Of a stretch of 64,000 nt of DNA, positions 1-64,000 are shown one piece after another. The stretch is from Bacillota bacterium. Its GTDB lineage: Bacteria; Bacillota; Clostridia; Acetivibrionales; DTU013. The translations under genes and the position numbers were made by a program. The notes beneath the pieces were generated by a model. It saw nothing but the letters and a program-made list of their open reading frames with translations, ran no database searches and was not told the origin of the DNA. Location: the NCBI GenBank assembly GCA_023399355.1, contig JAEWQC010000276.1, positions 1,714 through 65,713 on the forward strand, in the 5' to 3' direction. How positions within the stretch are numbered: position 1 is the stretch's first letter; the number at the start of each line of letters is the position of its first letter.

Positions 1-340
1 AGATCAAGCTCCTGGTCAGCGTACCGTCCTTAAGATTCAAAACCCTCTTGAAATCTTTAAATGTACCATTTCCGGGTACAAGACCGGTTCCTTTTGCTTC
101 AAAGCGCGTATACAGGTAGTTGGGGGTATTTACCATGTCAGTAATACCAGGTTTTAAATAATCGAATACACCGGCAATATAAGTACACAGTTCATACTTT
201 TCCCTGCCGGATTCTTCTTCGCTGAATCCCCTGATCCCCATATATCCGTTGCCTAGTGAGAAAATGCTTTCATAATATGGTCCGCTGTCCATATTATCCA
301 TATCCTGCGAGATCAACCAATGCTCACCCATATTACTCAT
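1..340 (-). CDS. GH65-type glycoside phosphorylase, N-terminal fragment (gene continues past left edge)
   Basis: Own translation of minus strand from ATG at 340..338: MSNMGEHWLISQDMDNMDSGPYYESIFSLGNGYMGIRGFSEEESGREKYE... The ESxFSLGNGYxGxRG block is the conserved N-terminal motif of GH65 maltose/kojibiose-type phosphorylases. GAGGAG-like RBS lies just upstream. Absent from the ORF track because it is truncated by the window edge. Confidence 0.55.
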   Translation of the reverse strand, partial: MSNMGEHWLISQDMDNMDSGPYYESIFSLGNGYMGIRGFSEEESGREKYELCTYIAGVFDYLKPGITDMVNTPNYLYTRFEAKGTGLVPGNGTFKDFKRVLNLKDGTLTRSLI

Positions 341-409
341 ATAAGTCTCCTCTGAGCGGGGTAACCGGCAATATATTCCCGCCGGTCACCCCATTCATTT
401 TAGCCCCGT

Positions 410-2059
410 TTATTTGCCGACGAATCGGTTATAGGCATCTGTATATACTTCTACCAACCGTTTAACATTCATACTATCCAGTTGCTTGACATAACTGTCC
501 CACTCTTCATCTATACCACCTTGTGTAATCCATTTGGCAGTCGTAGTCTGCACATATTTCTCAATATCGACTCTGAAGGTTGCAGTTTCCTGAGCTTCGT
601 CCAATGTAAACAGAGTGGCCGGATAAGGATCTACTATGTAATCTTTTCCCATGCTATCCAGTTCCAGTTTCAGACCATCTCCACTATCTTTTGAAAGCTT
701 GATATTCTTTTCAAACTCAGGGCTGGCATATTTGGGTCCGAAATCACGAAGGCTTGAATCCCAGTACCATTTATCAGCGCCTGTCCCTTCCGGCGGATTG
801 TTCAGTTCATATGTACCGTCGCTATTCTTCGTAATGACAGTCCCAATGCCGCCCCAGAAGTTCTGGATGCTTGCTTCACCGGTATAGAATTCATCCGCCC
901 AGCGTGCTGCAACTTCCGGATATTTACAGAACTTGGTGATTTCCAATCCCAGTCGTCTGTAGCCCAATCCATTTGGATCACCTCCGGCATGTTTTTTGCC
1001 ATCAGGACCGGTAAGCGGCGGAATAGCAATATATTCGGACTTTGTAGTCGTGAATTGCGCATCAGGTACCCAGGAATAAAGGAAGCCTATCCGGGAAGGA
1101 TCACTCTGGTACTTGGAGACCAGCATTGTATAATCCTGAGTGAAATATTCCTTATCCATGATCCCTTCCTGATACCATTTATGCAGCATTTCTACACATT
1201 GTTTGAATCCATCCATTGTCGGGAAAAATGCAGGTTTTCCATCTGCCATACTCATGTACTTGCCGTTTAGTTCATTTATGCCGAAATTAATTAGTATGGT
1301 CGGATCAAACAGTGCATCCTTAGCGCTTCCGCTGTATGGAATCTCATCATTCGGATCTCCATTCCCGTTAGCGTCCTTGTCTTTAAATGCCTTTAAAACA
1401 TTATACAATTCATCCATGTTTGTCGGCACCTGCAAACCAAGTCGGTCAAGCCAAGCTTTATTGATAGTAGGCAGAAAAGTGACATAAGGTCTTGAGGGCA
1501 TTCTTGATCCCATGGAATACATATTCCCATCAGGATATGTTACATATCCTTTCAAATACGAGTCTTCGTTCAATGCTTTTGTATAATTGGGCATATACTC
1601 TTTGACTAGATTCTGAAGCGGAAGGAAATACTCTACATTATTCATAATATCCGTTTCAGATAAGGTTAAATCACCCAAAATGAGGCTCGGAAGAGTACCG
1701 CTTGCCAACATAATATTTTTCTGTGTATCCCAGTCGGATTGAGCCTTCCACTGCCAATCAATTTTTACATTGGATGTTTTCTCCAGGTTCGTCAGGAATG
1801 GATTCTTTTTAAAGCTATCATCCATGTTGTTCCAACGAACCGTCAAAACGTCGAGTGTAACCGGTTCTTTGACAATGGGCATCCCTGTTTTCTGGAAATT
1901 TCCGCCTGACTCCGCTGTAGTAGCTGCTGCTGTTGCAGCGGTGGATGCAGTTGTACTGGTTTTAGTTTCCCGAGAACTGCTTCCACAGCCGGCCAGACTC
2001 AAGATAAATATCATTGCAGCCAGCATTATACTTAGTACATTTTTTGAAATACTCCTCAT
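410..2059 (-). CDS. Extracellular solute-binding lipoprotein of a sugar ABC transporter (family 1, LplA-like)
   Basis: 549 aa. Lipoprotein signal ending LSLAGCGSSS, then a Thr/Ala-rich linker. Size and sequence are typical of large CUT1 sugar-binding proteins. Directly downstream of two sugar permease genes. Confidence 0.8.
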   Translation of the reverse strand: MRSISKNVLSIMLAAMIFILSLAGCGSSSRETKTSTTASTAATAAATTAESGGNFQKTGMPIVKEPVTLDVLTVRWNNMDDSFKKNPFLTNLEKTSNVKIDWQWKAQSDWDTQKNIMLASGTLPSLILGDLTLSETDIMNNVEYFLPLQNLVKEYMPNYTKALNEDSYLKGYVTYPDGNMYSMGSRMPSRPYVTFLPTINKAWLDRLGLQVPTNMDELYNVLKAFKDKDANGNGDPNDEIPYSGSAKDALFDPTILINFGINELNGKYMSMADGKPAFFPTMDGFKQCVEMLHKWYQEGIMDKEYFTQDYTMLVSKYQSDPSRIGFLYSWVPDAQFTTTKSEYIAIPPLTGPDGKKHAGGDPNGLGYRRLGLEITKFCKYPEVAARWADEFYTGEASIQNFWGGIGTVITKNSDGTYELNNPPEGTGADKWYWDSSLRDFGPKYASPEFEKNIKLSKDSGDGLKLELDSMGKDYIVDPYPATLFTLDEAQETATFRVDIEKYVQTTTAKWITQGGIDEEWDSYVKQLDSMNVKRLVEVYTDAYNRFVGK

Positions 2060-2201
2060 AACTTCTCTCCTTTTTTATATTTAGTCGTTTACGCAGCGCA
2101 TAAACGTACTATTCTATTTTAATAGAACTGCCTTCAGGGTTTTTATCGCATGAGAATTGGAGACTGAATTTTCACACCTTCATCTAGATCTTGCGTAACG
2201 T

Positions 2202-3092
2202 TTAGCCTTTCACTGCACCAATCATTACACCCTGGTCAAAATGCTTCTGAACAAATGGGTAAACACATATAATAGGCACTGTTGCTACGATAATAACTGA
2301 ATAACGTAACAGACTTGCAAGACGCAGCGCAATATTGGCTGCTTCATCAGACCCTAAGTGTCCCTGCATCTGGTTTACAATTAAAATATTGCGCAAAACC
2401 AATTGCAGTGGGTACAACTGATGATTATTGATATATAATAATGCATTAAAATAGCAATTCCATTGTCCTACGGCAATCCATAACCCCAAAACGGAGATAA
2501 TGGCTTTTGATAACGGCAGCACCATTTTGAAAAAATACTGAAGGTTTCCGCAGCCGTCGATTCGTGCTGCCTCATACAGATCGGGCGGTATGCTGTTCTG
2601 GAAAAAAGTTCTGGCTACTATGACATTATAGGCAACCACTGAAAACGGCAGCACCATAACTGTGAAAGTATCATACAAGTGAAAATCCTTAATGGTTAAG
2701 TATGTAGGAATTACACCCCCGTTAAAAAACATTGTAAATATAAAGAATAATGAAAATAATCTATTCCCTACCATATCTCTTCTGGAAAGTGCATAAGCGG
2801 CCGGAATGTTTACAGCCAATCCGATAAAAGTACCGACAACCGTATATAAGATAGTGTTTCTGTATCCTTTCCATATATCGGGGTGCCTGAACAGTTCTGC
2901 ATATCCATCCAGCGTGAACCTGTATGGGAACAGCCACATCTTGCCGCCGGCAACCGCACTCGGCTCGCTAAATGATGCACAGATTATAAAATACAGAGGA
3001 TAGACAACAACAATCAAACCAATTGCTGCAAAAACATATACTATAGCATTAAAAAGCATGTCACTTTTTTGATCTCTTATTGTTTTCTTCAC
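2202..3092 (-). CDS. Sugar ABC transporter permease (MalG/LplC-like)
   Basis: 296 aa, multi-pass hydrophobic protein with EAA-type loop YEAARIDGCGNLQYFFKMVLPL typical of binding-protein-dependent permeases. Confidence 0.85.
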   Translation of the reverse strand: MKKTIRDQKSDMLFNAIVYVFAAIGLIVVVYPLYFIICASFSEPSAVAGGKMWLFPYRFTLDGYAELFRHPDIWKGYRNTILYTVVGTFIGLAVNIPAAYALSRRDMVGNRLFSLFFIFTMFFNGGVIPTYLTIKDFHLYDTFTVMVLPFSVVAYNVIVARTFFQNSIPPDLYEAARIDGCGNLQYFFKMVLPLSKAIISVLGLWIAVGQWNCYFNALLYINNHQLYPLQLVLRNILIVNQMQGHLGSDEAANIALRLASLLRYSVIIVATVPIICVYPFVQKHFDQGVMIGAVKG

Positions 3093-3116
3093 ATCGAATT
3101 CCCCTTTTCATCTACT

Positions 3117-4043
3117 TTACAACAGGCTGTTTTTACTTAATGATTTTGATATCTGATTTACTATTAAAAGGAAAATCAAGTTGATTACATTATTGAATAA
3201 ATTAACTGCTGCTGATAAACTGTAACTGCTCTGTATAATGCCCGCCTTATATACATATGTCGCTAAGATTTCACTGGTTGGGAGGTTCATGCTGTTTTGC
3301 AAAAGGTATACTTTTTCAAATCCGACATTCATAATGTTTCCGGCTCTTAAGATCAATAATATGCACGCTGTTGGTAAAATCATCGGAATATCAATATAGA
3401 TAAGCTTCTGCCATCTGGTCGCCCCATCAACAGTAGCAGCCTCATACAGTGTTATATCAACCATGGAGAGCGCCGCTACATATATAATGCTATCCCATCC
3501 CGTATGCTGCCACGCTTCTGTCCATACGTATATACTGCTGAATGCATTTGCATCTCCCATTAAATTGGGTGCTGCCGCTCCAAATAGCTTGTAGATGTTG
3601 CCAATCAACCCACTGCCCGGAGAAAGCAGTATCAATATTAACCCTGCCAAAACGACCGTTGAAATAAAATGGGGCATGTAAGTGATTGTTTGAAAAGCTC
3701 TGCGAAACCTGTTTACTCTCATTTGGTTTATAAACAAAGCAAACAGGATAGGAAGCGGAAAGGTTACCGCAATGCTGTAAATGCTTATAATCACCGTATT
3801 CATAATTGTTCTTGTAAACTGATACGAATTAAAAAATTGATTGAAGAATTTAAATCCAACCCATGGGCTGCCCATAATACCCAAACTGTTGCGATAATTT
3901 TTAAAAGCGATAATAACACCATACATTGGCCTGTATGTAAAACAGATTAGCAGAATAACTGCGGGGAGTAATAATAAGTAGAGTCCGGCATTCTTTTTTA
4001 TCCTATACCAGGTTGAATTTCTTTTGATAACCATTTGAATCAC
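3117..4043 (-). CDS. Sugar ABC transporter permease (MalF/LplB-like)
   Basis: 308 aa, multi-pass membrane protein with EAA loop YEAATVDGATRWQKLIYIDIPMI. Adjacent to the second permease and the SBP. Confidence 0.85.
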   Translation of the reverse strand: MIQMVIKRNSTWYRIKKNAGLYLLLLPAVILLICFTYRPMYGVIIAFKNYRNSLGIMGSPWVGFKFFNQFFNSYQFTRTIMNTVIISIYSIAVTFPLPILFALFINQMRVNRFRRAFQTITYMPHFISTVVLAGLILILLSPGSGLIGNIYKLFGAAAPNLMGDANAFSSIYVWTEAWQHTGWDSIIYVAALSMVDITLYEAATVDGATRWQKLIYIDIPMILPTACILLILRAGNIMNVGFEKVYLLQNSMNLPTSEILATYVYKAGIIQSSYSLSAAVNLFNNVINLIFLLIVNQISKSLSKNSLL

Positions 4044-4069
4044 CTTTTATCTTTCAACTTGTTTGATAA

Positions 4070-5908
4070 TCACTCAAAGCCTCTGTCTCCAAATGCATTA
4101 TCCACCGCATAAGCTAAAAATCCCGCACAAGTGGCAAACGCAGCACCGGTTACACATTCTCCCGTGTTCTCATCAATGCTTTCACAAGCAACCCCGTTGT
4201 CCATAGCGGATTTTAGCAGGATATTCCTGGAATGCTCCTTCCTGCCGCACAACAAGCTGTTGGCAACGCTCAGTATCCAAGGGTGCGGAGCATGTTCACA
4301 ACCGATCTCCGCGATATTGCAGCCATTGAAGGAATAAGGGTATTCCGGTTTTCTGATTTCTGCGACGGTATTTTGATATACAACATCCTCCATATTGCAG
4401 AACCCGTAATACGGCAAAAGCTGCAAACTTCCCGGAGGCTCATCATAGATATTCCAGGCGCCCTTCAGATCCAGGGACCATGCGAATATTTTCCTGTTGT
4501 CATATTCAAAAACACAGTTCTCCCATATTGCTTTTCGTACCTTTTCAGACTTCAACTGCAGTTCACTGCTTAATTCATTTTCTCCGATTTCTCCGTACAT
4601 TTCCGAAAGATTCCTAAATACCTTCCACACCAGGACATTGTCATAGGTCAGATAGGGATGCACAACAGGATCATCCGTAGGTTGGAGAAATGTTTCATAA
4701 AGGTCTGCTTCAATATGTTTCCTGGACTCCAGTATCCTCACAATCCTTTTAATGCCGCTCTTAAATAAATCCTCCGACAGAATTCCGTAATCGCCGGTTT
4801 TCCTTATATAGCCATCCAAAGCCAGTATGGGGGCGCAAAGTTCGTCAAGCTCAAACCCCGGTTCCAGAACCGTTCCATCTATATATCTGCTATGAACGCC
4901 GATATTTTTTATCTGTCTGCGAAAAACATATTCGAGCATTTCTTTTGCATAATCGCTGTCAACTAGCAATATCGAAGGGAAACTCCATAAAAGGCTGTCC
5001 CGGTCCCAATAAGCTGCGCTTACATAGTACCTTGGGCTTCTGGACGTTACCAGCACAAATTCTTCCGTATCCATTGTAATACCTGATGCAAAAAAGAAAT
5101 TGAAAAACATATTTGTATTCAATACGCGATCCATTTCACTGTCAGTTGTCTTCCTGCTGCGTTTCGAAAGCCAATTCTTCGTAATGTTCAATTCATACTC
5201 ATAGCCTTTGCGGAGCATTTCCTTTGCCGAAGTGGCAGCACCTACCTCCTCAAAGCCGAAACCCCAGAAAAAGTTGACGGATTGTTCTTCACCAGGATTC
5301 AGCGTAATGTGCCTGCCGAGATTAAAGCATATTTCACTGTTCTTTTCATCGGTATTATAGGAAACATCCATTTTATCGTTGGTGATCGGGGCAAATGAAA
5401 AAATGCTGACAGCATTCCTGAGATCAAAGACGATACTGTTGTTCCAGCCACTGTCATAAACATATTTCACTGCATTTATCGGTTTGCTCTCATTGATTTC
5501 ATGGATTGACTGATTCCAGCAGCCCTCTATTCCAACCACCAATTCTTTTTTATCCATACTGCCGTTTACAACTTTTAAATTGTAGATGAAGCCTCTTTCA
5601 CCAATTGGTGCCAGGATGGTTCCATCAATGGCAATATTGCCACATGTACCTTTGAAGTACGGAATCCAGTAGTCATGCTTACCCCAGCATGTGACTTCAA
5701 TAGGTATGTCAACCTCATTCACAGACAGGATTGGCTTCAATAACGGCTTCGAATCATCCGCACCTTTTATTGCGATTAATCCCTTATACCCCATATGAAG
5801 AAAAGTTACGCTCATAATAGCAGCATCCTCTTCCCTGATATCAGGTATGGAGATCATCTCATTCCCGGCAGGTATGAATTTGCCCTTGGACAAAGTTAGC
5901 ACCCCCAC
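4070..5908 (-). CDS. Six-hairpin glycoside hydrolase, GH125-like (metal-independent alpha-mannosidase-like) with N-terminal extension
   Basis: 612 aa. Blocks AAYWDRDSLLWSFP, FELDELCAPILALDGYIRKTGDYG, QPTDDPVVHPYLTYDNVLVW, LLPYYGF and HAPHPWIL resemble my recollection of the conserved GH125/DUF1237 blocks. Family assignment is from memory only. Confidence 0.45.
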   Translation of the reverse strand: MGVLTLSKGKFIPAGNEMISIPDIREEDAAIMSVTFLHMGYKGLIAIKGADDSKPLLKPILSVNEVDIPIEVTCWGKHDYWIPYFKGTCGNIAIDGTILAPIGERGFIYNLKVVNGSMDKKELVVGIEGCWNQSIHEINESKPINAVKYVYDSGWNNSIVFDLRNAVSIFSFAPITNDKMDVSYNTDEKNSEICFNLGRHITLNPGEEQSVNFFWGFGFEEVGAATSAKEMLRKGYEYELNITKNWLSKRSRKTTDSEMDRVLNTNMFFNFFFASGITMDTEEFVLVTSRSPRYYVSAAYWDRDSLLWSFPSILLVDSDYAKEMLEYVFRRQIKNIGVHSRYIDGTVLEPGFELDELCAPILALDGYIRKTGDYGILSEDLFKSGIKRIVRILESRKHIEADLYETFLQPTDDPVVHPYLTYDNVLVWKVFRNLSEMYGEIGENELSSELQLKSEKVRKAIWENCVFEYDNRKIFAWSLDLKGAWNIYDEPPGSLQLLPYYGFCNMEDVVYQNTVAEIRKPEYPYSFNGCNIAEIGCEHAPHPWILSVANSLLCGRKEHSRNILLKSAMDNGVACESIDENTGECVTGAAFATCAGFLAYAVDNAFGDRGFE

Positions 5909-5936
5909 TTTCTAGAATTATGCAATCTTTACAAAT

Positions 5937-5948
5937 TTAAACGTTTAA
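5937..5948. promoter_or_regulatory. Perfect 12-bp palindrome TTAAACGTTTAA, candidate LacI-family operator
   Basis: Lies between the lacI-like stop (5986) and the GH start (5908). The AAACGTTT core matches the generic LacI/CcpA-type operator half-site arrangement. Confidence 0.45.
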
Positions 5949-5985
5949 CCTGAGGCTTATAATAAATCTTTCAGTTTATGATTTA

Positions 5986-7023
5986 TTATATAGAGTTCAG
6001 TCTCTTTACTGATTTTCTTTCGATGATATTAAGCGGAAGTACTTTTTCCATCGGTTCATATTTGCCTTTTCCCTCGATCATATTGACAAGCGCCTCGGCA
6101 GCAGCCACTCCTTTAGCCGTAATATCCTGACCGACTGTTGTCAAAGGCAGCAAAGAATACTTCAGGATGGAGATATTGTCAAAGCCTATTACCGATATAT
6201 CGTCGGGCACCTCTATGTTATTATCCCTCAGACTGTTGACCAGGCCCAGGGCGATCATATCGGCGCTTGCAAACACAGCTGTTATTTTTCCATGCCTGTG
6301 TGCAGCAATGGTCCTGCCTGCTGCACAGCCTTGCTCATAGCTTACTGATCCGTCGAACACATAATCCGGATTGTAAAAGATACTTGCTTCATTCAGTGCT
6401 CTTTTATATCCTAAAAACCTTTTCTCATTGACACCGTCATGTTTTATGCTTCCGGTAACAAGGGCAATCTCCCTGTGTCCTTGATCAATAAGGTATTTTG
6501 TGGCTATATAACCTCCATATTCATCATCAATGCCGACCTTGAAGAAATAGTTATCGCTGATATAACTGTCAATCAGTACAATTGGAATGCTTGCCTGCTT
6601 GAGTTCCTCGTAAAACTGTTCCTGGTATATTCCCATGATGATGGCACCATCCAGATTCCTTTGTACGGACGTATCAAGATAACTATTCCCCTTTTCCACC
6701 CCCGACAGAAGCAAATGGTAACCGCATTCCCTGAGTTTCGATTCGACTCCGCTTACTATCTCGCTGTAGAAAGGGTTTGTCAGCAACATTTGCGACGAGT
6801 CCTCCGTCTGAGGAATAATGACGCCTATCAGGTGTGAGTTGTTTTTAACCAGACTTCTGGCCGTAAGGTTCGGTATATAGTTCAATTCCCTGATGGCATT
6901 TTTAACCTTTGATACCGTCGCATCGGATAGCTTGTACTCCTTACCGTTCAGCACATATGATACGACTGCAGGGGTTACTCCGACAGCTTTTGCTATATCT
7001 TTGATTGTTGTTCTTTTAATCAT
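5986..7023 (-). CDS. LacI family transcriptional regulator
   Basis: 345 aa. N-terminal HTH TIKDIAKAVGVTPAVVSYVLNG followed by a periplasmic-binding-protein-like sugar-binding fold. First gene of the sugar locus. Confidence 0.9.
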   Translation of the reverse strand: MIKRTTIKDIAKAVGVTPAVVSYVLNGKEYKLSDATVSKVKNAIRELNYIPNLTARSLVKNNSHLIGVIIPQTEDSSQMLLTNPFYSEIVSGVESKLRECGYHLLLSGVEKGNSYLDTSVQRNLDGAIIMGIYQEQFYEELKQASIPIVLIDSYISDNYFFKVGIDDEYGGYIATKYLIDQGHREIALVTGSIKHDGVNEKRFLGYKRALNEASIFYNPDYVFDGSVSYEQGCAAGRTIAAHRHGKITAVFASADMIALGLVNSLRDNNIEVPDDISVIGFDNISILKYSLLPLTTVGQDITAKGVAAAEALVNMIEGKGKYEPMEKVLPLNIIERKSVKRLNSI

Positions 7024-7204
7024 GTCGCATCCTTTTGATTCTGCCGTGTATACCTGTTCATATATCGCATTTAAGTTACACGCTTAACCTTATATTTTTT
7101 TATTATTATAATATATTCCTTTTTTTGTAGGATACAAGTACTATAATATACTTATATATCGCTCGGGTAAAGAGCTCATTGTTCTGAAAAAGAGATAAGT
7201 TTAT

Positions 7205-7216
7205 TTAATCGTTTAA
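7205..7216. promoter_or_regulatory. Near-palindrome TTAATCGTTTAA, possible second LacI-type operator
   Basis: One mismatch from the 5937 palindrome. Located in the AT-rich region upstream of the lacI-like gene. Confidence 0.25.
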
Positions 7217-7306
7217 CTCTACTATAATAATAATACCGAAATGTTAGAAATACAAGTACTTTTTAAAATATTTTCAGAAGAATTTAACTGTTTATCTGTT
7301 TAACTG

Positions 7307-7804
7307 TTAACTTTTAAAAAGCCTGCTTCGATTCTTCTGTACAAATAGTAGCAGCGGGTATCCCATTACATAGCAGGCTATCAGTTCTCCAAGCGCCACA
7401 AAACCCATCGTAATCAAAACCGGGGCATTGATGGAAAGCTTCAGTATGATTGCCACAGCAACCGCATTAAGGATGACAGGGGGTAATGGAGCAAGGTATT
7501 TCGAGGGCATTTTCCATGTGAGAACTGCTGCAAGCAGTGTGGCAAAACTCCCAAGGAAGATATCGTACGGTCCCGCCCCGACAAAGATGTTCGCTGTCAG
7601 GCAGCCGACAAAAAGCCCTGGAATTGCAGCCGGTGTGAAAAATGCGAGTATCGTAAGCACTTCGGAAACTCTCACCTGTATCTGCCCGGAACCTCCCGGT
7701 ATTGCAATCGTCAGTACGGCATACAACGCCGCTATTACTGCCGCCTCCACCAGAAATCTTGTTTTAAATCCTGTTTTGGTTCTTGTTTTATACATGTAGT
7801 GCAT
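7307..7804 (-). CDS. queT: Queuosine-precursor transporter QueT (ECF S-component-like)
   Basis: Start moved to the internal ATG at 7804 (MHYMYKTRTKTGF...) preceded by GGAGAGAGG. The ~165 aa hydrophobic protein has blocks IQVRVSEVLTIL and AIPGLFVGCLTANI typical of QueT. A preQ1 riboswitch lies upstream. Confidence 0.75.
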   Translation of the reverse strand: MHYMYKTRTKTGFKTRFLVEAAVIAALYAVLTIAIPGGSGQIQVRVSEVLTILAFFTPAAIPGLFVGCLTANIFVGAGPYDIFLGSFATLLAAVLTWKMPSKYLAPLPPVILNAVAVAIILKLSINAPVLITMGFVALGELIACYVMGYPLLLFVQKNRSRLFKS

Positions 7805-7883
7805 CCTCTCTCCGCCTATCATCCTGTCCTTCGAAAAACCGAAGGAATATCCGTTTGTTCCAGCTTTGCTGGACGCACCGCAA

Positions 7884-7906
7884 CAAAAAAGAGCGTCTCC
7901 GCTCTG
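7884..7906 (-). terminator. Intrinsic terminator acting as riboswitch expression platform
   Basis: Minus strand reads AGAGCG-GAGA-CGCUCU followed by UUUUUUG. It sits between the preQ1 aptamer and the queT start. Confidence 0.6.
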
Positions 7907-7950
7907 CAAATCAACATTATATGCCACATGTAATAAATCATGTTGCATAA

Positions 7951-7992
7951 CCCGTAGTTTTGTTTACAGACAGGATGGTTTCGAACTGTCTT
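7951..7992 (-). promoter_or_regulatory. preQ1-I riboswitch aptamer
   Basis: Minus strand reads AGACAG-UUCGAAACCAUC-CUGUCU-GUAAACAAAACUACGGG. This is a 6-bp P1 stem, a UUC..A..C loop and an A-rich tail ending ACUA. Compare the B. subtilis queC aptamer AGAGGUUCUAGCUACACCCUCUAUAAAAAACUAAGG. It sits upstream of queT, a classic preQ1-regulated gene. Confidence 0.7.
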
Positions 7993-8129
7993 TTATTTTA
8001 TTCGGCTTTCTAATTTCCGGTATCTTCCATACCGGAAACTTTCACAGACACCGTATCAATAGAGCCTTCATTATTTTACACCATATACAGGGTGACTGCA
8101 ACCATTTTTATACCCGTCCGCACTTGTAC

Positions 8130-9047
8130 TTAGTCCTTCGCAGTGTAGAATTTAAGGTAATCTTTCTCACTGGCCTGTCTCAATGTATGTCCACCGTCCA
8201 TCAAATGGATTTCCGATTTGATTCCCCTCTTCTGTAAGGCATCATACAGGGATTGGATCCCCACAGTGAACGGATCGTTGGCCCCACCACAATCAAGATA
8301 TACGTTCAGTTTGTCAAGCCCCTTCTTTTTGTCGTACTTGACTATATCAGTTATTTCATCGGTATTCTCATTTGGAAACAGCCATTTTTCCAGCTGTTTG
8401 TCGGAATAATCGCTAGAAACCACCGCAGGACTGTATCCACCAACCTTGCTGAACAGATCGGGATGGTGGAAGGCTATACGAAGGGCGATCATCCCCCCCA
8501 TGGAGAATCCTCCGATATACCTGCCATCCGACGATGTTACGGTACGGTAATGAGCATCGATATATGGAACCAGTTCCTTGCTTAAAAATTGATCCATGTT
8601 CCTCTCATCTAACTTCCCATCGTCCTCCACATCCTTGCTGATTTCCTTCAGTGTGGCATCCCTTGTATAGGGAAAAACCATAATGACCGGCTCAATCCCG
8701 CCATTATCTATTAACTCGTCGGCCGTTCCGGCAATGCCTTTATCTATCCACATGGATTCATTCGAGCCATAGCCGTGCAGCCCGTACCACACGGGATAAT
8801 CTTTTTTGTCGCCGTAACCCTTCGGCAGATAGATCTTGCAAGGCATTTCCCTCCCCATGTAATTACTCTTCACAGACAGGTCCATGATCCGGGACTCCTT
8901 TAAGGGCTCACTGACGCCGGAACTGCGACGGTCTGCGTTTATACCGCTGCAACCGCAGAACATAAGTCCTGTAAGGGCCGCTAAAGATATCAATGCCGCA
9001 TTTTTAAATTTCTTACATCTTCCTGTTTTTACACTGCTTGAACGCAT
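8130..9047 (-). CDS. Secreted alpha/beta-hydrolase esterase (esterase D / CE1-like), lipoprotein
   Basis: Start set at the ATG at 9047 (MRSSSVKTGRCKKF...), with GGAGG upstream. Lipobox LMFCGCSG. Nucleophile elbow GGFSMGG. YGLHGYGSNE block typical of the putative esterase family. Confidence 0.7.
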   Translation of the reverse strand: MRSSSVKTGRCKKFKNAALISLAALTGLMFCGCSGINADRRSSGVSEPLKESRIMDLSVKSNYMGREMPCKIYLPKGYGDKKDYPVWYGLHGYGSNESMWIDKGIAGTADELIDNGGIEPVIMVFPYTRDATLKEISKDVEDDGKLDERNMDQFLSKELVPYIDAHYRTVTSSDGRYIGGFSMGGMIALRIAFHHPDLFSKVGGYSPAVVSSDYSDKQLEKWLFPNENTDEITDIVKYDKKKGLDKLNVYLDCGGANDPFTVGIQSLYDALQKRGIKSEIHLMDGGHTLRQASEKDYLKFYTAKD

Positions 9048-9180
9048 AATGTAATATTCCTCCAAACTCTATATTTTAATTATATAAATTTTTGATTATT
9101 TATATATTAACTTATTTTTGATATATTCTACATTTTTAGTAAAATTCCTCTATTTCTCAACGTTGTTCTGTTTTCTATAC

Positions 9181-9222
9181 AAAAAAGAGCTCTCCCAAAA
9201 CTTTGGTTTTGAGACAAGCTCC
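9181..9222 (-). terminator. Intrinsic terminator downstream of the GH18/SLH gene
   Basis: Minus strand: GGAGCUUGUCUCAAAACCAAAGUUUUGGGAGAGCUC followed by UUUUUUG. Confidence 0.55.
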
Positions 9223-9263
9223 ATCTATTCCCGTATTAACACAATAGTTCACTTGTTTTCCGC

Positions 9264-10904
9264 TTATTTCACTGCCAATATCACACTGCTTGCAAGGTAA
9301 GGCACCGACCTGTCCATCAAGGCTGCCATCTGCCCGCGGACAATTCTGTCGCCGGGGTGGAAGCTGCCATCCGGGTAACCTTGCAGTATTCCTGCGGCAG
9401 CTATCCTGTTTATGGCTTCATAGGACCATGGAGCGCCCTTGGGAGTAACATCCGGAAATACAGAATTTGCTGCTGTGCCAGGTTTCAGGACCCTATCGAG
9501 CAATACCGCCATCTGTTCCCTCGTTAATGTCGCATCAGGGTCAAATTTGCCGGCTCCGGTTCCTTCCACAATACCATATTTCCTGGCGGCTTCGATTTCA
9601 GTCCGTGCCCAGTGGTTTGCGGTATCGGTAAAAGTTGCCTGGTACTGGACCGCAGTGGTGTCAATGCCTAGCGCTCTTACCAGTATCACTGCAGCCTGTG
9701 CTCTTGTAACCGGTGAATCCGGCATGAATTGCGTATCGGAGGCACCTATCATCCAACCCTTGTTAACCATATCCAGTATAGATTGTCTTGCCCAACTACT
9801 CTGTGCGTCCTTGAAGAAAACACCGTTCAGCCACAGTGAATAGTAATCCCATGTATTCTGGGTTTCCTGTCCGAGGCTCCAGCTTCCGGTGCCTTTGAGA
9901 TCATACTTCTCCACAAGTGCCAGCTTGCTTTTTATGGATGCTTCATTTTCAAACCAGATGTCATATTTTCCTGCATCCAGGGTTCTGCCGAAAACCTGTG
10001 GTTTCACGTCACTGCTCAAAATAGTAATGGTCGCCTTCGGTGACTTCTGGATACTGTCGTATGTGATCTTGCCTTGATATTTCGCAATCAGGCTTTCCAC
10101 CGTCGTATTGCTGATACCGTATCCGCCATAGCTGGAGCCCTGTTTCCACAGTCTTCCGTAAAAAGCCACCCCCAGCACAAGTTTATTTGCAGGCACCTTT
10201 TCCAATGCTGCATTTATGGTTTTTTCCACAAACGGGTATCCCGCTACAGGGCCAGCCGGGCCGCCCTGATAAGACTCGTCATAAGCCATAAGCATCAGAT
10301 AGTCGCTGTATTGTGCAAGAGCCGCAAAATCATATGAACCATACCAACCTGTTGTCGAGCCGTAAGGGTTCGGTGCAACGGCGATAGACAAGCTCTTTCC
10401 GGCAGGCAGCTTTTCTCTCAGCAGCCTCATGAAATCCGTATTGCTATCTCTTTCAGTCTCTGTTAAATTTTCAATATCCACATTTATACCATCAAGATTG
10501 TATTCCTCTATTGCAGATGCTATCTGCGACGCCAGCACCTCTCTATTAGCCAGTGCATTTATCCCTGTCTGCCTGTCCCAGTGGTTGCTTAAAAAGGGTG
10601 TTACCTTTACTCCCCTTGCATGCATTTCTTTTATAAAATTCCGGTCTACAGCGATTGTAAGCTTTAATGTACCATCTGCATTCAAGTCAAAATAGCTGGG
10701 TGAAATGTCATTCAGAGATCCCCCTGTACCATCTACATAATGTGTATATGAGCTTGAATTACCGAAATAGACATAGCTCATGTTGAACCTTTCGTCCTTT
10801 TCAGAAACCGTTGCAGCAGCTGAAACAGCTCCTGCAGTATTAAAAGCAAACATTATCATTGCCAATAAGGCAAGCTTTCCTTTTAGGCCTGTTACAAAAC
10901 TCAA
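9264..10904 (-). CDS. Cell-surface GH18 glycoside hydrolase with three C-terminal SLH domains
   Basis: GH18 catalytic motif LDGINVDIE (DxxDxDxE). Three C-terminal SLH repeats (FKDAQSSWARQSI..., FTDTANHWARTEI..., FPDVTPKGAPWSYEAI...). Start proposed at the TTG at 10904, preceded by GGGGGTGG, giving signal peptide MSFVTGLKGKLALLAMIMFAFNTAGAVSAAA. The track ORF extends to 10979. Confidence 0.8.
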   Translation of the reverse strand: MSFVTGLKGKLALLAMIMFAFNTAGAVSAAATVSEKDERFNMSYVYFGNSSSYTHYVDGTGGSLNDISPSYFDLNADGTLKLTIAVDRNFIKEMHARGVKVTPFLSNHWDRQTGINALANREVLASQIASAIEEYNLDGINVDIENLTETERDSNTDFMRLLREKLPAGKSLSIAVAPNPYGSTTGWYGSYDFAALAQYSDYLMLMAYDESYQGGPAGPVAGYPFVEKTINAALEKVPANKLVLGVAFYGRLWKQGSSYGGYGISNTTVESLIAKYQGKITYDSIQKSPKATITILSSDVKPQVFGRTLDAGKYDIWFENEASIKSKLALVEKYDLKGTGSWSLGQETQNTWDYYSLWLNGVFFKDAQSSWARQSILDMVNKGWMIGASDTQFMPDSPVTRAQAAVILVRALGIDTTAVQYQATFTDTANHWARTEIEAARKYGIVEGTGAGKFDPDATLTREQMAVLLDRVLKPGTAANSVFPDVTPKGAPWSYEAINRIAAAGILQGYPDGSFHPGDRIVRGQMAALMDRSVPYLASSVILAVK

Positions 10905-11502
10905 TGTATTCCACCCCCATTCCACATATACCTTACAACATGAGCCTTTCGAAAGCAATGAACAATTTATGTAAACCAAATTAAAACTGGTCCCTATAAC
11001 GCATCTGTTTAAGGAAAATGTTTCGATTGCAGAAACATTTTCTTATCATCGCTGCGTTTCTACAAGGTGAAGATATGTTCACCGACAGAAAATCAAAACG
11101 ATATACTCTCCCGGCTTTTTGCAAAAGCAGAAGAGCCAAGTGGTAAGGGAGATCTTTTGCCTTGTTATAATAAGAAATAGACTAACTGAATATAAATGAA
11201 ATATGAAAAGATTGATAGCCTTTTACATAACCAAAAGGAAAAAAGCGTTAATCCTGATTGCTCTCATGATTCCGCTTATATTTCTTGTACTGTTGATATT
11301 AAGTCTCGCTTCACTTCCCTGACTGTAATGGAAATTGCCATACGTTCATCTATTTAATTAAGATAATACTTTATTGTCATGCCGGATCGAAAATGCTTCT
11401 GATCTGAAGCTGAGCGCTGAGCTCCTTCAGTGCAAGCAGGATGGACACATCCACGGTTCAGCTCTTGAATGCAGTCCTCCTGCCGGATCGTTTGTGCAGG
11501 AT

Positions 11503-13005
11503 TTATAACTTAAGTAATTTTACTACCTCAGCTTTCATCTCTTCCCTGCCACAACTCATTTTATGAAGGATTTCTTTATCTGCAAGCCCATTTAGCCCAG
11601 CGGGTATTTTTAGCTTACATTTTTCAGCGAGGATATCCAGCAATTCGAATTCCGTTTTTCCTTTAACTGCATCCTCACCCAATATTGCTCTTGCAACACT
11701 TTCATTGAATTTGAACGGACTTGCTGTCGAAGCAATAATGGTTCTGGTCATGTCTCCGGTGGAAATCACATATTTGTCATAGACATCTATTCCAACAGCA
11801 GTATGGGTATCAACGACATAATCGTACTCGTCATAGATTGCCTTGATTGTTTTGATCGTATCCGATTCGGAAGTGCATGAAGCCCAAAATAATTCCGAAA
11901 TTTTTTGTCTGGCATCTCCATTGACCGTATATTTGCCCTCGGTTTTCAGCTTGTTCATCCAATCGGACACTTGCTGTCCATCGTGTCGCGTAAGTTCAAA
12001 AAGTAATCTTTCAAGATTGCTTGAAATTAAAATATCCATGGATGGAGATATGGTCCTTTTAAACTCTCTGTTGCGATTATATACTCCCGTATTGATGAAT
12101 TCGGTCAGCACATCATTATCATTGGACGCGCAAATCAGCTTTTTGATCGGAAGACCCATTTCTCGTGCATACCAGGCCGCAAGGATGTTTCCGAAATTAC
12201 CTGTGGGTACCGCAAAATTTACAAGTTCGCCATTGTTTATTACTCCCGAAGCCAGAAGGTCGGCATAAGCGGAAAAATAGTAAACGATTTGAGGTACCAG
12301 CCGCCCCCAGTTAATCGAATTTGCAGAGGAGAATTTGAAGCCTTTCTGAAGCATTTCAGCATTTAGTGCGGTATCCGAAAAAATTGCCTTCACACCGTTC
12401 TGCGTATCGTCAAAATTACCTTTGACAGCTATCGAACAGACATTTCCGCCTTCCTGCGTCACCATCTGCATCTTCTGCACCTGGCTGACACCGTCTTCAG
12501 GGTAAAATACGATGATCCTGGTGCCCTTTACATCCTTAAATCCTTCAAGCGCAGCTTTTCCAGTATCTCCAGAGGTAGCGACCAATATTACCGTTTCAGC
12601 ATGCTCCCCTGTTTTTTCAACTGCCTTGACCAGAAAACGGGGCAGGATCTGCAGGGCTACATCTTTAAAAGCACAGGTAGGGCCATGCCACAATTCCAAT
12701 ATATATGCGTTGTTATTAAGCTTTCGAACGGGCACAACTGCATCTGTTTCAAATTTATTACCGCCGTAGGCACCATTAACACAATCCAGCAGTTCCTTAT
12801 GGGTATAATCATCAAGATAGCGTTCAAGTATGAAGACCGCTCTCTCTCTGTAACTCATGCCTGCAAGCGCATATATTTCATCCTGGGTGAGCTTTACAGC
12901 GGTCTCCGGTACAAAAAGGCCTCCATCCGGCGCAAGCCCCTGCTTTATAGCCTCTGCCGATACGATATTGTCTGTCCCGCCGCGTGTACTTCTATAATAC
13001 ATCAT
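11503..13005 (-). CDS. thrC: Threonine synthase
   Basis: 500 aa. PLP-lysine block GPTCAFKDVALQ and overall long-form ThrC sequence (MYYRSTRG... N-terminus). Confidence 0.9.
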   Translation of the reverse strand: MMYYRSTRGGTDNIVSAEAIKQGLAPDGGLFVPETAVKLTQDEIYALAGMSYRERAVFILERYLDDYTHKELLDCVNGAYGGNKFETDAVVPVRKLNNNAYILELWHGPTCAFKDVALQILPRFLVKAVEKTGEHAETVILVATSGDTGKAALEGFKDVKGTRIIVFYPEDGVSQVQKMQMVTQEGGNVCSIAVKGNFDDTQNGVKAIFSDTALNAEMLQKGFKFSSANSINWGRLVPQIVYYFSAYADLLASGVINNGELVNFAVPTGNFGNILAAWYAREMGLPIKKLICASNDNDVLTEFINTGVYNRNREFKRTISPSMDILISSNLERLLFELTRHDGQQVSDWMNKLKTEGKYTVNGDARQKISELFWASCTSESDTIKTIKAIYDEYDYVVDTHTAVGIDVYDKYVISTGDMTRTIIASTASPFKFNESVARAILGEDAVKGKTEFELLDILAEKCKLKIPAGLNGLADKEILHKMSCGREEMKAEVVKLLKL

Positions 13006-13179
13006 CTTATCCCCCTGGTATAAATGTTGTTTTAGTCGTCATATTTTCACTGTAATTCCCGCTAGTGCCCGTATTAAAAAGTTTTTTGGTCATGAGAAGC
13101 TTAACTTATATAATAATATAAATAAAGACAAAATAAAAGAAAGACTTTTAAACACTCCGGTTTTTTGCCAGGGCCAAAT

Positions 13180-14250
13180 TCAAATATTCAGATTCATTGC
13201 CGCCTTTCTACCTGATTCATACAGGGCATGTTTTTGATCAAGAGAAAGTTCAAAATCCAGAAAACCGACACTGCCTGTATCAATTTCTCCGTTAAATGCA
13301 AGCGCAGCTGGATTGTCTTCCGGCGAGCCTATATCATGTACCGCTGTTACCAGGCTCTTAAAAATGGACAGCGGAGTCTTCAGGTTGATGGTTTTCTTTT
13401 CAGAGGACCGCAGTCTGAAGCCTGCCGCAGGTATGCCGCTATTTCCCATCAGCCAGGTAGGATAAGAGTCAAGGACACCCCCATCCACCAAATTGTATTG
13501 AATCAAAGTGTCTCCTTCTCTTTTGGCAATTACTACAGGCTTAAATGCAAAAGGAACAGCCGTGCTGATCCGGATAGCCCTGGCCACCTCCAGATCATCC
13601 GGCCTGATCCCGTAAAAGGCGGCATCATCAGGCAGTATGACAACCTTCAGCCTATTGCAGTCGACGCCGGTCATCCTTGCTCTATACCCCGATGGATTGC
13701 TCTCATCCGCCTTTCCTCCCCTAAGATCCGCAAAGGTTCTTATTCCCCTTTTTAGCAGAACCCCTGCCATCCATTCTTCAAGCAAGTCCCCGTCAAACAG
13801 ACATCCATTCTTGCAAAGCTTGAGAATACCCTGCAAGATTCCCCTTTTTTGATCAGGTTCATCATGTATGTTTCTGCTGCGGGGTGTAAACTGATTCAGG
13901 AAAAGTTCCATGATTTCTGCCGGGTACAGCTTGCTTTGTCTTGCATATGCAGACAGGTATCTGACTGCGGGGACTTTCTTTTCAATGGTATTCAGACTAA
14001 ACTTATCCAGTTCAAGAGCCTCTAGAGTATTCCACATTCCTTCGGTATTGTAGCCCGCACAAGCAAGAGTTGCAGCAATCGCCCCCGAAGACACGCCCGC
14101 CAGATTCACGGGCATGTAACCTTTCTTCCTGATGGCATCAAAAGTGCCCACATAGGCAATCCCCTTTACTCCTCCCCCGCCCAGCAAGATGTTCAACCGC
14201 CTTATATTCCGATACATCCACACCACCCGCCTAAAAATTCTCCGGGGCAC
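13180..14250 (-). CDS. Patatin-like phospholipase
   Basis: Oxyanion motif GGGGVKG, nucleophile GVSSG and catalytic Asp block VDGGV. The start is uncertain: GTG at 14250 or ATG at 14217. Confidence 0.8.
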   Translation of the reverse strand: MPRRIFRRVVWMYRNIRRLNILLGGGGVKGIAYVGTFDAIRKKGYMPVNLAGVSSGAIAATLACAGYNTEGMWNTLEALELDKFSLNTIEKKVPAVRYLSAYARQSKLYPAEIMELFLNQFTPRSRNIHDEPDQKRGILQGILKLCKNGCLFDGDLLEEWMAGVLLKRGIRTFADLRGGKADESNPSGYRARMTGVDCNRLKVVILPDDAAFYGIRPDDLEVARAIRISTAVPFAFKPVVIAKREGDTLIQYNLVDGGVLDSYPTWLMGNSGIPAAGFRLRSSEKKTINLKTPLSIFKSLVTAVHDIGSPEDNPAALAFNGEIDTGSVGFLDFELSLDQKHALYESGRKAAMNLNI

Positions 14251-14405
14251 CGAACCCCTCCAGAGTTATTTACATGCAAATCCGCAGCAAAAAATATAGT
14301 ACTGCAATAACATCACAGTACTATATTATCCTGGCATTTGTTGTTTCGAGCATGTACGGGCGGTAATTCCACCTCCATAACAAGGTTATCTCCTGAAAAT
14401 TTCAG

Positions 14406-15524
14406 CTATGGGTTTCTTGTCAGTTGATTTATTTTTACCTTTGCACTTCTTGCATAAGTGCTTGCCGGGTAGTCGTTTATCAATTTCTGAAACAATGCCA
14501 CCGCACTTCGGGAATCCTGCAGAGTCTGGCAGCACCTTCCCATATAATACAGGGTGGCATCCATGCGATTGAATTGTGGGTAGTAAACCTGGACTTTCTC
14601 CAGTTTCTTGAGTGAATCCTGATACTTCCGGCTGTTGTAAAGCTTGTAGCCCTGGTCATAAGATACCTTTGCCGCCAGCGGCATCACTGTCTTACACAGT
14701 CCGTCGAATTTCACTTTCCCGGCATCTCTGAATTCAATCGTTTTCATCAGTAGAAGCATGTCCGCGGCGTTCTCATATTTTTTCGCAGACACCAGCGCAT
14801 CGATATCATATAGTTTAATGACTGCCTTATAGTAGTCGGCCTGCTGCACTGCGCCATCCTTGTCCTTCTGCAGCAGATCGTATTTATCCTTCCATTGGGC
14901 CAGTTCCGCTTCATACGAAGCTTTGTCATTGTTTTGCACAGTACTTGCATCTGTTTGGTTTGGTTCAACCTTATCGGCCTCCTTATCCGGCAGAGAAAAG
15001 AAAATCACTGCCGACAAAAGTATACCGACAATCATACCGGCTCCTATCTTTATTGCACTGCCCCAGGTATTCCGCCTGATCCTGAACATTGGCTCCGCCT
15101 CTTTAGGCGTCCTGACTCTTTTTAGAGGTTCTCCGGGCTGTTCGGCAGGTTTTTTTACGGACTTGCCTTTCTGAGGCTGGACCGAATCGCTTAATCCCAT
15201 CCGCTGTATGAAATTCACGGCTAAAACACTGTTCGATTCAGCTCTCATGACCCTGTCGAACATTTCAGAGGCCTTTTCGTTCTCGCCAAGGTAACTGTAA
15301 CAGATCCCAAGCAGATTCATTGCCTCATAAAATTGTGGATTCATGGAGGTGGCCTTTTTAAGCTCAATTACAGCAATATCTTCGCTGCCGGACTTGAGGC
15401 TTTCTATGGCTTTGTTGTAAAGGAATATAGAATTTCTGATATTGTCAGGTACCTGTTCTGCGCCGTGTGCAATATCTTCCAGATTGATTGCCTTGAAATT
15501 CTGGAGTTCCGCATTAAGATCCAT
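14406..15524 (-). CDS. TPR-repeat membrane-anchored protein
   Basis: 372 aa. N-terminal TPR-like repeats (AIESLKSGSEDIAVIELKKATSMNPQFYEAMNLLGICY), a central hydrophobic segment (GAGMIVGILLSAVIFF) and C-terminal TPR/YfiO-like repeats. Confidence 0.6.
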   Translation of the reverse strand: MDLNAELQNFKAINLEDIAHGAEQVPDNIRNSIFLYNKAIESLKSGSEDIAVIELKKATSMNPQFYEAMNLLGICYSYLGENEKASEMFDRVMRAESNSVLAVNFIQRMGLSDSVQPQKGKSVKKPAEQPGEPLKRVRTPKEAEPMFRIRRNTWGSAIKIGAGMIVGILLSAVIFFSLPDKEADKVEPNQTDASTVQNNDKASYEAELAQWKDKYDLLQKDKDGAVQQADYYKAVIKLYDIDALVSAKKYENAADMLLLMKTIEFRDAGKVKFDGLCKTVMPLAAKVSYDQGYKLYNSRKYQDSLKKLEKVQVYYPQFNRMDATLYYMGRCCQTLQDSRSAVALFQKLINDYPASTYARSAKVKINQLTRNP

Positions 15525-15545
15525 TCGTGAACCTCACCCCCAAAT

Positions 15546-16823
15546 CTATAGTCCAAAAGCACTCCGTACAGTGCCAATATAGTACAGTGACCCAAAAGCA
15601 CAAATAACCTCATCGTTGGAAGCTGTCTTCATACAGATATCTACAGCACTTTTAATTGTATCACTAATTTGTACATTCTTACAATAGCGACCGGCTGCCT
15701 TTGCCAATTCTGATGCAGGCAGGGCTTTCGGGCTGTCCGTTGTGATGGCAAAAAGCCTCTTGCAGCCTGGCAGGACTGTTTTCATCATTGCAATATAATC
15801 CTTGTCACTAAGAACACCCATGATCAAAGTGACCGGCCTCCTTGGAAAATACTCCTCTAAAGCTTTCCTGAGTACAAAAGCCCCCTCAGCATTATGAGCA
15901 CTGTCAATGATGACGATCGGCTTTCTGGAAAGAATCTCAAGCCTGCCCGGCCATTTTGTGTTGAAGAGACCTCTTCTCAGCGCAGCTTCAGATATCCTGT
16001 AGCCCTTTCTTATCAGTTGCTCTGCTGCCATTATCGCTACAGCGGCATTATGGGTCTGATGGCTTCCAAGAAGACCGATCCGTAGCCCGTCATAGCTCCC
16101 ATAGCTCATTATCTGGCCATCTGTTCCATATTCATGCAGCGAAAGACTGGAAAAATCAGTTTTATGGAGTGTTGCACCTCTTTCAGCGCATGCTTTTTCA
16201 AAGACCTGCTCCACCTCGGGATCCTGCCCGTAAAGGACAACATCCCCGCCGGACTTGATGATCCCGGCTTTTTCAAATGCAATCTCCTGCAACGTGTTCC
16301 CAAGCCTGTCCATGTGATCGTAACTAATGGTCGTAATCACCGCAAGCTCGGGCGTATCTATGATATTTGTCGAATCAAACCTGCCTCCAAGTCCTACCTC
16401 GAGTACAACGATATCGCATTTCCTGCGATAGTAGTACTCGAACGCAATGGCGGTAACCAGTTCAAATTCCGTCGGATGGTTTTCTCCCATCTCGAGCATC
16501 CTGTCGGCGCACTTTTTTACAAAACCAGTAATGTCCGCCAGATCCTCTTCATTTATTTCATCGTTGCCTATCCGTATTCTTTCAGTGAAACGCTGGATGA
16601 ATGGAGAGGTATATATTCCGGTCCTGTATCCGGCTTCAATAAGAATACTGCTTATAAAAGCCACTGTAGAACCTTTTCCGTTCGTTCCTGCAATGTGCAC
16701 GAATTTCAACTTCTTCTGCGGGTCTCCCATCAAATTCAGCAACATCCCGATATTGTGAAGTCCAAGCTTGCTGCCGAATTTCAATGTCCCGTGTATATAA
16801 TCCAATGCTTCGTCATAGTTCAT
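15546..16823 (-). CDS. folC: Folylpolyglutamate synthase / dihydrofolate synthase
   Basis: 425 aa. P-loop HIAGTNGKGST and Mur-ligase-family layout. Confidence 0.9.
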   Translation of the reverse strand: MNYDEALDYIHGTLKFGSKLGLHNIGMLLNLMGDPQKKLKFVHIAGTNGKGSTVAFISSILIEAGYRTGIYTSPFIQRFTERIRIGNDEINEEDLADITGFVKKCADRMLEMGENHPTEFELVTAIAFEYYYRRKCDIVVLEVGLGGRFDSTNIIDTPELAVITTISYDHMDRLGNTLQEIAFEKAGIIKSGGDVVLYGQDPEVEQVFEKACAERGATLHKTDFSSLSLHEYGTDGQIMSYGSYDGLRIGLLGSHQTHNAAVAIMAAEQLIRKGYRISEAALRRGLFNTKWPGRLEILSRKPIVIIDSAHNAEGAFVLRKALEEYFPRRPVTLIMGVLSDKDYIAMMKTVLPGCKRLFAITTDSPKALPASELAKAAGRYCKNVQISDTIKSAVDICMKTASNDEVICAFGSLYYIGTVRSAFGL

Positions 16824-16906
16824 AATTCAATCCTGCTTTTGTAAGTTTATCTGCTGCCCGCCGCATTCTTGAAAGTACCGGGAGCAAGCTGCCGGCTCCG
16901 ACAATA

Positions 16907-19654
16907 TCAGGCCTCGTTTGCTCCATGGCACTTCTTATACTTCTTTCCGCTTCCGCACGGACACAGGTCGTTCCTGCCGACCTTGTCGCTGCTGCGTGCC
17001 GCCTGTTTCTTCGGTTCTTCGTCGCCATGGCTGGCAGTAATCGGTTCGGCTACTTTTTCACGTCTGGGCGCTTCATGCTCACGGTCAATACGAACATGCA
17101 GCAACATTTTCACTGAATCCTGCTGGATATTTCTGATCATTTCCTCAAACATGTCGAAGCCTTCAATCCTGTATTCGACGACCGGATCCCTCTGGGCATA
17201 TCCCCTCATGCCGACACCATAACGGAGTTGATCCATTGCGTCTATATGATCCATCCACTTTTCATCAACTACTCTGAGGAGAACGATTCTTTCAATCTCC
17301 CTCATCATTTCGGAGCCATTTTCTGCTTCCTTGTTCTCATAGGCCTGGTTGGCCGCTGTCAGCATTTTCTCCCGGAGATCTTCTTTTGAGTAGTTTTCCA
17401 TCTCCTCCCGTGAAATGGAAAGCGCGCCCTTCGGCATGAAAATACTCTCGGCCTCCACCGCCATTGCCTCCCAATCCCAGAGATCCGGATGTGGACTATC
17501 CGAGCAGTAGGTCGCAACTACCCCATCTACAGTACCTTCCAGCATTTTCACAAAGGACTCTTTTAGATTCTCTCCGTTGAGTACCTGCTTGCGTTGCTTG
17601 TAAATGACTTCCCTCTGTTTATTCATGACATCGTCATACTGGAGGACTTGCTTTCTGATAGCGAAGTTCTTTCCCTCAACCCTGCGTTGTGCACTTTCGA
17701 TCGCATTGGAAAGCATTCTGTGCTCGATCGGCTGATCTTCTTCCAGTCCGAGCGCATTTACCACATTCGTGAGTCTGTCCGACCCGAAAAGCCTCATTAG
17801 GTCATCTTCAAGCGAAATGTAGAAGCGGGAGGAACCCGGGTCTCCCTGACGGCCTGAACGACCTCTCAGCTGATTGTCAATACGTCTGGATTCATGGCGT
17901 TCGGTACCGATGATATGAAGGCCGCCTGCTTCAATAACCTTATTTCTCTCAACACTTATCTTCTTTTTGAATTCTTCGTCATACTGATTAAAAGCCGCCC
18001 TGACTTTTAAAATTTCTTCATCATCCGTATCATTATAGCTCGTGGATTCGCTGATGAGTTCTTCCGAATAGCCCTGTTTCCGGAGTTCCTGCTTCGCCAT
18101 GAACTCATCATTTCCACCGAGCACAATATCCGTACCACGACCCGCCATATTCGTTGCAATCGTCACCGCATTGAATTTACCGGCTTGTGCGATAATTTCA
18201 GCTTCCTTCTCATGGAACTTGGCATTCAACACCTGATGTGCAATACCGCGCTTTTTGAGCATACTGCTCAGAAACTCGGACTTCTCAATGGAGATGGTAC
18301 CGATCAAGATCGGCTGTCCCACTTTGTGACGCTCCACGATTTCTTCTATGACAGCATTGAATTTCCCGACTTCGTTTTTGAAAACGCAATCCGGATGGTC
18401 AACCCTGATCATCGGCATGTTTGTTGGTATGACAATAACGTCCAGTTTATAGATTGTCTGAAATTCCTGTTCTTCGGTCTGGGCTGTACCAGTCATGCCG
18501 GCCAGCTTGTCATACATTCTGAAATAATTCTGGAAGGTGATGGTTGCAAGCGTTTTGCTTTCCCTCTCGACCTTGACATTCTCTTTTGCCTCGATCGCCT
18601 GATGCAGACCGTCACTGTAGCGTCTTCCATACATCAGACGTCCTGTGAATTCATCAACAATAATGACCTCTCCATCTTTAACGACATAGTCCTTGTCATT
18701 TTTCATCAAGCCATGCGCTTTAATAGCCTGGTTGATATGATGGGATATTGTCAGGTTTTCGGTATCGGACAGATTCTCCAGTCCGAAAAACTGCTCGGCT
18801 CTGGTGACGCCACGGGCAGTCAGCGCCGCCGAATGCGCCTTTTCATCCACGATATAGTCGGCATCGGCTTCATCTTCCTGCTGCTTGTCGTCAGTCTGGG
18901 TATAAACCTTCACCCTCAGCCTTGAAGCAAATGTATTCGCCTTTTTGTAAAGGTCGGTCGACTTGTCTCCTGCTCCTGAAATAATGAGAGGCGTTCTGGC
19001 TTCATCGACGAGAATACTGTCCACTTCATCGACGATGGCATAATGCAGTTCCCTCTGCACCATTTCTTCCTTATAGATGACCATGTTGTCCCTGAGGTAG
19101 TCAAACCCGAATTCATTATTTGTACCATAGGTTATATCGCAATTGTATGCCTCTCTTCGCTCCACATTATCCAGATCATGGACAATCAACCCTACAGTGA
19201 GGCCCAGAAAATTATAGATCTTGCCCATCCATTCGCTGTCACGCCGTGCCAGGTAGTCGTTGACCGTTACGACATGTACCCCCTTGCCTTCAAGAGCATT
19301 AAGGTATACAGGGAGCGTTGCCATCAACGTTTTGCCCTCGCCTGTTTTCATTTCGGAGATTCTGCCCTGATGCAATACAATGCCGCCAATCAGTTGAACG
19401 TTAAAATGTCTTTTTCCAAGAACCCTGCACGAAGCCTCCCGCACTACTGCAAACGCTTCAGGAAGTATATCGTTCAGGGTCTCGCCCTCTTCCAGCCTCT
19501 TTTTGAATTCCGGTGTCTTTGCCTTAAGCTGCTCATCTGACAACGGCTTTATTTTAGGCTCCATCTCTTCTATTTCATCCACAATGGGCATAATTCTTTT
19601 TAACTCTCTATCGCTATAGGAGCCTATCACCTTTTCAATAATACTCTTTACCAT
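16907..19654 (-). CDS. secA: Preprotein translocase ATPase SecA
   Basis: 915 aa. Walker [13 protein letters not shown]-like [19 protein letters not shown], and C-terminal zinc finger [14 protein letters not shown]. Confidence 0.97.
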
Positions 19655-19699
19655 AAAATACCTCCATATAATGTGTTTTTACAAGTTCTCAGTGTAGCT

Positions 19700-20083
19700 T
19701 TAACATGGAGGAGAGATATCAGAACCGCATGAAAAAATCTCACCTTTGCAGGATGAATTCAAGCACTGTTCCGATGTTCCGAGCTGTTCATTCCGGCTGT
19801 TTTCCAGGCTGTCCGGCGTAATCCAGCCCGTCTGGCTGTCATGCCTGACTGATTGGATCATTTCCTGTATAGCAATAGCAGTCTCACTGGAATTGCATAA
19901 AAGCGCACTGTCTTTTTTCGCATCAGAAAAATCAGCCTGCTTTTCTGCATACGCAACAGCGGCATTATAAAAGCCAAGAAGTATATCTGCCGATATGGCA
20001 ATGTTTTGATCGATCTGAACGCCGACACCTTTTGATGCCAGTGTCGACAATATCAGAAATCCTATTACAAGACTCCTGAACAC
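19700..20083 (-). CDS. Hypothetical secreted protein
   Basis: 127 aa with an N-terminal signal-like segment MFRSLVIGFLILSTLASKG. Only 3 nt separate it from the yerC-like gene. No recognisable domain. Confidence 0.4.
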   Translation of the reverse strand: MFRSLVIGFLILSTLASKGVGVQIDQNIAISADILLGFYNAAVAYAEKQADFSDAKKDSALLCNSSETAIAIQEMIQSVRHDSQTGWITPDSLENSRNEQLGTSEQCLNSSCKGEIFSCGSDISPPC

Positions 20084-20085
20084 TA

Positions 20086-20382
20086 CTATCTTCCTTTCTC
20101 TTCAAGCCGTTCAAGCACTGTTTTATAACCATCCGCGCCATAATTGAGGCATCTGTTCACCCTGCTGATGGTCGCAGTACTTGCACCCGTTTTCTCACTG
20201 ATGTCCATATAAGTATACCCTGATTTGAGCATCTTGGCCACTTCCAGTCTTTGGGCCATGGCTTTAATCTCAGAGACCGTGCAGATATCCTCAAAGAAAT
20301 TATAACACTCTTCAGTATTTTCCAAAAGAAGTATCGCTTCAAATAAGCCATCCGTCAATTGATCCTGTATTTTGGAATTCAT
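20086..20382 (-). CDS. yerC: TrpR-like YerC/YecD family DNA-binding protein
   Basis: 98 aa. Blocks LFEAILLLENTEECYNFFEDICT and ISEKTGASTATISRVNRCLNYG are typical of the YerC/YecD family. Confidence 0.8.
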   Translation of the reverse strand: MNSKIQDQLTDGLFEAILLLENTEECYNFFEDICTVSEIKAMAQRLEVAKMLKSGYTYMDISEKTGASTATISRVNRCLNYGADGYKTVLERLEEKGR

Positions 20383-20411
20383 GCAAGGCTCACTCCAATA
20401 ATTTATTCCCT

Positions 20412-20431
20412 ATTGCAAATTTTTTTGCAAT
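20412..20431. promoter_or_regulatory. Palindrome ATTGCAAA-N4-TTTGCAAT upstream of the yerC-like gene
   Basis: Perfect 8-bp inverted arms about 30 nt upstream of the yerC-like start, in the divergent intergenic region. Possible operator. Confidence 0.3.
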
Positions 20432-20513
20432 ATATAACTTCACACTTTAATACGGTAAAATATTAAAATGCATTATGAGACTACAATACCAGCTTTTTTT
20501 GCCATAGTCAATA

Positions 20514-20543
20514 TTAGCAAACATGCGGTATCCATGATATAAT
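20514..20543 (+). promoter_or_regulatory. Sigma-A-type promoter for the GNAT-like gene
   Basis: TTAGCA (-35), an 18-nt spacer and extended -10 TGATATAAT. It lies about 30 nt upstream of the GGAGG RBS and ATG at 20577. Confidence 0.45.
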
Positions 20544-20573
20544 GGTAAGGGGTCACATCTCTGGAGGTATTTA

Positions 20574-21704
20574 TTGATGAAGCTCGAGATTAGAAAAGTG
20601 GTTTCTAAAGCGGAAATGAAACAGTTTCTGACACTGCCATGGAAAATATACAAAAATGATAAGAATTGGGTTCCTCCAATGATCAATGACATGAAAGCTT
20701 CTTTGGATCCACATCGCAACCCTGCTCTGCAGAAGATAGAACACGAGATGTTTCTTGCACTGTCCGACGGAAAGCCGGTCGGTAGAATCTATGCCGGTAT
20801 GGACATGAATCTGAACCGCAAAAAAAATATGAATATGGCATTTTTTTCGCAATTTGAATGCATTAATGACTTCGATGCCGCCAAGCTTCTTTTTGATACG
20901 GCTTTCGGCTGGGCAAGACAAAACGGCGCGGATTTTGTCTCCGGTCCCACAGCTATAACAGGCACAGATGGCGACGAAAACAAAGGCCTGCTGATCAATT
21001 GCTTCGACAGGCCGCCGGTCCTCATGAATTCATACAACCCTTCCTATTATATGGACTTGATGACGAAATACGGTTTTGCAAAAGATTATGACGTTTTCGC
21101 CTATTACCTGAGTCCGGAAAACATGTTTAAGAAAGATCCTACAAAAGTTATTGATTATGCGCAGAAGCGCTATGGCTTCAGAGTCGATCCAATCAATATC
21201 AGGGATATGGGAAATGAAATCAAAGCGCTTAAACACGTAATGGATAAAGCCATGCCCGAAGAATGGCCCGACCTTGTTCCGCCAACCCTTGAAGAGGTCG
21301 GTGAAATGGCTGAAAAGCTCATTGGAATGGCCGACCCGGATCTGGTACCCATCGCCCGCTGCGGCGACGAAGCAATCGGTTTTGGAATCGCACTGCCGGA
21401 TTACAATCAGGTGCTCCTCCATCTCAACGGAAGAATCACACCACTCTCCGCCCTTAAATACATCTGGTACAAGCGCAGGATAAAAAGCGCAAGAATGTTT
21501 GCAATGTTTGTCGTTCCTGAATTCAGAAACAAGGGCGTATCCTTTGCCATCTATCATTTTACGTTCAACAACGGCCTGAAAAAAGGCTACACCTGGGGCG
21601 AGGGTTCCACGATCGGAGAGACGAACCTCAGGATGCGAGCGGATATAGAAGGCACCGGCGCGATCCATTACAAAACTTACAGGATCTATAAAAAGGAGCT
21701 CTGA
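20574..21704 (+). CDS. GNAT-family N-acetyltransferase-like protein
   Basis: 376 aa. The C-terminal block MFAMFVVPEFRNKGVSFAIYHF resembles the GNAT acetyl-CoA-binding motif A. The probable start is the ATG at 20577. Confidence 0.55.
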   Translation: MMKLEIRKVVSKAEMKQFLTLPWKIYKNDKNWVPPMINDMKASLDPHRNPALQKIEHEMFLALSDGKPVGRIYAGMDMNLNRKKNMNMAFFSQFECINDFDAAKLLFDTAFGWARQNGADFVSGPTAITGTDGDENKGLLINCFDRPPVLMNSYNPSYYMDLMTKYGFAKDYDVFAYYLSPENMFKKDPTKVIDYAQKRYGFRVDPINIRDMGNEIKALKHVMDKAMPEEWPDLVPPTLEEVGEMAEKLIGMADPDLVPIARCGDEAIGFGIALPDYNQVLLHLNGRITPLSALKYIWYKRRIKSARMFAMFVVPEFRNKGVSFAIYHFTFNNGLKKGYTWGEGSTIGETNLRMRADIEGTGAIHYKTYRIYKKEL

Positions 21705-21763
21705 TAAAGAGCTCCCGTTGCGGCTTTCGTTTGGAGAAGCAAACCCCTGCTTTGCTCACAGCC

Positions 21764-24004
21764 CTATTCATTAAGAGAAGTAGCTGCTTTATTCTGAATA
21801 GCCTTCGCAGTCTCCTCGGCGGACTTTTTCCCAGAAAAGAAATCATTGACCTCCGCAGAAACAATTTTGCCGATCTTCCCATCATCATATTGATATTCGC
21901 CAACATCGGATAATAATCTATTAATGGAATCAATATCCGTCTGCGGCATTGATAATGTATCAACGCTGAATTTCGCACTTACCTTAAGAGCTTCATTATT
22001 AATCGGAAAGCCGTTCTGCAATTCCGGGGAAGACTGCATTTTCTTTGATAGCAGTACTTTCATGAATTCCCAGGATTCCTCCTGAAATTTGGAGTTCCTG
22101 TTTATTGCAAACATATTACCGAGATCAAATTTGATTTTCCGGGATCCGGCTGCATTGTCCAAAGGCATGCGAAACACATACACATCTCCGGAGAATACCG
22201 ATTCCTTGAAGTATTTGGTCATAGCATAACTGGAAGAACCGGCAATGTTGAACACAATGCCTCCTCTGGACGACATATCTGCAATTTGCTGCCAGTCATC
22301 CGCCTTAAAGAATAATTTCTTATCATTGAAGTCTTTGCATGTATGAAGCAAACTGATAAAATCCTTATTGTCAAAGCTGGCTGTTTTTTTATCCAAATCG
22401 ACGTATTTGCTGATGGTGCTGTCGAACAAATAGGAAAATATCCCGTCTCCTCTTCCAGCCATCGCATATTGATCAATTGTACCATCGTTATTTGTATCCT
22501 TTGTGACTTTCTGCGCTATTTGGATAAAATCCTCCCAGGTCCAGTTCGTGTCATCTATTTTGATTTTATCTTTGTCCAGAATTGATTTATTGGCAATCAG
22601 CATTTCGAACTGGTAGTTAATAGGAATTGCATACAATCCGCCTTTATATTTTAGGGCGTCAAGGATATTGGTGTTCAGTTCCGCTTTGTTGAATCCGGTA
22701 TCCTTCTCCATCAGATCACTGAGATTTGCAAACACTTTCTTATCTATATATTTTCGATACGGCAGCCCTGCAAAATAGACGATGTCGGGCCCCTTGCCCG
22801 TCATCAGCTCGGTATTGAGTGTCTTGACAAATTCTTCTTCTCTTTTCCGTGCTTCTTCAACAGTGTCTCCGCCTCCATAATAAGCCGCCTTATAATCCTT
22901 TACATTAATTTCGATATCCGGGTGTTCGCTCTGGAATGCAGAGACTGCCGACTCCAGCCACCTGTCAGAGAAATGTGCAGCCAGGGTAATTACCTTTTTT
23001 TCTGCAGGCTTCGTCTGAGTGGTTACGGAACTATCCGTCCGGGATTTTCCGTCTACGGTTTCGAACTTTTTAACTTTTACAGTGTTCTCATCACAAATCA
23101 GGAAATACAGGCTCCCGGATGACTCCACACCCAACCCGTTGATATAAGTTCTGTCCTTTATCAGGTTGTACTTCATAAATTCCAATATCGTACCGAGTAA
23201 ATTACCATTGGCGTCATACTTGTCCACACCTTTGTCAGTAACCGCATAAATGCATTTATCCAGTCTGTTATAGCATATTGAATGTATGTAAATACCAACA
23301 TCCAGTTCTTTCTTCCATATTGCCTTCCCTGTTTTTGAATCCATGCATGCAATAAAAGATTTTACACCGTCAGTGCCTGTTGATCCGGCAATAATATGAT
23401 CCTTTTCATCGATATCGAGAAACCCGTATACCCCGGAGATAGGATTTTTTAATGCTTTTCCGTTTTCATCAATCAGTTCAGGACTCTCATTATTCTTGAC
23501 AAGATAGATCTTCCCTTCGGAATCAATCGACATATCCTGAATATATATATTTTCGTCCTTTTGCATGACGACCTTTCCCAGTTCAATGCTCTTCAGTTTT
23601 TCGCCTTTGGAATTGTAAACCAGCAATTGTCTGGTGTTTTCGGTTACTTTATAGGTTTTTTCGTCTGAAACGATCTCTTGAACAAGTATCCAGAGATTAT
23701 CGTCTGAATCCATTGCAAACACCTGTCCGTTGCCACTAAAGCCGCATTTTATTTCATTTACAGCCTTGCCGTCGGCATCAACAACAATGTATTTGTTTGT
23801 TCCGTCGCCGCTATCATACAGGACCAACTGGTTTTTCGAATTCATTTTAATACTGTTGATGGATTTCAGCCCAAGACTCTCCGAGATATCTTTAACAATA
23901 TAATCCGGCGCTGCGGCATTCGCAGTTTTAGCAGTGTTATCCGTACAAGCTGATTGGCTGAATAATAATATTGCGATGATTAAACATAAGAATACTCTTC
24001 TCAT
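21764..24004 (-). CDS. Lipoprotein: N-terminal repeat (beta-propeller-like) domain fused to a family-1 extracellular solute-binding domain
   Basis: 746 aa. Lipobox LFSQSACTD. The first ~330 aa contain repeated strand-like units (YIVVDADGK, IYLVKNNE, IYAVTDKG, LYFLICDE). The C-terminal ~400 aa look like a sugar SBP. No adjacent permease genes. Confidence 0.55.
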   Translation of the reverse strand: MRRVFLCLIIAILLFSQSACTDNTAKTANAAAPDYIVKDISESLGLKSINSIKMNSKNQLVLYDSGDGTNKYIVVDADGKAVNEIKCGFSGNGQVFAMDSDDNLWILVQEIVSDEKTYKVTENTRQLLVYNSKGEKLKSIELGKVVMQKDENIYIQDMSIDSEGKIYLVKNNESPELIDENGKALKNPISGVYGFLDIDEKDHIIAGSTGTDGVKSFIACMDSKTGKAIWKKELDVGIYIHSICYNRLDKCIYAVTDKGVDKYDANGNLLGTILEFMKYNLIKDRTYINGLGVESSGSLYFLICDENTVKVKKFETVDGKSRTDSSVTTQTKPAEKKVITLAAHFSDRWLESAVSAFQSEHPDIEINVKDYKAAYYGGGDTVEEARKREEEFVKTLNTELMTGKGPDIVYFAGLPYRKYIDKKVFANLSDLMEKDTGFNKAELNTNILDALKYKGGLYAIPINYQFEMLIANKSILDKDKIKIDDTNWTWEDFIQIAQKVTKDTNNDGTIDQYAMAGRGDGIFSYLFDSTISKYVDLDKKTASFDNKDFISLLHTCKDFNDKKLFFKADDWQQIADMSSRGGIVFNIAGSSSYAMTKYFKESVFSGDVYVFRMPLDNAAGSRKIKFDLGNMFAINRNSKFQEESWEFMKVLLSKKMQSSPELQNGFPINNEALKVSAKFSVDTLSMPQTDIDSINRLLSDVGEYQYDDGKIGKIVSAEVNDFFSGKKSAEETAKAIQNKAATSLNE

Positions 24005-24251
24005 TATCCGGACCTACCTTTCATTAATCAAATCAGGTGACAGGAACATTAACCGTAATCGATGCATGTATCTCGGCCCATGCTTTCATATAGAGCAAAT
24101 ATACAATACAATCATATAATATTTGGGTTGGAATTAAAAGAGAGATATAATAAACTTAAAAGGCTCCCGTTAAGGAAACCCTGTATAGTTAAAAGTAAAC
24201 CTTCTAAATACCATTCAAAAATAAAATTTCCGGAATCAAATGGTAATCCGT

Positions 24252-24287
24252 AAAAAAATCCTCAGAACCACAACGATTCTAAGGATT
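24252..24287 (-). terminator. Intrinsic terminator belonging to a tRNA remnant
   Basis: Minus strand: AAUCCUUAGAA-UCGUUGUGG-UUCUGAGGAUU followed by UUUUUUU. Homologous in sequence and position to the hairpin at 32402-32436. Confidence 0.6.
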
Positions 24288-24295
24288 CGACTTTC

Positions 24296-24362
24296 TGGAA
24301 CCGGTGAGGGGAATTGAACCTCCAACCACCGGTTGATGGAGGTACAGTCGGCATTCCCAACC
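24296..24362 (-). pseudogene. Degenerate tRNA 3' remnant
   Basis: Minus strand ends ...GGAGGUUCAAUUCCCCUCACCGGUUCCA (T-arm-like, CCA end). About 75 percent identical over 40 nt to the tRNA-Thr-like repeat at 32441/34125. No pairing 5' acceptor strand and no clean D or anticodon arm. Confidence 0.5.
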
Positions 24363-24528
24363 AGAGCAGAGGCAGAAGATTTCACTGCTTTTGAATACAT
24401 AGCCAGAGCAAAGGCAGAAGATTTCTCTGCCTTTGCGTACATAACCAGAGCAAAGACAGAAGGTTTCCCAGCGTTTGAATACATAGCCAGAGCAAAGGCA
24501 GAAGATTTCTCTGCCTTTGCGTACATAA
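24361..24528. repeat. Four tandem 42-bp repeats, each built around a hairpin
   Basis: Units at 24361, 24403, 24445 and 24487. Units 2 and 4 are identical (CCAGAGCAAAGGCAGAAGATTTCTCTGCCTTTGCGTACATAA) and contain a perfect 11-bp stem GCAAAGGCAGA/TCTGCCTTTGC with a 7-nt loop. Units 1 and 3 are diverged copies, so the array can also be read as 84 bp x 2. Confidence 0.9.
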
Positions 24529-24610
24529 CATTGTACTATTAACCGATAGCCATACTCCCTCCCCGAAGCGGCAAGATGTCACAAAGTGCGAGAGTGTATC
24601 ACCCCTTAAC

Positions 24611-27154
24611 TCATACAAACCAAATCGGTGCGGTAATTGCGGCATAATCCGTATACTGTTCTGTTTTTACTACAATAAACATATATTTTGCCTGTTTGAT
24701 TTCATCACTGTCCAGGATAAAATTATTTTTATTCCAGCTGTTCTCCTGTTCCGCAACTGAAATAACAGTGTTGTCGGTATGGAGCTCAACTGCAGTTATC
24801 ATACCGTTGCATTCAGCAAATGTGAGATCAAGATAATAGCAATCATCCTTCTCCAAATCACTACCCATAACGGCGGTTGTGCCGCCTGTGTTAGTAAGGC
24901 TGAAGGCTATGCCGAAATCGTGATATCTTATGGCATATACCCTGCGCTGTTTAACAGCTGCCAGAACACAGTCTTTTGAGGATGCTTCAGCCGCAACGAC
25001 AGTCCTGATATCAAAATAACTGTTCCGCAACACACAGAAGCAGTCATGGTTGTCGCTGGTGGCTGTAGGCGCTACCTTCCAGCCGTTGGCCAGAGCCAGT
25101 TCATATGAATCCACCCAGGTTTTTGTACTGCTTCCATCCGCCGATTTGGAAAACACCTCGATAAGCTTAAAGGGTGTCCTGTCATATTCTGCTCCTGCTG
25201 CCTCCGTGAAATAATTAAACCCGTTTCCCGATCCGGGATGATTGAATTGAATAACAAGATCCGGATTATTGCCATATTCCTTTGCCGCCCACCGGTAAAA
25301 GTCCTCTCTGGTATCGGGAGTATTGGCCCATCCGTCGGGCTGCCCATAATATATCTGGTCGGTTCCGAACACATTGTAATGAGCAGTCGTATCGGCGGGA
25401 TCGTCAGTATGGTCCGCCTCAAGCATGGCTACACCACCCAGACTGTATTCGTAACCGGCAAAGGATGAAAAATTCAAATTATGTTCATATTTGTCGGCAT
25501 AATTTTTAGTGTCCTCCCATTGATCCCGGGAAAGAGCGTACTTCTTACCCACAACCTTTGGGCTGCCATCCGTATATCTGTCGCTACCGTCGGCCCACTT
25601 TCCGAAAACATGGTCTGAGATACCATCGAAATCATATCCCAAGGCCTGATAAATACTGAAGGTATCAGACGGATCATAGATGTACCTGTTCAGAGGTATG
25701 CCGATACTGTCGGTTTCCCCTCCCCAAAATGCATCACTCCAGAGGGTATGGTTGTGCAGGTCGCCCTTCAGGAATATTAGCCCGTCGTAACCCCTGACGC
25801 CGGAAGCGCTGTGATGTGGCGTATAGCTGCTGATCGTTATTGAACTCGTCGTATCATTGAACAAGTGTTCATCCAACGTTTTGTGAGAAGACTTTACGTT
25901 TAAATCAAAGAAGCCGGGACCGTAAATAGTCATAGAATCGCCGGAATTGGAGGCATCCTTAAATAATTCGGCCTTTAAATTCCCTGTAATGATAACTGTT
26001 GAAAGCTCATCATTTCCAACACTGCCCATCCTGCCGCAAACATTATTTGAATACCAGCTGTTATAATCGGACTTTCCCGGATCCGTACGCATGACATATT
26101 CTCCGGTATAGCCGCCATTGTTGAAAAGATATACGGCAGGAAAATCGAGATCAATTACCCGGATTGAGGAAATATTTGCAGTACCGGATAAGGTAAAACT
26201 CTGATCATTATTCCGGGCGACCAGTATCCGGCTGTTACCCGTATAATCCGTATCCTCGAATAAATGCACTATATAGCCGGCTTTGACCGTAATTGAAGTG
26301 ATGCTGTCATCCAGATCATACCTGCTGAGCTTGGGAACACTTGTCGTAAGGTTCTCAGCAGTGCTGCTGCTTTCAACTCTGACTGCATAGCAGCCGTCCG
26401 CCACCAGGATGGAAAGGCCGGCGTTATTGACGCGCGTAATGTCACATGGGCCTTTATATTTTTTTGAATCTCCCGTACAATCGGGTGAATCGAATACTTC
26501 CACCGAATAACCCGGATTTACCTTAAAAGACAAAAAACCGTCCGTAAAGTCCGAATAGCCTGCAGCATTGAACGAACCTTTACTAAGCTGTATGGAACTA
26601 CCTTTATAATTCATTTTGGAATATACATATACTCCAAATTCATAATGCACCGAAACAGAAGAAAATTTGTCATTCCAGCTATCGCCTACATCGGATGTTT
26701 TAGCTTGGTATGTATGGCTGTCCCCGCTAAAGTCGTAATCGGTGTAGAATGTGAGGTCGTAGCCTGGCATGACCCAAATTGAACTTATTTTATCATTATA
26801 AAAGCCGGTATTTTTGAAGCTGTCGATATCGCCGTCTACTACCATCGAACTGCCCGAATAGCCGGGATCCGTGTAAATTATGGCTGCGCAGCGTGTATAG
26901 GTCCTTATGGAAGACATCCCGTAATTCCATTCATCGGAAAGGTTATTGTAGGTCCCGGCCTCAAATACCTTTCTGTTCCCGCCGAAATCGCTATCCTGAA
27001 ATACAACTGCATAGCAGCCCTCTGCAACCACCATCGACTTAACATTATCATTAATGCCTGCACTGCTTAAATGTGAATAATTCTCGCCGGTTGTTATTGT
27101 CACCGACTTACCACTTAGATTTACCTCCGGGTATAGTTTTACTGCCGTACTCAT
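24611..27154 (-). CDS. Beta/gamma-crystallin-like Greek-key repeat protein fused to a C-terminal PHP-domain metallohydrolase (CehA/McbA-like)
   Basis: Start set at the ATG at 27154 (MSTAVKLYPE...) with GGAGAG RBS. The N-terminal ~470 aa carry about 8-9 units of the type (Y/F)xDxx(Y/F)xGxS...(D/N)xxSS(I/V). The C-terminal part has PHP-like metal motifs GDLHNHTLWSD, QFNHPGSG and TATSDNHD. No signal peptide seen. Confidence 0.6.
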   Translation of the reverse strand: MSTAVKLYPEVNLSGKSVTITTGENYSHLSSAGINDNVKSMVVAEGCYAVVFQDSDFGGNRKVFEAGTYNNLSDEWNYGMSSIRTYTRCAAIIYTDPGYSGSSMVVDGDIDSFKNTGFYNDKISSIWVMPGYDLTFYTDYDFSGDSHTYQAKTSDVGDSWNDKFSSVSVHYEFGVYVYSKMNYKGSSIQLSKGSFNAAGYSDFTDGFLSFKVNPGYSVEVFDSPDCTGDSKKYKGPCDITRVNNAGLSILVADGCYAVRVESSSTAENLTTSVPKLSRYDLDDSITSITVKAGYIVHLFEDTDYTGNSRILVARNNDQSFTLSGTANISSIRVIDLDFPAVYLFNNGGYTGEYVMRTDPGKSDYNSWYSNNVCGRMGSVGNDELSTVIITGNLKAELFKDASNSGDSMTIYGPGFFDLNVKSSHKTLDEHLFNDTTSSITISSYTPHHSASGVRGYDGLIFLKGDLHNHTLWSDAFWGGETDSIGIPLNRYIYDPSDTFSIYQALGYDFDGISDHVFGKWADGSDRYTDGSPKVVGKKYALSRDQWEDTKNYADKYEHNLNFSSFAGYEYSLGGVAMLEADHTDDPADTTAHYNVFGTDQIYYGQPDGWANTPDTREDFYRWAAKEYGNNPDLVIQFNHPGSGNGFNYFTEAAGAEYDRTPFKLIEVFSKSADGSSTKTWVDSYELALANGWKVAPTATSDNHDCFCVLRNSYFDIRTVVAAEASSKDCVLAAVKQRRVYAIRYHDFGIAFSLTNTGGTTAVMGSDLEKDDCYYLDLTFAECNGMITAVELHTDNTVISVAEQENSWNKNNFILDSDEIKQAKYMFIVVKTEQYTDYAAITAPIWFV

Positions 27155-27448
27155 AAAATCCTCTCCTTTATTGTTTACTGAATATCGATATCTTTTCCTG
27201 CAGACTTTTACCACCAGTCCTCGTATCAAATCAGCAAAGAATCATTGATAAACTCTATATTTATATTTGGGAGCGGATATTTTATGCTATATGTGAAAAA
27301 AAAGGGGTTGTGCGTAAAGGTGACTTCTTTTGTCCTTCGGGTCACGGTTGAAGTTGGAGAAATATGCCAGTCTTAATGAAAAGCATATATAATTTTAAGC
27401 TATGGTTAAGCTACTAAACCGAAGGATGGCGCTTGAACCATACAAAAA

Positions 27449-28138
27449 TTGTGTGAATTAATTGAAAAGCTGGAAGACCAACGCAGCAAAAAAGTTATGT
27501 TCATTTCTCACTGCTTGTTAAATACCAATACCAGATATTTGGTCGGAGCTTTCAGGCGTGGTTCTGTAGAGGAAATAATCTATGATGTATTGAAGGAAGG
27601 AGTGGGTATAGTACAGATGAAATGCCCTGAACAATGGGCATGGGGTGGAGTATTGAGAAAAATCCTTTTGATTGTATTTGATGCAAAATGGACTTTTCCC
27701 CGCGATATTAAACCTCTATTAATTAAGCTGTTTATAGCCTATACTCGAATAACTTATAAAAAATTGGCAAACGAGACCTTCAAAATGATATGTGATCACA
27801 TTAAATCCGGGTACAAAATAATGGGGATTATAGGCGTAGATGGATCGTCTTCTTGTGGAGTAACAACAATATTGGATATCAGGAAGGTATTTGATTATTT
27901 TGTCTGTCAAGATATAAAAACATTGAATAAAGATGAATTTAATAGAGAGCTTTATGAAAATTGTACAGCTACTGGAAGGGGTATATTGTGTCCGGATCTT
28001 TTTACTAAGCCATTCTTCAAACATCACGAGGCTTCCTTTATCTTTGCCCGATTCATCCTTGCGGTCAATACTTCGTCTATGGATACTAATAATATTCTTT
28101 TCGGCATCAGATTGAAGTGCTGTCAGGGATTTTATTGA
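27449..28138 (+). CDS. DUF523/TudS-related protein (putative), GTG start, atypical C-terminus
   Basis: 229 aa. Blocks VMFISHCLLNTNTRY and GIVQMKCPEQWAWGG resemble TudS-like Cys-rich proteins. The last ~45 aa look non-homologous, so a 3' rearrangement is possible. Confidence 0.3.
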   Translation: MCELIEKLEDQRSKKVMFISHCLLNTNTRYLVGAFRRGSVEEIIYDVLKEGVGIVQMKCPEQWAWGGVLRKILLIVFDAKWTFPRDIKPLLIKLFIAYTRITYKKLANETFKMICDHIKSGYKIMGIIGVDGSSSCGVTTILDIRKVFDYFVCQDIKTLNKDEFNRELYENCTATGRGILCPDLFTKPFFKHHEASFIFARFILAVNTSSMDTNNILFGIRLKCCQGFY

Positions 28139-28186
28139 AATGAGAGCGGAGAAAAAAAGATTCCTCCTCTTTTTGCAGCTTAAAAT

Positions 28187-29368
28187 TTAATCTTTGGGAT
28201 AAGCCGGTTGACTGACTCCTATTGCATCGTTTATATCCAGGTTTGGAACCGAGAAATTATCCAGAAGTATGAAGTATTTCACCAATGCCAGGTATTTTCT
28301 GTTACTCCGATCCCTCGAATTCTCTTTGAGATTGTTTTCGTATTTTTCGTATTCGGAGTCGATTTTATTCATAAGATTTTTGTCATTCTTCGCTTGTTCA
28401 TAAATAAAATTCTCGAACCTCCTTTTTAGGTAATACATCAGCCTTTTACCAGCAAGCTTATTACCGTTTAATTCAAGATAACTTTTATAATTTGGCTTCA
28501 CTTGTGACACGTCAAACTTGCACAGTTTTGCCCAGATCAAAGCCTCGAACTGGTACATGAATTTTTCAATAACAGCCTCGGAGTCATAGCTTTGTAATGA
28601 AAGCTTATTGAAATCATACATGATTACGTCCTTATAAATTTGATATTCCTCACAAGTAAGATCTTCGAAGCGTAAAACGAATTCAAGCGCAAAGGTATCA
28701 TTGTTTATCGCCTCACGGAAGCCCGACACATACCCCTGTACAGATTTCAGCAGGCTGACGCCGGGCGAATTGGTTGCCTCCGACAGGTTTATACCGCCAA
28801 AGTATTCCTTATCCCTCAATTCTGTTCTCAGCATATTGGCTGCTTTTCCGGCTGCTACAGTATTCTCGGTATTAAAATCTCCATTCATAAGCTTTTTGCA
28901 ATACTGTCGATATTTTAAATACTCACTCATTTCACCGATTGCCAACTTTTCCTCATTGATTAACTCCCTAAATTCTTTCAAATTACTTTTTGTTGAAGGA
29001 CTGACGTTTTTATTCAACTTTATCAGACCTGCAATACTGTTTCTTTTAGCCTGGCCAGGAATTATAAGCTCAGTAAGCATTCTGCTTCTCAAAAATGAGG
29101 ACAAGACTGCTTTTGTTGCCAGTCGTACAAGCTGTCCTGCCAGAGATGATTCAAGGATAAAGCAAATGAAAAGGTCTACGATCAGATTGCTTGTATTAGT
29201 TTCCGGACCGTCTTCAAGCAATTCGATTCTTTTGTCCTGAACTTGCTCCGCGGCTAAAACAACTGCATCAAGAATGTCCTGCAGACGCTGCAGCTTAATT
29301 TGTGTTGCATATTTCAAGTAAAATATCAGCTCTTCCCGTTCAAGTGTACTGGGTTTATCACTCATCAA
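28187..29368 (-). CDS. Hypothetical protein, second gene of a two-gene operon
   Basis: 393 aa, largely helical-looking and Lys/Glu-rich. No motif recognised by eye. Its start lies 15 nt after the stop of the 902-aa gene. Confidence 0.6.
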   Translation of the reverse strand: MMSDKPSTLEREELIFYLKYATQIKLQRLQDILDAVVLAAEQVQDKRIELLEDGPETNTSNLIVDLFICFILESSLAGQLVRLATKAVLSSFLRSRMLTELIIPGQAKRNSIAGLIKLNKNVSPSTKSNLKEFRELINEEKLAIGEMSEYLKYRQYCKKLMNGDFNTENTVAAGKAANMLRTELRDKEYFGGINLSEATNSPGVSLLKSVQGYVSGFREAINNDTFALEFVLRFEDLTCEEYQIYKDVIMYDFNKLSLQSYDSEAVIEKFMYQFEALIWAKLCKFDVSQVKPNYKSYLELNGNKLAGKRLMYYLKRRFENFIYEQAKNDKNLMNKIDSEYEKYENNLKENSRDRSNRKYLALVKYFILLDNFSVPNLDINDAIGVSQPAYPKD

Positions 29369-29383
29369 TGCATACCCCGCTTC

Positions 29384-32092
29384 TTATGAAAAATCCGGCA
29401 GGGTCGAGTTTTCCTGAAGCATAACCAGAGAAGTCGGGACGGTTATCTCCCACTCTTCACCTGTAAGCATGTCAGGTTCAACTATATCTGCCTGGGCCTT
29501 CAGCTCTGCAGCAATAGAAACAAACAGCTCGTCATCCATGACAGGAGCCTCACCGCCAGCCCATATTTCAGCTGTATTCATGTAATGCAGTATAGCAGTT
29601 TCATACCCTTCCTTAACCGGTAGTATTACTCTGGCTGTTCCGGCCTGCAGAAATTTTTTGAAGATTGGATCAGGATCATTAAAGCATATATCCCTAATCC
29701 AGTTCTCACGTCTGCCCCAGAAATAAGGATAAAAAAGGTAGGTCATCTGCTCCCATTCATATGCTTGTTCAAAAAACTGTATCTCATTGCAGTTATTATT
29801 CAATGCCGGCTTGTCGATTTCCGGATATTTATCATCTACGCCTGAATCAACTTTTGAAGCCTCGGTCATAAAATTGTTGTTTAGAAGATCTCTGCGCAGA
29901 AGGTTGATGCAGGATTTTTTAAGTTCTAATTTTTCAATGCTTCTATTATCCACAGGATTATTGCCCTGGATTACGACAGTGTTTTCCAGCTCGATCCGGG
30001 CTTTAAGCTCGTTATAGTCCGCTTTGAGCTTCTTGTAAGCACTGATTATCGACTGATAAGTTTTGAGCTGCCACTCCGTGAATATGCTATCAATCCTCTT
30101 ACACTTGACCGTAACTGTTACGTACACATGCCAGCAGTTTACGCCATACAAAATGACGGGTATATTCCTGTCGATAACATTATCCATTGTTACAGTCCAG
30201 GAGCTGCTTTGATCAGAAACGCTGTGCTGACCAACCCATATGCTCCAATATGGAGTATCCCTTGTACGGTCATAAGGTCCTGATGGTGCGGCTGCTCCTT
30301 TAACCCGGAACTCTATGGCATTATATCCTTCGGGTACCTCTATTTTGCTTGTTATATTAACTTTGCGGTTGTCACCCAAATCTATTTCGTCCGTATTGTT
30401 CTTGCTGGGACAGGCCAGGATCACCGACGTTTCGACGAACTCTTCCGGAGGTATGGCTGCATCGGAAACTTCATACCTTTTTACATAACTGACATAGTTG
30501 TTCTGATCAAGTTCCAGAGGATCCAGTTTGTTTCCGCTGTTAACCGGACTCATAGGCAGGGTTGGCTCATCCATTTCCAACCCCTTTACCGGCTTGTTAC
30601 TCAAAGAGTGGATGTAAAAAGCTGCAGGCTCCGGGATGATGAATTCGTACATGAGGCGCTTGCCATAGTTTACTACCTGAGCTTTATAAAGCTTGTCAAG
30701 CCACCTATACATACCGATTACATGTCCGCTGCCGTTTTTATTATCAAAGCCGTGGGTATTGGTCTCCTCAACCTCTTCTAAGGTTTTCTGTGAACGTTCC
30801 TCCCTTACACGTTCACAGATTTTTGAGATCGATCGTGAAATGATTTCTTTTGAATAATTGCTTGATACTCTATCCGATTCTGTTTTGGATTCATTTAATG
30901 CAAAATTGGTATCTGCCTGTATTTGAACTGTGGGTCCATAGGAAGCGGAAACGCTTAAACCTGCGTCAAACTTGATGTCTTCACTAATCGTTTTCTCTGT
31001 TTCTTTCTGGAGCTCGAACCTCTCAGTGCTTTGCAGGTCTTTTTCAGTTTCGGTACTGGTTTCGGTCTCCGAAAAATAGGATTCTTCTGTCCTGTTTAAG
31101 CGTCTGTGTTTTCTTTCCCTGAATTCACTTTTCATAACATTCTCAACATGGGCTATCTCTCCCATTTTATATTTGACCAGTTTTTGTTTTACAACCTTCA
31201 GATCTCCGAAGCCTATAGGGTGCATATAGGGAGTAGAAGGAAATACCCCGTCACTGGACCGGTATTTCCGGTAGGAGGTATCTTTGATGATGCCGGGGAA
31301 AAATTCTTTAGGCACGAGAGGAGAAGCATTCACATATTGCTTTAAGCTGAAGGCTGAGATGATTTTTGAAACGGATTCAAGTATATTAAGAACCTTTAAT
31401 GTCATAATTACCTTTTCTCTAAGTTCAGGGTAGGAGGCTGAGTCTGCCGAGAGTGCATAAAGCAGTTCCCAAAGAAGGTTTCTCAAAGTGTTGTTGTACT
31501 CTCCTCCTTCAACCTTTTGATCAAACATTTCTATAAAGCCCTGTACAGAACTCTTTATGGTAACGGCACAAGGCCTTATGGTTATAATGGGTTTTGGCCT
31601 TATATCCATTGCTTTTTTCCTACCTCTAAAGAGTCTGATAATAAATAACAACAGGCTTGTAAAAAAAGATATATTTGCTGCATCAGGCTCAGGCCTTTGG
31701 GGTTGGTCTACTGGAGGGGTGTACAAATCGGGACTGATGATAGAGTTTATACCTTGAATGAATTTAGCCATATTAAAGCTGCCAAGCTGAGATTTGAAAA
31801 AGAGCCAGAGCTGTTCCACCTTGTAGTCTATTTCCGGATTTTCGGAAAATGCTGACCTGTCTTCGACAAATTGCTTTGAGATCCGCTTTGCTTCATATAA
31901 GTTCTCTTTTGATCCAATACTGTTGATAAGCTTTAGAATCTCCAACTGTTTTTTTTCATGTGTTATATCGCCTGAATATACACCGGGTTTTCTTGCAAAA
32001 AACCGGACCCCCTTCTCGAGCGTAGAAACCTTTTGGGGAGGGCGAATAGCCATAAATTTGAAGACATTGATCGGTTCTGTTCCACTGCTCAT
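29384..32092 (-). CDS. Large hypothetical protein, first gene of a two-gene operon
   Basis: 902 aa uninterrupted ORF. One hydrophobic stretch (FFTSLLLFIIRLF), a charged Glu/Thr/Lys-rich region, and blocks HVIGMYRWLDKLYKAQVVNYGKRLMYEFIIPEPAAFY and YLFYPYFWGRRENW. No Walker A, HExxH or nuclease motif spotted by eye. Confidence 0.65.
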   Translation of the reverse strand: MSSGTEPINVFKFMAIRPPQKVSTLEKGVRFFARKPGVYSGDITHEKKQLEILKLINSIGSKENLYEAKRISKQFVEDRSAFSENPEIDYKVEQLWLFFKSQLGSFNMAKFIQGINSIISPDLYTPPVDQPQRPEPDAANISFFTSLLLFIIRLFRGRKKAMDIRPKPIITIRPCAVTIKSSVQGFIEMFDQKVEGGEYNNTLRNLLWELLYALSADSASYPELREKVIMTLKVLNILESVSKIISAFSLKQYVNASPLVPKEFFPGIIKDTSYRKYRSSDGVFPSTPYMHPIGFGDLKVVKQKLVKYKMGEIAHVENVMKSEFRERKHRRLNRTEESYFSETETSTETEKDLQSTERFELQKETEKTISEDIKFDAGLSVSASYGPTVQIQADTNFALNESKTESDRVSSNYSKEIISRSISKICERVREERSQKTLEEVEETNTHGFDNKNGSGHVIGMYRWLDKLYKAQVVNYGKRLMYEFIIPEPAAFYIHSLSNKPVKGLEMDEPTLPMSPVNSGNKLDPLELDQNNYVSYVKRYEVSDAAIPPEEFVETSVILACPSKNNTDEIDLGDNRKVNITSKIEVPEGYNAIEFRVKGAAAPSGPYDRTRDTPYWSIWVGQHSVSDQSSSWTVTMDNVIDRNIPVILYGVNCWHVYVTVTVKCKRIDSIFTEWQLKTYQSIISAYKKLKADYNELKARIELENTVVIQGNNPVDNRSIEKLELKKSCINLLRRDLLNNNFMTEASKVDSGVDDKYPEIDKPALNNNCNEIQFFEQAYEWEQMTYLFYPYFWGRRENWIRDICFNDPDPIFKKFLQAGTARVILPVKEGYETAILHYMNTAEIWAGGEAPVMDDELFVSIAAELKAQADIVEPDMLTGEEWEITVPTSLVMLQENSTLPDFS

Positions 32093-32206
32093 ACTCTCAT
32101 TCCTTTCATTGAGTCATTTTTACTGATAATAATTCTTCATTTTATGGTATAATCCTTTAATTATATTAATAATTATGTAATTTTGTATTCTAAATGGTAA
32201 AACTCC

Positions 32207-32236
32207 GATCATTTTGTTGACCTCAGCAAAATGATC
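32207..32236. repeat. Hairpin motif copy A (GATCATTTTGTTGACCTCAGCAAAATGATC)
   Basis: Perfect 10-bp inverted arms. 24 of the 25 nt ATCATTTTGTTGACCTCA(G/A)CAAAAT recur at 32502-32525. Confidence 0.8.
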
Positions 32237-32401
32237 AGAGTTTTTAGTCAAATTCCACCGTTATGATTTTGGGCAAAGCTAAAGGACTTGACTTTATGTT
32301 GCAATTACTCACGCATATTTAAGCGTAAGAATTGTAGTTGAGGATAATTTTAATAAAACTATCCCTGGAAAAACACTGTGAGCGAGTTAAATAAGAAAAT
32401 A

Positions 32402-32436
32402 AAAATCCTTAGAACCACTAGAATTCCAAGGATTTC
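32402..32436 (-). terminator. Intrinsic terminator following the tRNA 3' fragment
   Basis: Minus strand: AAAUCCUUGGAA-UUCUAGUGG-UUCUAAGGAUUU followed by a U-run. Homologous to the terminator at 24252-24287. Confidence 0.55.
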
Positions 32437-32440
32437 ATTT

Positions 32441-32482
32441 CATTGGAGCTGGTGAAAGGAATCGAACCTTCAACCTGCGGTT
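32441..32482 (-). repeat. 42-bp direct repeat copy 1: displaced tRNA-Thr-like 3' end (att-like scar)
   Basis: CATTGGAGCTGGTGAAAGGAATCGAACCTTCAACCTGCGGTT is identical to 34125-34166. On the minus strand it corresponds to the variable loop, T-arm, 3' acceptor strand and CCA of a tRNA. Confidence 0.85.
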
Positions 32483-32501
32483 GTTCGTAAGGTAGTATAT
32501 T

Positions 32502-32525
32502 ATCATTTTGTTGACCTCAACAAAA
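32502..32525. repeat. Hairpin motif copy B (ATCATTTTGTTGACCTCAACAAAAT)
   Basis: 9-bp stem ATTTTGTTG/CAACAAAAT with loop ACCT. Copy of the motif at 32207. Lies immediately inside the mini-island, next to the tRNA fragment. Confidence 0.75.
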
Positions 32526-32569
32526 TATTTAGGAATTCTGCAAGTGGTACCTGCAGTTTTATCCTACTT

Positions 32570-32848
32570 TTAAGGCTTTTCGGAAGGAACGACGGCCAGT
32601 GTGTACCCTAATGGCTGCAGGATTTTGAATAATGTATCTATCTGAGGCGTTGCTTTCATGCTTTCCAGCCGGGCAATAGCAGGCTGCTTTAAGCCGGCAA
32701 GATCAGCAAGTTCCTTTTGGGACAATCCCTTGGATTCTCTGGCCTCAATCAGTTTCCCAATCAGCGCCACCTCAAAATCAATCTTGGCTTTCTGTGTTGG
32801 GCCAATGAATTTAGGGTCATTCCAAAGCTTATTAAAATTAGTTCCCAT
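32570..32848 (-). CDS. XRE-family HTH antitoxin (HigA-like)
   Basis: 92 aa. HTH block GLSQKELADLAGLKQPAIARLE. Its start lies 2 nt after the upstream toxin stop. Confidence 0.8.
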   Translation of the reverse strand: MGTNFNKLWNDPKFIGPTQKAKIDFEVALIGKLIEARESKGLSQKELADLAGLKQPAIARLESMKATPQIDTLFKILQPLGYTLAVVPSEKP

Positions 32849-32850
32849 AT

Positions 32851-33210
32851 CTATTTGCTCCTTTCAAGGTGGTCAGCTAAATTCCTTTTGGCCTGTTCAA
32901 TCTCTCTGTGCGGAGTCTTTTTTGTTTTCTTCAGAAAATGATGAAGCAATATAAAAGTGTTATCTCTGAAGTAGAAGAAGAATATCCTGTCATCCAAAGG
33001 GCGTAACTCCCAGATATTATCTTCGATGTGTTTGACATAAGGTTCACCGGCTCTTGTTCCGTATTCCTGCAGCACTCTGATGTAGATCAGAATTTTTTCG
33101 CTGCGGATGCGGTCATTTTTACTTGTTTGCCCTTTTGCCTGCAAGTCTACAATGAAGTCCTTAATGGGTTCGTTGCCGCTTCGGTCTTCATAAAATTCAA
33201 CTTCAAACAT
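32851..33210 (-). CDS. RelE/HigB-type toxin (Gp49-like, DUF891)
   Basis: 119 aa. Blocks MFEVEFYEDRSGNEPIKDF, IWELRP and RIFFFYFRDNTFILLHHFLKKTKKTP are typical of phage Gp49-like HigB toxins. The gene order is toxin then antitoxin. Confidence 0.8.
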   Translation of the reverse strand: MFEVEFYEDRSGNEPIKDFIVDLQAKGQTSKNDRIRSEKILIYIRVLQEYGTRAGEPYVKHIEDNIWELRPLDDRIFFFYFRDNTFILLHHFLKKTKKTPHREIEQAKRNLADHLERSK

Positions 33211-33258
33211 TCTTTAGTGTTCCCCTCTGCCTGTAATATTATAATAACATATTCGTTA

Positions 33259-33778
33259 TTAAGTTACAATAACAAATTTGTTATAAAAGGCATAGAACTC
33301 CCGCGTCAGATTGCTGTTTTTATCATAATCATAGCTGCATTGTTCGAAAACGTCAGCAATCTTCTGGTAAGCTCTCCGCTCACTGGCTCGAATCTCACGG
33401 ATACGTTCCAGCAATTCATCGAAGTAATCCTTGCCAAAAGGATGACCATTTTTAAGTAGTTCATCATTCAAAATAAAGCCTTTTTGAATATATTCATGCA
33501 GAGTTTTTGTCGCCTACTGGCGGAATCTTGTGGCTTTTCATTGAATTAACACGATACCCAACAGCGATAATTGCATCAAGGTTAAAGAAATCTATTAATC
33601 TTGAAACCTCACGGTTACCTTCAATTTGAACTTGTGCAAATTTTGCACAAGTTGAATTCTTGTCTAATTCTTCCTCCTCATAGATATTGGAAAGATGCTT
33701 TGCTATAACACTCCGCTCAGTTTCAAACAGATCCGCTTTATATAGAGCAATTATTTTCTCTGTGTTTTTCATGAGCAC
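33259..33778 (-). pseudogene. RhuM-family (virulence protein RhuM-like) pseudogene
   Basis: The two track ORFs (33494-33778 and 33259-33471) match consecutive RhuM blocks (DRSVIAKHLSNIYEEEELD, NLDAIIAVGYRVNS, then NDELLKNGHPFGKDYFDELLERIREIRASERR). My re-translation between them gives ATRFRQ*ATKTLHEYIQKGF, a TAG at the conserved Trp of FRxWAT plus a frameshift. The 3' part of the gene is missing. Confidence 0.7.
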
Positions 33779-33801
33779 ACCTCACCAAAATAATATAACA
33801 T

Positions 33802-33987
33802 TTATCGTTGTGTTTTTTTCGCTTTCTTAGTTCGCCCATCTATCGGTTTTTCCGCATCCTTCGGAATAGCCCAAACATGACCGAGGCGATAGGCTCCGGG
33901 GATACGGCCTTTATCGCAGAGCACTTCGACCATGCGCTGTGTAAGGCCCCATTCTAATGCTTTATCCTTCGGGGTAACATAATCCAT
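33802..33987 (-). CDS. Small helix-turn-helix DNA-binding protein (excisionase/MerR-like)
   Basis: 61 aa. KALEWGLTQRMVEVLCDKGRIPGAYRLGHVWAIP is typical of HTH_17-type small DNA-binding proteins found on mobile elements. Confidence 0.55.
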   Translation of the reverse strand: MDYVTPKDKALEWGLTQRMVEVLCDKGRIPGAYRLGHVWAIPKDAEKPIDGRTKKAKKTQR

Positions 33988-34088
33988 GGCAAAAAACTCC
34001 TGTCAAAGTATGTCAAAATTATCATATATCTCTCAAACGAATAATACAAGCTGGATTCACCTAATTAGTGGATAATAAAATGAGCAGT

Positions 34089-34118
34089 AAAAAAACGTGC
34101 AGTCATTGAAACTACACG
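34089..34118 (-). terminator. Intrinsic terminator after the tRNA-Thr-like gene
   Basis: Minus strand: CGUGUAGU-UUCAAUG-ACUGCACG followed by UUUUUUU. Confidence 0.5.
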
Positions 34119-34127
34119 CCTTTCCAT

Positions 34128-34197
34128 TGGAGCTGGTGAAAGGAATCGAACCTTCAACCTGCGGTTTACGATACTGCTGCTCAGCCTTTGAGCCACA
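34128..34197 (-). pseudogene. tRNA-Thr(CGU)-like gene lacking a pairing 5' acceptor strand
   Basis: The minus strand shows D-arm GCUC-AAAGGCU-GAGC, anticodon loop AUCGUAA (CGU), T-arm GAAGG-UUCGAUU-CCUUU and 3' CACCAGC-U-CCA. The 5' strand reads UGCAGUG where GCUGGUG is required, so only 3 of 7 acceptor pairs form. Confidence 0.55.
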
Positions 34198-34296
34198 CTG
34201 CATCTACATATGAGGGCGGGACATCCGACTTCGACTTTATTATAATAAAACTGCTATGAAATTCAGCCTACTTTATTAACAACCCCCGGCCTCTGT

Positions 34297-35718
34297 TTAT
34301 GCACACAGTTCGGACAGTTTTGCGTGTGGATCTTCCAGCACTGCTGCAATCACCGATAGAAAAAATTCATATATCTGTTCAACTTCCGGCTTTTGCATAA
34401 TATCCAGCCGATAGATAAATTGAAATACAAGTTTTTCCTTGTTCACCTGCCTGATCCGCAGTAACAAATGAACTATTTCTTCTTTCTTTCGTGCGAAGAG
34501 CAACTCTTCGTCCGCATTATAATTATCAAAAGATACTATGGTGTTGATGAAAAAGAACCTGCCGTCCGGACTGAGACCTTTATTCTGATCTCTCCCGGCA
34601 TTTTCCTGCTCCCTCCCGACTTCCTCCTGATCTCCTCGAGCTTTTTCCCGATCACTCCCGGCGTCCTCCGGTTTTAAAAAACCGAGTTTGATCACCTCTT
34701 CACGCATCAATCCGGCGTTAAAACTTTTATTCCTGATTGCCGATTTCCACTCATTCATGACCAGTTTCAACAAGTCCATGAAACAAAGATCCTGATTCAT
34801 CCGGACCCTGATGGGGAGTAGGCTTGGAAAGCATCCAATCATCTGCTGTTCTTCGGGAGTTACCCTGTTGTGGAAAAAGGTAGAAGTCAGTACATCGTTG
34901 CTGGAATTTGCTTTCGACAGATAGAGAAGCATCAATGCCATGCAGAAAGCAAGAACGGTAATGTGCTGCTGTTTAAAGAAATCCTCCAGTCTTTCACGTA
35001 AATAAAAAGGAAGGATAAATTCAGTACTTGCACAGAGCAGGCAATCCGTGGACACCGTGCCCGGTTTAGGATCACAGGAACCAAAAGGAGGCGCCAGTTT
35101 TTTCATCCAGTACCCTATGCTGTCCCACATCTTTCCCACCTCTGAATCCTCCTGCTGTTTTTGCGCATATTGAAAAAATGATGGTTTTTCTGCTAACTCT
35201 GTGTGTGTTTTGTTCAAAAGGATCTTGTATTCTTCCTCCAATTCCTGCCTGACTAAATTGAAAGACCATCCATCTGAAATCACATGGTTCAATTTCACAA
35301 AACACGCACTGGATTTATGCAAATCCAATATTTTGAATTGAAACAGTTCACAGTTAAATAATTTCATTGGTTTCTCATTTTCGCTGTCCAGCCAATCCTC
35401 TAAAAATGGCGTACCCTTTACCGGACCCAAATCGCATACCTCTATGTCTTTTTTTTCGCAATCGCATAAATACTGAACCACTTCATTGTCATTCCGGGTC
35501 AGCCGGATACGCAGCCCGTCATTTTTTACAATCACGCGATGAATGGCATCCTTTAGCAGATTAGTATCCATTCTGCCGTCAAAAAAAATGATGCAGCTCA
35601 AATTCATACAATTCTCATCCATATGTTCGAGCATACTGCACATTCCGTTCTGGACCAGTGTCAAGCCGCAATATTCCATAAAAACGTACCCTCCCCATCC
35701 TGCCTGCCTATCTTCCAT
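34297..35718 (-). CDS. Stand-alone condensation (C) domain protein
   Basis: 473 aa. Active-site variant NHVISDGWS (HHxxxDG) at the expected distance from the N-terminus. The start is uncertain; the ATG at 35679 is an alternative. Confidence 0.7.
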   Translation of the reverse strand: MEDRQAGWGGYVFMEYCGLTLVQNGMCSMLEHMDENCMNLSCIIFFDGRMDTNLLKDAIHRVIVKNDGLRIRLTRNDNEVVQYLCDCEKKDIEVCDLGPVKGTPFLEDWLDSENEKPMKLFNCELFQFKILDLHKSSACFVKLNHVISDGWSFNLVRQELEEEYKILLNKTHTELAEKPSFFQYAQKQQEDSEVGKMWDSIGYWMKKLAPPFGSCDPKPGTVSTDCLLCASTEFILPFYLRERLEDFFKQQHITVLAFCMALMLLYLSKANSSNDVLTSTFFHNRVTPEEQQMIGCFPSLLPIRVRMNQDLCFMDLLKLVMNEWKSAIRNKSFNAGLMREEVIKLGFLKPEDAGSDREKARGDQEEVGREQENAGRDQNKGLSPDGRFFFINTIVSFDNYNADEELLFARKKEEIVHLLLRIRQVNKEKLVFQFIYRLDIMQKPEVEQIYEFFLSVIAAVLEDPHAKLSELCA

Positions 35719-36880
35719 GAAGATACAAAAGAATACATTTCGGGCATATCGGCATTAAGCCCTGGTCTATAATCAGCCTTGCCTTTTTATACTGCTCGCT
35801 GTTCCACAAATCGCCTACGCTGAGTTCTCTCAAATCTCCAATCGTAAACTCCGGGAACATTTTACATACTGTCACCGTTCCGTCTGCATTCACATTCATA
35901 CGATTTGAGGCTGCAAGACATGATTTTCTGTTCTGTCCGGTCTTTGCCCCTCCAGTAATAAAGTTCTCGACCTCATCCATCTCCAGGGCGGGTTGATACC
36001 TGACCCGAATTTTCCAGGTCTTTGCGTTGATTTTATCCAGATCTTTTTTCAATAAATCGATCCTTTCATGCTTAAGATTGTAAGTATACGAATGCCAGCT
36101 TTTTTTCCTGTTCTTGTCGTAACCGGGCAGCCAATTGAATTTGTCCTCAAAGAATTCATCCATTTTCAGGCATGAATCTTCCGGGATATACCATGGAAAG
36201 CAGAAATATACCGTGTTGACGCCTTTTTCTTCGAAATACGTCAAATAGTCAAAAAGCTTGCCGACCATACTGTCTGTAATTACGCAGTTTACAGATACTT
36301 CCCCCCTAAAGGCGCCTTTTGCCTTACAGTCCAACAATGTATCTATTCCTCTTATGACTTTTTTATAGGTACCCCTTCCCCGGATAAAATCATTCTCCTG
36401 TTCAAATCCGTCAAGACTGACCAGAACCGCAAGACTCCCGGATATTTTCAGAAGGGACTCCAGATTGTCCTCCATCCCTGTCGCATTGGTGCAAAGCACA
36501 GTCCATCTGGGGTCTTCCGCCAAAAGATCGCAGAATCCGTCCCAGTGTTCATAACAAAGCGGCTCTCCTCCCCATATGTACAAATTCGATTTTACATCCT
36601 TTGTTTCGGAAAATATTTTCTCAATAATTCCAAAGTCCAGATCCATTTTTTGCACACAGGAATCCATATTATTGTGATGTCCGTCCTCACTCCACTGATA
36701 ACAGTGTTTGCACCTGAGATTGCACCTGTTGGTAAGCTGAAGCCCGATCTCCTCCGGAAGTCCGGTCGCGAAATCCGGCTTTGACTGTCTCTCCCGTGAT
36801 GCAAGTGACATGTTTCGGATCGTTCTTTTAATTCGTTCAAAGGATTTCTCGTCAAATTCAACGTTTGTTTTAGGCTGCAT
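35708..36880 (-). CDS. Radical SAM protein with C-terminal SPASM/twitch-like Cys cluster
   Basis: 390 aa. CNLRCKHCY (CxxxCxxC) and GGEPL, plus C-terminal CLAASNRMNVNADGTVTVC ... CPKC. Confidence 0.8.
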   Translation of the reverse strand: MQPKTNVEFDEKSFERIKRTIRNMSLASRERQSKPDFATGLPEEIGLQLTNRCNLRCKHCYQWSEDGHHNNMDSCVQKMDLDFGIIEKIFSETKDVKSNLYIWGGEPLCYEHWDGFCDLLAEDPRWTVLCTNATGMEDNLESLLKISGSLAVLVSLDGFEQENDFIRGRGTYKKVIRGIDTLLDCKAKGAFRGEVSVNCVITDSMVGKLFDYLTYFEEKGVNTVYFCFPWYIPEDSCLKMDEFFEDKFNWLPGYDKNRKKSWHSYTYNLKHERIDLLKKDLDKINAKTWKIRVRYQPALEMDEVENFITGGAKTGQNRKSCLAASNRMNVNADGTVTVCKMFPEFTIGDLRELSVGDLWNSEQYKKARLIIDQGLMPICPKCILLYLHGR

Positions 36881-36936
36881 GATCTTCTTCCTCCTCCTGC
36901 TATTTTCTAAAATCTTGGGATAACTGCGCTGATATG

Positions 36937-38058
36937 CTACGCATCACGTTTCATTACCACATCAGGATAGTCAATGGTCGAGCTCCTGTTCATCAGGTTC
37001 CGGTGAAGCCTTTCCAGAATGTCCATGGAAAATCCCGATGTTTTCCAATTTTCATAGGAGATGCCAAATCCCAGGTGTTCCCATATCTTTGCATTTTTAT
37101 CTTCCGCTTCTCCGAAAGGGTCCAGTGTAATAATAGGCGTGGCAGACGCAAGCGAATCGAGTAGTGTGCCACCGCCGGGTTTACTGATGATTGCCTTTGC
37201 TTCTCTGATCGTATCGAATAATTCATGACAGCATTCCTTGTTTTTATAGATGGTTTTTTCTCCAGCCCTGATTTCAGCCATAGGCGGAAATTCATGACAG
37301 CCGTTTCCGTTTTTCATCCATGGGTTCCAGGCCGGATCTATCATGTAATACCTGTGCTCCGTCCCGGCCTCCACCTCTTCAGGAAAGTATGCAACAATAT
37401 CCAGCTTGCATCCCGCCCTGTCAAGTTCGGATAATTTACTTTTATAGGTACCCATGCCCCATCCCCCGCCATGTACAACAAACCGGTCCTTTCGCCGCTC
37501 ATATTCTATCGGCTTTTGATCCGTTACCGGTATTTCATAGCATAGCCGCCTTTCATTCCAGTTCCATAGCCATATCTGTCCATAATTGCTGCATATATCG
37601 GTGAAATGACTCAGAGACTGGCAAATATCGGCATCAATGTTCAGGACATCCACTTCAATAGGAAAGCCGCTCTTTTCCCTGTACATCTCCAACAAGGGAA
37701 CCCAATAACCCGAGAAAATGATAAAGCGCCTTCTGCCGGACTGTTCCCACAAGCCGAACAACTCAGCCACCAGGGATTCATCCAGAGTGGAAGACATATC
37801 TTTGGTCATTTTCCGCCCCTTCAGTGCCAGTCTGAAATTGTCATGAAAAGCCTTCTTGTTGTCCAGAATTTTAGCCTTTTTTTCTTCTGAAATCAGATTT
37901 TCAATCACTGCGACATCCGTATTCACCTTTCTTTTTTTTAATTGGTATTCCAATATCAATGCAGGTATGTAAACACCAAGAGCAACACCTGAAGCAAGTA
38001 TTGTTACTGTTTGATCCTCCATTTTGCCACATCCCCCGTTAATATATTTTAAATCCAA
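36937..38058 (-). CDS. GT28-family glycosyltransferase (MGDG synthase / UgtP-like)
   Basis: 373 aa. N-terminal ILASGVALGVYIPAL and C-terminal AKAIISKPGGGTLLDSLASATPII are typical of diacylglycerol glycosyltransferases. The ATG at 38022 is an alternative start. Confidence 0.65.
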   Translation of the reverse strand: MDLKYINGGCGKMEDQTVTILASGVALGVYIPALILEYQLKKRKVNTDVAVIENLISEEKKAKILDNKKAFHDNFRLALKGRKMTKDMSSTLDESLVAELFGLWEQSGRRRFIIFSGYWVPLLEMYREKSGFPIEVDVLNIDADICQSLSHFTDICSNYGQIWLWNWNERRLCYEIPVTDQKPIEYERRKDRFVVHGGGWGMGTYKSKLSELDRAGCKLDIVAYFPEEVEAGTEHRYYMIDPAWNPWMKNGNGCHEFPPMAEIRAGEKTIYKNKECCHELFDTIREAKAIISKPGGGTLLDSLASATPIITLDPFGEAEDKNAKIWEHLGFGISYENWKTSGFSMDILERLHRNLMNRSSTIDYPDVVMKRDA

Positions 38059-39385
38059 ACGATTTCAGGAACTCCCCTGCTGTGTGTATCAACTCAAGCC
38101 GCTCTTCTTCCGTTCCGGCTGCTGCAGAATAATAGAGTCTTCCCTTGCATATTTCCGCCTCTCCCTTATCAGGAGAAGCACCGCAGCTATTCACAAGCAA
38201 TGTATTGGCCGATAGCGGGAGGATTCCTTTTCCCGTCTCAAGTTCAAACAGAATGCTCGCTTTCTTCATTTCCGAAAGCAGTTGTTCATATTCGAACGAC
38301 TGGGTATATCCAAGAGTTAACAGGCCCAATTGACCTTCCGAGTTGAATTTTTCAAGATACATATTAATATGGCGGTTTACCATCCCCATTGTCTTTCTTG
38401 CATTAATCTCCACGAGAGGGACAATATTTCCGTCTTTCAGAATCATCGAGTCAATGCCGATTTCTCCGAAATACCCGTCCTTATACAGTTCCTCCGCAAT
38501 TTCAACCATCGTTTTAAAGTAGCCCTTTTCTTCCAGAATTCTGTATAGATCTCCGCTGATACAGCAAGTCCCGGCATAGTTGAACCGGTTATTCACTATT
38601 TTTTGCATACTGGATATCCGGATCTTTCCATCTGTGTCCAAAATAAGATTGCAGGAGAAATCTTCCTGTTTGTCCAGAAACGGTTCCAGTAAAAGCCGTA
38701 CATGCTTTTGATGATCTTCCTGCTTTTTCATATACCCGGCCAGCTTTAACAGAATCGTCGCCGAGGTGACCAATATGTTTCCTTTTCCTGATACCCCATA
38801 CTCGTCCTTCATGAGAAAAGCACCGTCTTTCAGCAGTTCAAGCCCCTTCCGGACAAGCTGCTCCGAGTCGTAAACAGCTTCACCTCCGGCATTTAAATCC
38901 AGCTTTTTTTTAAGGCTGTTGGAATAAATTTTTGAATTTACCGTTTTGACATGTTCCAGTTGGGGCAAGGCATGACAAATATTCAGTGAGCGGCTCATCT
39001 CCAGTGTATTCGGAATGATTGCATAAGGGGAGAGGCAAGTATCCATATCTACCAGTTTCTTAACCCTGGAGATATTGTTTTCCATGACAGCCGTTTCGAA
39101 AATATTGCAGCTTGTACTGCCACTATTTTCGGTGCAATCCTCCAAATCGGACGAATTGCTGTCAAAGTCAAATCCTATTTGATTCAGATAAGCCTTGTGG
39201 CAGTCATTCATCTTCTTTCTCGTAATGAGTACATCCCTATCCGCACAAAAAGGAAACAGCAATTCATCCATACAACCGATCATATTACTGCTGCCCTGAT
39301 CATGAATTTCAGGCAATAATGCCGTATTGCCGTCACGCCAGAACTTTTCGGAATCGAATACTCCCATTACCAGCCTCTTATTCAT
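38039..39385 (-). CDS. ATP-grasp ligase
   Basis: Start moved to the ATG at 39385 (MNKRLVMGVFDSEKFW) with GGAGGTG RBS. Blocks MKDEYGVSGKGNILV, GEIGIDSMIL and PLVEINARKTMG match the ATP-grasp fold. Confidence 0.7.
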   Translation of the reverse strand: MNKRLVMGVFDSEKFWRDGNTALLPEIHDQGSSNMIGCMDELLFPFCADRDVLITRKKMNDCHKAYLNQIGFDFDSNSSDLEDCTENSGSTSCNIFETAVMENNISRVKKLVDMDTCLSPYAIIPNTLEMSRSLNICHALPQLEHVKTVNSKIYSNSLKKKLDLNAGGEAVYDSEQLVRKGLELLKDGAFLMKDEYGVSGKGNILVTSATILLKLAGYMKKQEDHQKHVRLLLEPFLDKQEDFSCNLILDTDGKIRISSMQKIVNNRFNYAGTCCISGDLYRILEEKGYFKTMVEIAEELYKDGYFGEIGIDSMILKDGNIVPLVEINARKTMGMVNRHINMYLEKFNSEGQLGLLTLGYTQSFEYEQLLSEMKKASILFELETGKGILPLSANTLLVNSCGASPDKGEAEICKGRLYYSAAAGTEEERLELIHTAGEFLKSFGFKIY

Positions 39386-39422
39386 AGCCCACCTCCATAT
39401 CCTTCCTGCAGAGATCCCTTCT

Positions 39423-39704
39423 TCAGCCGGCCACAGGGTCATTTTCTGCCACCGGGCCATTTTCTGCCGCCACAGCTTTTTCGATAACCTCACATACACT
39501 GGCTATCTTCTTCAGATGCTCCATGTCAAGCATGTCAAAATCCATTTCTATATTGAATTCATCCTCCAGTCTGAGCACAAAAGTAATCATTTGAAGTGAA
39601 TCCAATCCGACTTCGCTGATGATGTCGGAGTTGCCATTCAATGTTGCTTTCAAATTGCTGTCGTTTTTTACCTCGCACAGGATTTCAATTACTTTTTCAA
39701 CCAT
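39423..39704 (-). CDS. Acyl/peptidyl carrier protein with duplicated acidic C-terminal tail
   Basis: 93 aa. Phosphopantetheine site GLDSLQMITF. The C-terminus AENGPVAENDPVAG is encoded by an 18-bp tandem duplication. Confidence 0.8.
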   Translation of the reverse strand: MVEKVIEILCEVKNDSNLKATLNGNSDIISEVGLDSLQMITFVLRLEDEFNIEMDFDMLDMEHLKKIASVCEVIEKAVAAENGPVAENDPVAG

Positions 39705-39753
39705 GACTTCACCTCCATAAAATATTAATCCAACTCCAATGAAACCTTTATTT

Positions 39754-40974
39754 TCATCCGGCCCTTTTTGTCAATGCTTCATAGGTATGAATCAGCCTCT
39801 GTGCACAAAGTTCTCCTTTGTAGGCCTGTGCAAGGATTCCGGATTGCTTCCCGAAGTTCTCCCTCAGTTCCTTGTCTCCGCACAGGGCATTCAAAGCCAG
39901 CACATACTCCTCCCGGCTCTTACAGACATATCCGTTCCCCCTGTGCCGGACGAAATCCACCGGTCCCCCCTTGTTTGAAACGATTACCGGCAGGCCTCTG
40001 TACATAGCTTCTATAACGGACAGGCCAAATGTATCCGAAGCATGTGGTGAAAAATAGATGTCCACACTGTTATAAACTTCTACCAGCTCATTCTGGCTCA
40101 AAAGCCCCAGGTACTTGATGCTCCTGTCCTTTTCGCACGCCGCTTTCACCCACTCAATTGTCCTGGGGCTGCCACTTCCTGCCAGATACAGTTCAGCCCG
40201 CTCATTTTGCTTTGCAGCCTCCCGAAACAATTCCAATACGATCCTTATATCCTTGCCTCCGTCAAACCTTCCCGCATACAATATTTTGATGGATTCCGAT
40301 TCCCTGATACCCATATTTTCAGCATTGGACTCAAATACCGCTTCATTGACCCCCAGGAACTTCCCGCAGATAACATTTTCAATCCCATGCAGCAGCAGAT
40401 GCTTCCCTGCATCCCTGCCGGAACACAGTACCATGTCATACCCTTCGTACACCTCATGATAAACCCTGTTCTTATCCTGCATGTAGGGTGATATGACATG
40501 TTCAGGCTTGACCTGCCTGGAAAATTCAGGATAGTTTGTCTGGTAATAGGCTGCGGCAGGGATTCCATGTCTGCCTGCATAGTCAATCGCAATCCGGTCA
40601 CGATAGGCGAATGTTTTGTCCATTCCATACAAGGCAAGGCCGTAGATCCTATCCGGATCATCCACATGAATGACCTCCGGAATAAAATCTCCGATTACCG
40701 CTTCCAGATCCCACAAACTGCTTTCAAGAAATTTGATTTTATCCGGTCGTAACGTATTTTTCTGGGATGGAACAGGTTTCACAGTGACATTCGGAAAGAT
40801 TTCTCCGAGATAATCCCCGTATGTGGGGTATATCTCTTTTTCCAGGCTGTAATCAGGGCACAGCAGCAATACATGGTGCCCCATATTGGAAAAATGGCCG
40901 CACATATTGTACAGCTGAAAGGAGGAACCCAATGCCTCCGGGAGAAAACCGGCTGCTATAATGCATATGTTCAT
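39754..40974 (-). CDS. GT4-family glycosyltransferase (paralog 1 of 3)
   Basis: 406 aa. The N-terminus MNICIIAAGFLPEALGSS...GHHVLLLCPDY and the C-terminal block SDTFGLSVIEAMYRGLPVIVSNKGGP (the E-x7-E region of GT4) are seen. Confidence 0.8.
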   Translation of the reverse strand: MNICIIAAGFLPEALGSSFQLYNMCGHFSNMGHHVLLLCPDYSLEKEIYPTYGDYLGEIFPNVTVKPVPSQKNTLRPDKIKFLESSLWDLEAVIGDFIPEVIHVDDPDRIYGLALYGMDKTFAYRDRIAIDYAGRHGIPAAAYYQTNYPEFSRQVKPEHVISPYMQDKNRVYHEVYEGYDMVLCSGRDAGKHLLLHGIENVICGKFLGVNEAVFESNAENMGIRESESIKILYAGRFDGGKDIRIVLELFREAAKQNERAELYLAGSGSPRTIEWVKAACEKDRSIKYLGLLSQNELVEVYNSVDIYFSPHASDTFGLSVIEAMYRGLPVIVSNKGGPVDFVRHRGNGYVCKSREEYVLALNALCGDKELRENFGKQSGILAQAYKGELCAQRLIHTYEALTKRAG

Positions 40975-41061
40975 TGCTTTAACCTTCCTCTCGGGATTAT
41001 AAAGTATTTATTCCAAGAAATTTTTTCCAACTCATTACTGCTATGTCCGGCAAGCTATCTT

Positions 41062-41172
41062 CTTGATTTCCGCCAAAGCTGTCCCCTTGATTTCCGGCAA
41101 AGGTATTCCTTTGATTTCAAGCACAGGTATTCCTTTGATTTCAGGCACAGGTATTCCTCTGATTTCAAGCAG
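41062..41172. repeat. About 4.6 tandem copies of a 24-bp repeat in the largest intergenic gap of the operon
   Basis: Units start at 41062, 41086, 41110, 41134 and 41158 (partial), consensus CTTTGATTTCARGCACAGGTATTC. A further TTGATTTCC lies inside the 3' end of the PPTase gene. Confidence 0.9.
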
Positions 41173-41860
41173 TTATTAACAGATCCTTGATTTCCATTTT
41201 ACGGATGTTCCCCCTGATATTTTCACAAGGACTTTCCACGGCGACGGATATGCAGTAACCGCTGATATGGAAGGACTTGAATGCCACTTCATCATTCTTC
41301 AGAACGTTGAAGCTGTCAAATGGAATTGCAAGTCCCCGCCCTTTGCATTTTACATAGGATTCCTTCATTGTCCAAAGCCTGCATACACTTTTTTTGTCCT
41401 CATTGCCGCCGGACATCAGAAACCTGATTTCTCTCTCATGGAAAAATGTCGACACCGTGTGTTGGATTTCCCGTTCCGTTGATTCGACATCTATGCCAAC
41501 CTTACCGTCCAGTATGACTGCACAGGCTGTCACTTCACCGGAATGCGACAGATTGAAGTCGATCCTGCCGTTATGATTTCCACAGAATTTGTCATTAAGA
41601 TCCTTTAGTTGCAATCTGCCGTAAGGATCTCTTTCTATGCATATGTTGTTCACCGGAAGACCGGTAATCCCTGATAATATGCTTTTCGCCAGCGCCCTTC
41701 CGCACAAGAAATGATTTTTCCTGCCTGTACTGGAGCACCTGTGGTAATATTGCAGTTCATCCCTGTCCAGGAACCGGGTCGCATGGATTCGGCCTTCCAT
41801 GTCGGAACCGGTTCTGAGATAATAAATGTCTACCATACCGTTTTGCAGACTAAACGGCAT
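41165..41860 (-). CDS. Sfp-type 4'-phosphopantetheinyl transferase
   Basis: 231 aa. Blocks FNLSHSGEVTACAV, GIDVE and WTMKESYVKCKGRGL. Confidence 0.85.
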   Translation of the reverse strand: MPFSLQNGMVDIYYLRTGSDMEGRIHATRFLDRDELQYYHRCSSTGRKNHFLCGRALAKSILSGITGLPVNNICIERDPYGRLQLKDLNDKFCGNHNGRIDFNLSHSGEVTACAVILDGKVGIDVESTEREIQHTVSTFFHEREIRFLMSGGNEDKKSVCRLWTMKESYVKCKGRGLAIPFDSFNVLKNDEVAFKSFHISGYCISVAVESPCENIRGNIRKMEIKDLLITA

Positions 41861-43085
41861 CTTTCCTCATCCTGCCGATTAATTCCTGGTAAGTGCCAAT
41901 CAGGTTAGCTGCACAATTTGAACCGTGATATTTTCTTACGGCGGTTTTTGCATTTCTTCCCATCGCTTTCCTGCGAGCTTCATCCCCGGACAATGTAAGA
42001 ATCTGGCGGGCAAAATCATCTTCATCAGCGCATAATAGGCCATTCACTCCATTGTCAACAAAACTTGCAGGTCCTCCCCTGTCAGAAACAATGACCGGCA
42101 GTCCTCTTGACATGGCTTCAATGACTGACAATCCGAACGTATCGGAGTTGTGGGGTGAGAAATAGATATCGACGGAGTTGTAAACCTTCACCAGTTCTTT
42201 CCTATCAAGCTTTCCAGCGTATACGATGTCCGGATTCTCCTCACACTCTTTCCGGACATAACTCATTGTTTCCTTGAACAATCCGGTCCCTGCAAGAATC
42301 AACCGGATACCTGAATTCACTTCATACGCCTTTTTAAAAATTCCAATGACCAGATTGACATCTTTCCCTCCATCAAACCGGCCGCTGTACAATATATTCA
42401 CTTTATTGTCCCGGACGATCAATTCGCTTATTTCATCCGACCCGAAGACAGATTCGTCTATCCCCATGTACACTCCCTGCCGGACTTTCTTCAGGCCATG
42501 CGACTCCAGATACCGGTTTGCATCCTCGCAGGAACACAACACCTCATCATAGCGTCCGTATATTTTCTCATACACACCTTCGGGATCCATCCTGTAAGGC
42601 GTTGGAACATTCTTAGGCAGGTAGCAGTCCGCAAATGCAGGGAAATTCGACTGGTAGAATCCGATTACCGGTATGTTGTTTGCCCTTGCATAAGCAATTC
42701 CGATAGCATCGTTATATGCAAGCTCGGCTCCAAGTCCGAACAATCCCAGGCCATATATCCTGTCCGGATCTTCTACCTGAATGATATCCGGTTTGAAATC
42801 CCCGATGTACTCCTCCAGGCACCATGCCGCTCCATCCTGGAAATCCACGCTTTCCGGCTTGATCCGGTTCTTTTGGGTCGGAACCGGTCTGACTGTGACA
42901 TTCGGGAAGATCTCTCCGCGGTATTTTCCATAGTCGGGATAGAGTTCACTCACAATACTGTAATCGGGGCACAGTATTAAAACCTGATGACCCTGCTTTG
43001 AAAAATGGCCTGCCAGATGGAAAAGGTGGGTTGGCACACCTGCAACTTCGGGCAGAAAGGAACCGGTAATAAAACAGATGTTCAT
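41850..43085 (-). CDS. GT4-family glycosyltransferase (paralog 2 of 3)
   Basis: 411 aa, colinear with the 39754 and 44191 gene products (MNICFITGSFLPEVAGV..., SDTFGLSVIEAMSRGLPVIVSDRGGP). Confidence 0.8.
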   Translation of the reverse strand: MNICFITGSFLPEVAGVPTHLFHLAGHFSKQGHQVLILCPDYSIVSELYPDYGKYRGEIFPNVTVRPVPTQKNRIKPESVDFQDGAAWCLEEYIGDFKPDIIQVEDPDRIYGLGLFGLGAELAYNDAIGIAYARANNIPVIGFYQSNFPAFADCYLPKNVPTPYRMDPEGVYEKIYGRYDEVLCSCEDANRYLESHGLKKVRQGVYMGIDESVFGSDEISELIVRDNKVNILYSGRFDGGKDVNLVIGIFKKAYEVNSGIRLILAGTGLFKETMSYVRKECEENPDIVYAGKLDRKELVKVYNSVDIYFSPHNSDTFGLSVIEAMSRGLPVIVSDRGGPASFVDNGVNGLLCADEDDFARQILTLSGDEARRKAMGRNAKTAVRKYHGSNCAANLIGTYQELIGRMRKDAV

Positions 43086-44212
43086 GAATGATCTCCTCCT
43101 TCTTCTTGCATGTCGAATTTTCTGGACATTGGAAAGTATAGCACCTTACATTTTCTCTTAAATGTAACCAGCTGGATCCAGATGTACAGGTCGGAATTCT
43201 CTTCAAAATCCAGCACTACAATATATATGCCCTCTTCATCCAGCAGTTTGCACACCTGTTCCTTGACATCCGGTACATCCTTCGGGTCTCCAACAGGTAG
43301 AACCCTTAAATCCGCTTCTTTGGGTCTTTCCCTCCTGTCGGCCTTACAGGGCTCCAACGCCTTTATCACCATTTCCTTTTCAGGTGTTTCACTGTAGTGG
43401 AGCATATCTTCAAGCATATACGCCGGTAAGCTGGTTTTTAGTTCGGGGTGCCTGTTCAAAAAATATTGCACATTGCTTTTATAATTGTGCCTATCGGATT
43501 CCTTATGATACTGGTGCAAACCTTCCAGCCTGTGATCGTATACGACTTTCAAACAATGAAGATAGGCCCTGTATCCGAAGTCGATGTCCTCCATGCCCCA
43601 TCCGGAGAAGTTCTCGTCAAATCCATCCATCACAGCAAGCGATTTCTTTGTACAGGCTATACTGCAGCTGAAGACAAACAACCATGTCGTCCAGTCCATC
43701 GACATATTATAGGACATCTGATTGAAAGTGACATGGCGGATTTCAAACAGATCCTTTTTTTCCTTGTCATAGCTGTATCTCTCAAAAATGCTGCCGTCTG
43801 CTATTTCCCCTTCCAGTACGCCGACACCTTCGGGTAACAGCAGACGGGTCGATATCAGAACGATATCCGTATCCATCCCGAAACATTTCAGCGTCTCTTT
43901 CACATAATTTCTTTTTATGATCATATCACTGTCCAAAAAAATGATGATCTCCGCCAGGGCATTCTTCCACCCGGTATTCCTGGCCCTGGAATAACAGGGG
44001 ACATCCCCTTTTTTCAGATAGATGTACTTCAAATCAAAGTTTTTATTGATCCCTTCTAAATAATCTCTTGTATTATCCGTTGATCCGTCATCCACCACTA
44101 TGACTTCGAAGTCTTCCCTTTCGACCCCTTCCTGGTAATTTAAGGCCTGCAGCGTGTTTTTCAAATGATATTTCCTGTTGTACGCCGGAATTACAATACT
44201 TGCTTTATACAT
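43082..44212 (-). CDS. GT2-family glycosyltransferase
   Basis: 376 aa. ASIVIPAYNRKYHL, FEVIVVDDGSTDNT and the DSD motif (FLDSDMII). Confidence 0.8.
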   Translation of the reverse strand: MYKASIVIPAYNRKYHLKNTLQALNYQEGVEREDFEVIVVDDGSTDNTRDYLEGINKNFDLKYIYLKKGDVPCYSRARNTGWKNALAEIIIFLDSDMIIKRNYVKETLKCFGMDTDIVLISTRLLLPEGVGVLEGEIADGSIFERYSYDKEKKDLFEIRHVTFNQMSYNMSMDWTTWLFVFSCSIACTKKSLAVMDGFDENFSGWGMEDIDFGYRAYLHCLKVVYDHRLEGLHQYHKESDRHNYKSNVQYFLNRHPELKTSLPAYMLEDMLHYSETPEKEMVIKALEPCKADRRERPKEADLRVLPVGDPKDVPDVKEQVCKLLDEEGIYIVVLDFEENSDLYIWIQLVTFKRKCKVLYFPMSRKFDMQEEGGDHS

Positions 44213-45465
44213 TCTTCCGCCTCCAAAAATTCATTTTGCCCCGATAACTCGATCAATTCGTGATAGGTATTGATCAGATTAGCCGCACAATTCGTACCGT
44301 AGTATTTTTTCGCATCCTTTCCAGCCTGTTCACCTATAGCCCTCCTGAGAGCTTCATCTCCTGCCAGCGCTAAAATGTGACGGACAAAATCGTCCTCCTC
44401 TGCACATAATATCCCGTTCCTGCCGCTGTCGATCAAGCTTGCGGGACCGCCCCGGTCCGGAGCGACGACAGGGAGGCCCTTTGACATGGCCTCAATGATC
44501 GACAGCCCGAAAGTATCCGTTCCGTGCGGTGAAAAATAGACATCGACAGAGTTGTATACCTTTACCAAATCTTTCATATCCAGATTTCCGACATAGAGGA
44601 TGTCCGGAGTTTCACTGCAAACCTTCCATACGTACTCCATCGTATCCCTGAGTCCTGATCCGGCCAGAAAAAGCTGGATTTGAGAATTCCTTCCGTAAGC
44701 TTTCCTGAAAAGATCAATGACGATTTTCACATCTTTCCCTCCATCAAAACGCCCGCTGTACAAGATCTTTGTTTTACTGTTCCGGGGAATCAGTACGCTT
44801 CTTTCATCCGATTGGAAAATCGACTCGTCAATCCCCATATATATTCCTTGCCGGACTTTCTTCAGGCCATGTCCCTTCAGGTGCCGGTATGCATCCCCGC
44901 AAGAGCACAACACCGCGTCATATGGTTCATATATTTTCCTGTACACTCCGGCAGGGTCCATCCTGTAAGGAGTAGGGACATCCATGGGGATGTAATAATC
45001 CGCAAATGCAGCATAATTGGTCTGGTAGAATCCGATCACCGGGATCTTGTTTGCTTTTGCGTAAGCAATCCCGATTGCTTCATTATACGCAATGGTTTCT
45101 TCGAGCCCGAAAAGGCCTACACCGAAAATTCTGTCAGGATCTTCGACCTGAATGATTTCCGGCCGGAAATCCCCGATAACCTCTTCCAGGCTCCACAATG
45201 TCCCTTCCTGATAATTTACGCTCTCCGGTCTCCTCCTGTTTTTCCGGGATGGCACCGGTCTGACCGTGACATTCGGGAACAGTCCCCCCCGGTGTTTCAG
45301 ATAATCAGGGTATAGCTCCTTTTCCACGCCATAATCCGGACACAGCAGCAGAACTTTGTGCCCAAGCTTTGAAAAATGGCTTGCCAGATTGTGCAAGTGT
45401 GTGGACACACCGGTTAGTTCAGGCAAAAACGTACTGGTTACAAGACAAATATTCATATCGGACAA
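44191..45465 (-). CDS. GT4-family glycosyltransferase (paralog 3 of 3)
   Basis: 424 aa. By eye roughly two-thirds identical to paralog 2 over the N-terminal 90 aa (MNICLVTSTFLPELTGV..., TDTFGLSIIEAMSKGLPVVAPDRGGP). Confidence 0.8.
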   Translation of the reverse strand: MSDMNICLVTSTFLPELTGVSTHLHNLASHFSKLGHKVLLLCPDYGVEKELYPDYLKHRGGLFPNVTVRPVPSRKNRRRPESVNYQEGTLWSLEEVIGDFRPEIIQVEDPDRIFGVGLFGLEETIAYNEAIGIAYAKANKIPVIGFYQTNYAAFADYYIPMDVPTPYRMDPAGVYRKIYEPYDAVLCSCGDAYRHLKGHGLKKVRQGIYMGIDESIFQSDERSVLIPRNSKTKILYSGRFDGGKDVKIVIDLFRKAYGRNSQIQLFLAGSGLRDTMEYVWKVCSETPDILYVGNLDMKDLVKVYNSVDVYFSPHGTDTFGLSIIEAMSKGLPVVAPDRGGPASLIDSGRNGILCAEEDDFVRHILALAGDEALRRAIGEQAGKDAKKYYGTNCAANLINTYHELIELSGQNEFLEAEECIKQVL

Positions 45466-45488
45466 CCCCTTTACACTTCTTGTTAACT

Positions 45489-46289
45489 CTATGTTCCAGA
45501 GCTTTTATAACTTTTCAGTCCCAGATGCCAGATTAATAGCGATATGCCTGTAAAAAGCGCAGCTACGACCGGAGCACAATAGGAAACCCATCCGGGAAAT
45601 ACCTGACTGTTTTTATTGAGATAGTGGAGTGATGGATAATAATAAATGAAAGCAAAAGGCAGCAAAGTAGTCAATATTATTTGAATGCCCTTTGAATAAA
45701 TATCGACCGGATACGGGCTGAAAATATTAAACACGGTATTGATAAATTCCCTCAGGCTGCCGCTTTTCAAAAACCAGAATGCGGTTGTTCCCGTAAGAAA
45801 CAGCAGGGAGAAATAAATCATGGATGCCGCAGTCACCGTCACCGCCAGCAGAAGTATATTCGGCAGGGACCATGCGATCCCAACCCTGGCGGCACAGTAA
45901 ATGAGGATCAGCAGGCCGGCCAGGATATCTCCGACTGATACGATATCGAACCGCTGAAAAATGAACAGGATGAACGGGGACTTCGGTCTCAGCAGCAGCC
46001 TGTCAATCTCCCCAAGGTTGATCAGCATATCCATTGCAAACAGTATGGAGAAAACAGTCATCACCAGTGAGGTAGACACCTTGGCAAGAGCATACATGAA
46101 ACCGATCTCATAGAGGCTCCATCCATTCATATTTTTAAATTTGTCCAGCACAACCCATACAAGCCCGGCGGAAAGTGCTGTAAAAATAAGGGATTGGGCC
46201 AGCGCCAGCACAAAGTTCATGGTGTACATGGATCTGGCCTTAATGTTTATCCACATCATAAAGAATACCATCCCAGCCGTTTTAAACAT
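45489..46289 (-). CDS. ABC-2 family transporter permease
   Basis: 266 aa, about six hydrophobic segments. Paired with a second ABC-2 permease and an ATPase. Confidence 0.7.
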   Translation of the reverse strand: MFKTAGMVFFMMWINIKARSMYTMNFVLALAQSLIFTALSAGLVWVVLDKFKNMNGWSLYEIGFMYALAKVSTSLVMTVFSILFAMDMLINLGEIDRLLLRPKSPFILFIFQRFDIVSVGDILAGLLILIYCAARVGIAWSLPNILLLAVTVTAASMIYFSLLFLTGTTAFWFLKSGSLREFINTVFNIFSPYPVDIYSKGIQIILTTLLPFAFIYYYPSLHYLNKNSQVFPGWVSYCAPVVAALFTGISLLIWHLGLKSYKSSGT

Positions 46290-46298
46290 CTATACCTC

Positions 46299-47090
46299 TT
46301 AGCCTCCTGCTATCGTCAGATTTTTCAATACAATTCCTGTCAGAATCTTGCCGGCAGCCGTCAGTGCCGCTATCCATAACACCTGAGCGAACATCGCATT
46401 GACTGCTGCGTTTCCGGTCAGTTCTCCAAGGTAAATATTCAGAGGGATGAACATAAAATATTTAAAAGGGAGAAAATTGAGTATGTTTAAGATGGCTTCG
46501 GGAAATATCCATAATGGCAGATAGGCCCCAGAGCAAAAACCGATGATTGCATTCTTCATAGCCTGGAACGCCCATATTTCAACAAAATAAAACGCCAGCA
46601 GGGATACCAGGTAATCAAATGCAACCAATACGCCATACCCAAGCAGGGCACTGATCAGAAAAAGAAGGAATGCGCCAATCGAGCGGGGAATACTGATATC
46701 CACAATCAACTTCATCACAATCATCTTGGGGATAAAATTGATCAGCAGGTTGCTGGACATTTCGCCGAAAGTCTCTGAAATCATCATAATTTGAAAATCA
46801 ACCGGCTTCTGCAAATCGGAAGTAATGGAGCCCCACTTGATTTTATCACTTACCGCAGCGATCATTTCACTGGTAAATATAGAGGATAGAATTGCCGCCA
46901 CTACAGAATAGGTTACATATTTATCCAACTCATTCGCAGAAATCTTGCCGGCATTTGCAAAAGCTTTCCAGAAGAATTGTGCGGAAACAGCGACAACGAT
47001 TACCAGCAAAAAACCGATGATGACATCGAACTGGTATACCAACCCCCGTTTAAATGAATTGTAGGATACATGCAAATATTTCAAGGCCAA
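46299..47090 (-). CDS. ABC-2 family transporter permease
   Basis: 263 aa multi-pass membrane protein directly downstream of the ABC ATPase. Confidence 0.7.
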   Translation of the reverse strand: MALKYLHVSYNSFKRGLVYQFDVIIGFLLVIVVAVSAQFFWKAFANAGKISANELDKYVTYSVVAAILSSIFTSEMIAAVSDKIKWGSITSDLQKPVDFQIMMISETFGEMSSNLLINFIPKMIVMKLIVDISIPRSIGAFLLFLISALLGYGVLVAFDYLVSLLAFYFVEIWAFQAMKNAIIGFCSGAYLPLWIFPEAILNILNFLPFKYFMFIPLNIYLGELTGNAAVNAMFAQVLWIAALTAAGKILTGIVLKNLTIAGG

Positions 47091-47125
47091 TTCCTTCTTT
47101 CCTCACTTGGAGCAGCTTCACACTG

Positions 47126-48154
47126 CTATCCTGCTACACCCGATTTATAAATTCTTCTGACAATCGATTCAACGCTTGCATCATTCACAGATAAATCAAC
47201 AATTTCGTTCTTGTCGCATAAAAGCGAAATGATTTCGGAAGCGTTTTCGCAATCCTTCCGGTAGGAGAACCATTTGGTGTTTCCATCTTCCTTTGTAACT
47301 CTCAGACCCGGAGGAACCGTAATGTCGGAATTTGAAAACTCGATTTTCAATATTTTCTCATTTCCAAGATCTTTTTTCATTTGATCCAGGCTATTGTCAT
47401 AGACTAATTTTCCTTTTTCTATGATCATCACTCTTTTGCACAGATCCTCAATATCGCTCATATCATGAGTCGTTAAGATGACCGTAATCTTCCTTTCTTT
47501 GTTTGCCATCCTGATGAAATTCCTCATTTTCTCTTTTGCATAAGGATCCAGGCCTATCGTCGGCTCGTCCAGATAGAGAATGCGCGGATTGTGCAGCAGG
47601 GATGCGGCAATATCGGCTCTCATTCTTTGTCCCAGGCTAAGCTGCCGTACAGGTGCATACATGAACTCTCTCATTTCAAGCACCTCTTGAAACAGCTCCA
47701 GATTTTCTCTGAACTCCTTCACGGGGAGGTCATAAATATGCCGCAGGAGCCTGTAGGAGTCTATGACAGGTAAATCCCACCAGAGCTGCGTTCTTTGTCC
47801 GAATACGACGCCTATCTTTTTTGCATTTTTCTTTCTTTGCCGGTATGGGATCAATCCGTTTACATTTATCGTGCCGGAAGAGGGTGTCAATATCCCTGTC
47901 AGCATTTTTATCGTCGTGGATTTTCCAGCGCCATTCGCACCGATATAGCCGACCATTTCCCCTTCGTCAATGGAAAATGAAATATCATCAACCGCTTTTA
48001 TGTGAACCATCCTCGATCCGGCATCCGGTCTTTCACTTTCCGGCACAGCCGGCGGCGACATCATTCCGGGAGGTATGGGTGGCATATTCCCAGGCGCTTT
48101 TCCGCTCTTTCTCCGATATTCCTTAACCAGATTTTTTACCTCAATCATTTCCAT
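47126..48154 (-). CDS. ABC transporter ATP-binding protein with Pro-rich N-terminal insertion
   Basis: 342 aa. Walker A GANGAGKST, signature LSLGQRMR, Walker B ILYLDEPT. A ~35-aa insert (KSGKAPGNMPPIPPGMMSPPAVPESERPDAGS) lies between the first beta strands. Confidence 0.85.
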   Translation of the reverse strand: MEMIEVKNLVKEYRRKSGKAPGNMPPIPPGMMSPPAVPESERPDAGSRMVHIKAVDDISFSIDEGEMVGYIGANGAGKSTTIKMLTGILTPSSGTINVNGLIPYRQRKKNAKKIGVVFGQRTQLWWDLPVIDSYRLLRHIYDLPVKEFRENLELFQEVLEMREFMYAPVRQLSLGQRMRADIAASLLHNPRILYLDEPTIGLDPYAKEKMRNFIRMANKERKITVILTTHDMSDIEDLCKRVMIIEKGKLVYDNSLDQMKKDLGNEKILKIEFSNSDITVPPGLRVTKEDGNTKWFSYRKDCENASEIISLLCDKNEIVDLSVNDASVESIVRRIYKSGVAG

Positions 48155-48908
48155 TCAACACTCCCTGACCGCAGTGTATCCCATTTTCCCGACAACGTTT
48201 GGAATACATTTGAAGTACTTCTTTCTTAATATGCAGATTCATTTGATATTTTGATTCTTCAGCCAGCTTTTCCGCCACCTCAACAGCAGCGTCAACTACC
48301 CTGCCTCTTTCTAACAGCCTGTTTGCTATACCGGTTTGATAAGCTTCCCATGCATTGATCATATTCCCTCTCAGCAGCAACTCCCTGGCTTTTGGAACGG
48401 CTATAAGGCTTTTCAGCCTGACGCTTCCGCTGCATCCGGTTATAAGGCCCCAGGTTATTTCCGGCTGGGAAAAGATCGCATCCCTGCTGCAAAAGATCAA
48501 ATCGCATGACATTGCAAGCTCCATCCCCGATCCGGCGCAAAATCCGCCCACTGCGGCTATCACCGGAAAATGGAAGGCCTCGATCTCCATAAAGATATTA
48601 ACATTTTTCCAGTTTTCCTTTTTCACTTCATCTTCCTTATCCAACCCTGCTTTCAGAGGCTCGAGAAGGCTGTGTTTGATGTCTTCAAGCTCGGCTCCGG
48701 CGGAAAAATGACGTTTGCTTCCATAAATAACTGCAGCGCCTATGTCATCCCTTTCCCGGATGCTTTTTACCGCCTCATCAAGCTGTCTGAAAAAAATCAT
48801 ATCCATCCTGTTATCAGGCGGGTTGTCCAAAATGATGTGCACCACTCTGTTTTCAACCTGCAGCCTTATTTTTTTCCTGTCCTCCAATATCGCCGCCTCC
48901 GTTAACAT
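48141..48908 (-). CDS. Enoyl-CoA hydratase/isomerase (crotonase) family protein
   Basis: 255 aa. Blocks HFSAGAELEDI and PVIAAVGGFCAGSGMELAMSCD. Confidence 0.8.
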   Translation of the reverse strand: MLTEAAILEDRKKIRLQVENRVVHIILDNPPDNRMDMIFFRQLDEAVKSIRERDDIGAAVIYGSKRHFSAGAELEDIKHSLLEPLKAGLDKEDEVKKENWKNVNIFMEIEAFHFPVIAAVGGFCAGSGMELAMSCDLIFCSRDAIFSQPEITWGLITGCSGSVRLKSLIAVPKARELLLRGNMINAWEAYQTGIANRLLERGRVVDAAVEVAEKLAEESKYQMNLHIKKEVLQMYSKRCRENGIHCGQGVLNGND

Positions 48909-49635
48909 ATTGCTCTATTACCAGCTCCGCAAACATGTGGCACTCTTCTTTCATTGCAGATTCAAAATCCTTTCTTAATGCATTATTCACCGCCCGGATT
49001 GTATATTGGACCGGTTTCCTGCCCATTTCCACAATCCTGCCGAGTACCTCTAAAGCATGGTCAAATGCAGTTTTATCTTCCGTAATGGCATTGACTATCC
49101 CAAACTGCCTGGCATATTCCGCCCCGAACACCTCTCCTGTGAGAGCGATTTCCAGTGTCCTGGATTTGCCAGCAATGGCAAGAAGCCTTTGTAATCCTCC
49201 ATAACCCGGTATGATCTCATGCGAGACCTCCGGAAAACCAAATATCGCTTTCTGTGAGCAATATCTCAACTGGCAGGCAAGAGCTATCTCGAGTCCGGCC
49301 CCCAGGCAAGCTCCATCAATTGCTGCTATTACGGGCTTCTCGATATTTTCCAGGCCATTTATTATTTCCCTTCCGGCTTCGAATAGCTTACCGATTTCTT
49401 CCGTTGTAAATTCACAGCCTGTAAAATAGCTCAGATCCGCACCGGATGAAAAATGCCTGGCCTCTCCGGTTACAAGGATCCCTTCGATATTTTCCCTGTT
49501 GATCCATCGTTTTACAATTTCCGGGTCGGCAAAGTCCGGTCTGGGAATGGCATTTCCCTTTTTCCCCGAAGAAATCCTAAGGATACCAATCCGGCCTCTT
49601 TCCTCCCATTTTAAAATCCCTGACTTGTCTGTCAA
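48853..49635 (-). CDS. Enoyl-CoA hydratase/isomerase (crotonase) family protein
   Basis: Blocks HFSSGADLSYF and PVIAAIDGACLGAGLEIALACQ. Start proposed at the TTG at 49635, preceded by AGGGGAG. The track ORF extends to 49704. Either start overlaps the upstream gene. Confidence 0.7.
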   Translation of the reverse strand: MTDKSGILKWEERGRIGILRISSGKKGNAIPRPDFADPEIVKRWINRENIEGILVTGEARHFSSGADLSYFTGCEFTTEEIGKLFEAGREIINGLENIEKPVIAAIDGACLGAGLEIALACQLRYCSQKAIFGFPEVSHEIIPGYGGLQRLLAIAGKSRTLEIALTGEVFGAEYARQFGIVNAITEDKTAFDHALEVLGRIVEMGRKPVQYTIRAVNNALRKDFESAMKEECHMFAELVIEQYVNGGGDIGGQEKNKAAG

Positions 49636-50767
49636 TTTCTTCACTCCCCTGTGAATATTTTGAGATATATTCCAATACCGGTAATGGTCTGTACAACGAA
49701 TCAATCTCCTGCGAATATTTCTTCAGCCTTTCCACTACAACCTCTGCACCCTCCTGGAATAATGTCCTCACAGGCCCTTTGTCATTACCGTTTATTTCGC
49801 AAAAGATCCTGTCCAATTCCACACAATCCGCATAGCCTCTGTCAACCAATTCAAAACTTGAATTGATATAAAGAAGTTTTATCCGTTCCTTAATCTTTGC
49901 CTTGATTTCTTCCGGGACTTTATTTTCAACAGGCTTTGGAAAATCCTCCTGATTTTTATAGCGGTAAAATCCTTCCCCGCTCTTTTTCCCAAGATGCCCC
50001 TGCTTCAATTTCCCGTTCAGATACTCTCTCAACGGGAAAAAGCTTTCAAATTCCTCCCGGAATTCATAATGTCCGCATATGCAGTTGTAAATGGTATCCA
50101 GTCCGACATTGTCCTTTAGTGTAAACGGCGGAAGGGTATATCCGCTGTCACTGATTATTTCATCCAGATCCGAAAAGGGAATGTGCAATTCCCCGTGAAT
50201 CCGATATGCTTCATTTCCGATAACAGTGAGTACTCTGGTCGTTATACATCCGGTACCCTCACCGATCCGTACGGGTATCTTCCCAATATGCTCAAGGAAT
50301 AAGCATACCTTGTCAACAAGATCCATCGGTGTCCTGTCTCCATATACCACCTCAACTGTCTGCATGTCCTGTACCGGATAAAGGTAATGAACTCCAATCA
50401 GATTATAACGGTCATACTCTGCCGATAACCTGCCCGGTGTAAAGGACGAAGATCCCGTCGCCAGTATTTGTGACGGATTCTTCCCTGACTCAAGAAGCTT
50501 TTGCATGATTTCTCTCTTTATTGAAATCTCCTCTGCCACAAACTCAAATACAATATCACAATCACACAGATCTTCAATTCTGTCGGTAAAAGAAACACAC
50601 AAATCCATCTCGCAATATTTCTTCTTCAGCCTGGCTATCCTGTTTGTATCTCTGATATGGAACACGACAGAATAGTTCGAAAAACGTGATAAGTATTTGA
50701 AAAAGGAAAGGCCCATCTTGCCCCCGCCGCAAATTCCGATGGAGGTAAACGTCTTTGTATCACACAC
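49577..50767 (-). CDS. 3-hydroxyacyl-CoA dehydrogenase-like protein (Hbd-like)
   Basis: 396 aa. N-terminal Rossmann motif IGICGGGKMG and a 3HCDH-like layout. Confidence 0.65.
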   Translation of the reverse strand: MCDTKTFTSIGICGGGKMGLSFFKYLSRFSNYSVVFHIRDTNRIARLKKKYCEMDLCVSFTDRIEDLCDCDIVFEFVAEEISIKREIMQKLLESGKNPSQILATGSSSFTPGRLSAEYDRYNLIGVHYLYPVQDMQTVEVVYGDRTPMDLVDKVCLFLEHIGKIPVRIGEGTGCITTRVLTVIGNEAYRIHGELHIPFSDLDEIISDSGYTLPPFTLKDNVGLDTIYNCICGHYEFREEFESFFPLREYLNGKLKQGHLGKKSGEGFYRYKNQEDFPKPVENKVPEEIKAKIKERIKLLYINSSFELVDRGYADCVELDRIFCEINGNDKGPVRTLFQEGAEVVVERLKKYSQEIDSLYRPLPVLEYISKYSQGSEEIDRQVRDFKMGGKRPDWYP

Positions 50768-51707
50768 AACTCATGACCTCCCTGAATGCATCCCTGCAGT
50801 ATAAAAACCGGTACTCCGGCCTGATCAGGGCGGACATTCTGCACAGGGAGTCCCCCAGCCCGATTTCATAATACTTTTTGAAGCCCATGTCTGCAGCTTT
50901 TTCTATTGTTTTCACCCATGACATGGCGTGCTTGATGTTCCGATAGAGGTCCCGCCTTGCATCATAGGCCGTGCACATTACATCCTGCGTGATTGCGGAT
51001 ATCACCATGATGGACGGATCCTTGAATTCCACCTTGTCAAAAAATTTGCGGAACAGTATTGCGGGCTCATTCATAAAACCGGTATGGTATGGCATCGATA
51101 CAGCAAGCTGTTTACTGTTAATGGCCCCTTCCCTTCCCGCCACTGAACACACCCTGCCTATCCCTTGTTCAGTACCCGACAGCACCATGCTGTACTGATT
51201 GTTTTCATTGATAATAAAGACCTCTGCAAGCATATCCAACTTTCTGATGATGTCCTGTATCTGCCCGTAATCCAAACCGGTAACGACAGCCATCCCCCAC
51301 TTTTCCTTCTTTTGCAGAAATTCCTTCATGAGGCTGTATGCAGCTGCAATCAGATTGATCCCGTCGCTGTAGCTTATTACTCCGCTGCAGTGTAAAGCTG
51401 AATAAAGGCCAATGCTATACCCCGCCAGCACACCCGGCTTTATGTCCCTTTTCAGGTATTCCCGGAATACAAAACAGTTTACCGTATAGATTGAGATTTG
51501 TTCCAGGAGTTCTTTATCCCTGCAGACCTCATCATTGCCGTTTATGAAGTCCCATACATCCACTCCGGATACTTCCTGCGTTTTCCTGCATGACGCCCTT
51601 AATTCGGCCAGACCGGCACTGTCCAAAACATCCATGCACTTGTTGTATCTCATACCGACTCCAGGAAAAAGGAAAGCATAATTGTCTCTGGGATTCATCT
51701 TATTCAA
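50760..51707 (-). CDS. ACP S-malonyltransferase-like acyltransferase (FabD-like)
   Basis: 315 aa. FLFPGVGMRY (compare FxFPGQGxQ) and nucleophile elbow GYSIGLYSAL (compare GHSLGEYSAL). Confidence 0.7.
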   Translation of the reverse strand: MNKMNPRDNYAFLFPGVGMRYNKCMDVLDSAGLAELRASCRKTQEVSGVDVWDFINGNDEVCRDKELLEQISIYTVNCFVFREYLKRDIKPGVLAGYSIGLYSALHCSGVISYSDGINLIAAAYSLMKEFLQKKEKWGMAVVTGLDYGQIQDIIRKLDMLAEVFIINENNQYSMVLSGTEQGIGRVCSVAGREGAINSKQLAVSMPYHTGFMNEPAILFRKFFDKVEFKDPSIMVISAITQDVMCTAYDARRDLYRNIKHAMSWVKTIEKAADMGFKKYYEIGLGDSLCRMSALIRPEYRFLYCRDAFREVMSCV

Positions 51708-53032
51708 CGAACGATCACCTGCCCTGAATACAAATCCGCCACCTGCCTGTAAAACTCCTCTTCCGGCAATGTTGTAGGCAGCACGGAATTTAGTAGATTA
51801 TAATAGGAGAGATCCGTTATTGTAATCTTGTCTTTCACCTCTTCATACAGCGGAGTACCCGGAAAAGGAGTCATGATGGTAAAAACGGAATATTTCAAGT
51901 CATTTGACAGAACAAATTCCTTTATTCTGCGGAAATTCTTTTCTGTATAGCCCGGCTGGATGAGGAAGTTCGCTCTCATATTGATATTGTATTTATGAAA
52001 CATTTCAATCGCTTTCAGATTCTCATACAACGTGGCTTCTTTGTTATAGTGCTTCAGTTCCTCCTCTTCAACCGATTCCAGCCCGACAATGGCTATAACC
52101 ACGCCCATTTCAGCCGCTTTTTTGACCAGATCCTCCCGGTATGCCGCCGTATCGGATCTGATATCCATCATAAAATAGTAATTGAAGTTCTCCCGGATGA
52201 TTCTGTCCATCACCCTGTTGATATGCTCTGTGCTGCCCATGGTATTTGCGTCTATAAACCTGACCACCTTGTACTCCTGCAGCATTTTCAGTTCTTCAAC
52301 AATGTGTTCCACCGCACGTTCGTGATAATGGCCTTTGTTCATGGGCCATATGGAGCAGAAAGTGCACTTGTTCGGACAACCGTATGAAGTTTCAACAGAT
52401 CCCAATGCATCTCCATGAGGCCCAACTCTGTAGGCATCGATATATTTTCTTACCAGGGATCTGTCCGCGCACACATCCGACAGAAGCTTCTCCGGGCATT
52501 GAAACAAGTTCTGATTTTTTGTATAGTAGAATGTTCCGCCTCTGTTTACGGAAATGTTGGGTATCTCTGAAAATCCCTCTTTCTTTCTAGCACACTCGAC
52601 AATCCTTTTGAAAATATATTTGCCATGACCCATGACAGCTATATCGATAGCCGGTCTTTCAAAATCCTGCGGGCAAAGTGTGACATGCACGCCTCCGGCG
52701 ACCGTCAGGATGGCCGGATCCTGATTCTTAACCGTTTCAAATATTTTCATGGCGGAAGGGTATTCGCTTGTAAGGACTGTAACTCCAACCACGTCGGGAT
52801 TAAACGCCGATATTTTCCTTCGAACAGCTTCTTCAACCGGTATATTCAAACCTAACCGGTATTCGGCTTTGAAATCTACGATCTCAACCTCATGCTCCTT
52901 CAGGTTCCCGGCCAGTGAGCACAAGGCGTGAGGGGCGCCTACAGGATTATACCTGCCGACATCCGCCCCGTCTGAATATTTATTAATAAGATTTTTGTCC
53001 GAACAAGGAGGATTTATAAGAAGTATTCTCAC
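51704..53032 (-). CDS. B12-binding-domain radical SAM protein
   Basis: 442 aa. N-terminal MRILLINPP cobalamin-binding-type domain, then SYGCPNKCTFCSIW (CxxxCxxC). Confidence 0.8.
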   Translation of the reverse strand: MRILLINPPCSDKNLINKYSDGADVGRYNPVGAPHALCSLAGNLKEHEVEIVDFKAEYRLGLNIPVEEAVRRKISAFNPDVVGVTVLTSEYPSAMKIFETVKNQDPAILTVAGGVHVTLCPQDFERPAIDIAVMGHGKYIFKRIVECARKKEGFSEIPNISVNRGGTFYYTKNQNLFQCPEKLLSDVCADRSLVRKYIDAYRVGPHGDALGSVETSYGCPNKCTFCSIWPMNKGHYHERAVEHIVEELKMLQEYKVVRFIDANTMGSTEHINRVMDRIIRENFNYYFMMDIRSDTAAYREDLVKKAAEMGVVIAIVGLESVEEEELKHYNKEATLYENLKAIEMFHKYNINMRANFLIQPGYTEKNFRRIKEFVLSNDLKYSVFTIMTPFPGTPLYEEVKDKITITDLSYYNLLNSVLPTTLPEEEFYRQVADLYSGQVIVR

Positions 53033-53045
53033 AGACAGCTCCCCT

Positions 53046-54167
53046 TTAGTATTGTTTTAGCAGAAATCCTGCCTGTATGATTTTACTGACTTCCAGGACG
53101 AAACTGAGTATCTGGTCGTTCTCTTTCAGTTTTTCTTCTCTCAGAAGCTTGTCCATGGTAATCAGAACCATTGGCGAACCGGAATATCCGTACTCATCCA
53201 GTTTGGAATAAAAAGCGCCTGGAGATACCCCCATATCAATACACTTTTCCATAATAAATTGATTGACATGTTCCGCCGGGAAATTAATATTGAAGACAGT
53301 AATCCTTTTCAAGTCGATATCATACTGCTCAATCATTCTTTTCAGACCTTGAATGAATGTATTGACAATCAGACTTTCTCCTGAATTATCGTCGGTCCTC
53401 ATATTGGTCCTTCTTTGGGCGATGTGGTGAAGGCCTTTGTTATACACCTCCAGCGGATTCATGGAATATGCCTGTTTTCTGTTGAACATCATCGGATCGA
53501 GCCCGCAGCCTACGGACTCGATATATGCTGCCTCCAGATAGGTACCTTTTGGTTTTTCACTGTCATCTCTTGTAAATATCATACAGCCCGCACCATCGCA
53601 TAAAAACCACCTTAACATCAGTTCTTCCCTTTTCACCAGCTTCTGGTTGAAAAATTCCGTTCTGGCAGTACTGGAAGCCATATTGGATGTTACCACCATA
53701 ACCGTTTTGTACCTTCCGACAGAAATAAGGTCATGGGCAAGTAAAATGGATTTATAAACTGACGAACAATTTGATTGGATGGATATTTCACCGCAGCTTG
53801 ATATCCCAAGTTCTTCCTGAATGGCTGTACTTGCCGGAGGCATCTGTTCCAGCGATGCGCATCCAAACAGCAGCAACTCTATATCGTCGGGCTTGAATCC
53901 GGCATCATCCATCGCTTTTTTTGCAGCCTTTACAGCCATAGTCACATTGGTCTCAGTGAATTCTCTGGTTTCAGGATCAATTGCGAAATAGTATTGTTTG
54001 ATTCTAAGCATTTCTTTCATAACCGGGTTCATTCCACGCATCCAGTTTTGTATCGCAACCGGTGCCTCCGGCAGTTCCCCCAGAACCCTGTGTATCTCAT
54101 CGAACGGAATCGGCTTGCCAGGCAGGTATGAACCTGTACCTGCCAGTTTAACCATAATTTTTGGCAT
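53046..54167 (-). CDS. KAS III-like condensing enzyme (thiolase superfamily, FabH-like)
   Basis: Start set at the ATG at 54167 (MPKIMVKLAGTGSYLPG, a FabH-type N-terminus) with a G-rich RBS. Putative active-site Cys in IQSNCSSVYKS. The track ORF extends to 54221. Confidence 0.65.
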   Translation of the reverse strand: MPKIMVKLAGTGSYLPGKPIPFDEIHRVLGELPEAPVAIQNWMRGMNPVMKEMLRIKQYYFAIDPETREFTETNVTMAVKAAKKAMDDAGFKPDDIELLLFGCASLEQMPPASTAIQEELGISSCGEISIQSNCSSVYKSILLAHDLISVGRYKTVMVVTSNMASSTARTEFFNQKLVKREELMLRWFLCDGAGCMIFTRDDSEKPKGTYLEAAYIESVGCGLDPMMFNRKQAYSMNPLEVYNKGLHHIAQRRTNMRTDDNSGESLIVNTFIQGLKRMIEQYDIDLKRITVFNINFPAEHVNQFIMEKCIDMGVSPGAFYSKLDEYGYSGSPMVLITMDKLLREEKLKENDQILSFVLEVSKIIQAGFLLKQY

Positions 54168-54204
54168 GACGGACCCCCCTGTAATTTCTATAGATTCTCT
54201 GATT

Positions 54205-54510
54205 TCATTCCAGTTCTGCACTGAATCCTTCTCCGTCCAGAATAAGGGAATAAGCTAACTGCACAGTACTTCCCAGTGTATTTACCGGATTTTTGGTAAG
54301 ATATTTACCTATTTTTCTGAATTCAATATCCAGTGCATATTTCTTTTTCCAGCCTTCCAGCATTTGCAGAATCATTAAAGAATCCCCATCCATGTCTTCG
54401 ATGATATTTGTCTCGTCATTCAGTTTCTCCATATCAATTCCGCACTGATCGGAAAAAAATTCAAAAACGTCCTTTCTGATTTCTCTTTCCAGTTCCTCTG
54501 TTCTTATCAT
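54205..54510 (-). CDS. Acyl carrier protein
   Basis: Start set at the ATG at 54510 (MIRTEELEREIRKDV...) with AGGGAGAAAAG RBS. Phosphopantetheine site DMDGDSLMIL. The upstream part of the track ORF overlaps the KS gene and is rejected. Confidence 0.8.
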   Translation of the reverse strand: MIRTEELEREIRKDVFEFFSDQCGIDMEKLNDETNIIEDMDGDSLMILQMLEGWKKKYALDIEFRKIGKYLTKNPVNTLGSTVQLAYSLILDGEGFSAELE

Positions 54511-54526
54511 TTTCTTTTCTCCCTTT

Positions 54527-55738
54527 CTATGTTTTTTTAAAAACAAGTGTACAATTATGACCGCCAAATCCGAATGAATTGGAGATAGCTGCTTGAACCG
54601 CATGCTTTCTGGTTTTGTTCGGAACATAATCCAGATCGCATTCCGGGTCCGTTTCCGTATAATTGATGGTAGGTGTAACAAGATCTTCAGCAACACTCCT
54701 GACGGTAACCAACGCCTCCAATGCACCGGCGGCTCCAAGAGTATGGCCGATCATGGATTTTGACGAACTGACAGGGATACGGTATGCAAGCTCTCCAAAA
54801 ACATTTTTTATTGCTTTTGTTTCATATAAATCATTGAGGTGTGTAGCTGTCCCGTGTGCATTGATATAATGAATATCCTCCGGTTTCAACCCTGAATTTT
54901 TCAGGGCCAGGTTTATGGTTCTTGCCATTCCCAGCCCCTCCTTTTCAGGGGCAACAATATTATAGGCTTCGGATGTAATACTGTAGCCCGCAAGTTCACA
55001 ATATATTTTTGCATTGCGGTTCAATGCGCTTTCATAACTCTCCAACAGAAGCATCCCTGCACCCTCGCCCATAACAAACCCATCCCGGTTTTTATCGAAA
55101 GGCCTGCATGCTTTCGAACCTGCTGCATTGTTTTCAGACAATGCCATCAACTCATTAAAACCTGCTATTCCCTCTTTCGATACCATGGATTCGGTTCCAC
55201 CCGCAATAACAGCAACAGCCTGGCCGCTTGCTATTCTGTCATAAGCCAGTCCCATTGCATAGGCCGAGGATGCACATGCTGTATTTACAGTGAAATTGGC
55301 TCCTTTTATACCGAATTCGAGGCTTATCCAGGCCGAGAGAGAATTAATCATGCTTCTGACGATATACTCCCCTTCCCGTTTTCCTTCAACACTTGTATAA
55401 CCGCTGCCTGTGGCACCGATAATCACTTCTGTCCTTTCCTTGTCCAACCCGTCCTGAAGCTTAGCATCCGCGATTGCCTCACGAGCTGCAATCAAAGCAA
55501 ATTCTCCAATCCTGGTCATTTTTATCCTGTTTCTTTTTTTAATACTTGCAAAGGCAATCTCCTCAAATCCCGCAGGTACTTCTGCCGCTATCCTTGTGAT
55601 GGAATCGCTTGTATCAAAGAGGGTGATATTTCCTACCCCGGAATGCCCCTGCACAAGCTGGTCCCATGTTTGACTTACATTCAGTCCCAGGGATGTTACG
55701 GCTCCCAAACCTGTTACGACTACTTTCCGCCTCGACAT
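54527..55738 (-). CDS. Beta-ketoacyl-ACP synthase II-like (FabF-type KS)
   Basis: 403 aa. Active-site Cys in VNTACASSAYA, plus His blocks NAHGTATHLND and KSMIGHTLGAAG. First gene of the long operon. Confidence 0.9.
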   Translation of the reverse strand: MSRRKVVVTGLGAVTSLGLNVSQTWDQLVQGHSGVGNITLFDTSDSITRIAAEVPAGFEEIAFASIKKRNRIKMTRIGEFALIAAREAIADAKLQDGLDKERTEVIIGATGSGYTSVEGKREGEYIVRSMINSLSAWISLEFGIKGANFTVNTACASSAYAMGLAYDRIASGQAVAVIAGGTESMVSKEGIAGFNELMALSENNAAGSKACRPFDKNRDGFVMGEGAGMLLLESYESALNRNAKIYCELAGYSITSEAYNIVAPEKEGLGMARTINLALKNSGLKPEDIHYINAHGTATHLNDLYETKAIKNVFGELAYRIPVSSSKSMIGHTLGAAGALEALVTVRSVAEDLVTPTINYTETDPECDLDYVPNKTRKHAVQAAISNSFGFGGHNCTLVFKKT

Positions 55739-55954
55739 CGTATTTCTCCTGCTTTCATATTATGTTATATAATTACATCTTTTACAATTATTATATTTCG
55801 AATTATGCACATTTTCTACTACCGAAATAGATAAGTATCCTTGATAAAGTTTTAAAGGATTAAATTCCACTCTATCTGACAATTTAACAATGCTGGATAA
55901 TTTTTATCGAGATTGATTTTACAGAAAATACTGCACTAAATTTATACAAAAAGC

Positions 55955-55984
55955 TAAAAAATAAGTACAACTTGATCGTTGTAC
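55955..55984 (-). terminator. Intrinsic terminator of the LuxR-family gene
   Basis: Minus strand: GUACAAC-GAUCAA-GUUGUAC followed by UUAUUUUUUA. It separates the regulator transcript from the biosynthetic operon. Confidence 0.6.
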
Positions 55985-56020
55985 ATCATTTGAGTGTTTC
56001 CATATCCAATGGAATACCGC

Positions 56021-56896
56021 CTATTCAAATTGTTCCAGCGTAATCAGTCCGTATTTCAAGCCTTTGATTACCGCTTCTGCACCACAGCCTGCGTCAAGTA
56101 TTTTGAAAAGGTTCTTCTTGTGATATTTGTATGTAGCATAATTCATGTTCATTTCTATCGCAATTGCTTTATCTGTAAAACCTTTTGCCAGGTAGACCAG
56201 GATTTTCTCCTGTTTGCCATTTAGGACTTTTTCCTCAATCCCTTTACATTTGCAATAGCGGCAAATAATCTGAAGAACAGCAAAGTCCATGAATTTTAAG
56301 ACTCTATCCAAAGCTTCCTTTTCCGAAGCGATCGCAAAAATGTATCCAATGGGCAGGTTATTTTTTTCAATAGGAACTAAATAGGAATAATATTTGTGCC
56401 CTTCCAAATCATGATAACCGGGAGGAAATAAAACAGACTTATTCCATTTCTTTGGTATAAAAAAGGTATTCAATCCCGCAATCCATTCTCTACACTGAAT
56501 TCCCGTACATATATTCAATTTGTTCAGTTTGTTTTTTGTTTCAACATCTGAAACGATTTGCAATAAAATGTATTTTGTATTTAAAAGAAAAAATGCATAG
56601 TTGAAGTCATTAAAAAATATGCTGATTTGATCCATGGTTTCTTTAAATATGGAAATAAGTTTATCATTTTTATGCAGAATATCTTCCAACACTTCCTTTT
56701 CTGTCTTATTCCTTTCAATAAATAAGCATCCGTCTTCCATACTTGTTTCCCGTGAAGAAAGAATTTCTTCAAATAGCTCTATTTTCCTCATTACCGCTGG
56801 TCCTCCCATTCCCTTATTTATTCTAATAATACTACACATAGGTATAATATTATGTAAAATTATACCATTCTTTTGAATTTTTGTAAATATTTTCAT
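56021..56896 (-). CDS. LuxR-family transcriptional regulator with uncharacterised N-terminal domain
   Basis: C-terminal HTH LNGKQEKILVYLAKGFTDKAIAIEMNMNYATYKYHKKNLFKIL. The likely start is the internal ATG at 56791 (MRKIELFEE) with GGGAGGA RBS. Confidence 0.75.
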   Translation of the reverse strand: MKIFTKIQKNGIILHNIIPMCSIIRINKGMGGPAVMRKIELFEEILSSRETSMEDGCLFIERNKTEKEVLEDILHKNDKLISIFKETMDQISIFFNDFNYAFFLLNTKYILLQIVSDVETKNKLNKLNICTGIQCREWIAGLNTFFIPKKWNKSVLFPPGYHDLEGHKYYSYLVPIEKNNLPIGYIFAIASEKEALDRVLKFMDFAVLQIICRYCKCKGIEEKVLNGKQEKILVYLAKGFTDKAIAIEMNMNYATYKYHKKNLFKILDAGCGAEAVIKGLKYGLITLEQFE

Positions 56897-57000
56897 TTCT
56901 ATATTGCTTTTTATATTAATATGTCAGATAATTAATGTAAAGTAATATTTTACCAGTTTTTTCAGGTTATTTTTGATTAATTTTATTTGTGAGGTGACGT

Positions 57001-58956
57001 ATGAATAATGATAGTATGGAAATTTTCGTTCCCGGGCGCTTATGCTTGTTTGGAGAACACTCGGACTGGGCCGGCGGGTATAGAAGAATCAATGCGGATA
57101 TTCTACCCGGAATGGCGATTGTAAGTGGAATCAATCAGGGAATCAGAGCACGTATCACAAGATCGAGGGACCTGCAAGTCAAATCCGTATTGCCGGATGG
57201 AAGCAGGACGGACTGCTTCGAAGCTCCCATGGACGTAAAAGCACTGAAAGAACTGGCTGCGGAGGGCGGTTTCTTTTCATATACTGCGGGAGTAGCGGCA
57301 TATATCCTGGAGCATTACAGAGTGGATGGCGTGTACATCGATTGTTATGAAATGACACTGCCGATAAAAAAAGGCCTCTCCTCAAGTGCCGCCATCAGTG
57401 TTCTGACCGCAAGAGCTTTTAACAAACTTTATAATCTGAAGCTAAATATACTGGGTGAAATGGAAATTGCATACAGAGGCGAGACATTGACCCCTTCAAG
57501 GTGCGGGAGAATGGATCAGGCCTGTGCTTATGGGCAGAAGCCTATTCTGATGGTTTTTGACGGTGATTCGATCGATGTCAGGCAAATCAAGGTTTCAACA
57601 CCTATGTACTGGGTTTACGCCGATTTGAACAGGAAGAAGGATACCCGGAAAATCCTGTCTGATCTGAACAAGTGCTACCCATTTGCTCAAAATGAATTGG
57701 ATAAGGCCGTGCAGGATGCTTTGGGCAAATACAACCAAAGAATCATCAAAAATGTCATCAAGGCATTTGAGGCTGGAGATGTCCGTAAAATAGGGGAATT
57801 AATGGTCAGGGCACAGGATATTTTTGATAAAATGGTGATGCCGGCCTCCCCGAAAGAACTGACTGCTCCGGTACTCCACTCGGTTTTGAAAGATGAACTC
57901 GTGAAAAAACTGGTGTGGGGAGGAAAAGGGGTAGGCTCCCAAGGTGACTGTACCGTTCAGTTTTTGACCAAAGGCAGGAAAGAACAGAAGGAGTTGATTG
58001 ATTATTTGAATGATAAGAAATCATTTATAGCCTATCCGTTCGATATCAGTGCCTATAAAAGTGTCCGAAAGGCAGTGGTACCATTAGCGGGGTACGGGAC
58101 CAGACTATTTCCGGCTTCAAAAGCCGTCAAGAAGGGAATGTTCCCGATCGTTGACAATGACGGCATTGCAAAACCGGCTTTGCTGATTCTTCTGGAAGAA
58201 CTTTACAAGGCGGGAATAGAAGAAATATGCCTTATTATTACCGAGGACGATGAAGCAATTTATAAAGGGATTTTCGAATATGAGTCGCCTGAAGAGTATT
58301 CTCAGAAACTCTCCCCTTCCATGCGTGAATATGATCAAAAGATAAGAAGGATCGGTGAAATAATCACCTTTGCCTATCAAAAGGAACGCCTCGGATTTGG
58401 ACATGCAGTCTATCAATGCAAGGATTTTACAAAGAAAGAACCCTTTCTTCTTGTCCTTGGCGATCACATTTTCTATTCCAAAACGGACAAGCCCTGTGCT
58501 TCTCAGGCCATTGACGCATTTGAACTGAGCAATGAGCTGACGATCCTGATACAGGAAGTGCCTTTGGAACAGGTTTCTTACTATGGTATTGTGGGCGGAA
58601 CATGGTCTGATCCGAACGAAAAACTTCTGGCAGTCTCAGAGGTATGCGAAAAGCCAACTCCTGAATATGCCAGGGAAAACCTGGGCATTAAAATGAAAAA
58701 TGGCGAGATCAGGTATTATTCCGTATTCGGGCAATATGTACTAACGCCTGAGGTATATGATATCCTCGAAGAAAACATCAGTAATCACAAAATTGAAAAG
58801 GGGGAATATCAGCTGACTTCCGTCCTGGAGGATATGCGGAAAAAGAACGGCATGTATGCTTTTGTACCGGATGGAGACCGGTTCGATATCGGAATTCCTG
58901 AGGCATATCGGAATACCATCTGGAATTTTCCAAAAGGATTGGCAATCAATTCCTAG
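57001..58956 (+). CDS. Bifunctional GHMP sugar kinase / sugar-1-phosphate nucleotidyltransferase fusion
   Basis: 651 aa. The N-terminal half has PGRLCLFGEHSDWAG and GHMP motif KKGLSSSAAISV. The C-terminal half has AVVPLAGYGTRLFPASKAVKKGMFPI, typical of UTP-glucose-1-phosphate uridylyltransferases. Confidence 0.75.
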   Translation: MNNDSMEIFVPGRLCLFGEHSDWAGGYRRINADILPGMAIVSGINQGIRARITRSRDLQVKSVLPDGSRTDCFEAPMDVKALKELAAEGGFFSYTAGVAAYILEHYRVDGVYIDCYEMTLPIKKGLSSSAAISVLTARAFNKLYNLKLNILGEMEIAYRGETLTPSRCGRMDQACAYGQKPILMVFDGDSIDVRQIKVSTPMYWVYADLNRKKDTRKILSDLNKCYPFAQNELDKAVQDALGKYNQRIIKNVIKAFEAGDVRKIGELMVRAQDIFDKMVMPASPKELTAPVLHSVLKDELVKKLVWGGKGVGSQGDCTVQFLTKGRKEQKELIDYLNDKKSFIAYPFDISAYKSVRKAVVPLAGYGTRLFPASKAVKKGMFPIVDNDGIAKPALLILLEELYKAGIEEICLIITEDDEAIYKGIFEYESPEEYSQKLSPSMREYDQKIRRIGEIITFAYQKERLGFGHAVYQCKDFTKKEPFLLVLGDHIFYSKTDKPCASQAIDAFELSNELTILIQEVPLEQVSYYGIVGGTWSDPNEKLLAVSEVCEKPTPEYARENLGIKMKNGEIRYYSVFGQYVLTPEVYDILEENISNHKIEKGEYQLTSVLEDMRKKNGMYAFVPDGDRFDIGIPEAYRNTIWNFPKGLAINS

Positions 58957-59114
58957 TTTTCTAATCGTAAAAGGGTATTGCTGATGTTATTTTAGCAATA
59001 CCCTCAAAAAACTAACAAATGATTTTAACTTCACCCATAATATTTATAGCCCCGTACAAGAAGAAGCCCACCTCCACGCGATTGCGATCAATCGGGAGAG
59101 GTTCAACAAGCAGT

Positions 59115-60299
59115 TCAGCCTTTAACCTGCTCTTTTTCAAGCAACTCTTCAATATAGTCGGTTTCTTCGATGAAGCCGCCTTTCTTTACCTCATACTTGA
59201 TTCCTCTCCATGTGACATATTTGTTGTTGAAGGAGAAGATCAGGTAGAAGGTGGCAAATAAATCGAAAAATAACGGAGTGATGATGTCCGCAAGTGCGAT
59301 CCTGTTTCCGGAAACCAACCGCATTGCAAGGCCATGCAAGACCCTCAGGCACATAAAGCCGAGTCCGAGGTATATGATATCCGTGTTCCGGAAAGCAAGG
59401 CCCAGGATTATGATGATCCAGTACCAGAAGATCATGAGTACGAATGTTGGAAGCTCAACAGCAATATGAGCCTTAATACCAACGCCGATCCGTCTGGCAT
59501 AGTTGAAGGATTTCTCCCTGTCCAGCTTCTGCACATGGCATTCAAGGAATGGCCCGAGGAACAGCTTGTAACCCATTTTATAAAGGGTGTTGCCAAGATG
59601 AAGATCTTCCAGCAGTGAACTTCCGAAAGCCTCAAGGCCCCCTATATCCATCAGCAGTTGTTTCCTCATGGCAAAAGCAGCACCGGTCGCACCCAGATCC
59701 ATTCCGACCCTGGTCAGGAACGCCCAGATGAAATCCGTTTCACTGTTCTGTGTAAACGTAAAGAAACGGGTCCAGAAGTCTTTCCCTCCAACATTAACCT
59801 GCCCGCAGGTGGTAATACCGACAGTTTCGTCTTTTAACGGCCGCACCATTTTGACGATAAAGTCCTGTCTGATCCTTATATCGCTATCTCCAAACATAAC
59901 AATACCGTATTTTGCCTTTTTCATACCGTGCACCATATTGGAGCTTTTTCCGTTAAGGCCGGGCAAAACCGGATTCGCGACAATCTGGCAGTCCACTCCG
60001 GGGTATCTGGCAATAATGCCTTTGACGACCGGAATTGCAGGATCATCGGCGTCCTGAAAACTGAATATATGCTGAAGCGGTCCTTTGTAATTCTGTGCAA
60101 ACCAGGTTTCAAGATTTTTTTCCAATTCAAAGTCGAGATCCTTGATAGGGTGGATAATACTAACACCAACCTTCTCATCCTCCCCACCCGATTCAATCAA
60201 TCGGTTTGTCCAATTCATGTGGACTTTGAAAAAGATGAGCTGGGCACACCAAAAAAGGCTGAATAGTATTCCGACAGCTACACAAACATAAAACAACAT
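59115..60299 (-). CDS. Membrane GT2/GT21-like glycosyltransferase (ceramide glucosyltransferase / HpnI-like)
   Basis: 394 aa. N-terminal TM segment, VSIIHPIKDLD, DADDPAIPVV, NGKSSNM, FGDSDIRI, LLEDLHLG and C-terminal TM segments. Confidence 0.65.
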   Translation of the reverse strand: MLFYVCVAVGILFSLFWCAQLIFFKVHMNWTNRLIESGGEDEKVGVSIIHPIKDLDFELEKNLETWFAQNYKGPLQHIFSFQDADDPAIPVVKGIIARYPGVDCQIVANPVLPGLNGKSSNMVHGMKKAKYGIVMFGDSDIRIRQDFIVKMVRPLKDETVGITTCGQVNVGGKDFWTRFFTFTQNSETDFIWAFLTRVGMDLGATGAAFAMRKQLLMDIGGLEAFGSSLLEDLHLGNTLYKMGYKLFLGPFLECHVQKLDREKSFNYARRIGVGIKAHIAVELPTFVLMIFWYWIIIILGLAFRNTDIIYLGLGFMCLRVLHGLAMRLVSGNRIALADIITPLFFDLFATFYLIFSFNNKYVTWRGIKYEVKKGGFIEETDYIEELLEKEQVKG

Positions 60300-60414
60300 G
60301 ATTGTTTTCCCCCATAAAGTAAAGTCATGAATTCATCGTCCCCGACTAATAGGAAACTAATAATATTATATAACGTATCCTTCCATTATACAACCTGAGT
60401 ATTATACAACCCTG

Positions 60415-61146
60415 TCATTTCCCCTTCTTCAGCAGCCTCATCGATTCATTCAAATGAACCAGGATATGTCGCGTACCCGGCATCAGCAGCAAACCGGACC
60501 AGGTTTTACCTCCCCAGTATGCAGCCACTCCACTTGCCTGCGGTACAATATCGCCTTCCCTCACAAGTATTGAAAGACATGCAGGATCGACTTTCTGTTT
60601 CAAGTCCTGCGGCTTCAGAGACAGGATGATTTCCCTGGTTTTTCTCCCTACAGCATTGCGATATTCTCTTAAAGCGCTCCGATCGATCAGTTTGCTGAGT
60701 TCGGTAATTTCTTCCTCATTCATCGCATTTCCAGTATCACGCGCCGACACTTTCAATTTCCCATACCATCCGCCGGTGTCGAAAACTTGCTGTCCCAGGC
60801 CAATCAACACATTCATGGTCATATCCTCTATCCTGGCGGCATGCCACATTTTCCATGCAATGGACTGATCTTCCTCGTGGTACCTGCGGAAAGCCTCATC
60901 GGTCATACCTTCCCACATTTCATCCTCAAAAGAGCACGGAATTGCCGTTGAAGAATCCTGTCCAGGTTTCTGAGAACCTTTTATGTCTGAAGAACAGCCA
61001 ACATCTTTCAATATGGCTCCGGAATGCACCATTGCATGAATTTCAAGGCATATTCCTATGCACTTTTCAAAATTCACCGGCTTCGGCCACGTATCCTGTA
61101 GGATCTTAAACTGCTGATTCCAGTATTTCCTGTTGTGATCCGCCAT
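60415..61146 (-). CDS. Hypothetical protein, possibly DinB-like four-helix-bundle family
   Basis: 243 aa. His-containing helices (LEIHAMVHSG, WHAARIEDM, TRHILVHLNE) are reminiscent of DinB_2-type proteins. Weak call. Confidence 0.3.
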   Translation of the reverse strand: MADHNRKYWNQQFKILQDTWPKPVNFEKCIGICLEIHAMVHSGAILKDVGCSSDIKGSQKPGQDSSTAIPCSFEDEMWEGMTDEAFRRYHEEDQSIAWKMWHAARIEDMTMNVLIGLGQQVFDTGGWYGKLKVSARDTGNAMNEEEITELSKLIDRSALREYRNAVGRKTREIILSLKPQDLKQKVDPACLSILVREGDIVPQASGVAAYWGGKTWSGLLLMPGTRHILVHLNESMRLLKKGK

Positions 61147-61335
61147 AAAACAACCCCCTGTGTCATAATGTCCTGGTCTTTGTTTGCAGCGTTTTTCACA
61201 TGCTGCTTTACATGATCTTCATAATGGGAATTTTGTCTTTCTTATGTTTCTCGTATGCTGCTTTTCACTGTCCATCATATTCCATCATTTTTCCTGTGGA
61301 ATTCACCGCGGTCTTCCGCCGCAACCCGGCAATAA

Positions 61336-61545
61336 TTACTCCGGTGAACTGTCATCCGTTTTTGCGAGTTTCTTGTCAGCTTCTCTTCTTTTCTTTTTGT
61401 TTTTCTGCTCGTCTTCCTTGATTCTGGTCCGTGGATTGATCTTCCAGGTATTCCGCATTTGCAGCATCAGATCTGTCATTGTTTTCTTTTTTCCAGCCAT
61501 ATCCGCTTCCTCCGTCAACAGCTTACCACATTGTTCTTCTAACAT
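61336..61545 (-). CDS. Small highly basic hypothetical protein
   Basis: 69-aa ORF with a Lys/Arg-rich C-terminus (KEDEQKNKKKRREADKKLAK). The alternative start MAGKKKT would give 54 aa. No homology recognised. Confidence 0.25.
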   Translation of the reverse strand: MLEEQCGKLLTEEADMAGKKKTMTDLMLQMRNTWKINPRTRIKEDEQKNKKKRREADKKLAKTDDSSPE

Positions 61546-62005
61546 TGATATTATAAGCCATTCCTATCTTTGTCAATATTTATGTGGGTTTTATACAAGA
61601 GCAGGTTAGTGAAGCCAAAAAGGAACAAAAGCAGCAAAGAATCACCACGGTGACCGCATGAAGCAAAATAATTCCAAATAGCTACAGAACCCAATTTGAT
61701 AAAACTACATGATGAGGAGCAGATTAAATATTGGCTGAAAATATCCCGGAAGGGACTTCTCTGCTGTGATTTGGTTTGCGAATATTATGCTGTCTTGAAG
61801 CGTTTCCCGCATTTATACCTTCAAGGAACTTATACATAGCTCTTCTTATAGCTTTTACGCTGCAACGGTGTAATTTTAATAAACCATGTCAGTGGCTATA
61901 CAGGAAAATATTTTTCATGCGGTAGCCGTGTTTTACCTTCCGGTTAGCATTGACAAAAGGGAGACTCGATTGTATAATATTGAAGTCGGAAGTCAAGAAA
62001 ACTCT

Positions 62006-62079
62006 GCGGGTGTAGTTCAATGGTAGAACATCAGCCTTCCAAGCTGATTGCGTGGGTCCGATTCCCATCACCCGCTCCA
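62006..62079 (+). tRNA. tRNA-Gly (anticodon UCC)
   Basis: GCGGGTG-TA-GTTC-AATGGTA-GAAC-A-TCAGC-CTTCCAA-GCTGA-TTGC-GTGGG-TCCGATT-CCCAT-CACCCGC-T-CCA. Full cloverleaf, 74 nt, encoded CCA. Confidence 0.9.
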
Positions 62080-62128
62080 ATAACTTTTCGACGGATATGG
62101 CCAATGCCCTATCCACAAAAGTGAATAT

Positions 62129-62205
62129 GTGCCTGTAGCTCAGCTGGATAGAGCAACGGATTTCTAATCCGTTGGCCGGGGGTCCGAATCCCTTCAGGCA
62201 CACCA
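62129..62205 (+). tRNA. tRNA-Arg (anticodon UCU)
   Basis: GTGCCTG-TA-GCTC-AGCTGGATA-GAGC-A-ACGGA-TTTCTAA-TCCGT-TGGCC-GGGGG-TCCGAAT-CCCTT-CAGGCAC-A-CCA. 77 nt, encoded CCA. Confidence 0.9.
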
Positions 62206-62208
62206 GTA

Positions 62209-62240
62209 ATACCAGGCCCTCCGGGGTTTGGTATTTTTAT
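62209..62240 (+). terminator. Intrinsic terminator after tRNA-Arg
   Basis: ATACCAGGCCC-TCC-GGGGTTTGGTAT (with G-U pairs) followed by TTTTTATT. Confidence 0.55.
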
Positions 62241-62410
62241 TAGTATCGGCCAATACCGACATTCTACCGGCAACTCACTTTTTACCAACTTTCTACCGAC
62301 AAGTAAATCAGCCCTTTATAATTTCAAGGATATCCATAACTATTCAATCACGTGATAATATAAGATCGGAAGGTGATGGATAAATCAGCTACATCAAAGC
62401 TGCACCCAGA

Positions 62411-62470
62411 GTCCGGATTCCATCAGGCGCACCAGTAATACCAAGCTTTTTGTGGTTTGGTATTTTTATT
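62411..62470 (+). repeat. Diverged duplicate of the tRNA-Arg 3' end plus its terminator
   Basis: GTCCGGATTCCATCAGGCGCACCAGTAATACCAAGCTTTTTGTGGTTTGGTATTTTTATT aligns base for base with 62182-62241, with about 11 mismatches in 60 nt. Confidence 0.8.
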
Positions 62471-62690
62471 TCGTATAGACCAAAATCAATAACCTTCATT
62501 CATTTATGATATAATTAACCGTCAACGTCAAATATTGCCGTTTAGAGAATATAGTACAGAAAAATTGTTATGGGTATGATATGTGCTGTTACTATTATTA
62601 CAGGAATTCGTTTAGCGATTGAAAAACGCTAGAAAAAGCGCTTCAGATCTTCAGACGGAGTAACGTCCCCAATTGAAGCCGCGAGGTTCA

Positions 62691-62725
62691 GCCAAGGTAA
62701 ACAAGCCTGCTTTTTTACCTTGGCT
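62691..62725. terminator. Hairpin downstream of the abrB-like gene (possible terminator)
   Basis: GCCAAGGTAAA-N13-TTTACCTTGGC, with outer arms GCGAGG/CCTCGC extending it to 62681-62740. The U-run is inside rather than after the stem, so function is uncertain. Confidence 0.3.
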
Positions 62726-62748
62726 GGATGAATCCCTCGCAGTTGCAA

Positions 62749-62988
62749 TTAATTCTTCAGTTCATCAATGCAGTTTTTACAAATATTCTTGCCCTTAAAG
62801 TCAACGATATCGTTTGCTTCTCCACAAAAAACACAGCCTGGCTCATACTTCTTGAAAATAATGTTTGCTCCATCGACATAGATCTCCAGAGCGTCCTTTT
62901 CAGCTATATCGAGTGTCCTTCTCAGTTCTATCGGAAGTACTATTCGTCCAAGCTCGTCAACATTCCTTACTATCCCTGTAGCTTTCAT
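62749..62988 (-). CDS. abrB: AbrB/SpoVT-family transition-state regulator
   Basis: 79 aa. MKATGIVRNVDELGRIVLPIELRRTLDIAEKDALEIYVDG is the canonical AbrB swapped-hairpin N-domain. C-terminal CVFCGE...CKNC. Confidence 0.85.
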   Translation of the reverse strand: MKATGIVRNVDELGRIVLPIELRRTLDIAEKDALEIYVDGANIIFKKYEPGCVFCGEANDIVDFKGKNICKNCIDELKN

Positions 62989-63193
62989 AAATTAACTCCT
63001 GTTTCCTTTTTTGTACATTATAACATAGTATGTCTTTTTGCACACCAAAATATAAGTGTTTGCCAAAGTTTAGTTAAAGTCCGGTAATATTTATTATGCG
63101 AAAAGATCTTTATTTCCCCCGTACTGTTTTCGTTCAGCCTGTCATTTTCAGGTATCCGCAGCTTCTCCATCCTCTTTTCGGCATCAGGCGGCG

Positions 63194-64000
63194 TTAACCT
63201 ACAATAACATCACTTCCCTTTATATATTTTAAAATCATCTTGTTCAATTCCTCCAAATCAACCGGTTTGGACAAATAATCGTTCATTCCCGCAGCAAGGC
63301 ATTTCTCACGGTCTCCGCTCATAGCCATGGCGGTAACCGCAATGATGGGAATATCCATGTAATCTCTTTTTCCCCGGATGATTTTAGTTAGAGTAATTCC
63401 GTCCATATCAGGCATCTGGATATCCATCATGATAATATCATAGTGATTCATTGCCAGCAGTTCAAGGGCGCTTGCCGCATCATTTGCCAAAACAGCTGAA
63501 TACCCCATGATTACAAGGTATTTTTCAAAAACAATGCCGTTAATTGGGTTGTCTTCAACGACGAGTATCCTGATCCCTGTCTGTACTGCCGTCTGCGTAT
63601 CCACACCCGCGATATTCTCCTGCGATCCTGCCTGCGATATTTCTTCCGCATCCTTGCATATGGTAAAAGGTATGACACAGGTAAAAGTGCTTCCTTCCCC
63701 CAAGCGGCTGTCTGCAGTTATTTTCCCGTTCATCAGTTCTGCAAGTTTCAGAGAAATGGGAAGTCCAAGCCCGGTTCCGCCATACTTCTTTGTAATGGAA
63801 CTGTCCGCTTGCGTAAAACTGTTAAATATAATATTAAGTTTATCCTTCTCTATCCCAATACCGGTATCTGTCACGGAAATTTCTATCAATGCCGTATCAC
63901 CGGCAATCAACATGTCCTTCCTGTTTGCATTGATCGATATCTCCCCCGATGTGGTAAATTTTACTGCGTTGCCTGTAAGGTTGTTCAATATCTGCTTCAG
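63194..64000 (-). CDS. Hybrid sensor histidine kinase / response regulator, C-terminal part (gene continues past right edge)
   Basis: HATPase_c blocks NLTGNAVKFT, DTGIGI and GGTGLGL, followed by a receiver domain (ILVVEDNPIN, DIIMMDIQMPDMDG, SKP). Confidence 0.85.
   Translation of the reverse strand: MKQILNNLTGNAVKFTTSGEISINANRKDMLIAGDTALIEISVTDTGIGIEKDKLNIIFNSFTQADSSITKKYGGTGLGLPISLKLAELMNGKITADSRLGEGSTFTCVIPFTICKDAEEISQAGSQENIAGVDTQTAVQTGIRILVVEDNPINGIVFEKYLVIMGYSAVLANDAASALELLAMNHYDIIMMDIQMPDMDGITLTKIIRGKRDYMDIPIIAVTAMAMSGDREKCLAAGMNDYLSKPVDLEELNKMILKYIKGSDVIVG

What the first reader, a model, noticed from the sequence alone, without database searches (positions are those of the whole stretch)
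28187..32092. AT-rich two-gene operon (902 aa + 393 aa) with no recognisable domains next to TA genes and tRNA scars: candidate novel defence or toxin system
Seen: two long uninterrupted minus-strand ORFs are separated by 15 nt. They are preceded by about 350 bp of AT-rich non-coding DNA containing a 30-bp perfect hairpin. By eye the region is more AT-rich than the flanks. The large protein has one hydrophobic stretch, a highly charged E/T/K-rich segment and two conserved-looking blocks: GHVIGMYRWLDKLYKAQVVNYGKRLMYEFIIPEPAAF and YLFYPYFWGRRENWI. I see no P-loop, nuclease, protease or HTH motif in either protein. Context: it sits between a tRNA remnant (24.3 kb) and a tRNA-flanked TA mini-island (32.4 kb). 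Inference: size, operon structure, island context and lack of assignable function fit an uncharacterised defence, abortive-infection or toxin-delivery module.
Basis: partly seen in the sequence, partly recalled or inferred. Interest (0 to 1): 0.65.

Follow-up and report, generated by a model that had tools for sequence, protein, structure and literature searches.

The report
Unannotated pore-like protein with swappable partner
The two genes form a real operon, and its large protein belongs to a big, never-described family found across bacteria and some archaea that is almost always followed by an interchangeable, often toxin-like partner gene, which points to a new two-part membrane-attacking weapon or cell-suicide module.

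Summary
Two minus-strand ORFs (902 aa and 392/393 aa) are 15-18 nt apart, with a promoter-like site and hairpin upstream and a terminator-like site downstream. The tRNA scars and TA genes beside them are real. The AT-richness is only marginal. Neither protein matches Pfam, NCBIfam, PADLOC, PHROGs, PDB sequences or PDB/BFVD folds.

The large protein is not an orphan. At least 902 protein clusters and 458 GTDB species, spanning more than 12 bacterial phyla plus Methanoperedens and a haloarchaeal plasmid, carry a homolog. In about three quarters of 79 loci a tightly coupled gene follows it. These partners fall into at least 12 unrelated families, including PAD, patatin, PLD, Het-C-like, Pre-toxin-TG (one with CdiA_C), metallophosphoesterase, PhoD and amine oxidase. 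The window's partner belongs to an all-alpha family of 262 clusters.

The large protein's conserved core carries a family-wide amphipathic beta-hairpin with a Tyr-Gly-Pro turn, flanked by polar alternating strands. It also has a variable beta-sandwich and no signal peptide. No secretion system, consistent immunity gene, phage linkage or defence-island enrichment accompanies the pair.

Best reading (confidence about 0.4): a new binary module in which a pore- or translocon-forming subunit works with a swappable effector. Whether it targets other cells or the producer itself (abortive infection) is unresolved.

The parts
29384..32092 (-). Large gene, 902 aa. Member of a widespread, unannotated family of about 800-1150 aa; the conserved subunit of the module.
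   Evidence: ORF. At least 902 homologous clusters. 458 GTDB species. No Pfam, NCBIfam, PADLOC or PDB hit. AF2 model has pLDDT 69. No full-length fold match.
32033..32071 (-). Conserved extreme N-terminal motif (residues 8-20, INVFKFMAIRPPQ; family consensus FKFVAxRPP).
   Evidence: Alignment A1. Majority fraction 0.63, against 0.22 for the rest of the N-terminal domain. Predicted beta-strand 8-16. Its role is unknown.
30632..31225 (-). Conserved beta-hairpin core (residues 290-487): long paired strands flanking a T/E/K-rich alternating segment.
   Evidence: AF2 strands 290-320/323-347 and 425-449/457-487; pLDDT is high only for about 290-320 and 450-487 and below 50 for 336-445. Majority fraction 0.58-0.71.
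30896..30976 (-). Amphipathic beta-hairpin (residues 373-399, IKFDAGLSVSASYGPTVQIQADTNFAL) with a conserved Y385-G386-P387 turn; candidate membrane-inserting hairpin.
   Evidence: Column-mean hydropathy alternates with period 2 on both sides of the turn in all 40 members. G386 is invariant, Y385 is Y in 37/40 and P387 is P in 28/40. The beta-moment windows at 373 and 389 are in the top 0.5% and 1.5% of the protein.
30095..30439 (-). Variable beta-sandwich (jelly-roll-like) domain, residues 552-666; candidate ligand- or receptor-binding domain.
   Evidence: It is the only part with fold matches (FlhE, BMV/CCMV capsid, Eph ligand-binding domain, GOLD, PirA, Ena3A; E of 7e-4 or weaker). It is the least conserved part of the core (0.31).
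29387..29812 (-). Conserved C-terminal alpha/beta domain (residues 761-902), including the YLFYPYFWGRRENWI block.
   Evidence: Majority fraction 0.65 with many invariant residues. No fold or sequence match.
28187..29368 (-). Partner gene, 392 aa from the ATG at 29365 (393 aa from the TTG at 29368). All-alpha protein of a 262-cluster family.
   Evidence: ORF. Exhaustive profile search found 262 clusters at E<=1e-3. AF2 model has pLDDT 79 and pTM 0.80, all helices. No significant fold match. Relatives sit directly after genuine large-protein homologs in L002, L008, L085, L087, L088 and L089.
29201..29254 (-). Conserved N-terminal motif of the partner (residues 38-55, AAEQVQDKRIELLEDGPE) on a 44-residue helix; candidate docking module.
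   Evidence: Invariant in alignments A2 and A3 from a Bacillota-like MAG to Streptomyces, FCPU426 and Methanoperedens. Several relatives share only residues of about 26-95.
29063..29185 (-). Hydrophobic helical segment of the partner (residues 61-101; FxLESxxAG), the most hydrophobic 19-residue window in the protein.
   Evidence: Kyte-Doolittle maximum of 1.82 at residues 62-80. Helices 61-72 and 78-101. Conserved F69, L71, E72 and G77.
32172..32236 (-). Promoter-like site (-35 TTTACC, -10 CATAAT, 32201-32172) overlapped by the 30-nt hairpin/palindrome (32207-32236).
   Evidence: The consensus-scan count is not above shuffles, so this is a position-based suggestion only.
32505..32526 (.). Second copy of the palindrome ATTTTGTTGA-CC-TCAACAAAAT, just downstream of the HTH_3 antitoxin gene. 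Together with 32211-32232 these are the only two copies in the window.
   Evidence: 0.01 expected by chance. Function unknown; it could be an operator.
28148..28167 (-). Terminator-like hairpin with a T-run, 20 nt after the partner's stop codon.
32441..32482 (-). tRNA 3'-half fragment, a 42-nt exact direct repeat of 34125-34166, followed by a terminator hairpin (32402-32436). It marks the boundary between the TA/RhuM mini-island and the operon.

Best explanation
The operon encodes one instance of a widespread, previously undescribed two-component conflict module. The conserved protein of about 900-1000 aa is the constant, membrane-acting subunit. I infer that it oligomerises and inserts its conserved amphipathic beta-hairpin (Tyr-Gly-Pro turn, flanked by long polar alternating strands) to build a beta-barrel pore or translocon, and that its variable beta-sandwich acts as the target-binding domain. 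The gene next to it encodes a swappable effector. In other genomes this is a phospholipase (patatin, PLD, Het-C-like), a protein-arginine deiminase, a nuclease-type toxin (PT-TG/CdiA_C, PD-(D/E)xK-like), a phosphoesterase or an amine oxidase. In this window it is a 392-aa all-helical protein with a conserved N-terminal docking-like helix and a hydrophobic helix, so it is probably membrane-active itself. The pair would work like a binary (A-B) toxin in which B opens or crosses a membrane and A does the damage. Shown: the family, its spread, the gene linkage, the partner polymorphism, the hairpin's sequence pattern, and the lack of known domains. Inferred: oligomerisation, pore formation, a physical A-B interaction, and the target (another cell versus the producer's own membrane).
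For: (1) The operon is real and translationally coupled. (2) The family is large and cross-phylum: at least 902 clusters and 458 species. (3) A tightly linked adjacent gene is present in about 60 of 79 loci. These partners fall into at least 12 unrelated families carrying PAD, Patatin, PLDc_2, PT-TG, PT-TG+CdiA_C, Het-C (weak), Metallophos, PhoD and Amino_oxidase domains. An unrelated ~385-aa family has a PD-(D/E)xK-like motif. (4) Linkage holds from the partner's side as well: L085, L087, L088 and L089. (5) No other gene recurs within +/-8 kb, so the module is self-contained. (6) The amphipathic period-2 hairpin at 373-399 is conserved in 40/40 members and ranks in the top 0.5-1.5% for beta-moment. 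The AF2 model places it at the tip of long beta-hairpins. (7) The beta-sandwich is the variable part of an otherwise conserved core and resembles ligand-binding jelly rolls. (8) A second class of ~910-930-aa proteins, not related by BLAST, is paired with AAEQVQD-type partners and has the same kind of central T/E-rich segment with a Gly/Ser-rich amphipathic hairpin. (9) The partner model is confident and all-alpha, with a hydrophobic helix.
Against: No fold or sequence similarity to any known pore-former or translocase. The hairpin region is modelled at pLDDT below 50, so the extended beta-ribbon is a prediction from the sequence pattern. None of the 40 large proteins has a signal peptide, the listed partners show none either (by eye), and no secretion or lysis genes are linked, so there is no export route for an offensive toxin. 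Predicted nuclease partners usually lack an adjacent immunity gene, which is atypical for interbacterial toxins. The window's own partner has no enzymatic domain and no fold match. There are no experimental data.
Confidence: 0.4

Rival explanations
1. An intracellular anti-phage or abortive-infection (programmed cell death) system. The large cytoplasmic protein senses infection through its variable N-terminal or beta-sandwich domain. It then activates or releases the adjacent effector, or perforates the producer's own membrane from inside as bacterial gasdermins do, killing the cell before phage release.
For: No signal peptides, and the family occurs in monoderms, diderms and archaea alike. 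No secretion system is linked. Usually there is no immunity gene even next to nuclease-type partners, which fits effectors that are held inactive. The effector palette (patatin, PLD, nuclease, phosphoesterase, helical/hydrophobic protein) overlaps that of CBASS, Lamassu and Avs-type systems (the comparison is my own knowledge). Some loci sit next to conflict genes: Trypco1/Trypsin-VMAP-C/AAA_5/NB-ARC in S. paradoxus, a SAM-cyclase-AAA_16-TPR protein and an integrase in Mesorhizobium, and TA genes and tRNA scars in the window. The distribution is patchy and accessory, and includes plasmids.
Against: Neither protein hits PADLOC. Of 123 flanking ORFs from 40 loci, only about 3-5 match defence models (two group II intron RTs and 2-3 TIR proteins), and no defence family recurs. 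There are no hits in 50,697 phage genomes and only 1 in IMG/VR. PT-TG, CdiA_C, PAD, Het-C and amine-oxidase partners are typical of exported toxins, not of Abi effectors (Zhang et al. 2012, PMC3482391, listed). A sensor under phage pressure would not be expected to stay 35-45% identical between archaea and bacteria.
Confidence: 0.3
2. A non-conflict function: the large protein is a structural or scaffolding protein (for example cell-envelope or developmental), and the adjacent enzymes are physiological partners in lipid or protein modification.
For: Strong conservation of the core and C-terminal domain across phyla. Cytoplasmic prediction. Several partners (PhoD, metallophosphoesterase, amine oxidase, PAD) also have metabolic relatives.
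Against: The distribution is patchy and accessory (458 of 185,579 species by a strict pattern) and the genomic context varies. Partner families are unrelated and swapped even between closely related large proteins: the nearest neighbour shares the partner family in only 37/56 cases. Dedicated toxin modules are present (PT-TG, CdiA_C).
Confidence: 0.12
3. Cargo of a mobile element: a phage structural or tail-like protein, or an island maintenance function tied to the neighbouring toxin-antitoxin pair.
For: The beta-sandwich weakly resembles viral jelly rolls and phage tail-fibre domains. tRNA scars, TA genes and RhuM fragments lie next to the operon. There is a weak PHROG hit (E 0.025).
Against: No homolog in 50,697 phage genomes. 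No phage genes recur near homologs. The att-like repeats enclose the TA/RhuM segment, not the operon. No integrase domain appeared in the Pfam-annotated genes within 10 kb either side. Composition is not foreign.
Confidence: 0.03

Closest known systems
Binary A-B toxins with a beta-barrel translocase (anthrax PA with LF/EF; C2-II/C2-I, iota Ib/Ia, Vip1/Vip2)
   Same: Two separate adjacent genes, with a large B subunit and an enzymatic A subunit. B carries an amphipathic beta-hairpin flanked by long alternating polar strands, plus a beta-sandwich binding domain. The same B could serve different A payloads.
   Different: No sequence or fold similarity (no PA14 or Binary_toxB hit). No Sec signal peptide. 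The A partners are far more diverse and unrelated to each other. The family occurs in archaea and in many non-pathogenic environmental phyla. Oligomerisation and translocation are untested.
Polymorphic toxin systems (Zhang, Aravind et al. 2012, PMC3482391)
   Same: A constant component is combined with recombining toxin modules. PT-TG, CdiA_C and Het-C-type domains occur among the partners. The partner family has a conserved N-terminal module with divergent remainders.
   Different: The toxin is a separate gene, not the C-terminus of the conserved protein. No known trafficking domain or secretion system is linked. Usually no immunity gene follows.
Tc (ABC) toxin complexes
   Same: No signal peptides, polymorphic payloads without immunity genes, presence in both Gram-positive and Gram-negative bacteria, and a large translocator subunit. 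These features of Tc toxins are from my own knowledge.
   Different: TcA is about 2500 aa with an alpha-helical channel, and the payload is fused to an RHS cocoon. There are no VRP1, TcA or RHS hits here and no structural match.
Abortive-infection systems with swappable effectors (CBASS, Lamassu, Avs) and bacterial gasdermins
   Same: A conserved core gene with an interchangeable effector (patatin, nuclease, phosphoesterase, membrane protein). A cytoplasmic pore-former without a signal peptide, as in gasdermins.
   Different: No cyclase, SMC, STAND or protease component. No PADLOC hit. No defence-island enrichment. No gasdermin fold match.
Aerolysin / ETX-MTX2-type beta-pore-forming toxins
   Same: An amphipathic insertion hairpin flanked by Ser/Thr-rich polar tracts, and very long beta-strands in the model.
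   Different: No fold match in PDB. About three times larger, with extra helical and alpha/beta domains. No signal peptide.

Membership tests
Binary toxin B components (PA/C2-II/Ib/Vip1) | Sequence or fold homology to PA14/Binary_toxB domains | tested here: not met
   No Pfam hit for the protein or for any of 40 family members. No PDB sequence or fold match.
Binary toxin B components (PA/C2-II/Ib/Vip1) | Secreted via an N-terminal signal peptide | tested here: not met
   0 of 40 members have a hydrophobic N-terminal window. This is a hydropathy proxy, not SignalP.
Binary toxin B components (PA/C2-II/Ib/Vip1) | Amphipathic membrane-insertion beta-hairpin flanked by alternating polar strands | tested here: met
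   Period-2 hydropathy at residues 373-399 around a conserved YGP turn in all 40 members; top 0.5-1.5% beta-moment. This is a sequence pattern only.
Binary toxin B components (PA/C2-II/Ib/Vip1) | Oligomeric pore that translocates a separately encoded enzyme | not testable with these tools
   Needs multimer modelling, cryo-EM or bilayer assays. Adjacent enzyme genes exist in homologous loci, but the window's partner has no enzyme domain.
Polymorphic toxin systems | Known toxin or pre-toxin domains in the variable component | tested here: met
   PT-TG, CdiA_C, Het-C (weak), PAD, patatin and PLD in partners at homologous loci. None in the window's own partner.
Polymorphic toxin systems | Toxin fused C-terminally to a conserved trafficking protein with a known secretion route | tested here: not met
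   The toxin is a separate gene. No T5/T6/T7/eCIS genes recur nearby.
Polymorphic toxin systems | Cognate immunity gene immediately downstream | tested here: not met
   Most of the 20 loci inspected have an opposite-strand or distant next gene. There are only sporadic candidates (L048, L011, L012, L079). In the window a terminator and a convergent gene follow.
Known anti-phage defence systems (PADLOC-DB v2.0.0) | HMM match to a catalogued defence protein | tested here: not met
   No hit for the large protein. Only a non-significant HEC-03A hit (E 0.094) for the partner. The Bt-plasmid homologs gave no hit either.
Known anti-phage defence systems (PADLOC-DB v2.0.0) | Enrichment next to known defence genes (defence islands) | tested here: inconclusive
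   Only a few of 123 flanking ORFs from 40 loci match defence models. However, only +/-2 genes were sampled, ORF calling was crude and there was no matched control. Individual loci do sit beside conflict genes.
Tc toxins | TcA (VRP1/TcA domains) plus an RHS cocoon | tested here: not met
   No Pfam or fold hits.
Bacterial gasdermin systems | Gasdermin fold plus an adjacent activating protease | tested here: not met
   No gasdermin match. The partners are not proteases.
tRNA-integrated genomic island | Element bounded by direct repeats of a tRNA 3' end, with an integrase | tested here: not met
   The 42-nt exact repeats bound the TA/RhuM segment (32441-32482 and 34125-34166), not the operon. The 24.3-kb fragment is a different sequence. 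No integrase domain appears among the Pfam-annotated genes within 10 kb either side of the large gene.

The most novel reading that the evidence does not exclude
This is the founding example of a pan-prokaryotic class of self-contained binary modules. A conserved, signal-less protein of about 950 aa forms a beta-barrel pore or translocon of a new fold, and it is combined by gene shuffling with at least a dozen unrelated effector families (phospholipases, deiminase, nucleases, oxidase, helical membrane proteins). A second, sequence-unrelated class of large subunit uses the same partner docking module.
Probability: 0.35. Interest if true: 0.85.

Novelty: new variant of a known kind. Interest (0 to 1): 0.68.

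Why it matters
If the model is right, hundreds of species from more than a dozen phyla and two archaeal lineages share an unrecognised membrane-attack device with a plug-in payload. It would be a new pore-former or translocase fold. It would assign a role to two sizeable families of hypothetical proteins (at least 902 and 262 clusters). It would also give a genomic handle for finding new effector enzymes, since whatever sits next to the large gene becomes a candidate toxin. Finally, it offers a possible protein-delivery scaffold whose natural modularity suggests it could be engineered. Even if the mechanism is wrong, the linkage of a conserved gene to a polymorphic toxin-like partner is a robust and testable observation.

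Tried and rejected
(1) Family libraries (Pfam, NCBIfam, PADLOC, PHROGs), PDB sequence search with a single sequence and with a profile, and a per-member Pfam scan of 40 homologs all gave nothing.

(2) Foldseek of the large-protein model against PDB and BFVD matched only the beta-sandwich to generic jelly rolls. Foldseek of the confident partner model gave nothing significant; ClyA, Hbl-B and AhlB appear only at probability below 0.1 and are not claimed.

(3) I looked for a shared N-terminal adaptor among the different partner families. None was visible. The partner HMM hits only L002 and L008 among the 80 loci. hhalign of the AAEQVQD family against the ~385-aa family gave probability 0.1%.

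(4) I asked whether the variable N-terminal domain of the large protein co-varies with partner type. The result was no better than for the core (33/56 against 37/56 nearest neighbours), so it is inconclusive.

(5) I tested homology between the large protein and the ~910-aa protein upstream of the Streptomyces partner. BLAST gave E 0.008 and hhalign gave probability 27%, both only over the central hairpin. I treat this as suggestive analogy, not homology.

(6) I looked for recurring neighbours (secretion systems, eCIS, lysis cassettes, immunity genes) and found none.

(7) Foreign-DNA signature: GC and codon usage are not distinctive.

(8) Literature: six searches, including accession numbers and motif strings, found no description of either family. 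The 2026 PT-TG survey (PMC13483458) links its PT-TG proteins without trafficking domains to T7SSb, not to this module.

Full report
OBSERVATION. The large one is 29384..32092 (902 aa, ATG start). The small one is 28187..29368 (393 aa from a TTG start; the gene call on the source contig uses the ATG at 29365, giving 392 aa). The large gene's TAA stop is followed by GAAGCGGGGTATGCA-TTG-ATG, which is a G-rich ribosome-binding site and a gap of 15-18 nt. A promoter-like -35/-10 pair (32201-32172) is overlapped by a 30-nt hairpin (32207-32236), which has a 13-bp stem including one G.T pair and a 4-nt loop. A terminator-like hairpin (28167-28148) follows the small gene. The two quoted sequence blocks sit at residues 456-492 and 785-799. 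The AT-richness is marginal. The operon has GC 0.413 against 0.433 for the window. The large gene is within 1 SD of the 32 long ORFs, the small gene is about 2 SD low, and codon usage is unremarkable. Only the 477-bp upstream spacer is clearly AT-rich, at 0.317.

THE tRNA SCARS ARE REAL. ARAGORN sees no tRNA near the operon. However, tRNA 3'-end motifs occur at 24303-24320, 32451-32468 and 34135-34152, where 0 are expected by chance. Rfam scores 34136-34198 as tRNA at 38.5 bits. A 42-nt exact direct repeat (32441-32482 = 34125-34166) brackets the Gp49/HTH_3 toxin-antitoxin pair, two RhuM fragments and a small HTH gene. That bracketed segment is the tRNA-flanked mini-island. The operon lies outside it, and the 24.3-kb fragment has a different sequence. 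The tRNA context therefore marks a recombination-prone neighbourhood, but it does not delimit the operon as an island.

NO KNOWN DOMAINS. Neither protein has a significant hit in Pfam, NCBIfam, PADLOC or PHROGs, or in PDB by sequence. A profile of 40 homologs also finds nothing in PDB, and no Pfam family recurs among the 40 members.

THE LARGE PROTEIN BELONGS TO A BIG, CROSS-PHYLUM FAMILY. At least 902 clusters match it. They are typically 800-1150 aa, every named one is called 'hypothetical', and they share 33-53% identity over residues of about 290-902. A pattern scan of one genome per GTDB species finds 458 species with a relative. These include Bacillota, Actinomycetota, Chloroflexota, Cyanobacteria, Bacteroidota, Pseudomonadota (including Legionella, Lysobacter and rhizobia), Acidobacteriota, Verrucomicrobiota, Fibrobacterota and several candidate phyla, plus the archaeon Methanoperedens. 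Fifteen plasmids also carry it, including B. thuringiensis HD-771 p01 and a Natronorubrum megaplasmid. It is absent from 50,697 phage genomes, and only one IMG/VR contig has it. Conservation is uneven. The extreme N-terminal motif FKFVAxRPP, the hairpin core (residues 290-487) and the C-terminal domain (761-902) are highly conserved. The N-terminal helical domain (21-255) and the beta-sandwich (552-666) are variable.

THE KEY RESULT IS A POLYMORPHIC PARTNER. In about 60 of 79 loci a same-strand ORF follows the large gene within 50 nt or less, often overlapping it. In a few loci the partner lies immediately upstream instead. These partners fall into at least 12 families that are unrelated by BLAST. 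Pfam assigns them as follows: protein-arginine deiminase (9 loci), a Het-C-like domain (weak hit; 8-11 loci), patatin (5-6), Pre-toxin TG (4-5), PT-TG with CdiA_C (1), PLD (3-4), calcineurin-like phosphoesterase, PhoD, and flavin amine oxidase. A ~385-aa family is found in Flavobacterium, Chimaeribacter, Catellatospora, the Bt plasmid and the IMG/VR contig. It has a (K/R)PD..LG...E-x-E/K motif suggestive of a PD-(D/E)xK nuclease, which is a motif-level inference, and it is unrelated to the window's partner (hhalign probability 0.1%). Apart from the large gene and its partner, no ORF family recurs within +/-8 kb. Closely related large proteins often have different partners: the nearest neighbour shares the partner family in only 37 of 56 cases.

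THE WINDOW'S OWN PARTNER. A word-indexed search found only five relatives. An exhaustive profile search found 262 clusters at 50% identity, of 340-470 aa. The family has an invariant AAEQVQDxRxxLLExGPE motif on a long N-terminal helix, followed by a hydrophobic FxLESxxAG helix. Relatives sit directly after genuine large-protein homologs in L002 (FCPU426), L008 (Methanoperedens), L085, L087, L088 and L089. Several relatives share only the N-terminal ~70-100 residues. In S. paradoxus (L086) and in L096, such proteins follow a different ~910-930-aa protein. That protein is not demonstrably homologous (BLAST E 0.008; hhalign probability 27%). It nevertheless has the same kind of central T/E-rich alternating segment with a Gly/Ser-rich amphipathic hairpin. 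The AF2 model of the partner is confident (pLDDT 79, pTM 0.80), all-alpha with 13 helices, and has no significant PDB match.

STRUCTURE OF THE LARGE PROTEIN. The AF2 model has pLDDT 69 and pTM 0.54. It shows an N-terminal helical domain, then very long beta-hairpins (290-320/323-347 and 425-449/457-487) that flank a low-confidence segment (336-445). After these come a beta-sandwich (552-666), two long helices, and a C-terminal alpha/beta domain. Only the beta-sandwich matches known folds, and those are generic jelly rolls at E of 7e-4 or weaker. Within the low-confidence segment, the family-averaged hydropathy alternates with period 2 over residues 373-399, on both sides of a Tyr385-Gly386-Pro387 turn. 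G386 is invariant, Y385 is Y in 37/40 members and P387 is P in 28/40. The hydrophobic face is M/V/A/V/V/A/Y on one strand and V/V/A/A/F/Y on the other. These are the strongest beta-amphipathic windows in the protein, in the top 0.5% and 1.5%. The flanks are Thr/Glu/Lys-rich alternating tracts. This arrangement is the sequence signature of membrane-insertion hairpins in beta-barrel pore-formers and translocases (PA, C2-II, the aerolysin family). That comparison rests on my general knowledge and is not a database match.

CONTEXT TESTS. None of the 40 family members has a signal-peptide-like N-terminus, and none was visible in the partners listed. No secretion, eCIS or lysis genes recur nearby. 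An immunity-like ORF after the partner is the exception rather than the rule. Of 123 flanking ORFs from 40 lower-GC loci, only a handful hit PADLOC models: two group II intron reverse transcriptases and 2-3 TIR proteins. Pfam shows no recurring neighbour family. Individual loci do lie next to conflict genes. The Bt plasmid copy lies beside a DUF6094 methyltransferase and an SNF2-type helicase.

INTERPRETATION. The firmly shown facts are as follows. There is a conserved large gene with a tightly coupled, frequently exchanged partner drawn from toxin or effector families. The pair has a patchy, HGT-like distribution and is self-contained as two genes. These facts identify a biological-conflict module. 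For mechanism, I commit to a binary pore/translocon-plus-effector model (confidence about 0.4), based on the conserved amphipathic hairpin, the variable binding-type beta-sandwich and the partner repertoire. The main rival (about 0.3) is an intracellular abortive-infection or cell-death system. It is favoured by the missing export signals and missing immunity genes. It is disfavoured by the lack of PADLOC hits, the lack of defence-island enrichment, and the presence of partner types characteristic of exported toxins. The two readings share the proposed membrane-attack chemistry and differ mainly in the target. A housekeeping or scaffold role (about 0.12) and a phage or island-maintenance role (about 0.03) are unlikely.

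LIMITS. The hairpin region is modelled at low confidence. ORF calling in the related loci was mechanical. The defence-neighbour sample was small and had no control. The signal-peptide check was a hydropathy proxy. No multimer modelling and no experiment was possible. The literature searches cover open-access text only.

Noticed in passing
window 24359-24529: A 42-nt unit repeated about 4 times (83% matches; also readable as 84 nt x 2) lies immediately next to the 24.3-kb tRNA 3' fragment, in non-coding DNA overlapped only by spurious ORFs. Its origin and function are unknown.
   Followed up: partly
window 34125-34198 and 32441-32482: Rfam recognises a tRNA-like element at 34136-34198 (38.5 bits) that ARAGORN misses, so it is probably a degraded tRNA. 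Its 3' 42 nt are repeated exactly at 32441-32482. The repeats bracket a 1.6-kb remnant island that holds the Gp49/HTH_3 TA pair, split RhuM fragments (33259-33471 and 33494-33778) and a small HTH_17-like gene (33802-33987).
   Followed up: yes
window 32211-32232 and 32505-32526: The palindrome ATTTTGTTGA-CC-TCA(A/G)CAAAAT occurs exactly twice in the 64-kb window. One copy overlaps the promoter-like site of the operon and the other lies just after the HTH_3 antitoxin gene. It could be an operator for that Xre-type regulator, which would link the TA module to control of the operon.
   Followed up: partly
window 24611-27229 (-): An 872-aa protein combines N-terminal beta/gamma-crystallin and Inhibitor_I36 repeats with a C-terminal CehA/McbA-type metallohydrolase domain. 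This is an unusual fusion.
   Followed up: no
window 27449-28138 (+): A TudS/CD3072-like desulfidase homolog matches only residues 13-144 of the 229-aa ORF and scores below the NCBIfam cut-off (76 against 130 bits). It may be a decayed or extended gene, and it is convergent with the operon.
   Followed up: no
window about 34.3-44 kb (L001 1-7800): A biosynthetic-looking cluster lies upstream. It contains a condensation-domain protein, a radical SAM/SPASM enzyme, a PP-binding carrier, a phosphopantetheinyl transferase and glycosyltransferases.
   Followed up: no
L086 5253-9101; L096 2838-6894: A second class of ~910-930-aa proteins, not related to the large protein by BLAST and lacking Pfam domains, is paired with proteins that carry the same AAEQVQD N-terminal module. 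They share a central T/E-rich segment with an amphipathic Gly/Ser-rich hairpin. In S. paradoxus the pair lies beside Trypco1, Trypsin-VMAP-C, AAA_5 and NB-ARC conflict genes.
   Followed up: partly
L043, L051 (Legionella parisiensis, L. anisa); L053, L055, L071: In these genomes the large-protein homolog appears as two ORFs (about 346-417 aa followed by about 594-642 aa, overlapping or adjacent). This could be a natural split gene, or a frameshift or pseudogene.
   Followed up: no
L099 5005-10160 (Chryseobacterium plasmid NZ_CP044508.1): Here the large-protein homolog is extended to 1268 aa, and an annotated patatin-like phospholipase gene lies immediately upstream instead of downstream. This shows that gene order in the module can be inverted.
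   Followed up: partly

Follow-up and report, generated by a model that had tools for sequence, protein, structure and literature searches.

What does an operon that combines fatty-acid-synthase-like, radical SAM, glycosyltransferase, ATP-grasp and condensation enzymes make, and does it encode one pathway? The operon lies in a 64,000-nt stretch (the window) of contig JAEWQC010000276.1 from an uncultured, anaerobic Bacillota bacterium (GCA_023399355.1). A sequence-only reading had proposed a single pathway in which an acyl chain is built on a dedicated carrier, glycosylated and exported. All 21 open reading frames were present, co-directional and in the order given by that reading, on the minus strand at 34297-55738 (Table 1), and its gene inventory was right: most families were assigned by Pfam or NCBIfam, while g18 (ATP-grasp) and g19 (GT28-like), without direct Pfam matches, were supported by profiles, homologues or a structural model. 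Starts had been called too long in several genes; the likely corrected starts of g2, g3, g5, g7, g8, g18, g19 and g21 are the higher coordinates in Table 1. The junctions, described earlier as overlapping or mostly shorter than 50 nt, range from -59 to +56 nt after correction, with the 190-nt gap between g15 and g16 as the sole exception. This gap carries a 24-nt tandem repeat of ∼4.8 copies (Tandem Repeats Finder rows spanning 41052-41171) and is a possible internal regulatory or promoter region, which could divide the operon into two transcripts. Consensus scans of the locus for promoters and terminators gave matches at chance level, so a single transcript for all 21 genes is a prediction only. 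The locus has a slightly higher G+C content than its flanks and adjoins a tRNA-like remnant and an integration scar.

Table 1. Features of the operon and its flanks (positions in the window)
Feature	Position	Strand	Basis
g1 FabF-like beta-ketoacyl-ACP synthase II	54527..55738	-	Pfam ketoacyl-synt N+C
g2 dedicated acyl carrier protein, 101 aa, DSL serine	54205..54510	-	Pfam PP-binding; gene call in L001
g3 StlD-like thiolase-fold condensing enzyme, putatively non-canonical active site	53046..54167	-	profile, model, alignment
g4 B12-binding radical SAM enzyme, CxxxCxxC	51704..53032	-	Pfam B12-binding, Radical_SAM
g5 FabD-fold acyltransferase without malonyl-binding Arg	50760..51653	-	PDB FabD matches
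g6 3-hydroxyacyl-CoA dehydrogenase-type oxidoreductase, C-terminal extension	49577..50767	-	Pfam 3HCDH_N, 3HCDH
g7 crotonase	48853..49635	-	Pfam ECH_1
g8 second crotonase	48141..48887	-	Pfam ECH_1
g9 ABC transporter ATPase, DrrA-like	47126..48154	-	Pfam ABC_tran
g10 ABC-2 permease	46299..47084	-	Pfam ABC2_membrane_6
g11 ABC-2 permease	45489..46289	-	Pfam ABC2_membrane_6, 149 bits
g12 GT4 glycosyltransferase	44191..45456	-	Pfam Glycos_transf_1, Glyco_transf_4
g13 GT2 glycosyltransferase	43082..44212	-	Pfam Glycos_transf_2
g14 GT4 glycosyltransferase	41850..43085	-	Pfam, alignment
g15 Sfp-type 4'-phosphopantetheinyl transferase (PPTase)	41165..41860	-	Pfam ACPS, AASDHPPT_N
Intergenic gap, g15/g16, 190 nt	40975..41164	.	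sequence, junction table
g16 GT4 glycosyltransferase	39754..40974	-	Pfam, alignment
g17 second carrier protein, DSL serine	39423..39704	-	Pfam PP-binding, 35.8 bits
g18 ATP-grasp ligase, DUF3182/BtrJ-like group	38039..39385	-	family profile, homologues; no direct Pfam match
g19 GT-B fold glycosyltransferase, GT1/GT28-like	36937..38022	-	profile, model; no Pfam match
g20 radical SAM/SPASM enzyme, CxxxCxxC	35708..36880	-	Pfam Radical_SAM, SPASM
g21 stand-alone NRPS-type condensation (C) domain	34297..35679	-	Pfam Condensation, 170 bits
LuxR/GerE-type regulator, immediately upstream of operon	56021..56791	-	Pfam GerE, 23.0 bits, just under 23.5 cutoff; gene call
GHMP sugar kinase/GalU-like nucleotidyltransferase fusion, divergent	57001..58956	+	Pfam GHMP_kinases_N, NTP_transferase
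GT21/HpnI-like membrane glycosyltransferase	59115..60299	-	Pfam Glyco_transf_21

The first eight genes (cassette A) encode the acyl enzymes. Among the operon proteins only g1 reached a curated NCBIfam cutoff, that of a generic FabF subfamily model (NF005589, 454 bits, cutoff 387); it stayed below TIGR03150 fabF (464 bits, cutoff 494). Its catalytic residues C155, H295 and H332, the DSL serines of both carriers and the CxxxCxxC motifs of both radical SAM proteins were read directly in the sequence, as previously noted. The full-length 101-aa g2 passes the Pfam PP-binding cutoff narrowly (21.6 bits, cutoff 20.8). In NCBIfam, g4 matches HpnR (166 bits) and BchE (131 bits) best but falls far short of either cutoff, and all matches of g6 are likewise under cutoff. 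Both crotonases retain the two catalytic glutamates, which are kept in 88/90 members of the g7 family and 64/64 of the g8 family. Neither an enoyl reductase nor a thioesterase was found among the 21 genes.

Two of these enzymes depart from canonical fatty acid synthesis. The 'KAS III-like' label given to g3 is correct as to its KAS III/thiolase type, and its nearest relative is StlD: a profile search of the PDB matched StlD over the full length (1.9e-25), and the AlphaFold model (pLDDT 90.9) had StlD as its top Foldseek match (TM 0.85, E 2e-32, identity ∼21%). In a sequence alignment with StlD and E. coli FabH, the catalytic Cys is kept, Asn takes the His position and Tyr the Asn position, and these substitutions are invariant. 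Judged from this alignment, g3 is a StlD-like thiolase-fold protein without the canonical His/Asn pair. The FabD-like assignment of g5 holds for the fold, with FabD structures in the PDB matching at 1e-23 and an Acyl_transf_1-like match under the Pfam cutoff. Residue-level alignment with E. coli FabD (2g1h) showed GYSIG and an Ala in place of the malonyl-binding Arg117, a substitution common to all 29 family members examined. With g3 lacking the His/Asn pair and g5 lacking Arg117 family-wide, the idea of an acyl pathway on a dedicated carrier stands, but a chain built by a fatty acid synthase from malonyl units is too simple.

Cassette A forms a genuine evolutionary unit: uncultured Bacteroidales, Spirochaetota and Bacillota carry it, without the sugar genes, in hundreds of genomes. 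Across 86 loci, g3 co-occurs with g7 in 83 and with g8 in 82; the dehydrogenase and ketosynthase are each present in ∼57 (g6 homologues in 57, g1 homologues in 56 at 46-64% identity), and the carrier, acyltransferase and B12-binding radical SAM enzyme in 31-37 (g2 homologues in 31; g4 homologues, at 36-50% identity, also counted in ∼26). A hotdog thioesterase is found in 71/86 loci and has no counterpart here, so that the acyl chain of cassette A needs another off-loading route. In one locus (L007) the neighbours are a CDP-alcohol phosphatidyltransferase, a desaturase-like flavoprotein, a type II thioesterase and a PPTase, the last following cassette A as g15 does here.

The resemblance of g3 to StlD raises an improbable but specific alternative, namely that cassette A is an anaerobic counterpart of the dialkylresorcinol/cyclohexanedione pathway. 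Here g3 would perform a StlD/DarB-type ring-forming condensation of a beta-ketoacyl with an enoyl thioester, the dehydrogenase and crotonases would supply the substrates, and the operon would yield a resorcinol- or cyclohexanedione-type lipid bearing sugars, broadly resembling the bartolosides. Structure and sequence both place StlD nearest to g3, over the full length, and a dehydrogenase with two hydratase-competent crotonases is exactly the set that interconverts hydroxyacyl, ketoacyl and enoyl thioesters. DarAB normally sits in flexirubin/aryl-polyene-type clusters, and such clusters enclose cassette A in ∼10/80 Bacteroidales loci; in L005 the flexirubin gene LolB2 scores above its curated cutoff beside aryl-polyene-type genes. 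Against this, g3 falls far short of both StlD/DarB cutoffs (111 bits, cutoff 450; 81 bits, cutoff 550), shares only ∼21% identity with StlD and has other residues where StlD still has its His and Asn, and none of the operon genes was recognised as a DarA-type aromatase.

At the other end of the operon, g17-g20 (cassette B) likewise form a genuine unit. The gene order carrier, ATP-grasp, GT-B, radical SAM/SPASM is preserved, at 35-56% identity, in Paenibacillus cellulosilyticus, in the CA_P0136 region of Clostridium acetobutylicum pSOL1 and in an uncultured Clostridium, and a cyanobacterium preserves the first three. In six loci (L087, L088, L091, L094, L095, L096) a g17 homologue (39-50%) directly precedes the g18 homologue. 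The g18 family profile matches the ATP-grasp peptide ligase 8ynd (4.3e-9), its homologues match DUF3182, ATP-grasp_3 and CPSase_L_D2, and its E-x-N motif is invariant. DUF3182 has been linked to BtrJ-like enzymes (PMC4431377), and carrier-protein loading by ATP-grasp enzymes has precedent (PMC4431377; PMC11350588). The pair fits BtrJ/BtrI-type loading, and g18 is predicted to load g17 as its BtrI-like partner. The invariant companion of the two is g19, whose family has 297 representatives. Its earlier description as diacylglycerol-glycosyltransferase-like agrees with its profile matches to the C-terminal domain of a processive diacylglycerol glucosyltransferase (9wde, 7.4e-10) and MGD1 (1.3e-3), and with a GT-B fold model (pLDDT 95.5) for which Foldseek returned GT1, MurG and MGD1. 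Homologues of g20 (45-56%) occur in L087, L091, L094 and pSOL1; g20 itself reached no NCBIfam cutoff and resembles SkfB and CteB only weakly, in the core. Some cassette-B loci also carry GT2 and ABC-2 genes, with 36-39% identity to g13 (L091, L094) and 39-51% to g9 (ATPases of L087, L088, L091).

In this operon, two cassettes that are conserved independently and differ in taxonomic range have been fused, and three paralogous GT4s (g12 is 68% identical to g14 and 49% to g16), a PPTase and a C domain are added. No characterised equivalent was found with NCBIfam equivalog models or in the literature, as the sequence-only reading had held. In g21 the expected HxxxDG motif is present as NHxxxDG, with Asn for the first His of the usual HHxxxDG; its best PDB match is bacitracin synthase 3 (7e-24). 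A search of 5.8 billion proteins returned only two weak relatives of g21 (26% and 23%), and JGI metagenomes yielded close relatives neither of this domain nor of the GT4s. g21 is a near-orphan, and the locus is rare. A repeat encodes an acidic insertion in g21, with a 42-nt tandem repeat at 34585-34669.

Since each cassette works alone in other genomes, a joint product is not required here. Two independent pathways might instead share the operon and exporter, cassette A making a free lipid or pigment-type compound, as presumably in Bacteroidales and Spirochaetota, and cassette B with the glycosyltransferases, as in Paenibacillus and C. acetobutylicum, making a second product, a glycosylated small molecule derived from the carrier. 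The solitary occurrence of each cassette in many genomes, their non-overlapping taxonomic ranges and the repeat gap, which could separate transcription units, are consistent with this. We nevertheless consider it rather unlikely: with the hotdog thioesterase missing, only the C domain, encoded at the opposite end of the operon, is a candidate for off-loading the cassette-A chain, and the ABC-2 genes, companions of cassette B elsewhere, lie inside the cassette-A half. Moreover, the fusion is seen again on another Bacillota contig (L002, 40-64% identity), which independently keeps together cassette A, a stand-alone C domain (333 bits), an ABC-2 exporter, a GT4 and a GT2.

We favour, with an even degree of confidence, a specialised, non-housekeeping operon in which two older cassettes were fused and whose most likely product is an exported, multiply glycosylated acyl lipid; we infer that sugars, an amino or acyl unit and the lipid are joined in one molecule. 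What stands of the earlier proposal is carrier-based acyl synthesis with glycosylation and export, now drawn from two sources. In this scheme g15 would activate both carriers, and g1 would extend an acyl chain on g2. Its beta-keto, beta-hydroxy and enoyl states would be interconverted by g6, g7 and g8, which are of beta-oxidation rather than FabG/FabZ type. g3 may join or transfer acyl units by chemistry independent of malonyl decarboxylation, g5 may move a non-malonyl acyl group, and g4 could methylate or cyclise an unactivated carbon without O2. Separately, g18 would charge g17 with a carboxylic or amino acid, following BtrJ/BtrI and also CtaD/CtaE logic, and g19, g20 and g13 would elaborate the bound unit. 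In place of the Bacteroidales hotdog thioesterase, g21 might off-load one carrier-bound acyl group onto the substrate of the other carrier or onto a sugar amine or hydroxyl. The three GT4s would then add further sugars, using UDP-sugars from the adjacent kinase/uridylyltransferase, and g9-g11 would export the product.

The glycosyltransferases and flanking genes also bear on the least probable of our readings, a cell-envelope locus that would assemble a membrane glycolipid anchor and flip it, or else alter a secondary cell-wall polymer, serving maintenance rather than a secreted natural product. The GT4s weakly match GlcNAc-phosphatidylglycerol synthase, monoglucosyl-DAG synthase and the IagA/BgsA LTA-anchor glycosyltransferase (g12 matches lipid and small-molecule GT4s, none reaching cutoff), g19 resembles diacylglycerol glucosyltransferases, a GT21 protein nearby is HpnI-like, and L007 ties cassette A to a CDP-alcohol phosphatidyltransferase. 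ABC-2 transporters often move glycans and lipids, and the SLH-domain surface proteins encoded by the organism would also suit an envelope role. However, no curated equivalog cutoff for an envelope enzyme was reached, and a very rare locus with a near-orphan C domain argues against maintenance, as do the tRNA-like remnant, integration scar and slightly raised G+C. Envelope glycolipid loci do not typically contain a dedicated PPTase, two carriers, an NRPS C domain and two radical SAM enzymes.

Upstream of the operon, the interval between the LuxR/GerE gene and g1 holds a terminator-like site (55984-55965) and promoter-like sites (55818-55759), all consensus matches only. The ATPase g9 scores 210 bits, under cutoff, with the NCBIfam drrA subfamily. 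The kinase/nucleotidyltransferase fusion, a probable source of UDP-sugar, matches galU (161 bits) and galactokinase (62 bits) under their cutoffs, and the GT21 protein (HpnI, 174 bits, cutoff 310) is a possible extra member of the cluster.

The operon comprises 21 co-directional minus-strand open reading frames, numbered here g1 to g21 in the direction of transcription, and every gene claimed in the sequence-only reading is present. The families it had named were backed by Pfam and NCBIfam for 19 of the 21 products; the ATP-grasp ligase g18 and the GT-B glycosyltransferase g19 have no Pfam match and were checked separately. The 19 assigned proteins are a FabF-like ketosynthase (KS, g1), a 101-aa acyl carrier protein (ACP, g2), a KAS III-like enzyme (g3), a B12-binding radical SAM enzyme (B12-rSAM, g4), a FabD-fold acyltransferase (AT, g5), a 3-hydroxyacyl-CoA dehydrogenase (g6), two crotonases (g7, g8), an ABC ATPase with two ABC2_membrane_6 permeases (g9–g11), three GT4 glycosyltransferases (g12, g14, g16) and one GT2 (g13), a two-domain Sfp-type PPTase (g15), a second carrier protein (g17), a radical SAM/SPASM enzyme (g20), and a stand-alone condensation (C) domain (g21). 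The catalytic motifs named in that reading were found on direct reading of the proteins. The three GT4s are paralogous, g12 being 68% identical to g14 and 49% to g16, and a divergent GHMP-kinase/GalU-like fusion is probably the supplier of UDP-sugars. This is an intact, rare, biosynthetic operon, a hybrid gene cluster that combines carrier-protein-dependent lipid and glycosylation functions. The earlier inventory stands, but its single-pathway narrative is plausible only, and the operon was assembled from two widespread cassettes.

With corrected starts the junctions lie between −59 and +56 nt, in line with the overlapping or mostly <50-nt spacing first described, except for a 190-nt gap that separates the PPTase gene from that of the third GT4. 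A single transcript for all 21 genes appears plausible. The 24-nt tandem repeat that occupies the long gap (see table) could act as an array of sites for a regulatory protein or belong to an internal promoter region. Promoter and terminator consensus scans of the operon performed at chance level and were uninformative, and an Rfam scan detected no riboswitch or other RNA inside the operon.

Searches with g3 uncovered a large family at about 45–59% identity. When 185,579 species genomes were scanned with a g3 profile in a pattern-limited search, 273 stretches were found to encode a relative, and the best 80 of these 273 all derive from uncultured metagenome-assembled genomes (MAGs), mainly of Bacteroidales and Spirochaetota with a few Bacillota. 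All window proteins were then compared by tblastn with 86 loci of the g3 family. Both crotonases lie alongside g3 in 82–83 of the 86 loci, homologues of the dehydrogenase and the FabF-like KS in ∼57, and homologues of the ACP, AT, and B12-rSAM in 31–37; the same search of these loci returned no glycosyltransferases, ABC genes, second carrier, ATP-grasp, rSAM/SPASM, or C domain. Since homologues of g1–g8 co-occur across these loci without the rest of the operon, they constitute an old, mobile unit, referred to here as cassette A.

The neighbours of cassette A differ between lineages. A hotdog (4HBT) thioesterase accompanies it in 71/86 loci (Bacteroidales, Spirochaetota) and is missing from the window. 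In ∼10 of the 80 relatives (Bacteroidales) the cassette lies within flexirubin/aryl-polyene-type clusters whose LolB2 exceeds the curated cutoff of its family. At one such locus (L005/L018 in the table), the cluster includes LolA, an ApeI-like dehydratase, a KS/CLF pair, and three B12-rSAM genes besides LolB2, which is again above cutoff. In L007, a locus from a Bacillota MAG, the genes that come after cassette A encode a desaturase-like flavoprotein, a flavodoxin-like protein, a CDP-alcohol phosphatidyltransferase, a PPTase, and a type II thioesterase. The flexirubin-type setting and that of L007 together point to a lipid-like product of cassette A, and the arrangement at L005/L018 suggests that anaerobic Bacteroidales employ cassette A where aerobes employ DarAB. 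Membership of the window itself in the aryl-polyene/flexirubin group was rejected: tblastn with the KS/CLF, ApeI, and LolA/LolB2 proteins of L005 yielded only generic KS similarity in the window.

The central enzymes of cassette A deviate from their canonical counterparts. The best PDB neighbour of g3 is StlD, both by sequence (1.4e-17) and by profile (1.9e-25, full length), and the AlphaFold model of g3 (pLDDT 90.9) has StlD (5gk0) as its top Foldseek match (TM 0.85/0.87, E 2e-32), with AbyA1, FabH, PqsD, OleA, and BioZ ranked behind. StlD is a cyclohexanedione-forming head-to-head ketosynthase. The active site of g3 was read from sequence alignments to StlD and to what we take to be the E. 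coli FabH sequence. Across the g3 family the catalytic Cys is invariant (25/25), the column of the StlD His holds Asn (25/25), that of the triad Asn holds Tyr (25/25), and an invariant His is found 5 residues downstream of the StlD His column; in g3 itself these four residues are C152, N313, Y346, and H318. With Tyr and Asn at the triad positions, the residues promoting malonyl decarboxylation in KAS III enzymes would be out of their usual places.

The StlD/DarB enzymes of cyclohexanedione, dialkylresorcinol, and stilbene pathways, and of the flexirubin DAR moiety, thus share with g3 the fold, the length, and the catalytic Cys, but identity is only ∼21%, the StlD His/Asn pair is replaced by the invariant Asn/Tyr, and g3 remains below the curated NCBIfam StlD/DarB cutoffs (111 vs 450 bits for NF005293, and 81 vs 550 for the DarB model NF053539). 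DarABC loci, moreover, do not need the two crotonases and the usual 3-hydroxyacyl dehydrogenase that accompany g3, and by family assignments alone 21/21 operon proteins fall in non-DarA families, with no evident DarA/StlC aromatase. That the product is specifically a glycolipid of resorcinol or cyclohexanedione type, which the structural match to StlD would favour, would be a special case of the joint-product mechanism proposed below; it is to be set beside these differences and appears unlikely to us.

The AT deviates in a comparable manner. Aligned to E. coli FabD (2g1h), g5 has GYSIG for GHSLG and Ala at Arg117, features common to the 29 family members examined, and it scores 156 bits against the NCBIfam fabD cutoff of 261. 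Arg117 of FabD binds the malonyl carboxylate, and for g5 and its family, which lack it, the simplest inference would be a non-malonyl substrate. Both catalytic Glu residues are kept in nearly all family members of g7 and g8, which look like true (de)hydratases or isomerases and not ECH2-type decarboxylases. The nearest NCBIfam matches of the B12-rSAM g4 are the hopanoid C-methylase HpnR and the anaerobic cyclase BchE, both far below cutoff. The KS g1 is a FabF-type enzyme (NF005589, 454 bits, cutoff 387) in which C155, H295, and H332 are present, and it reaches 464 bits against the 493.75 of the equivalog TIGR03150.

Compared to known systems, the operon partly resembles type II FAS, the DarB/StlD pathway, BtrI/BtrJ loading, and the NRPS lipo-initiation step, and membership in known classes holds only at the superfamily level (FabF, ATP-grasp, GT-B fold, C domain). 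With type II FAS it shares a FabF-type KS above the NCBIfam subfamily cutoff, an ACP, a FabD-fold AT, and a PPTase; however, FabG, FabZ, and FabI are lacking, a beta-oxidation-type dehydrogenase and hydratases stand in their place, the AT is without Arg117, and the KAS III-like enzyme is without the decarboxylation His/Asn pair. The HMGS beta-branching cassette of trans-AT PKSs (AT, ACP, KS, HMGS, ECH1, ECH2) likewise has superfamily-level parts in common with cassette A. It was rejected as an explanation, as g3 scores 27–35 bits against HMGS models (cutoffs 244–360), the KS keeps Cys155, both crotonases keep the hydratase Glu pair, and there is no PKS to act on. The thiolase-fold enzymes NocG and OleA couple two acyl thioesters without malonyl decarboxylation (PMC9486936). 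OleA is among the structural neighbours of g3, far behind StlD, and NocG is likened to g3 by description; the gene neighbourhoods of both differ from that of g3. No published functional study of cassette A or of the second cassette was found in a literature search of incomplete coverage.

The second unit, cassette B, comprises g17–g20. The ATP-grasp ligase g18 has no direct Pfam match, but a profile of its family hits 8ynd, an ATP-grasp peptide ligase (4.3e-9). Among 25 g18 homologues, 12 match DUF3182 and 7 match ATP-grasp_3, CPSase_L_D2 is also matched, and an E-x-N motif is invariant. A carrier gene lies directly upstream of the g18 homologue in all six full-length contexts examined. With the ATP-grasp signature and the adjacent carrier, g18 is a predicted carrier loader of the BtrJ/DUF3182-like group. 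For g19 the AlphaFold model (pLDDT 95.5) has a GT-B fold with GT1 enzymes as top structural matches, MurG and MGD1 also being listed. A family profile matched, over the C-terminal domain only, a processive diacylglycerol glucosyltransferase (UgtP-like 9wde, 7.4e-10) and MGD1 (1.3e-3), and the Pfam search of g19 gave no match, including to Glyco_tran_28_C/MGDG_synth.

Members of the g18 family are frequent among cultured Paenibacillus. In P. cellulosilyticus and several metagenomes, homologues of g17, g18, g19, and g20 are collinear together with an ABC-2 transporter, at 39–46% identity and in the company of sugar-modifying and methyltransferase genes. Locus L091 adds a DegT aminotransferase, a g13-like GT2, and further genes of the GT-B and rSAM/SPASM kinds. 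In L094, from an uncultured Clostridium, a g13-like GT2 is joined by a FabH-like gene and a Gfo/Idh/MocA oxidoreductase. Of the core, L095, from a cyanobacterium, retains just the carrier, the ATP-grasp gene, and the GT-B gene, together with a sulfotransferase and an MBOAT. The four-gene core is also present on the pSOL1 megaplasmid of Clostridium acetobutylicum ATCC 824, in a seven-gene operon (see table), and for CA_P0135 and CA_P0136 of that operon the literature returned a transcriptome table only, without an assigned function. Given its recurrence in Paenibacillus, Clostridium, a cyanobacterium, and pSOL1, cassette B is a second conserved unit, of which the carrier protein, ATP-grasp ligase, and GT-B glycosyltransferase form the invariant trio.

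A small carrier adjoining a DUF3182/BtrJ-like ATP-grasp ligase, as in g17/g18, has precedents in butirosin (BtrI/BtrJ, with BtrH) and closthioamide (CtaE/CtaD) biosynthesis, both from Bacillota, and one database source labels a g18 homologue ‘butirosin ACP-L-glutamate ligase’. CtaD charges CtaE in closthioamide and BtrJ charges BtrI in butirosin (PMC11350588), and DUF3182 is related to BtrJ-like enzymes (PMC4431377). The likeness of g18 to BtrJ is one of DUF3182 group membership and gene context. In contrast to both precedents, the PLP decarboxylase partner BtrK/CtaF is absent beside g17/g18, and the invariant partner here is the GT-B enzyme, usually with the rSAM/SPASM protein too. Close to the Paenibacillus cassette lies a gene whose BtrH_N-like match is weak and below cutoff (19 bits), which hints that the carrier-bound unit is normally passed to an acceptor. 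Two other roles for g20 were rejected. For a RiPP locus, no NCBIfam maturase cutoff was reached (best 80 vs 380 bits) and the gaps on either side of g20, 28 and 56 nt long, are too short to hold a precursor ORF; for a BtrN-like sugar dehydrogenase, a PDB sequence search gave only SkfB/CteB core similarity.

The C domain g21 would connect the two cassettes. It scores 170.5 bits against the Pfam Condensation cutoff of 30.6, as an NRPS C domain would. The HxxxDG motif reported earlier is borne out in that NHVISDG retains the catalytic second His and the Asp, but the first His of HHxxxDG is Asn. Close relatives are scarce: a set of 5.8 billion proteins contained two weak relatives of g21 (26% and 23%), a g21 query of the JGI metagenomes found nothing, and in those metagenomes a GT4 profile found only two distant matches (24–28%) and no close relatives. 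The window is identical in sequence to a portion of the 138-kb metagenome scaffold LEMO22-1_SAMN17215516 scaffold_60, and its proteins are singletons in clustering at 90% identity. One other fusion was found, on the partial contig L002, where g3 is 59% identical. Its stand-alone C domain scores 333 bits, its cassette A has the gene order seen in the operon, and it also has a U32-peptidase-family gene, an ABC-2 transporter, a GT4, and a GT2, after which the sequence examined ends. Members of the Peptidase_U32 family act as O2-independent hydroxylases in other systems, and the L002 gene, by analogy, would fit anaerobic tailoring.

In the mechanism that we propose, the PPTase g15 would activate both carriers and the FabF-like g1 would lengthen an acyl chain on the ACP g2, with the 3-hydroxyacyl dehydrogenase and the crotonases fixing the oxidation state of the beta-carbon in lieu of FabG/FabZ. 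The StlD-like g3 would join or transfer acyl units without dependence on malonyl decarboxylation, the Arg-less AT g5 would shift a non-malonyl acyl group, and the B12-rSAM g4 would alter an unactivated carbon anaerobically. In parallel, the ATP-grasp enzyme g18 may load the carrier g17, after the pattern of BtrJ/BtrI and CtaD/CtaE. The stand-alone C domain would off-load and couple, working between the two carriers, and is the obvious candidate for this step because the window has no thioesterase. Sugars would be attached by the GT-B g19, the GT2 g13, and the three GT4s, from UDP-sugars made by the GHMP-kinase/GalU-like fusion, and the ABC-2 transporter would export the product.

That the cassette A lipid, the carrier-loaded unit, and the sugars end up in one exported molecule is a reading to which we give about an even chance. 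Cassettes that recur in separate loci would also suit two independent products sharing one operon, and here a C domain accompanies cassette A, as it does in L002; we consider two products rather unlikely. Genes in the surroundings of the operon encode SecA, a Mur-ligase-type protein, a threonine synthase, and an SLH-domain glycosidase, and look chromosomal and Bacillota-like. An envelope glycolipid or polymer locus, a reading to be weighed against the scarcity of close relatives, seems improbable to us. We tentatively propose, as a possibility well short of even, that cassette A is an undescribed O2-independent route to an unusual lipid skeleton (e.g. head-to-head-joined, carbocyclic, or methyl-branched), widespread in uncultured anaerobic Bacteroidales, Spirochaetota, and Bacillota, which is here coupled by the C domain to a new carrier/ATP-grasp/GT-B/rSAM pathway, also found on pSOL1, to give a new class of glyco-(amino)acyl lipid.

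The more interesting outcome is the two widespread cassettes themselves, one with non-canonical condensing and acyl-transfer enzymes and the other present in model organisms. If the proposal holds, the locus would open up a lipid cassette of uncultured anaerobes whose central condensing enzyme and acyltransferase deviate from textbook active sites, and it would extend anaerobic radical-SAM-based lipid tailoring. Cassette B, with its ATP-grasp carrier loading, would be approachable in culturable, genetically tractable Paenibacillus and in the CA_P0136 region of C. acetobutylicum pSOL1, whose operon is a tractable site for learning the cassette B product, and it would enlarge the few known cases of carriers charged by ATP-grasp enzymes and not by adenylation domains. 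The locus would then be a natural experiment, in which an exporter and five to six glycosyltransferases have been joined to the two cassettes, so that the product should be easier to detect.

Positions of the operon, of repeats and tRNA features around it, and of genes in related loci (window coordinates unless another sequence is named)
Feature	Position	Strand	Description
21-gene operon	55738 to 34297	−	g1 to g21
24-nt tandem repeat	41052-41171		∼4.8 copies; consensus roughly GAAATCAAAGGAATACCTGTGCCT (coding strand); fills the sole long intergenic gap of the operon, g15/g16
18-nt in-frame tandem repeat	39430-39468		2.2 copies; encodes the AENGPVAENDPVAG tail of carrier g17
42-nt in-frame tandem repeat	34585-34669		2 copies; encodes an acidic low-complexity insertion in the C-terminal part of g21
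tRNA-like remnant	34136-34198	−	∼100 nt past the final stop codon of the operon; Rfam tRNA 38.5 bits; no ARAGORN call
42-bp exact direct repeat, first copy	34125-34166		includes the 3' end of the tRNA-like remnant
42-bp exact direct repeat, second copy	32441-32482
Large ORF	29384-32092	−	downstream of the cluster; 902 aa, no Pfam match
Large ORF	24611-27229	−	downstream of the cluster; 872 aa, beta/gamma-crystallin and peptidase-inhibitor I36 domains
tRNA-Gly(TCC) and tRNA-Arg(TCT)	62006-62205	+	just outside the upstream flank of the cluster
Peptidase_U32-family gene	L002, 9318-10493		between crotonases and ABC transporter; absent from the window operon
Cassette A in flexirubin/aryl-polyene-type cluster	L005/L018, OY820914.1, 3.92-3.94 Mb		Bacteroidales MAG
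Seven-gene operon on pSOL1	L096, NC_001988.2, 143316-150090		ACP, ATP-grasp, g19-like GT-B, rSAM/SPASM (CA_P0136), Gfo/Idh/MocA oxidoreductase (CA_P0135), hypothetical, alpha/beta hydrolase

The tRNA-like remnant and the 42-bp repeats look like an integration scar beside the cluster, and a Gp49/HigB-like toxin, an HTH antitoxin, and a RhuM-family fragment are encoded between the repeat copies. The tRNA pair and the remnant bracket a ∼28-kb region in which G+C content is slightly higher than in the flanks (0.43–0.465 vs 0.39–0.42).
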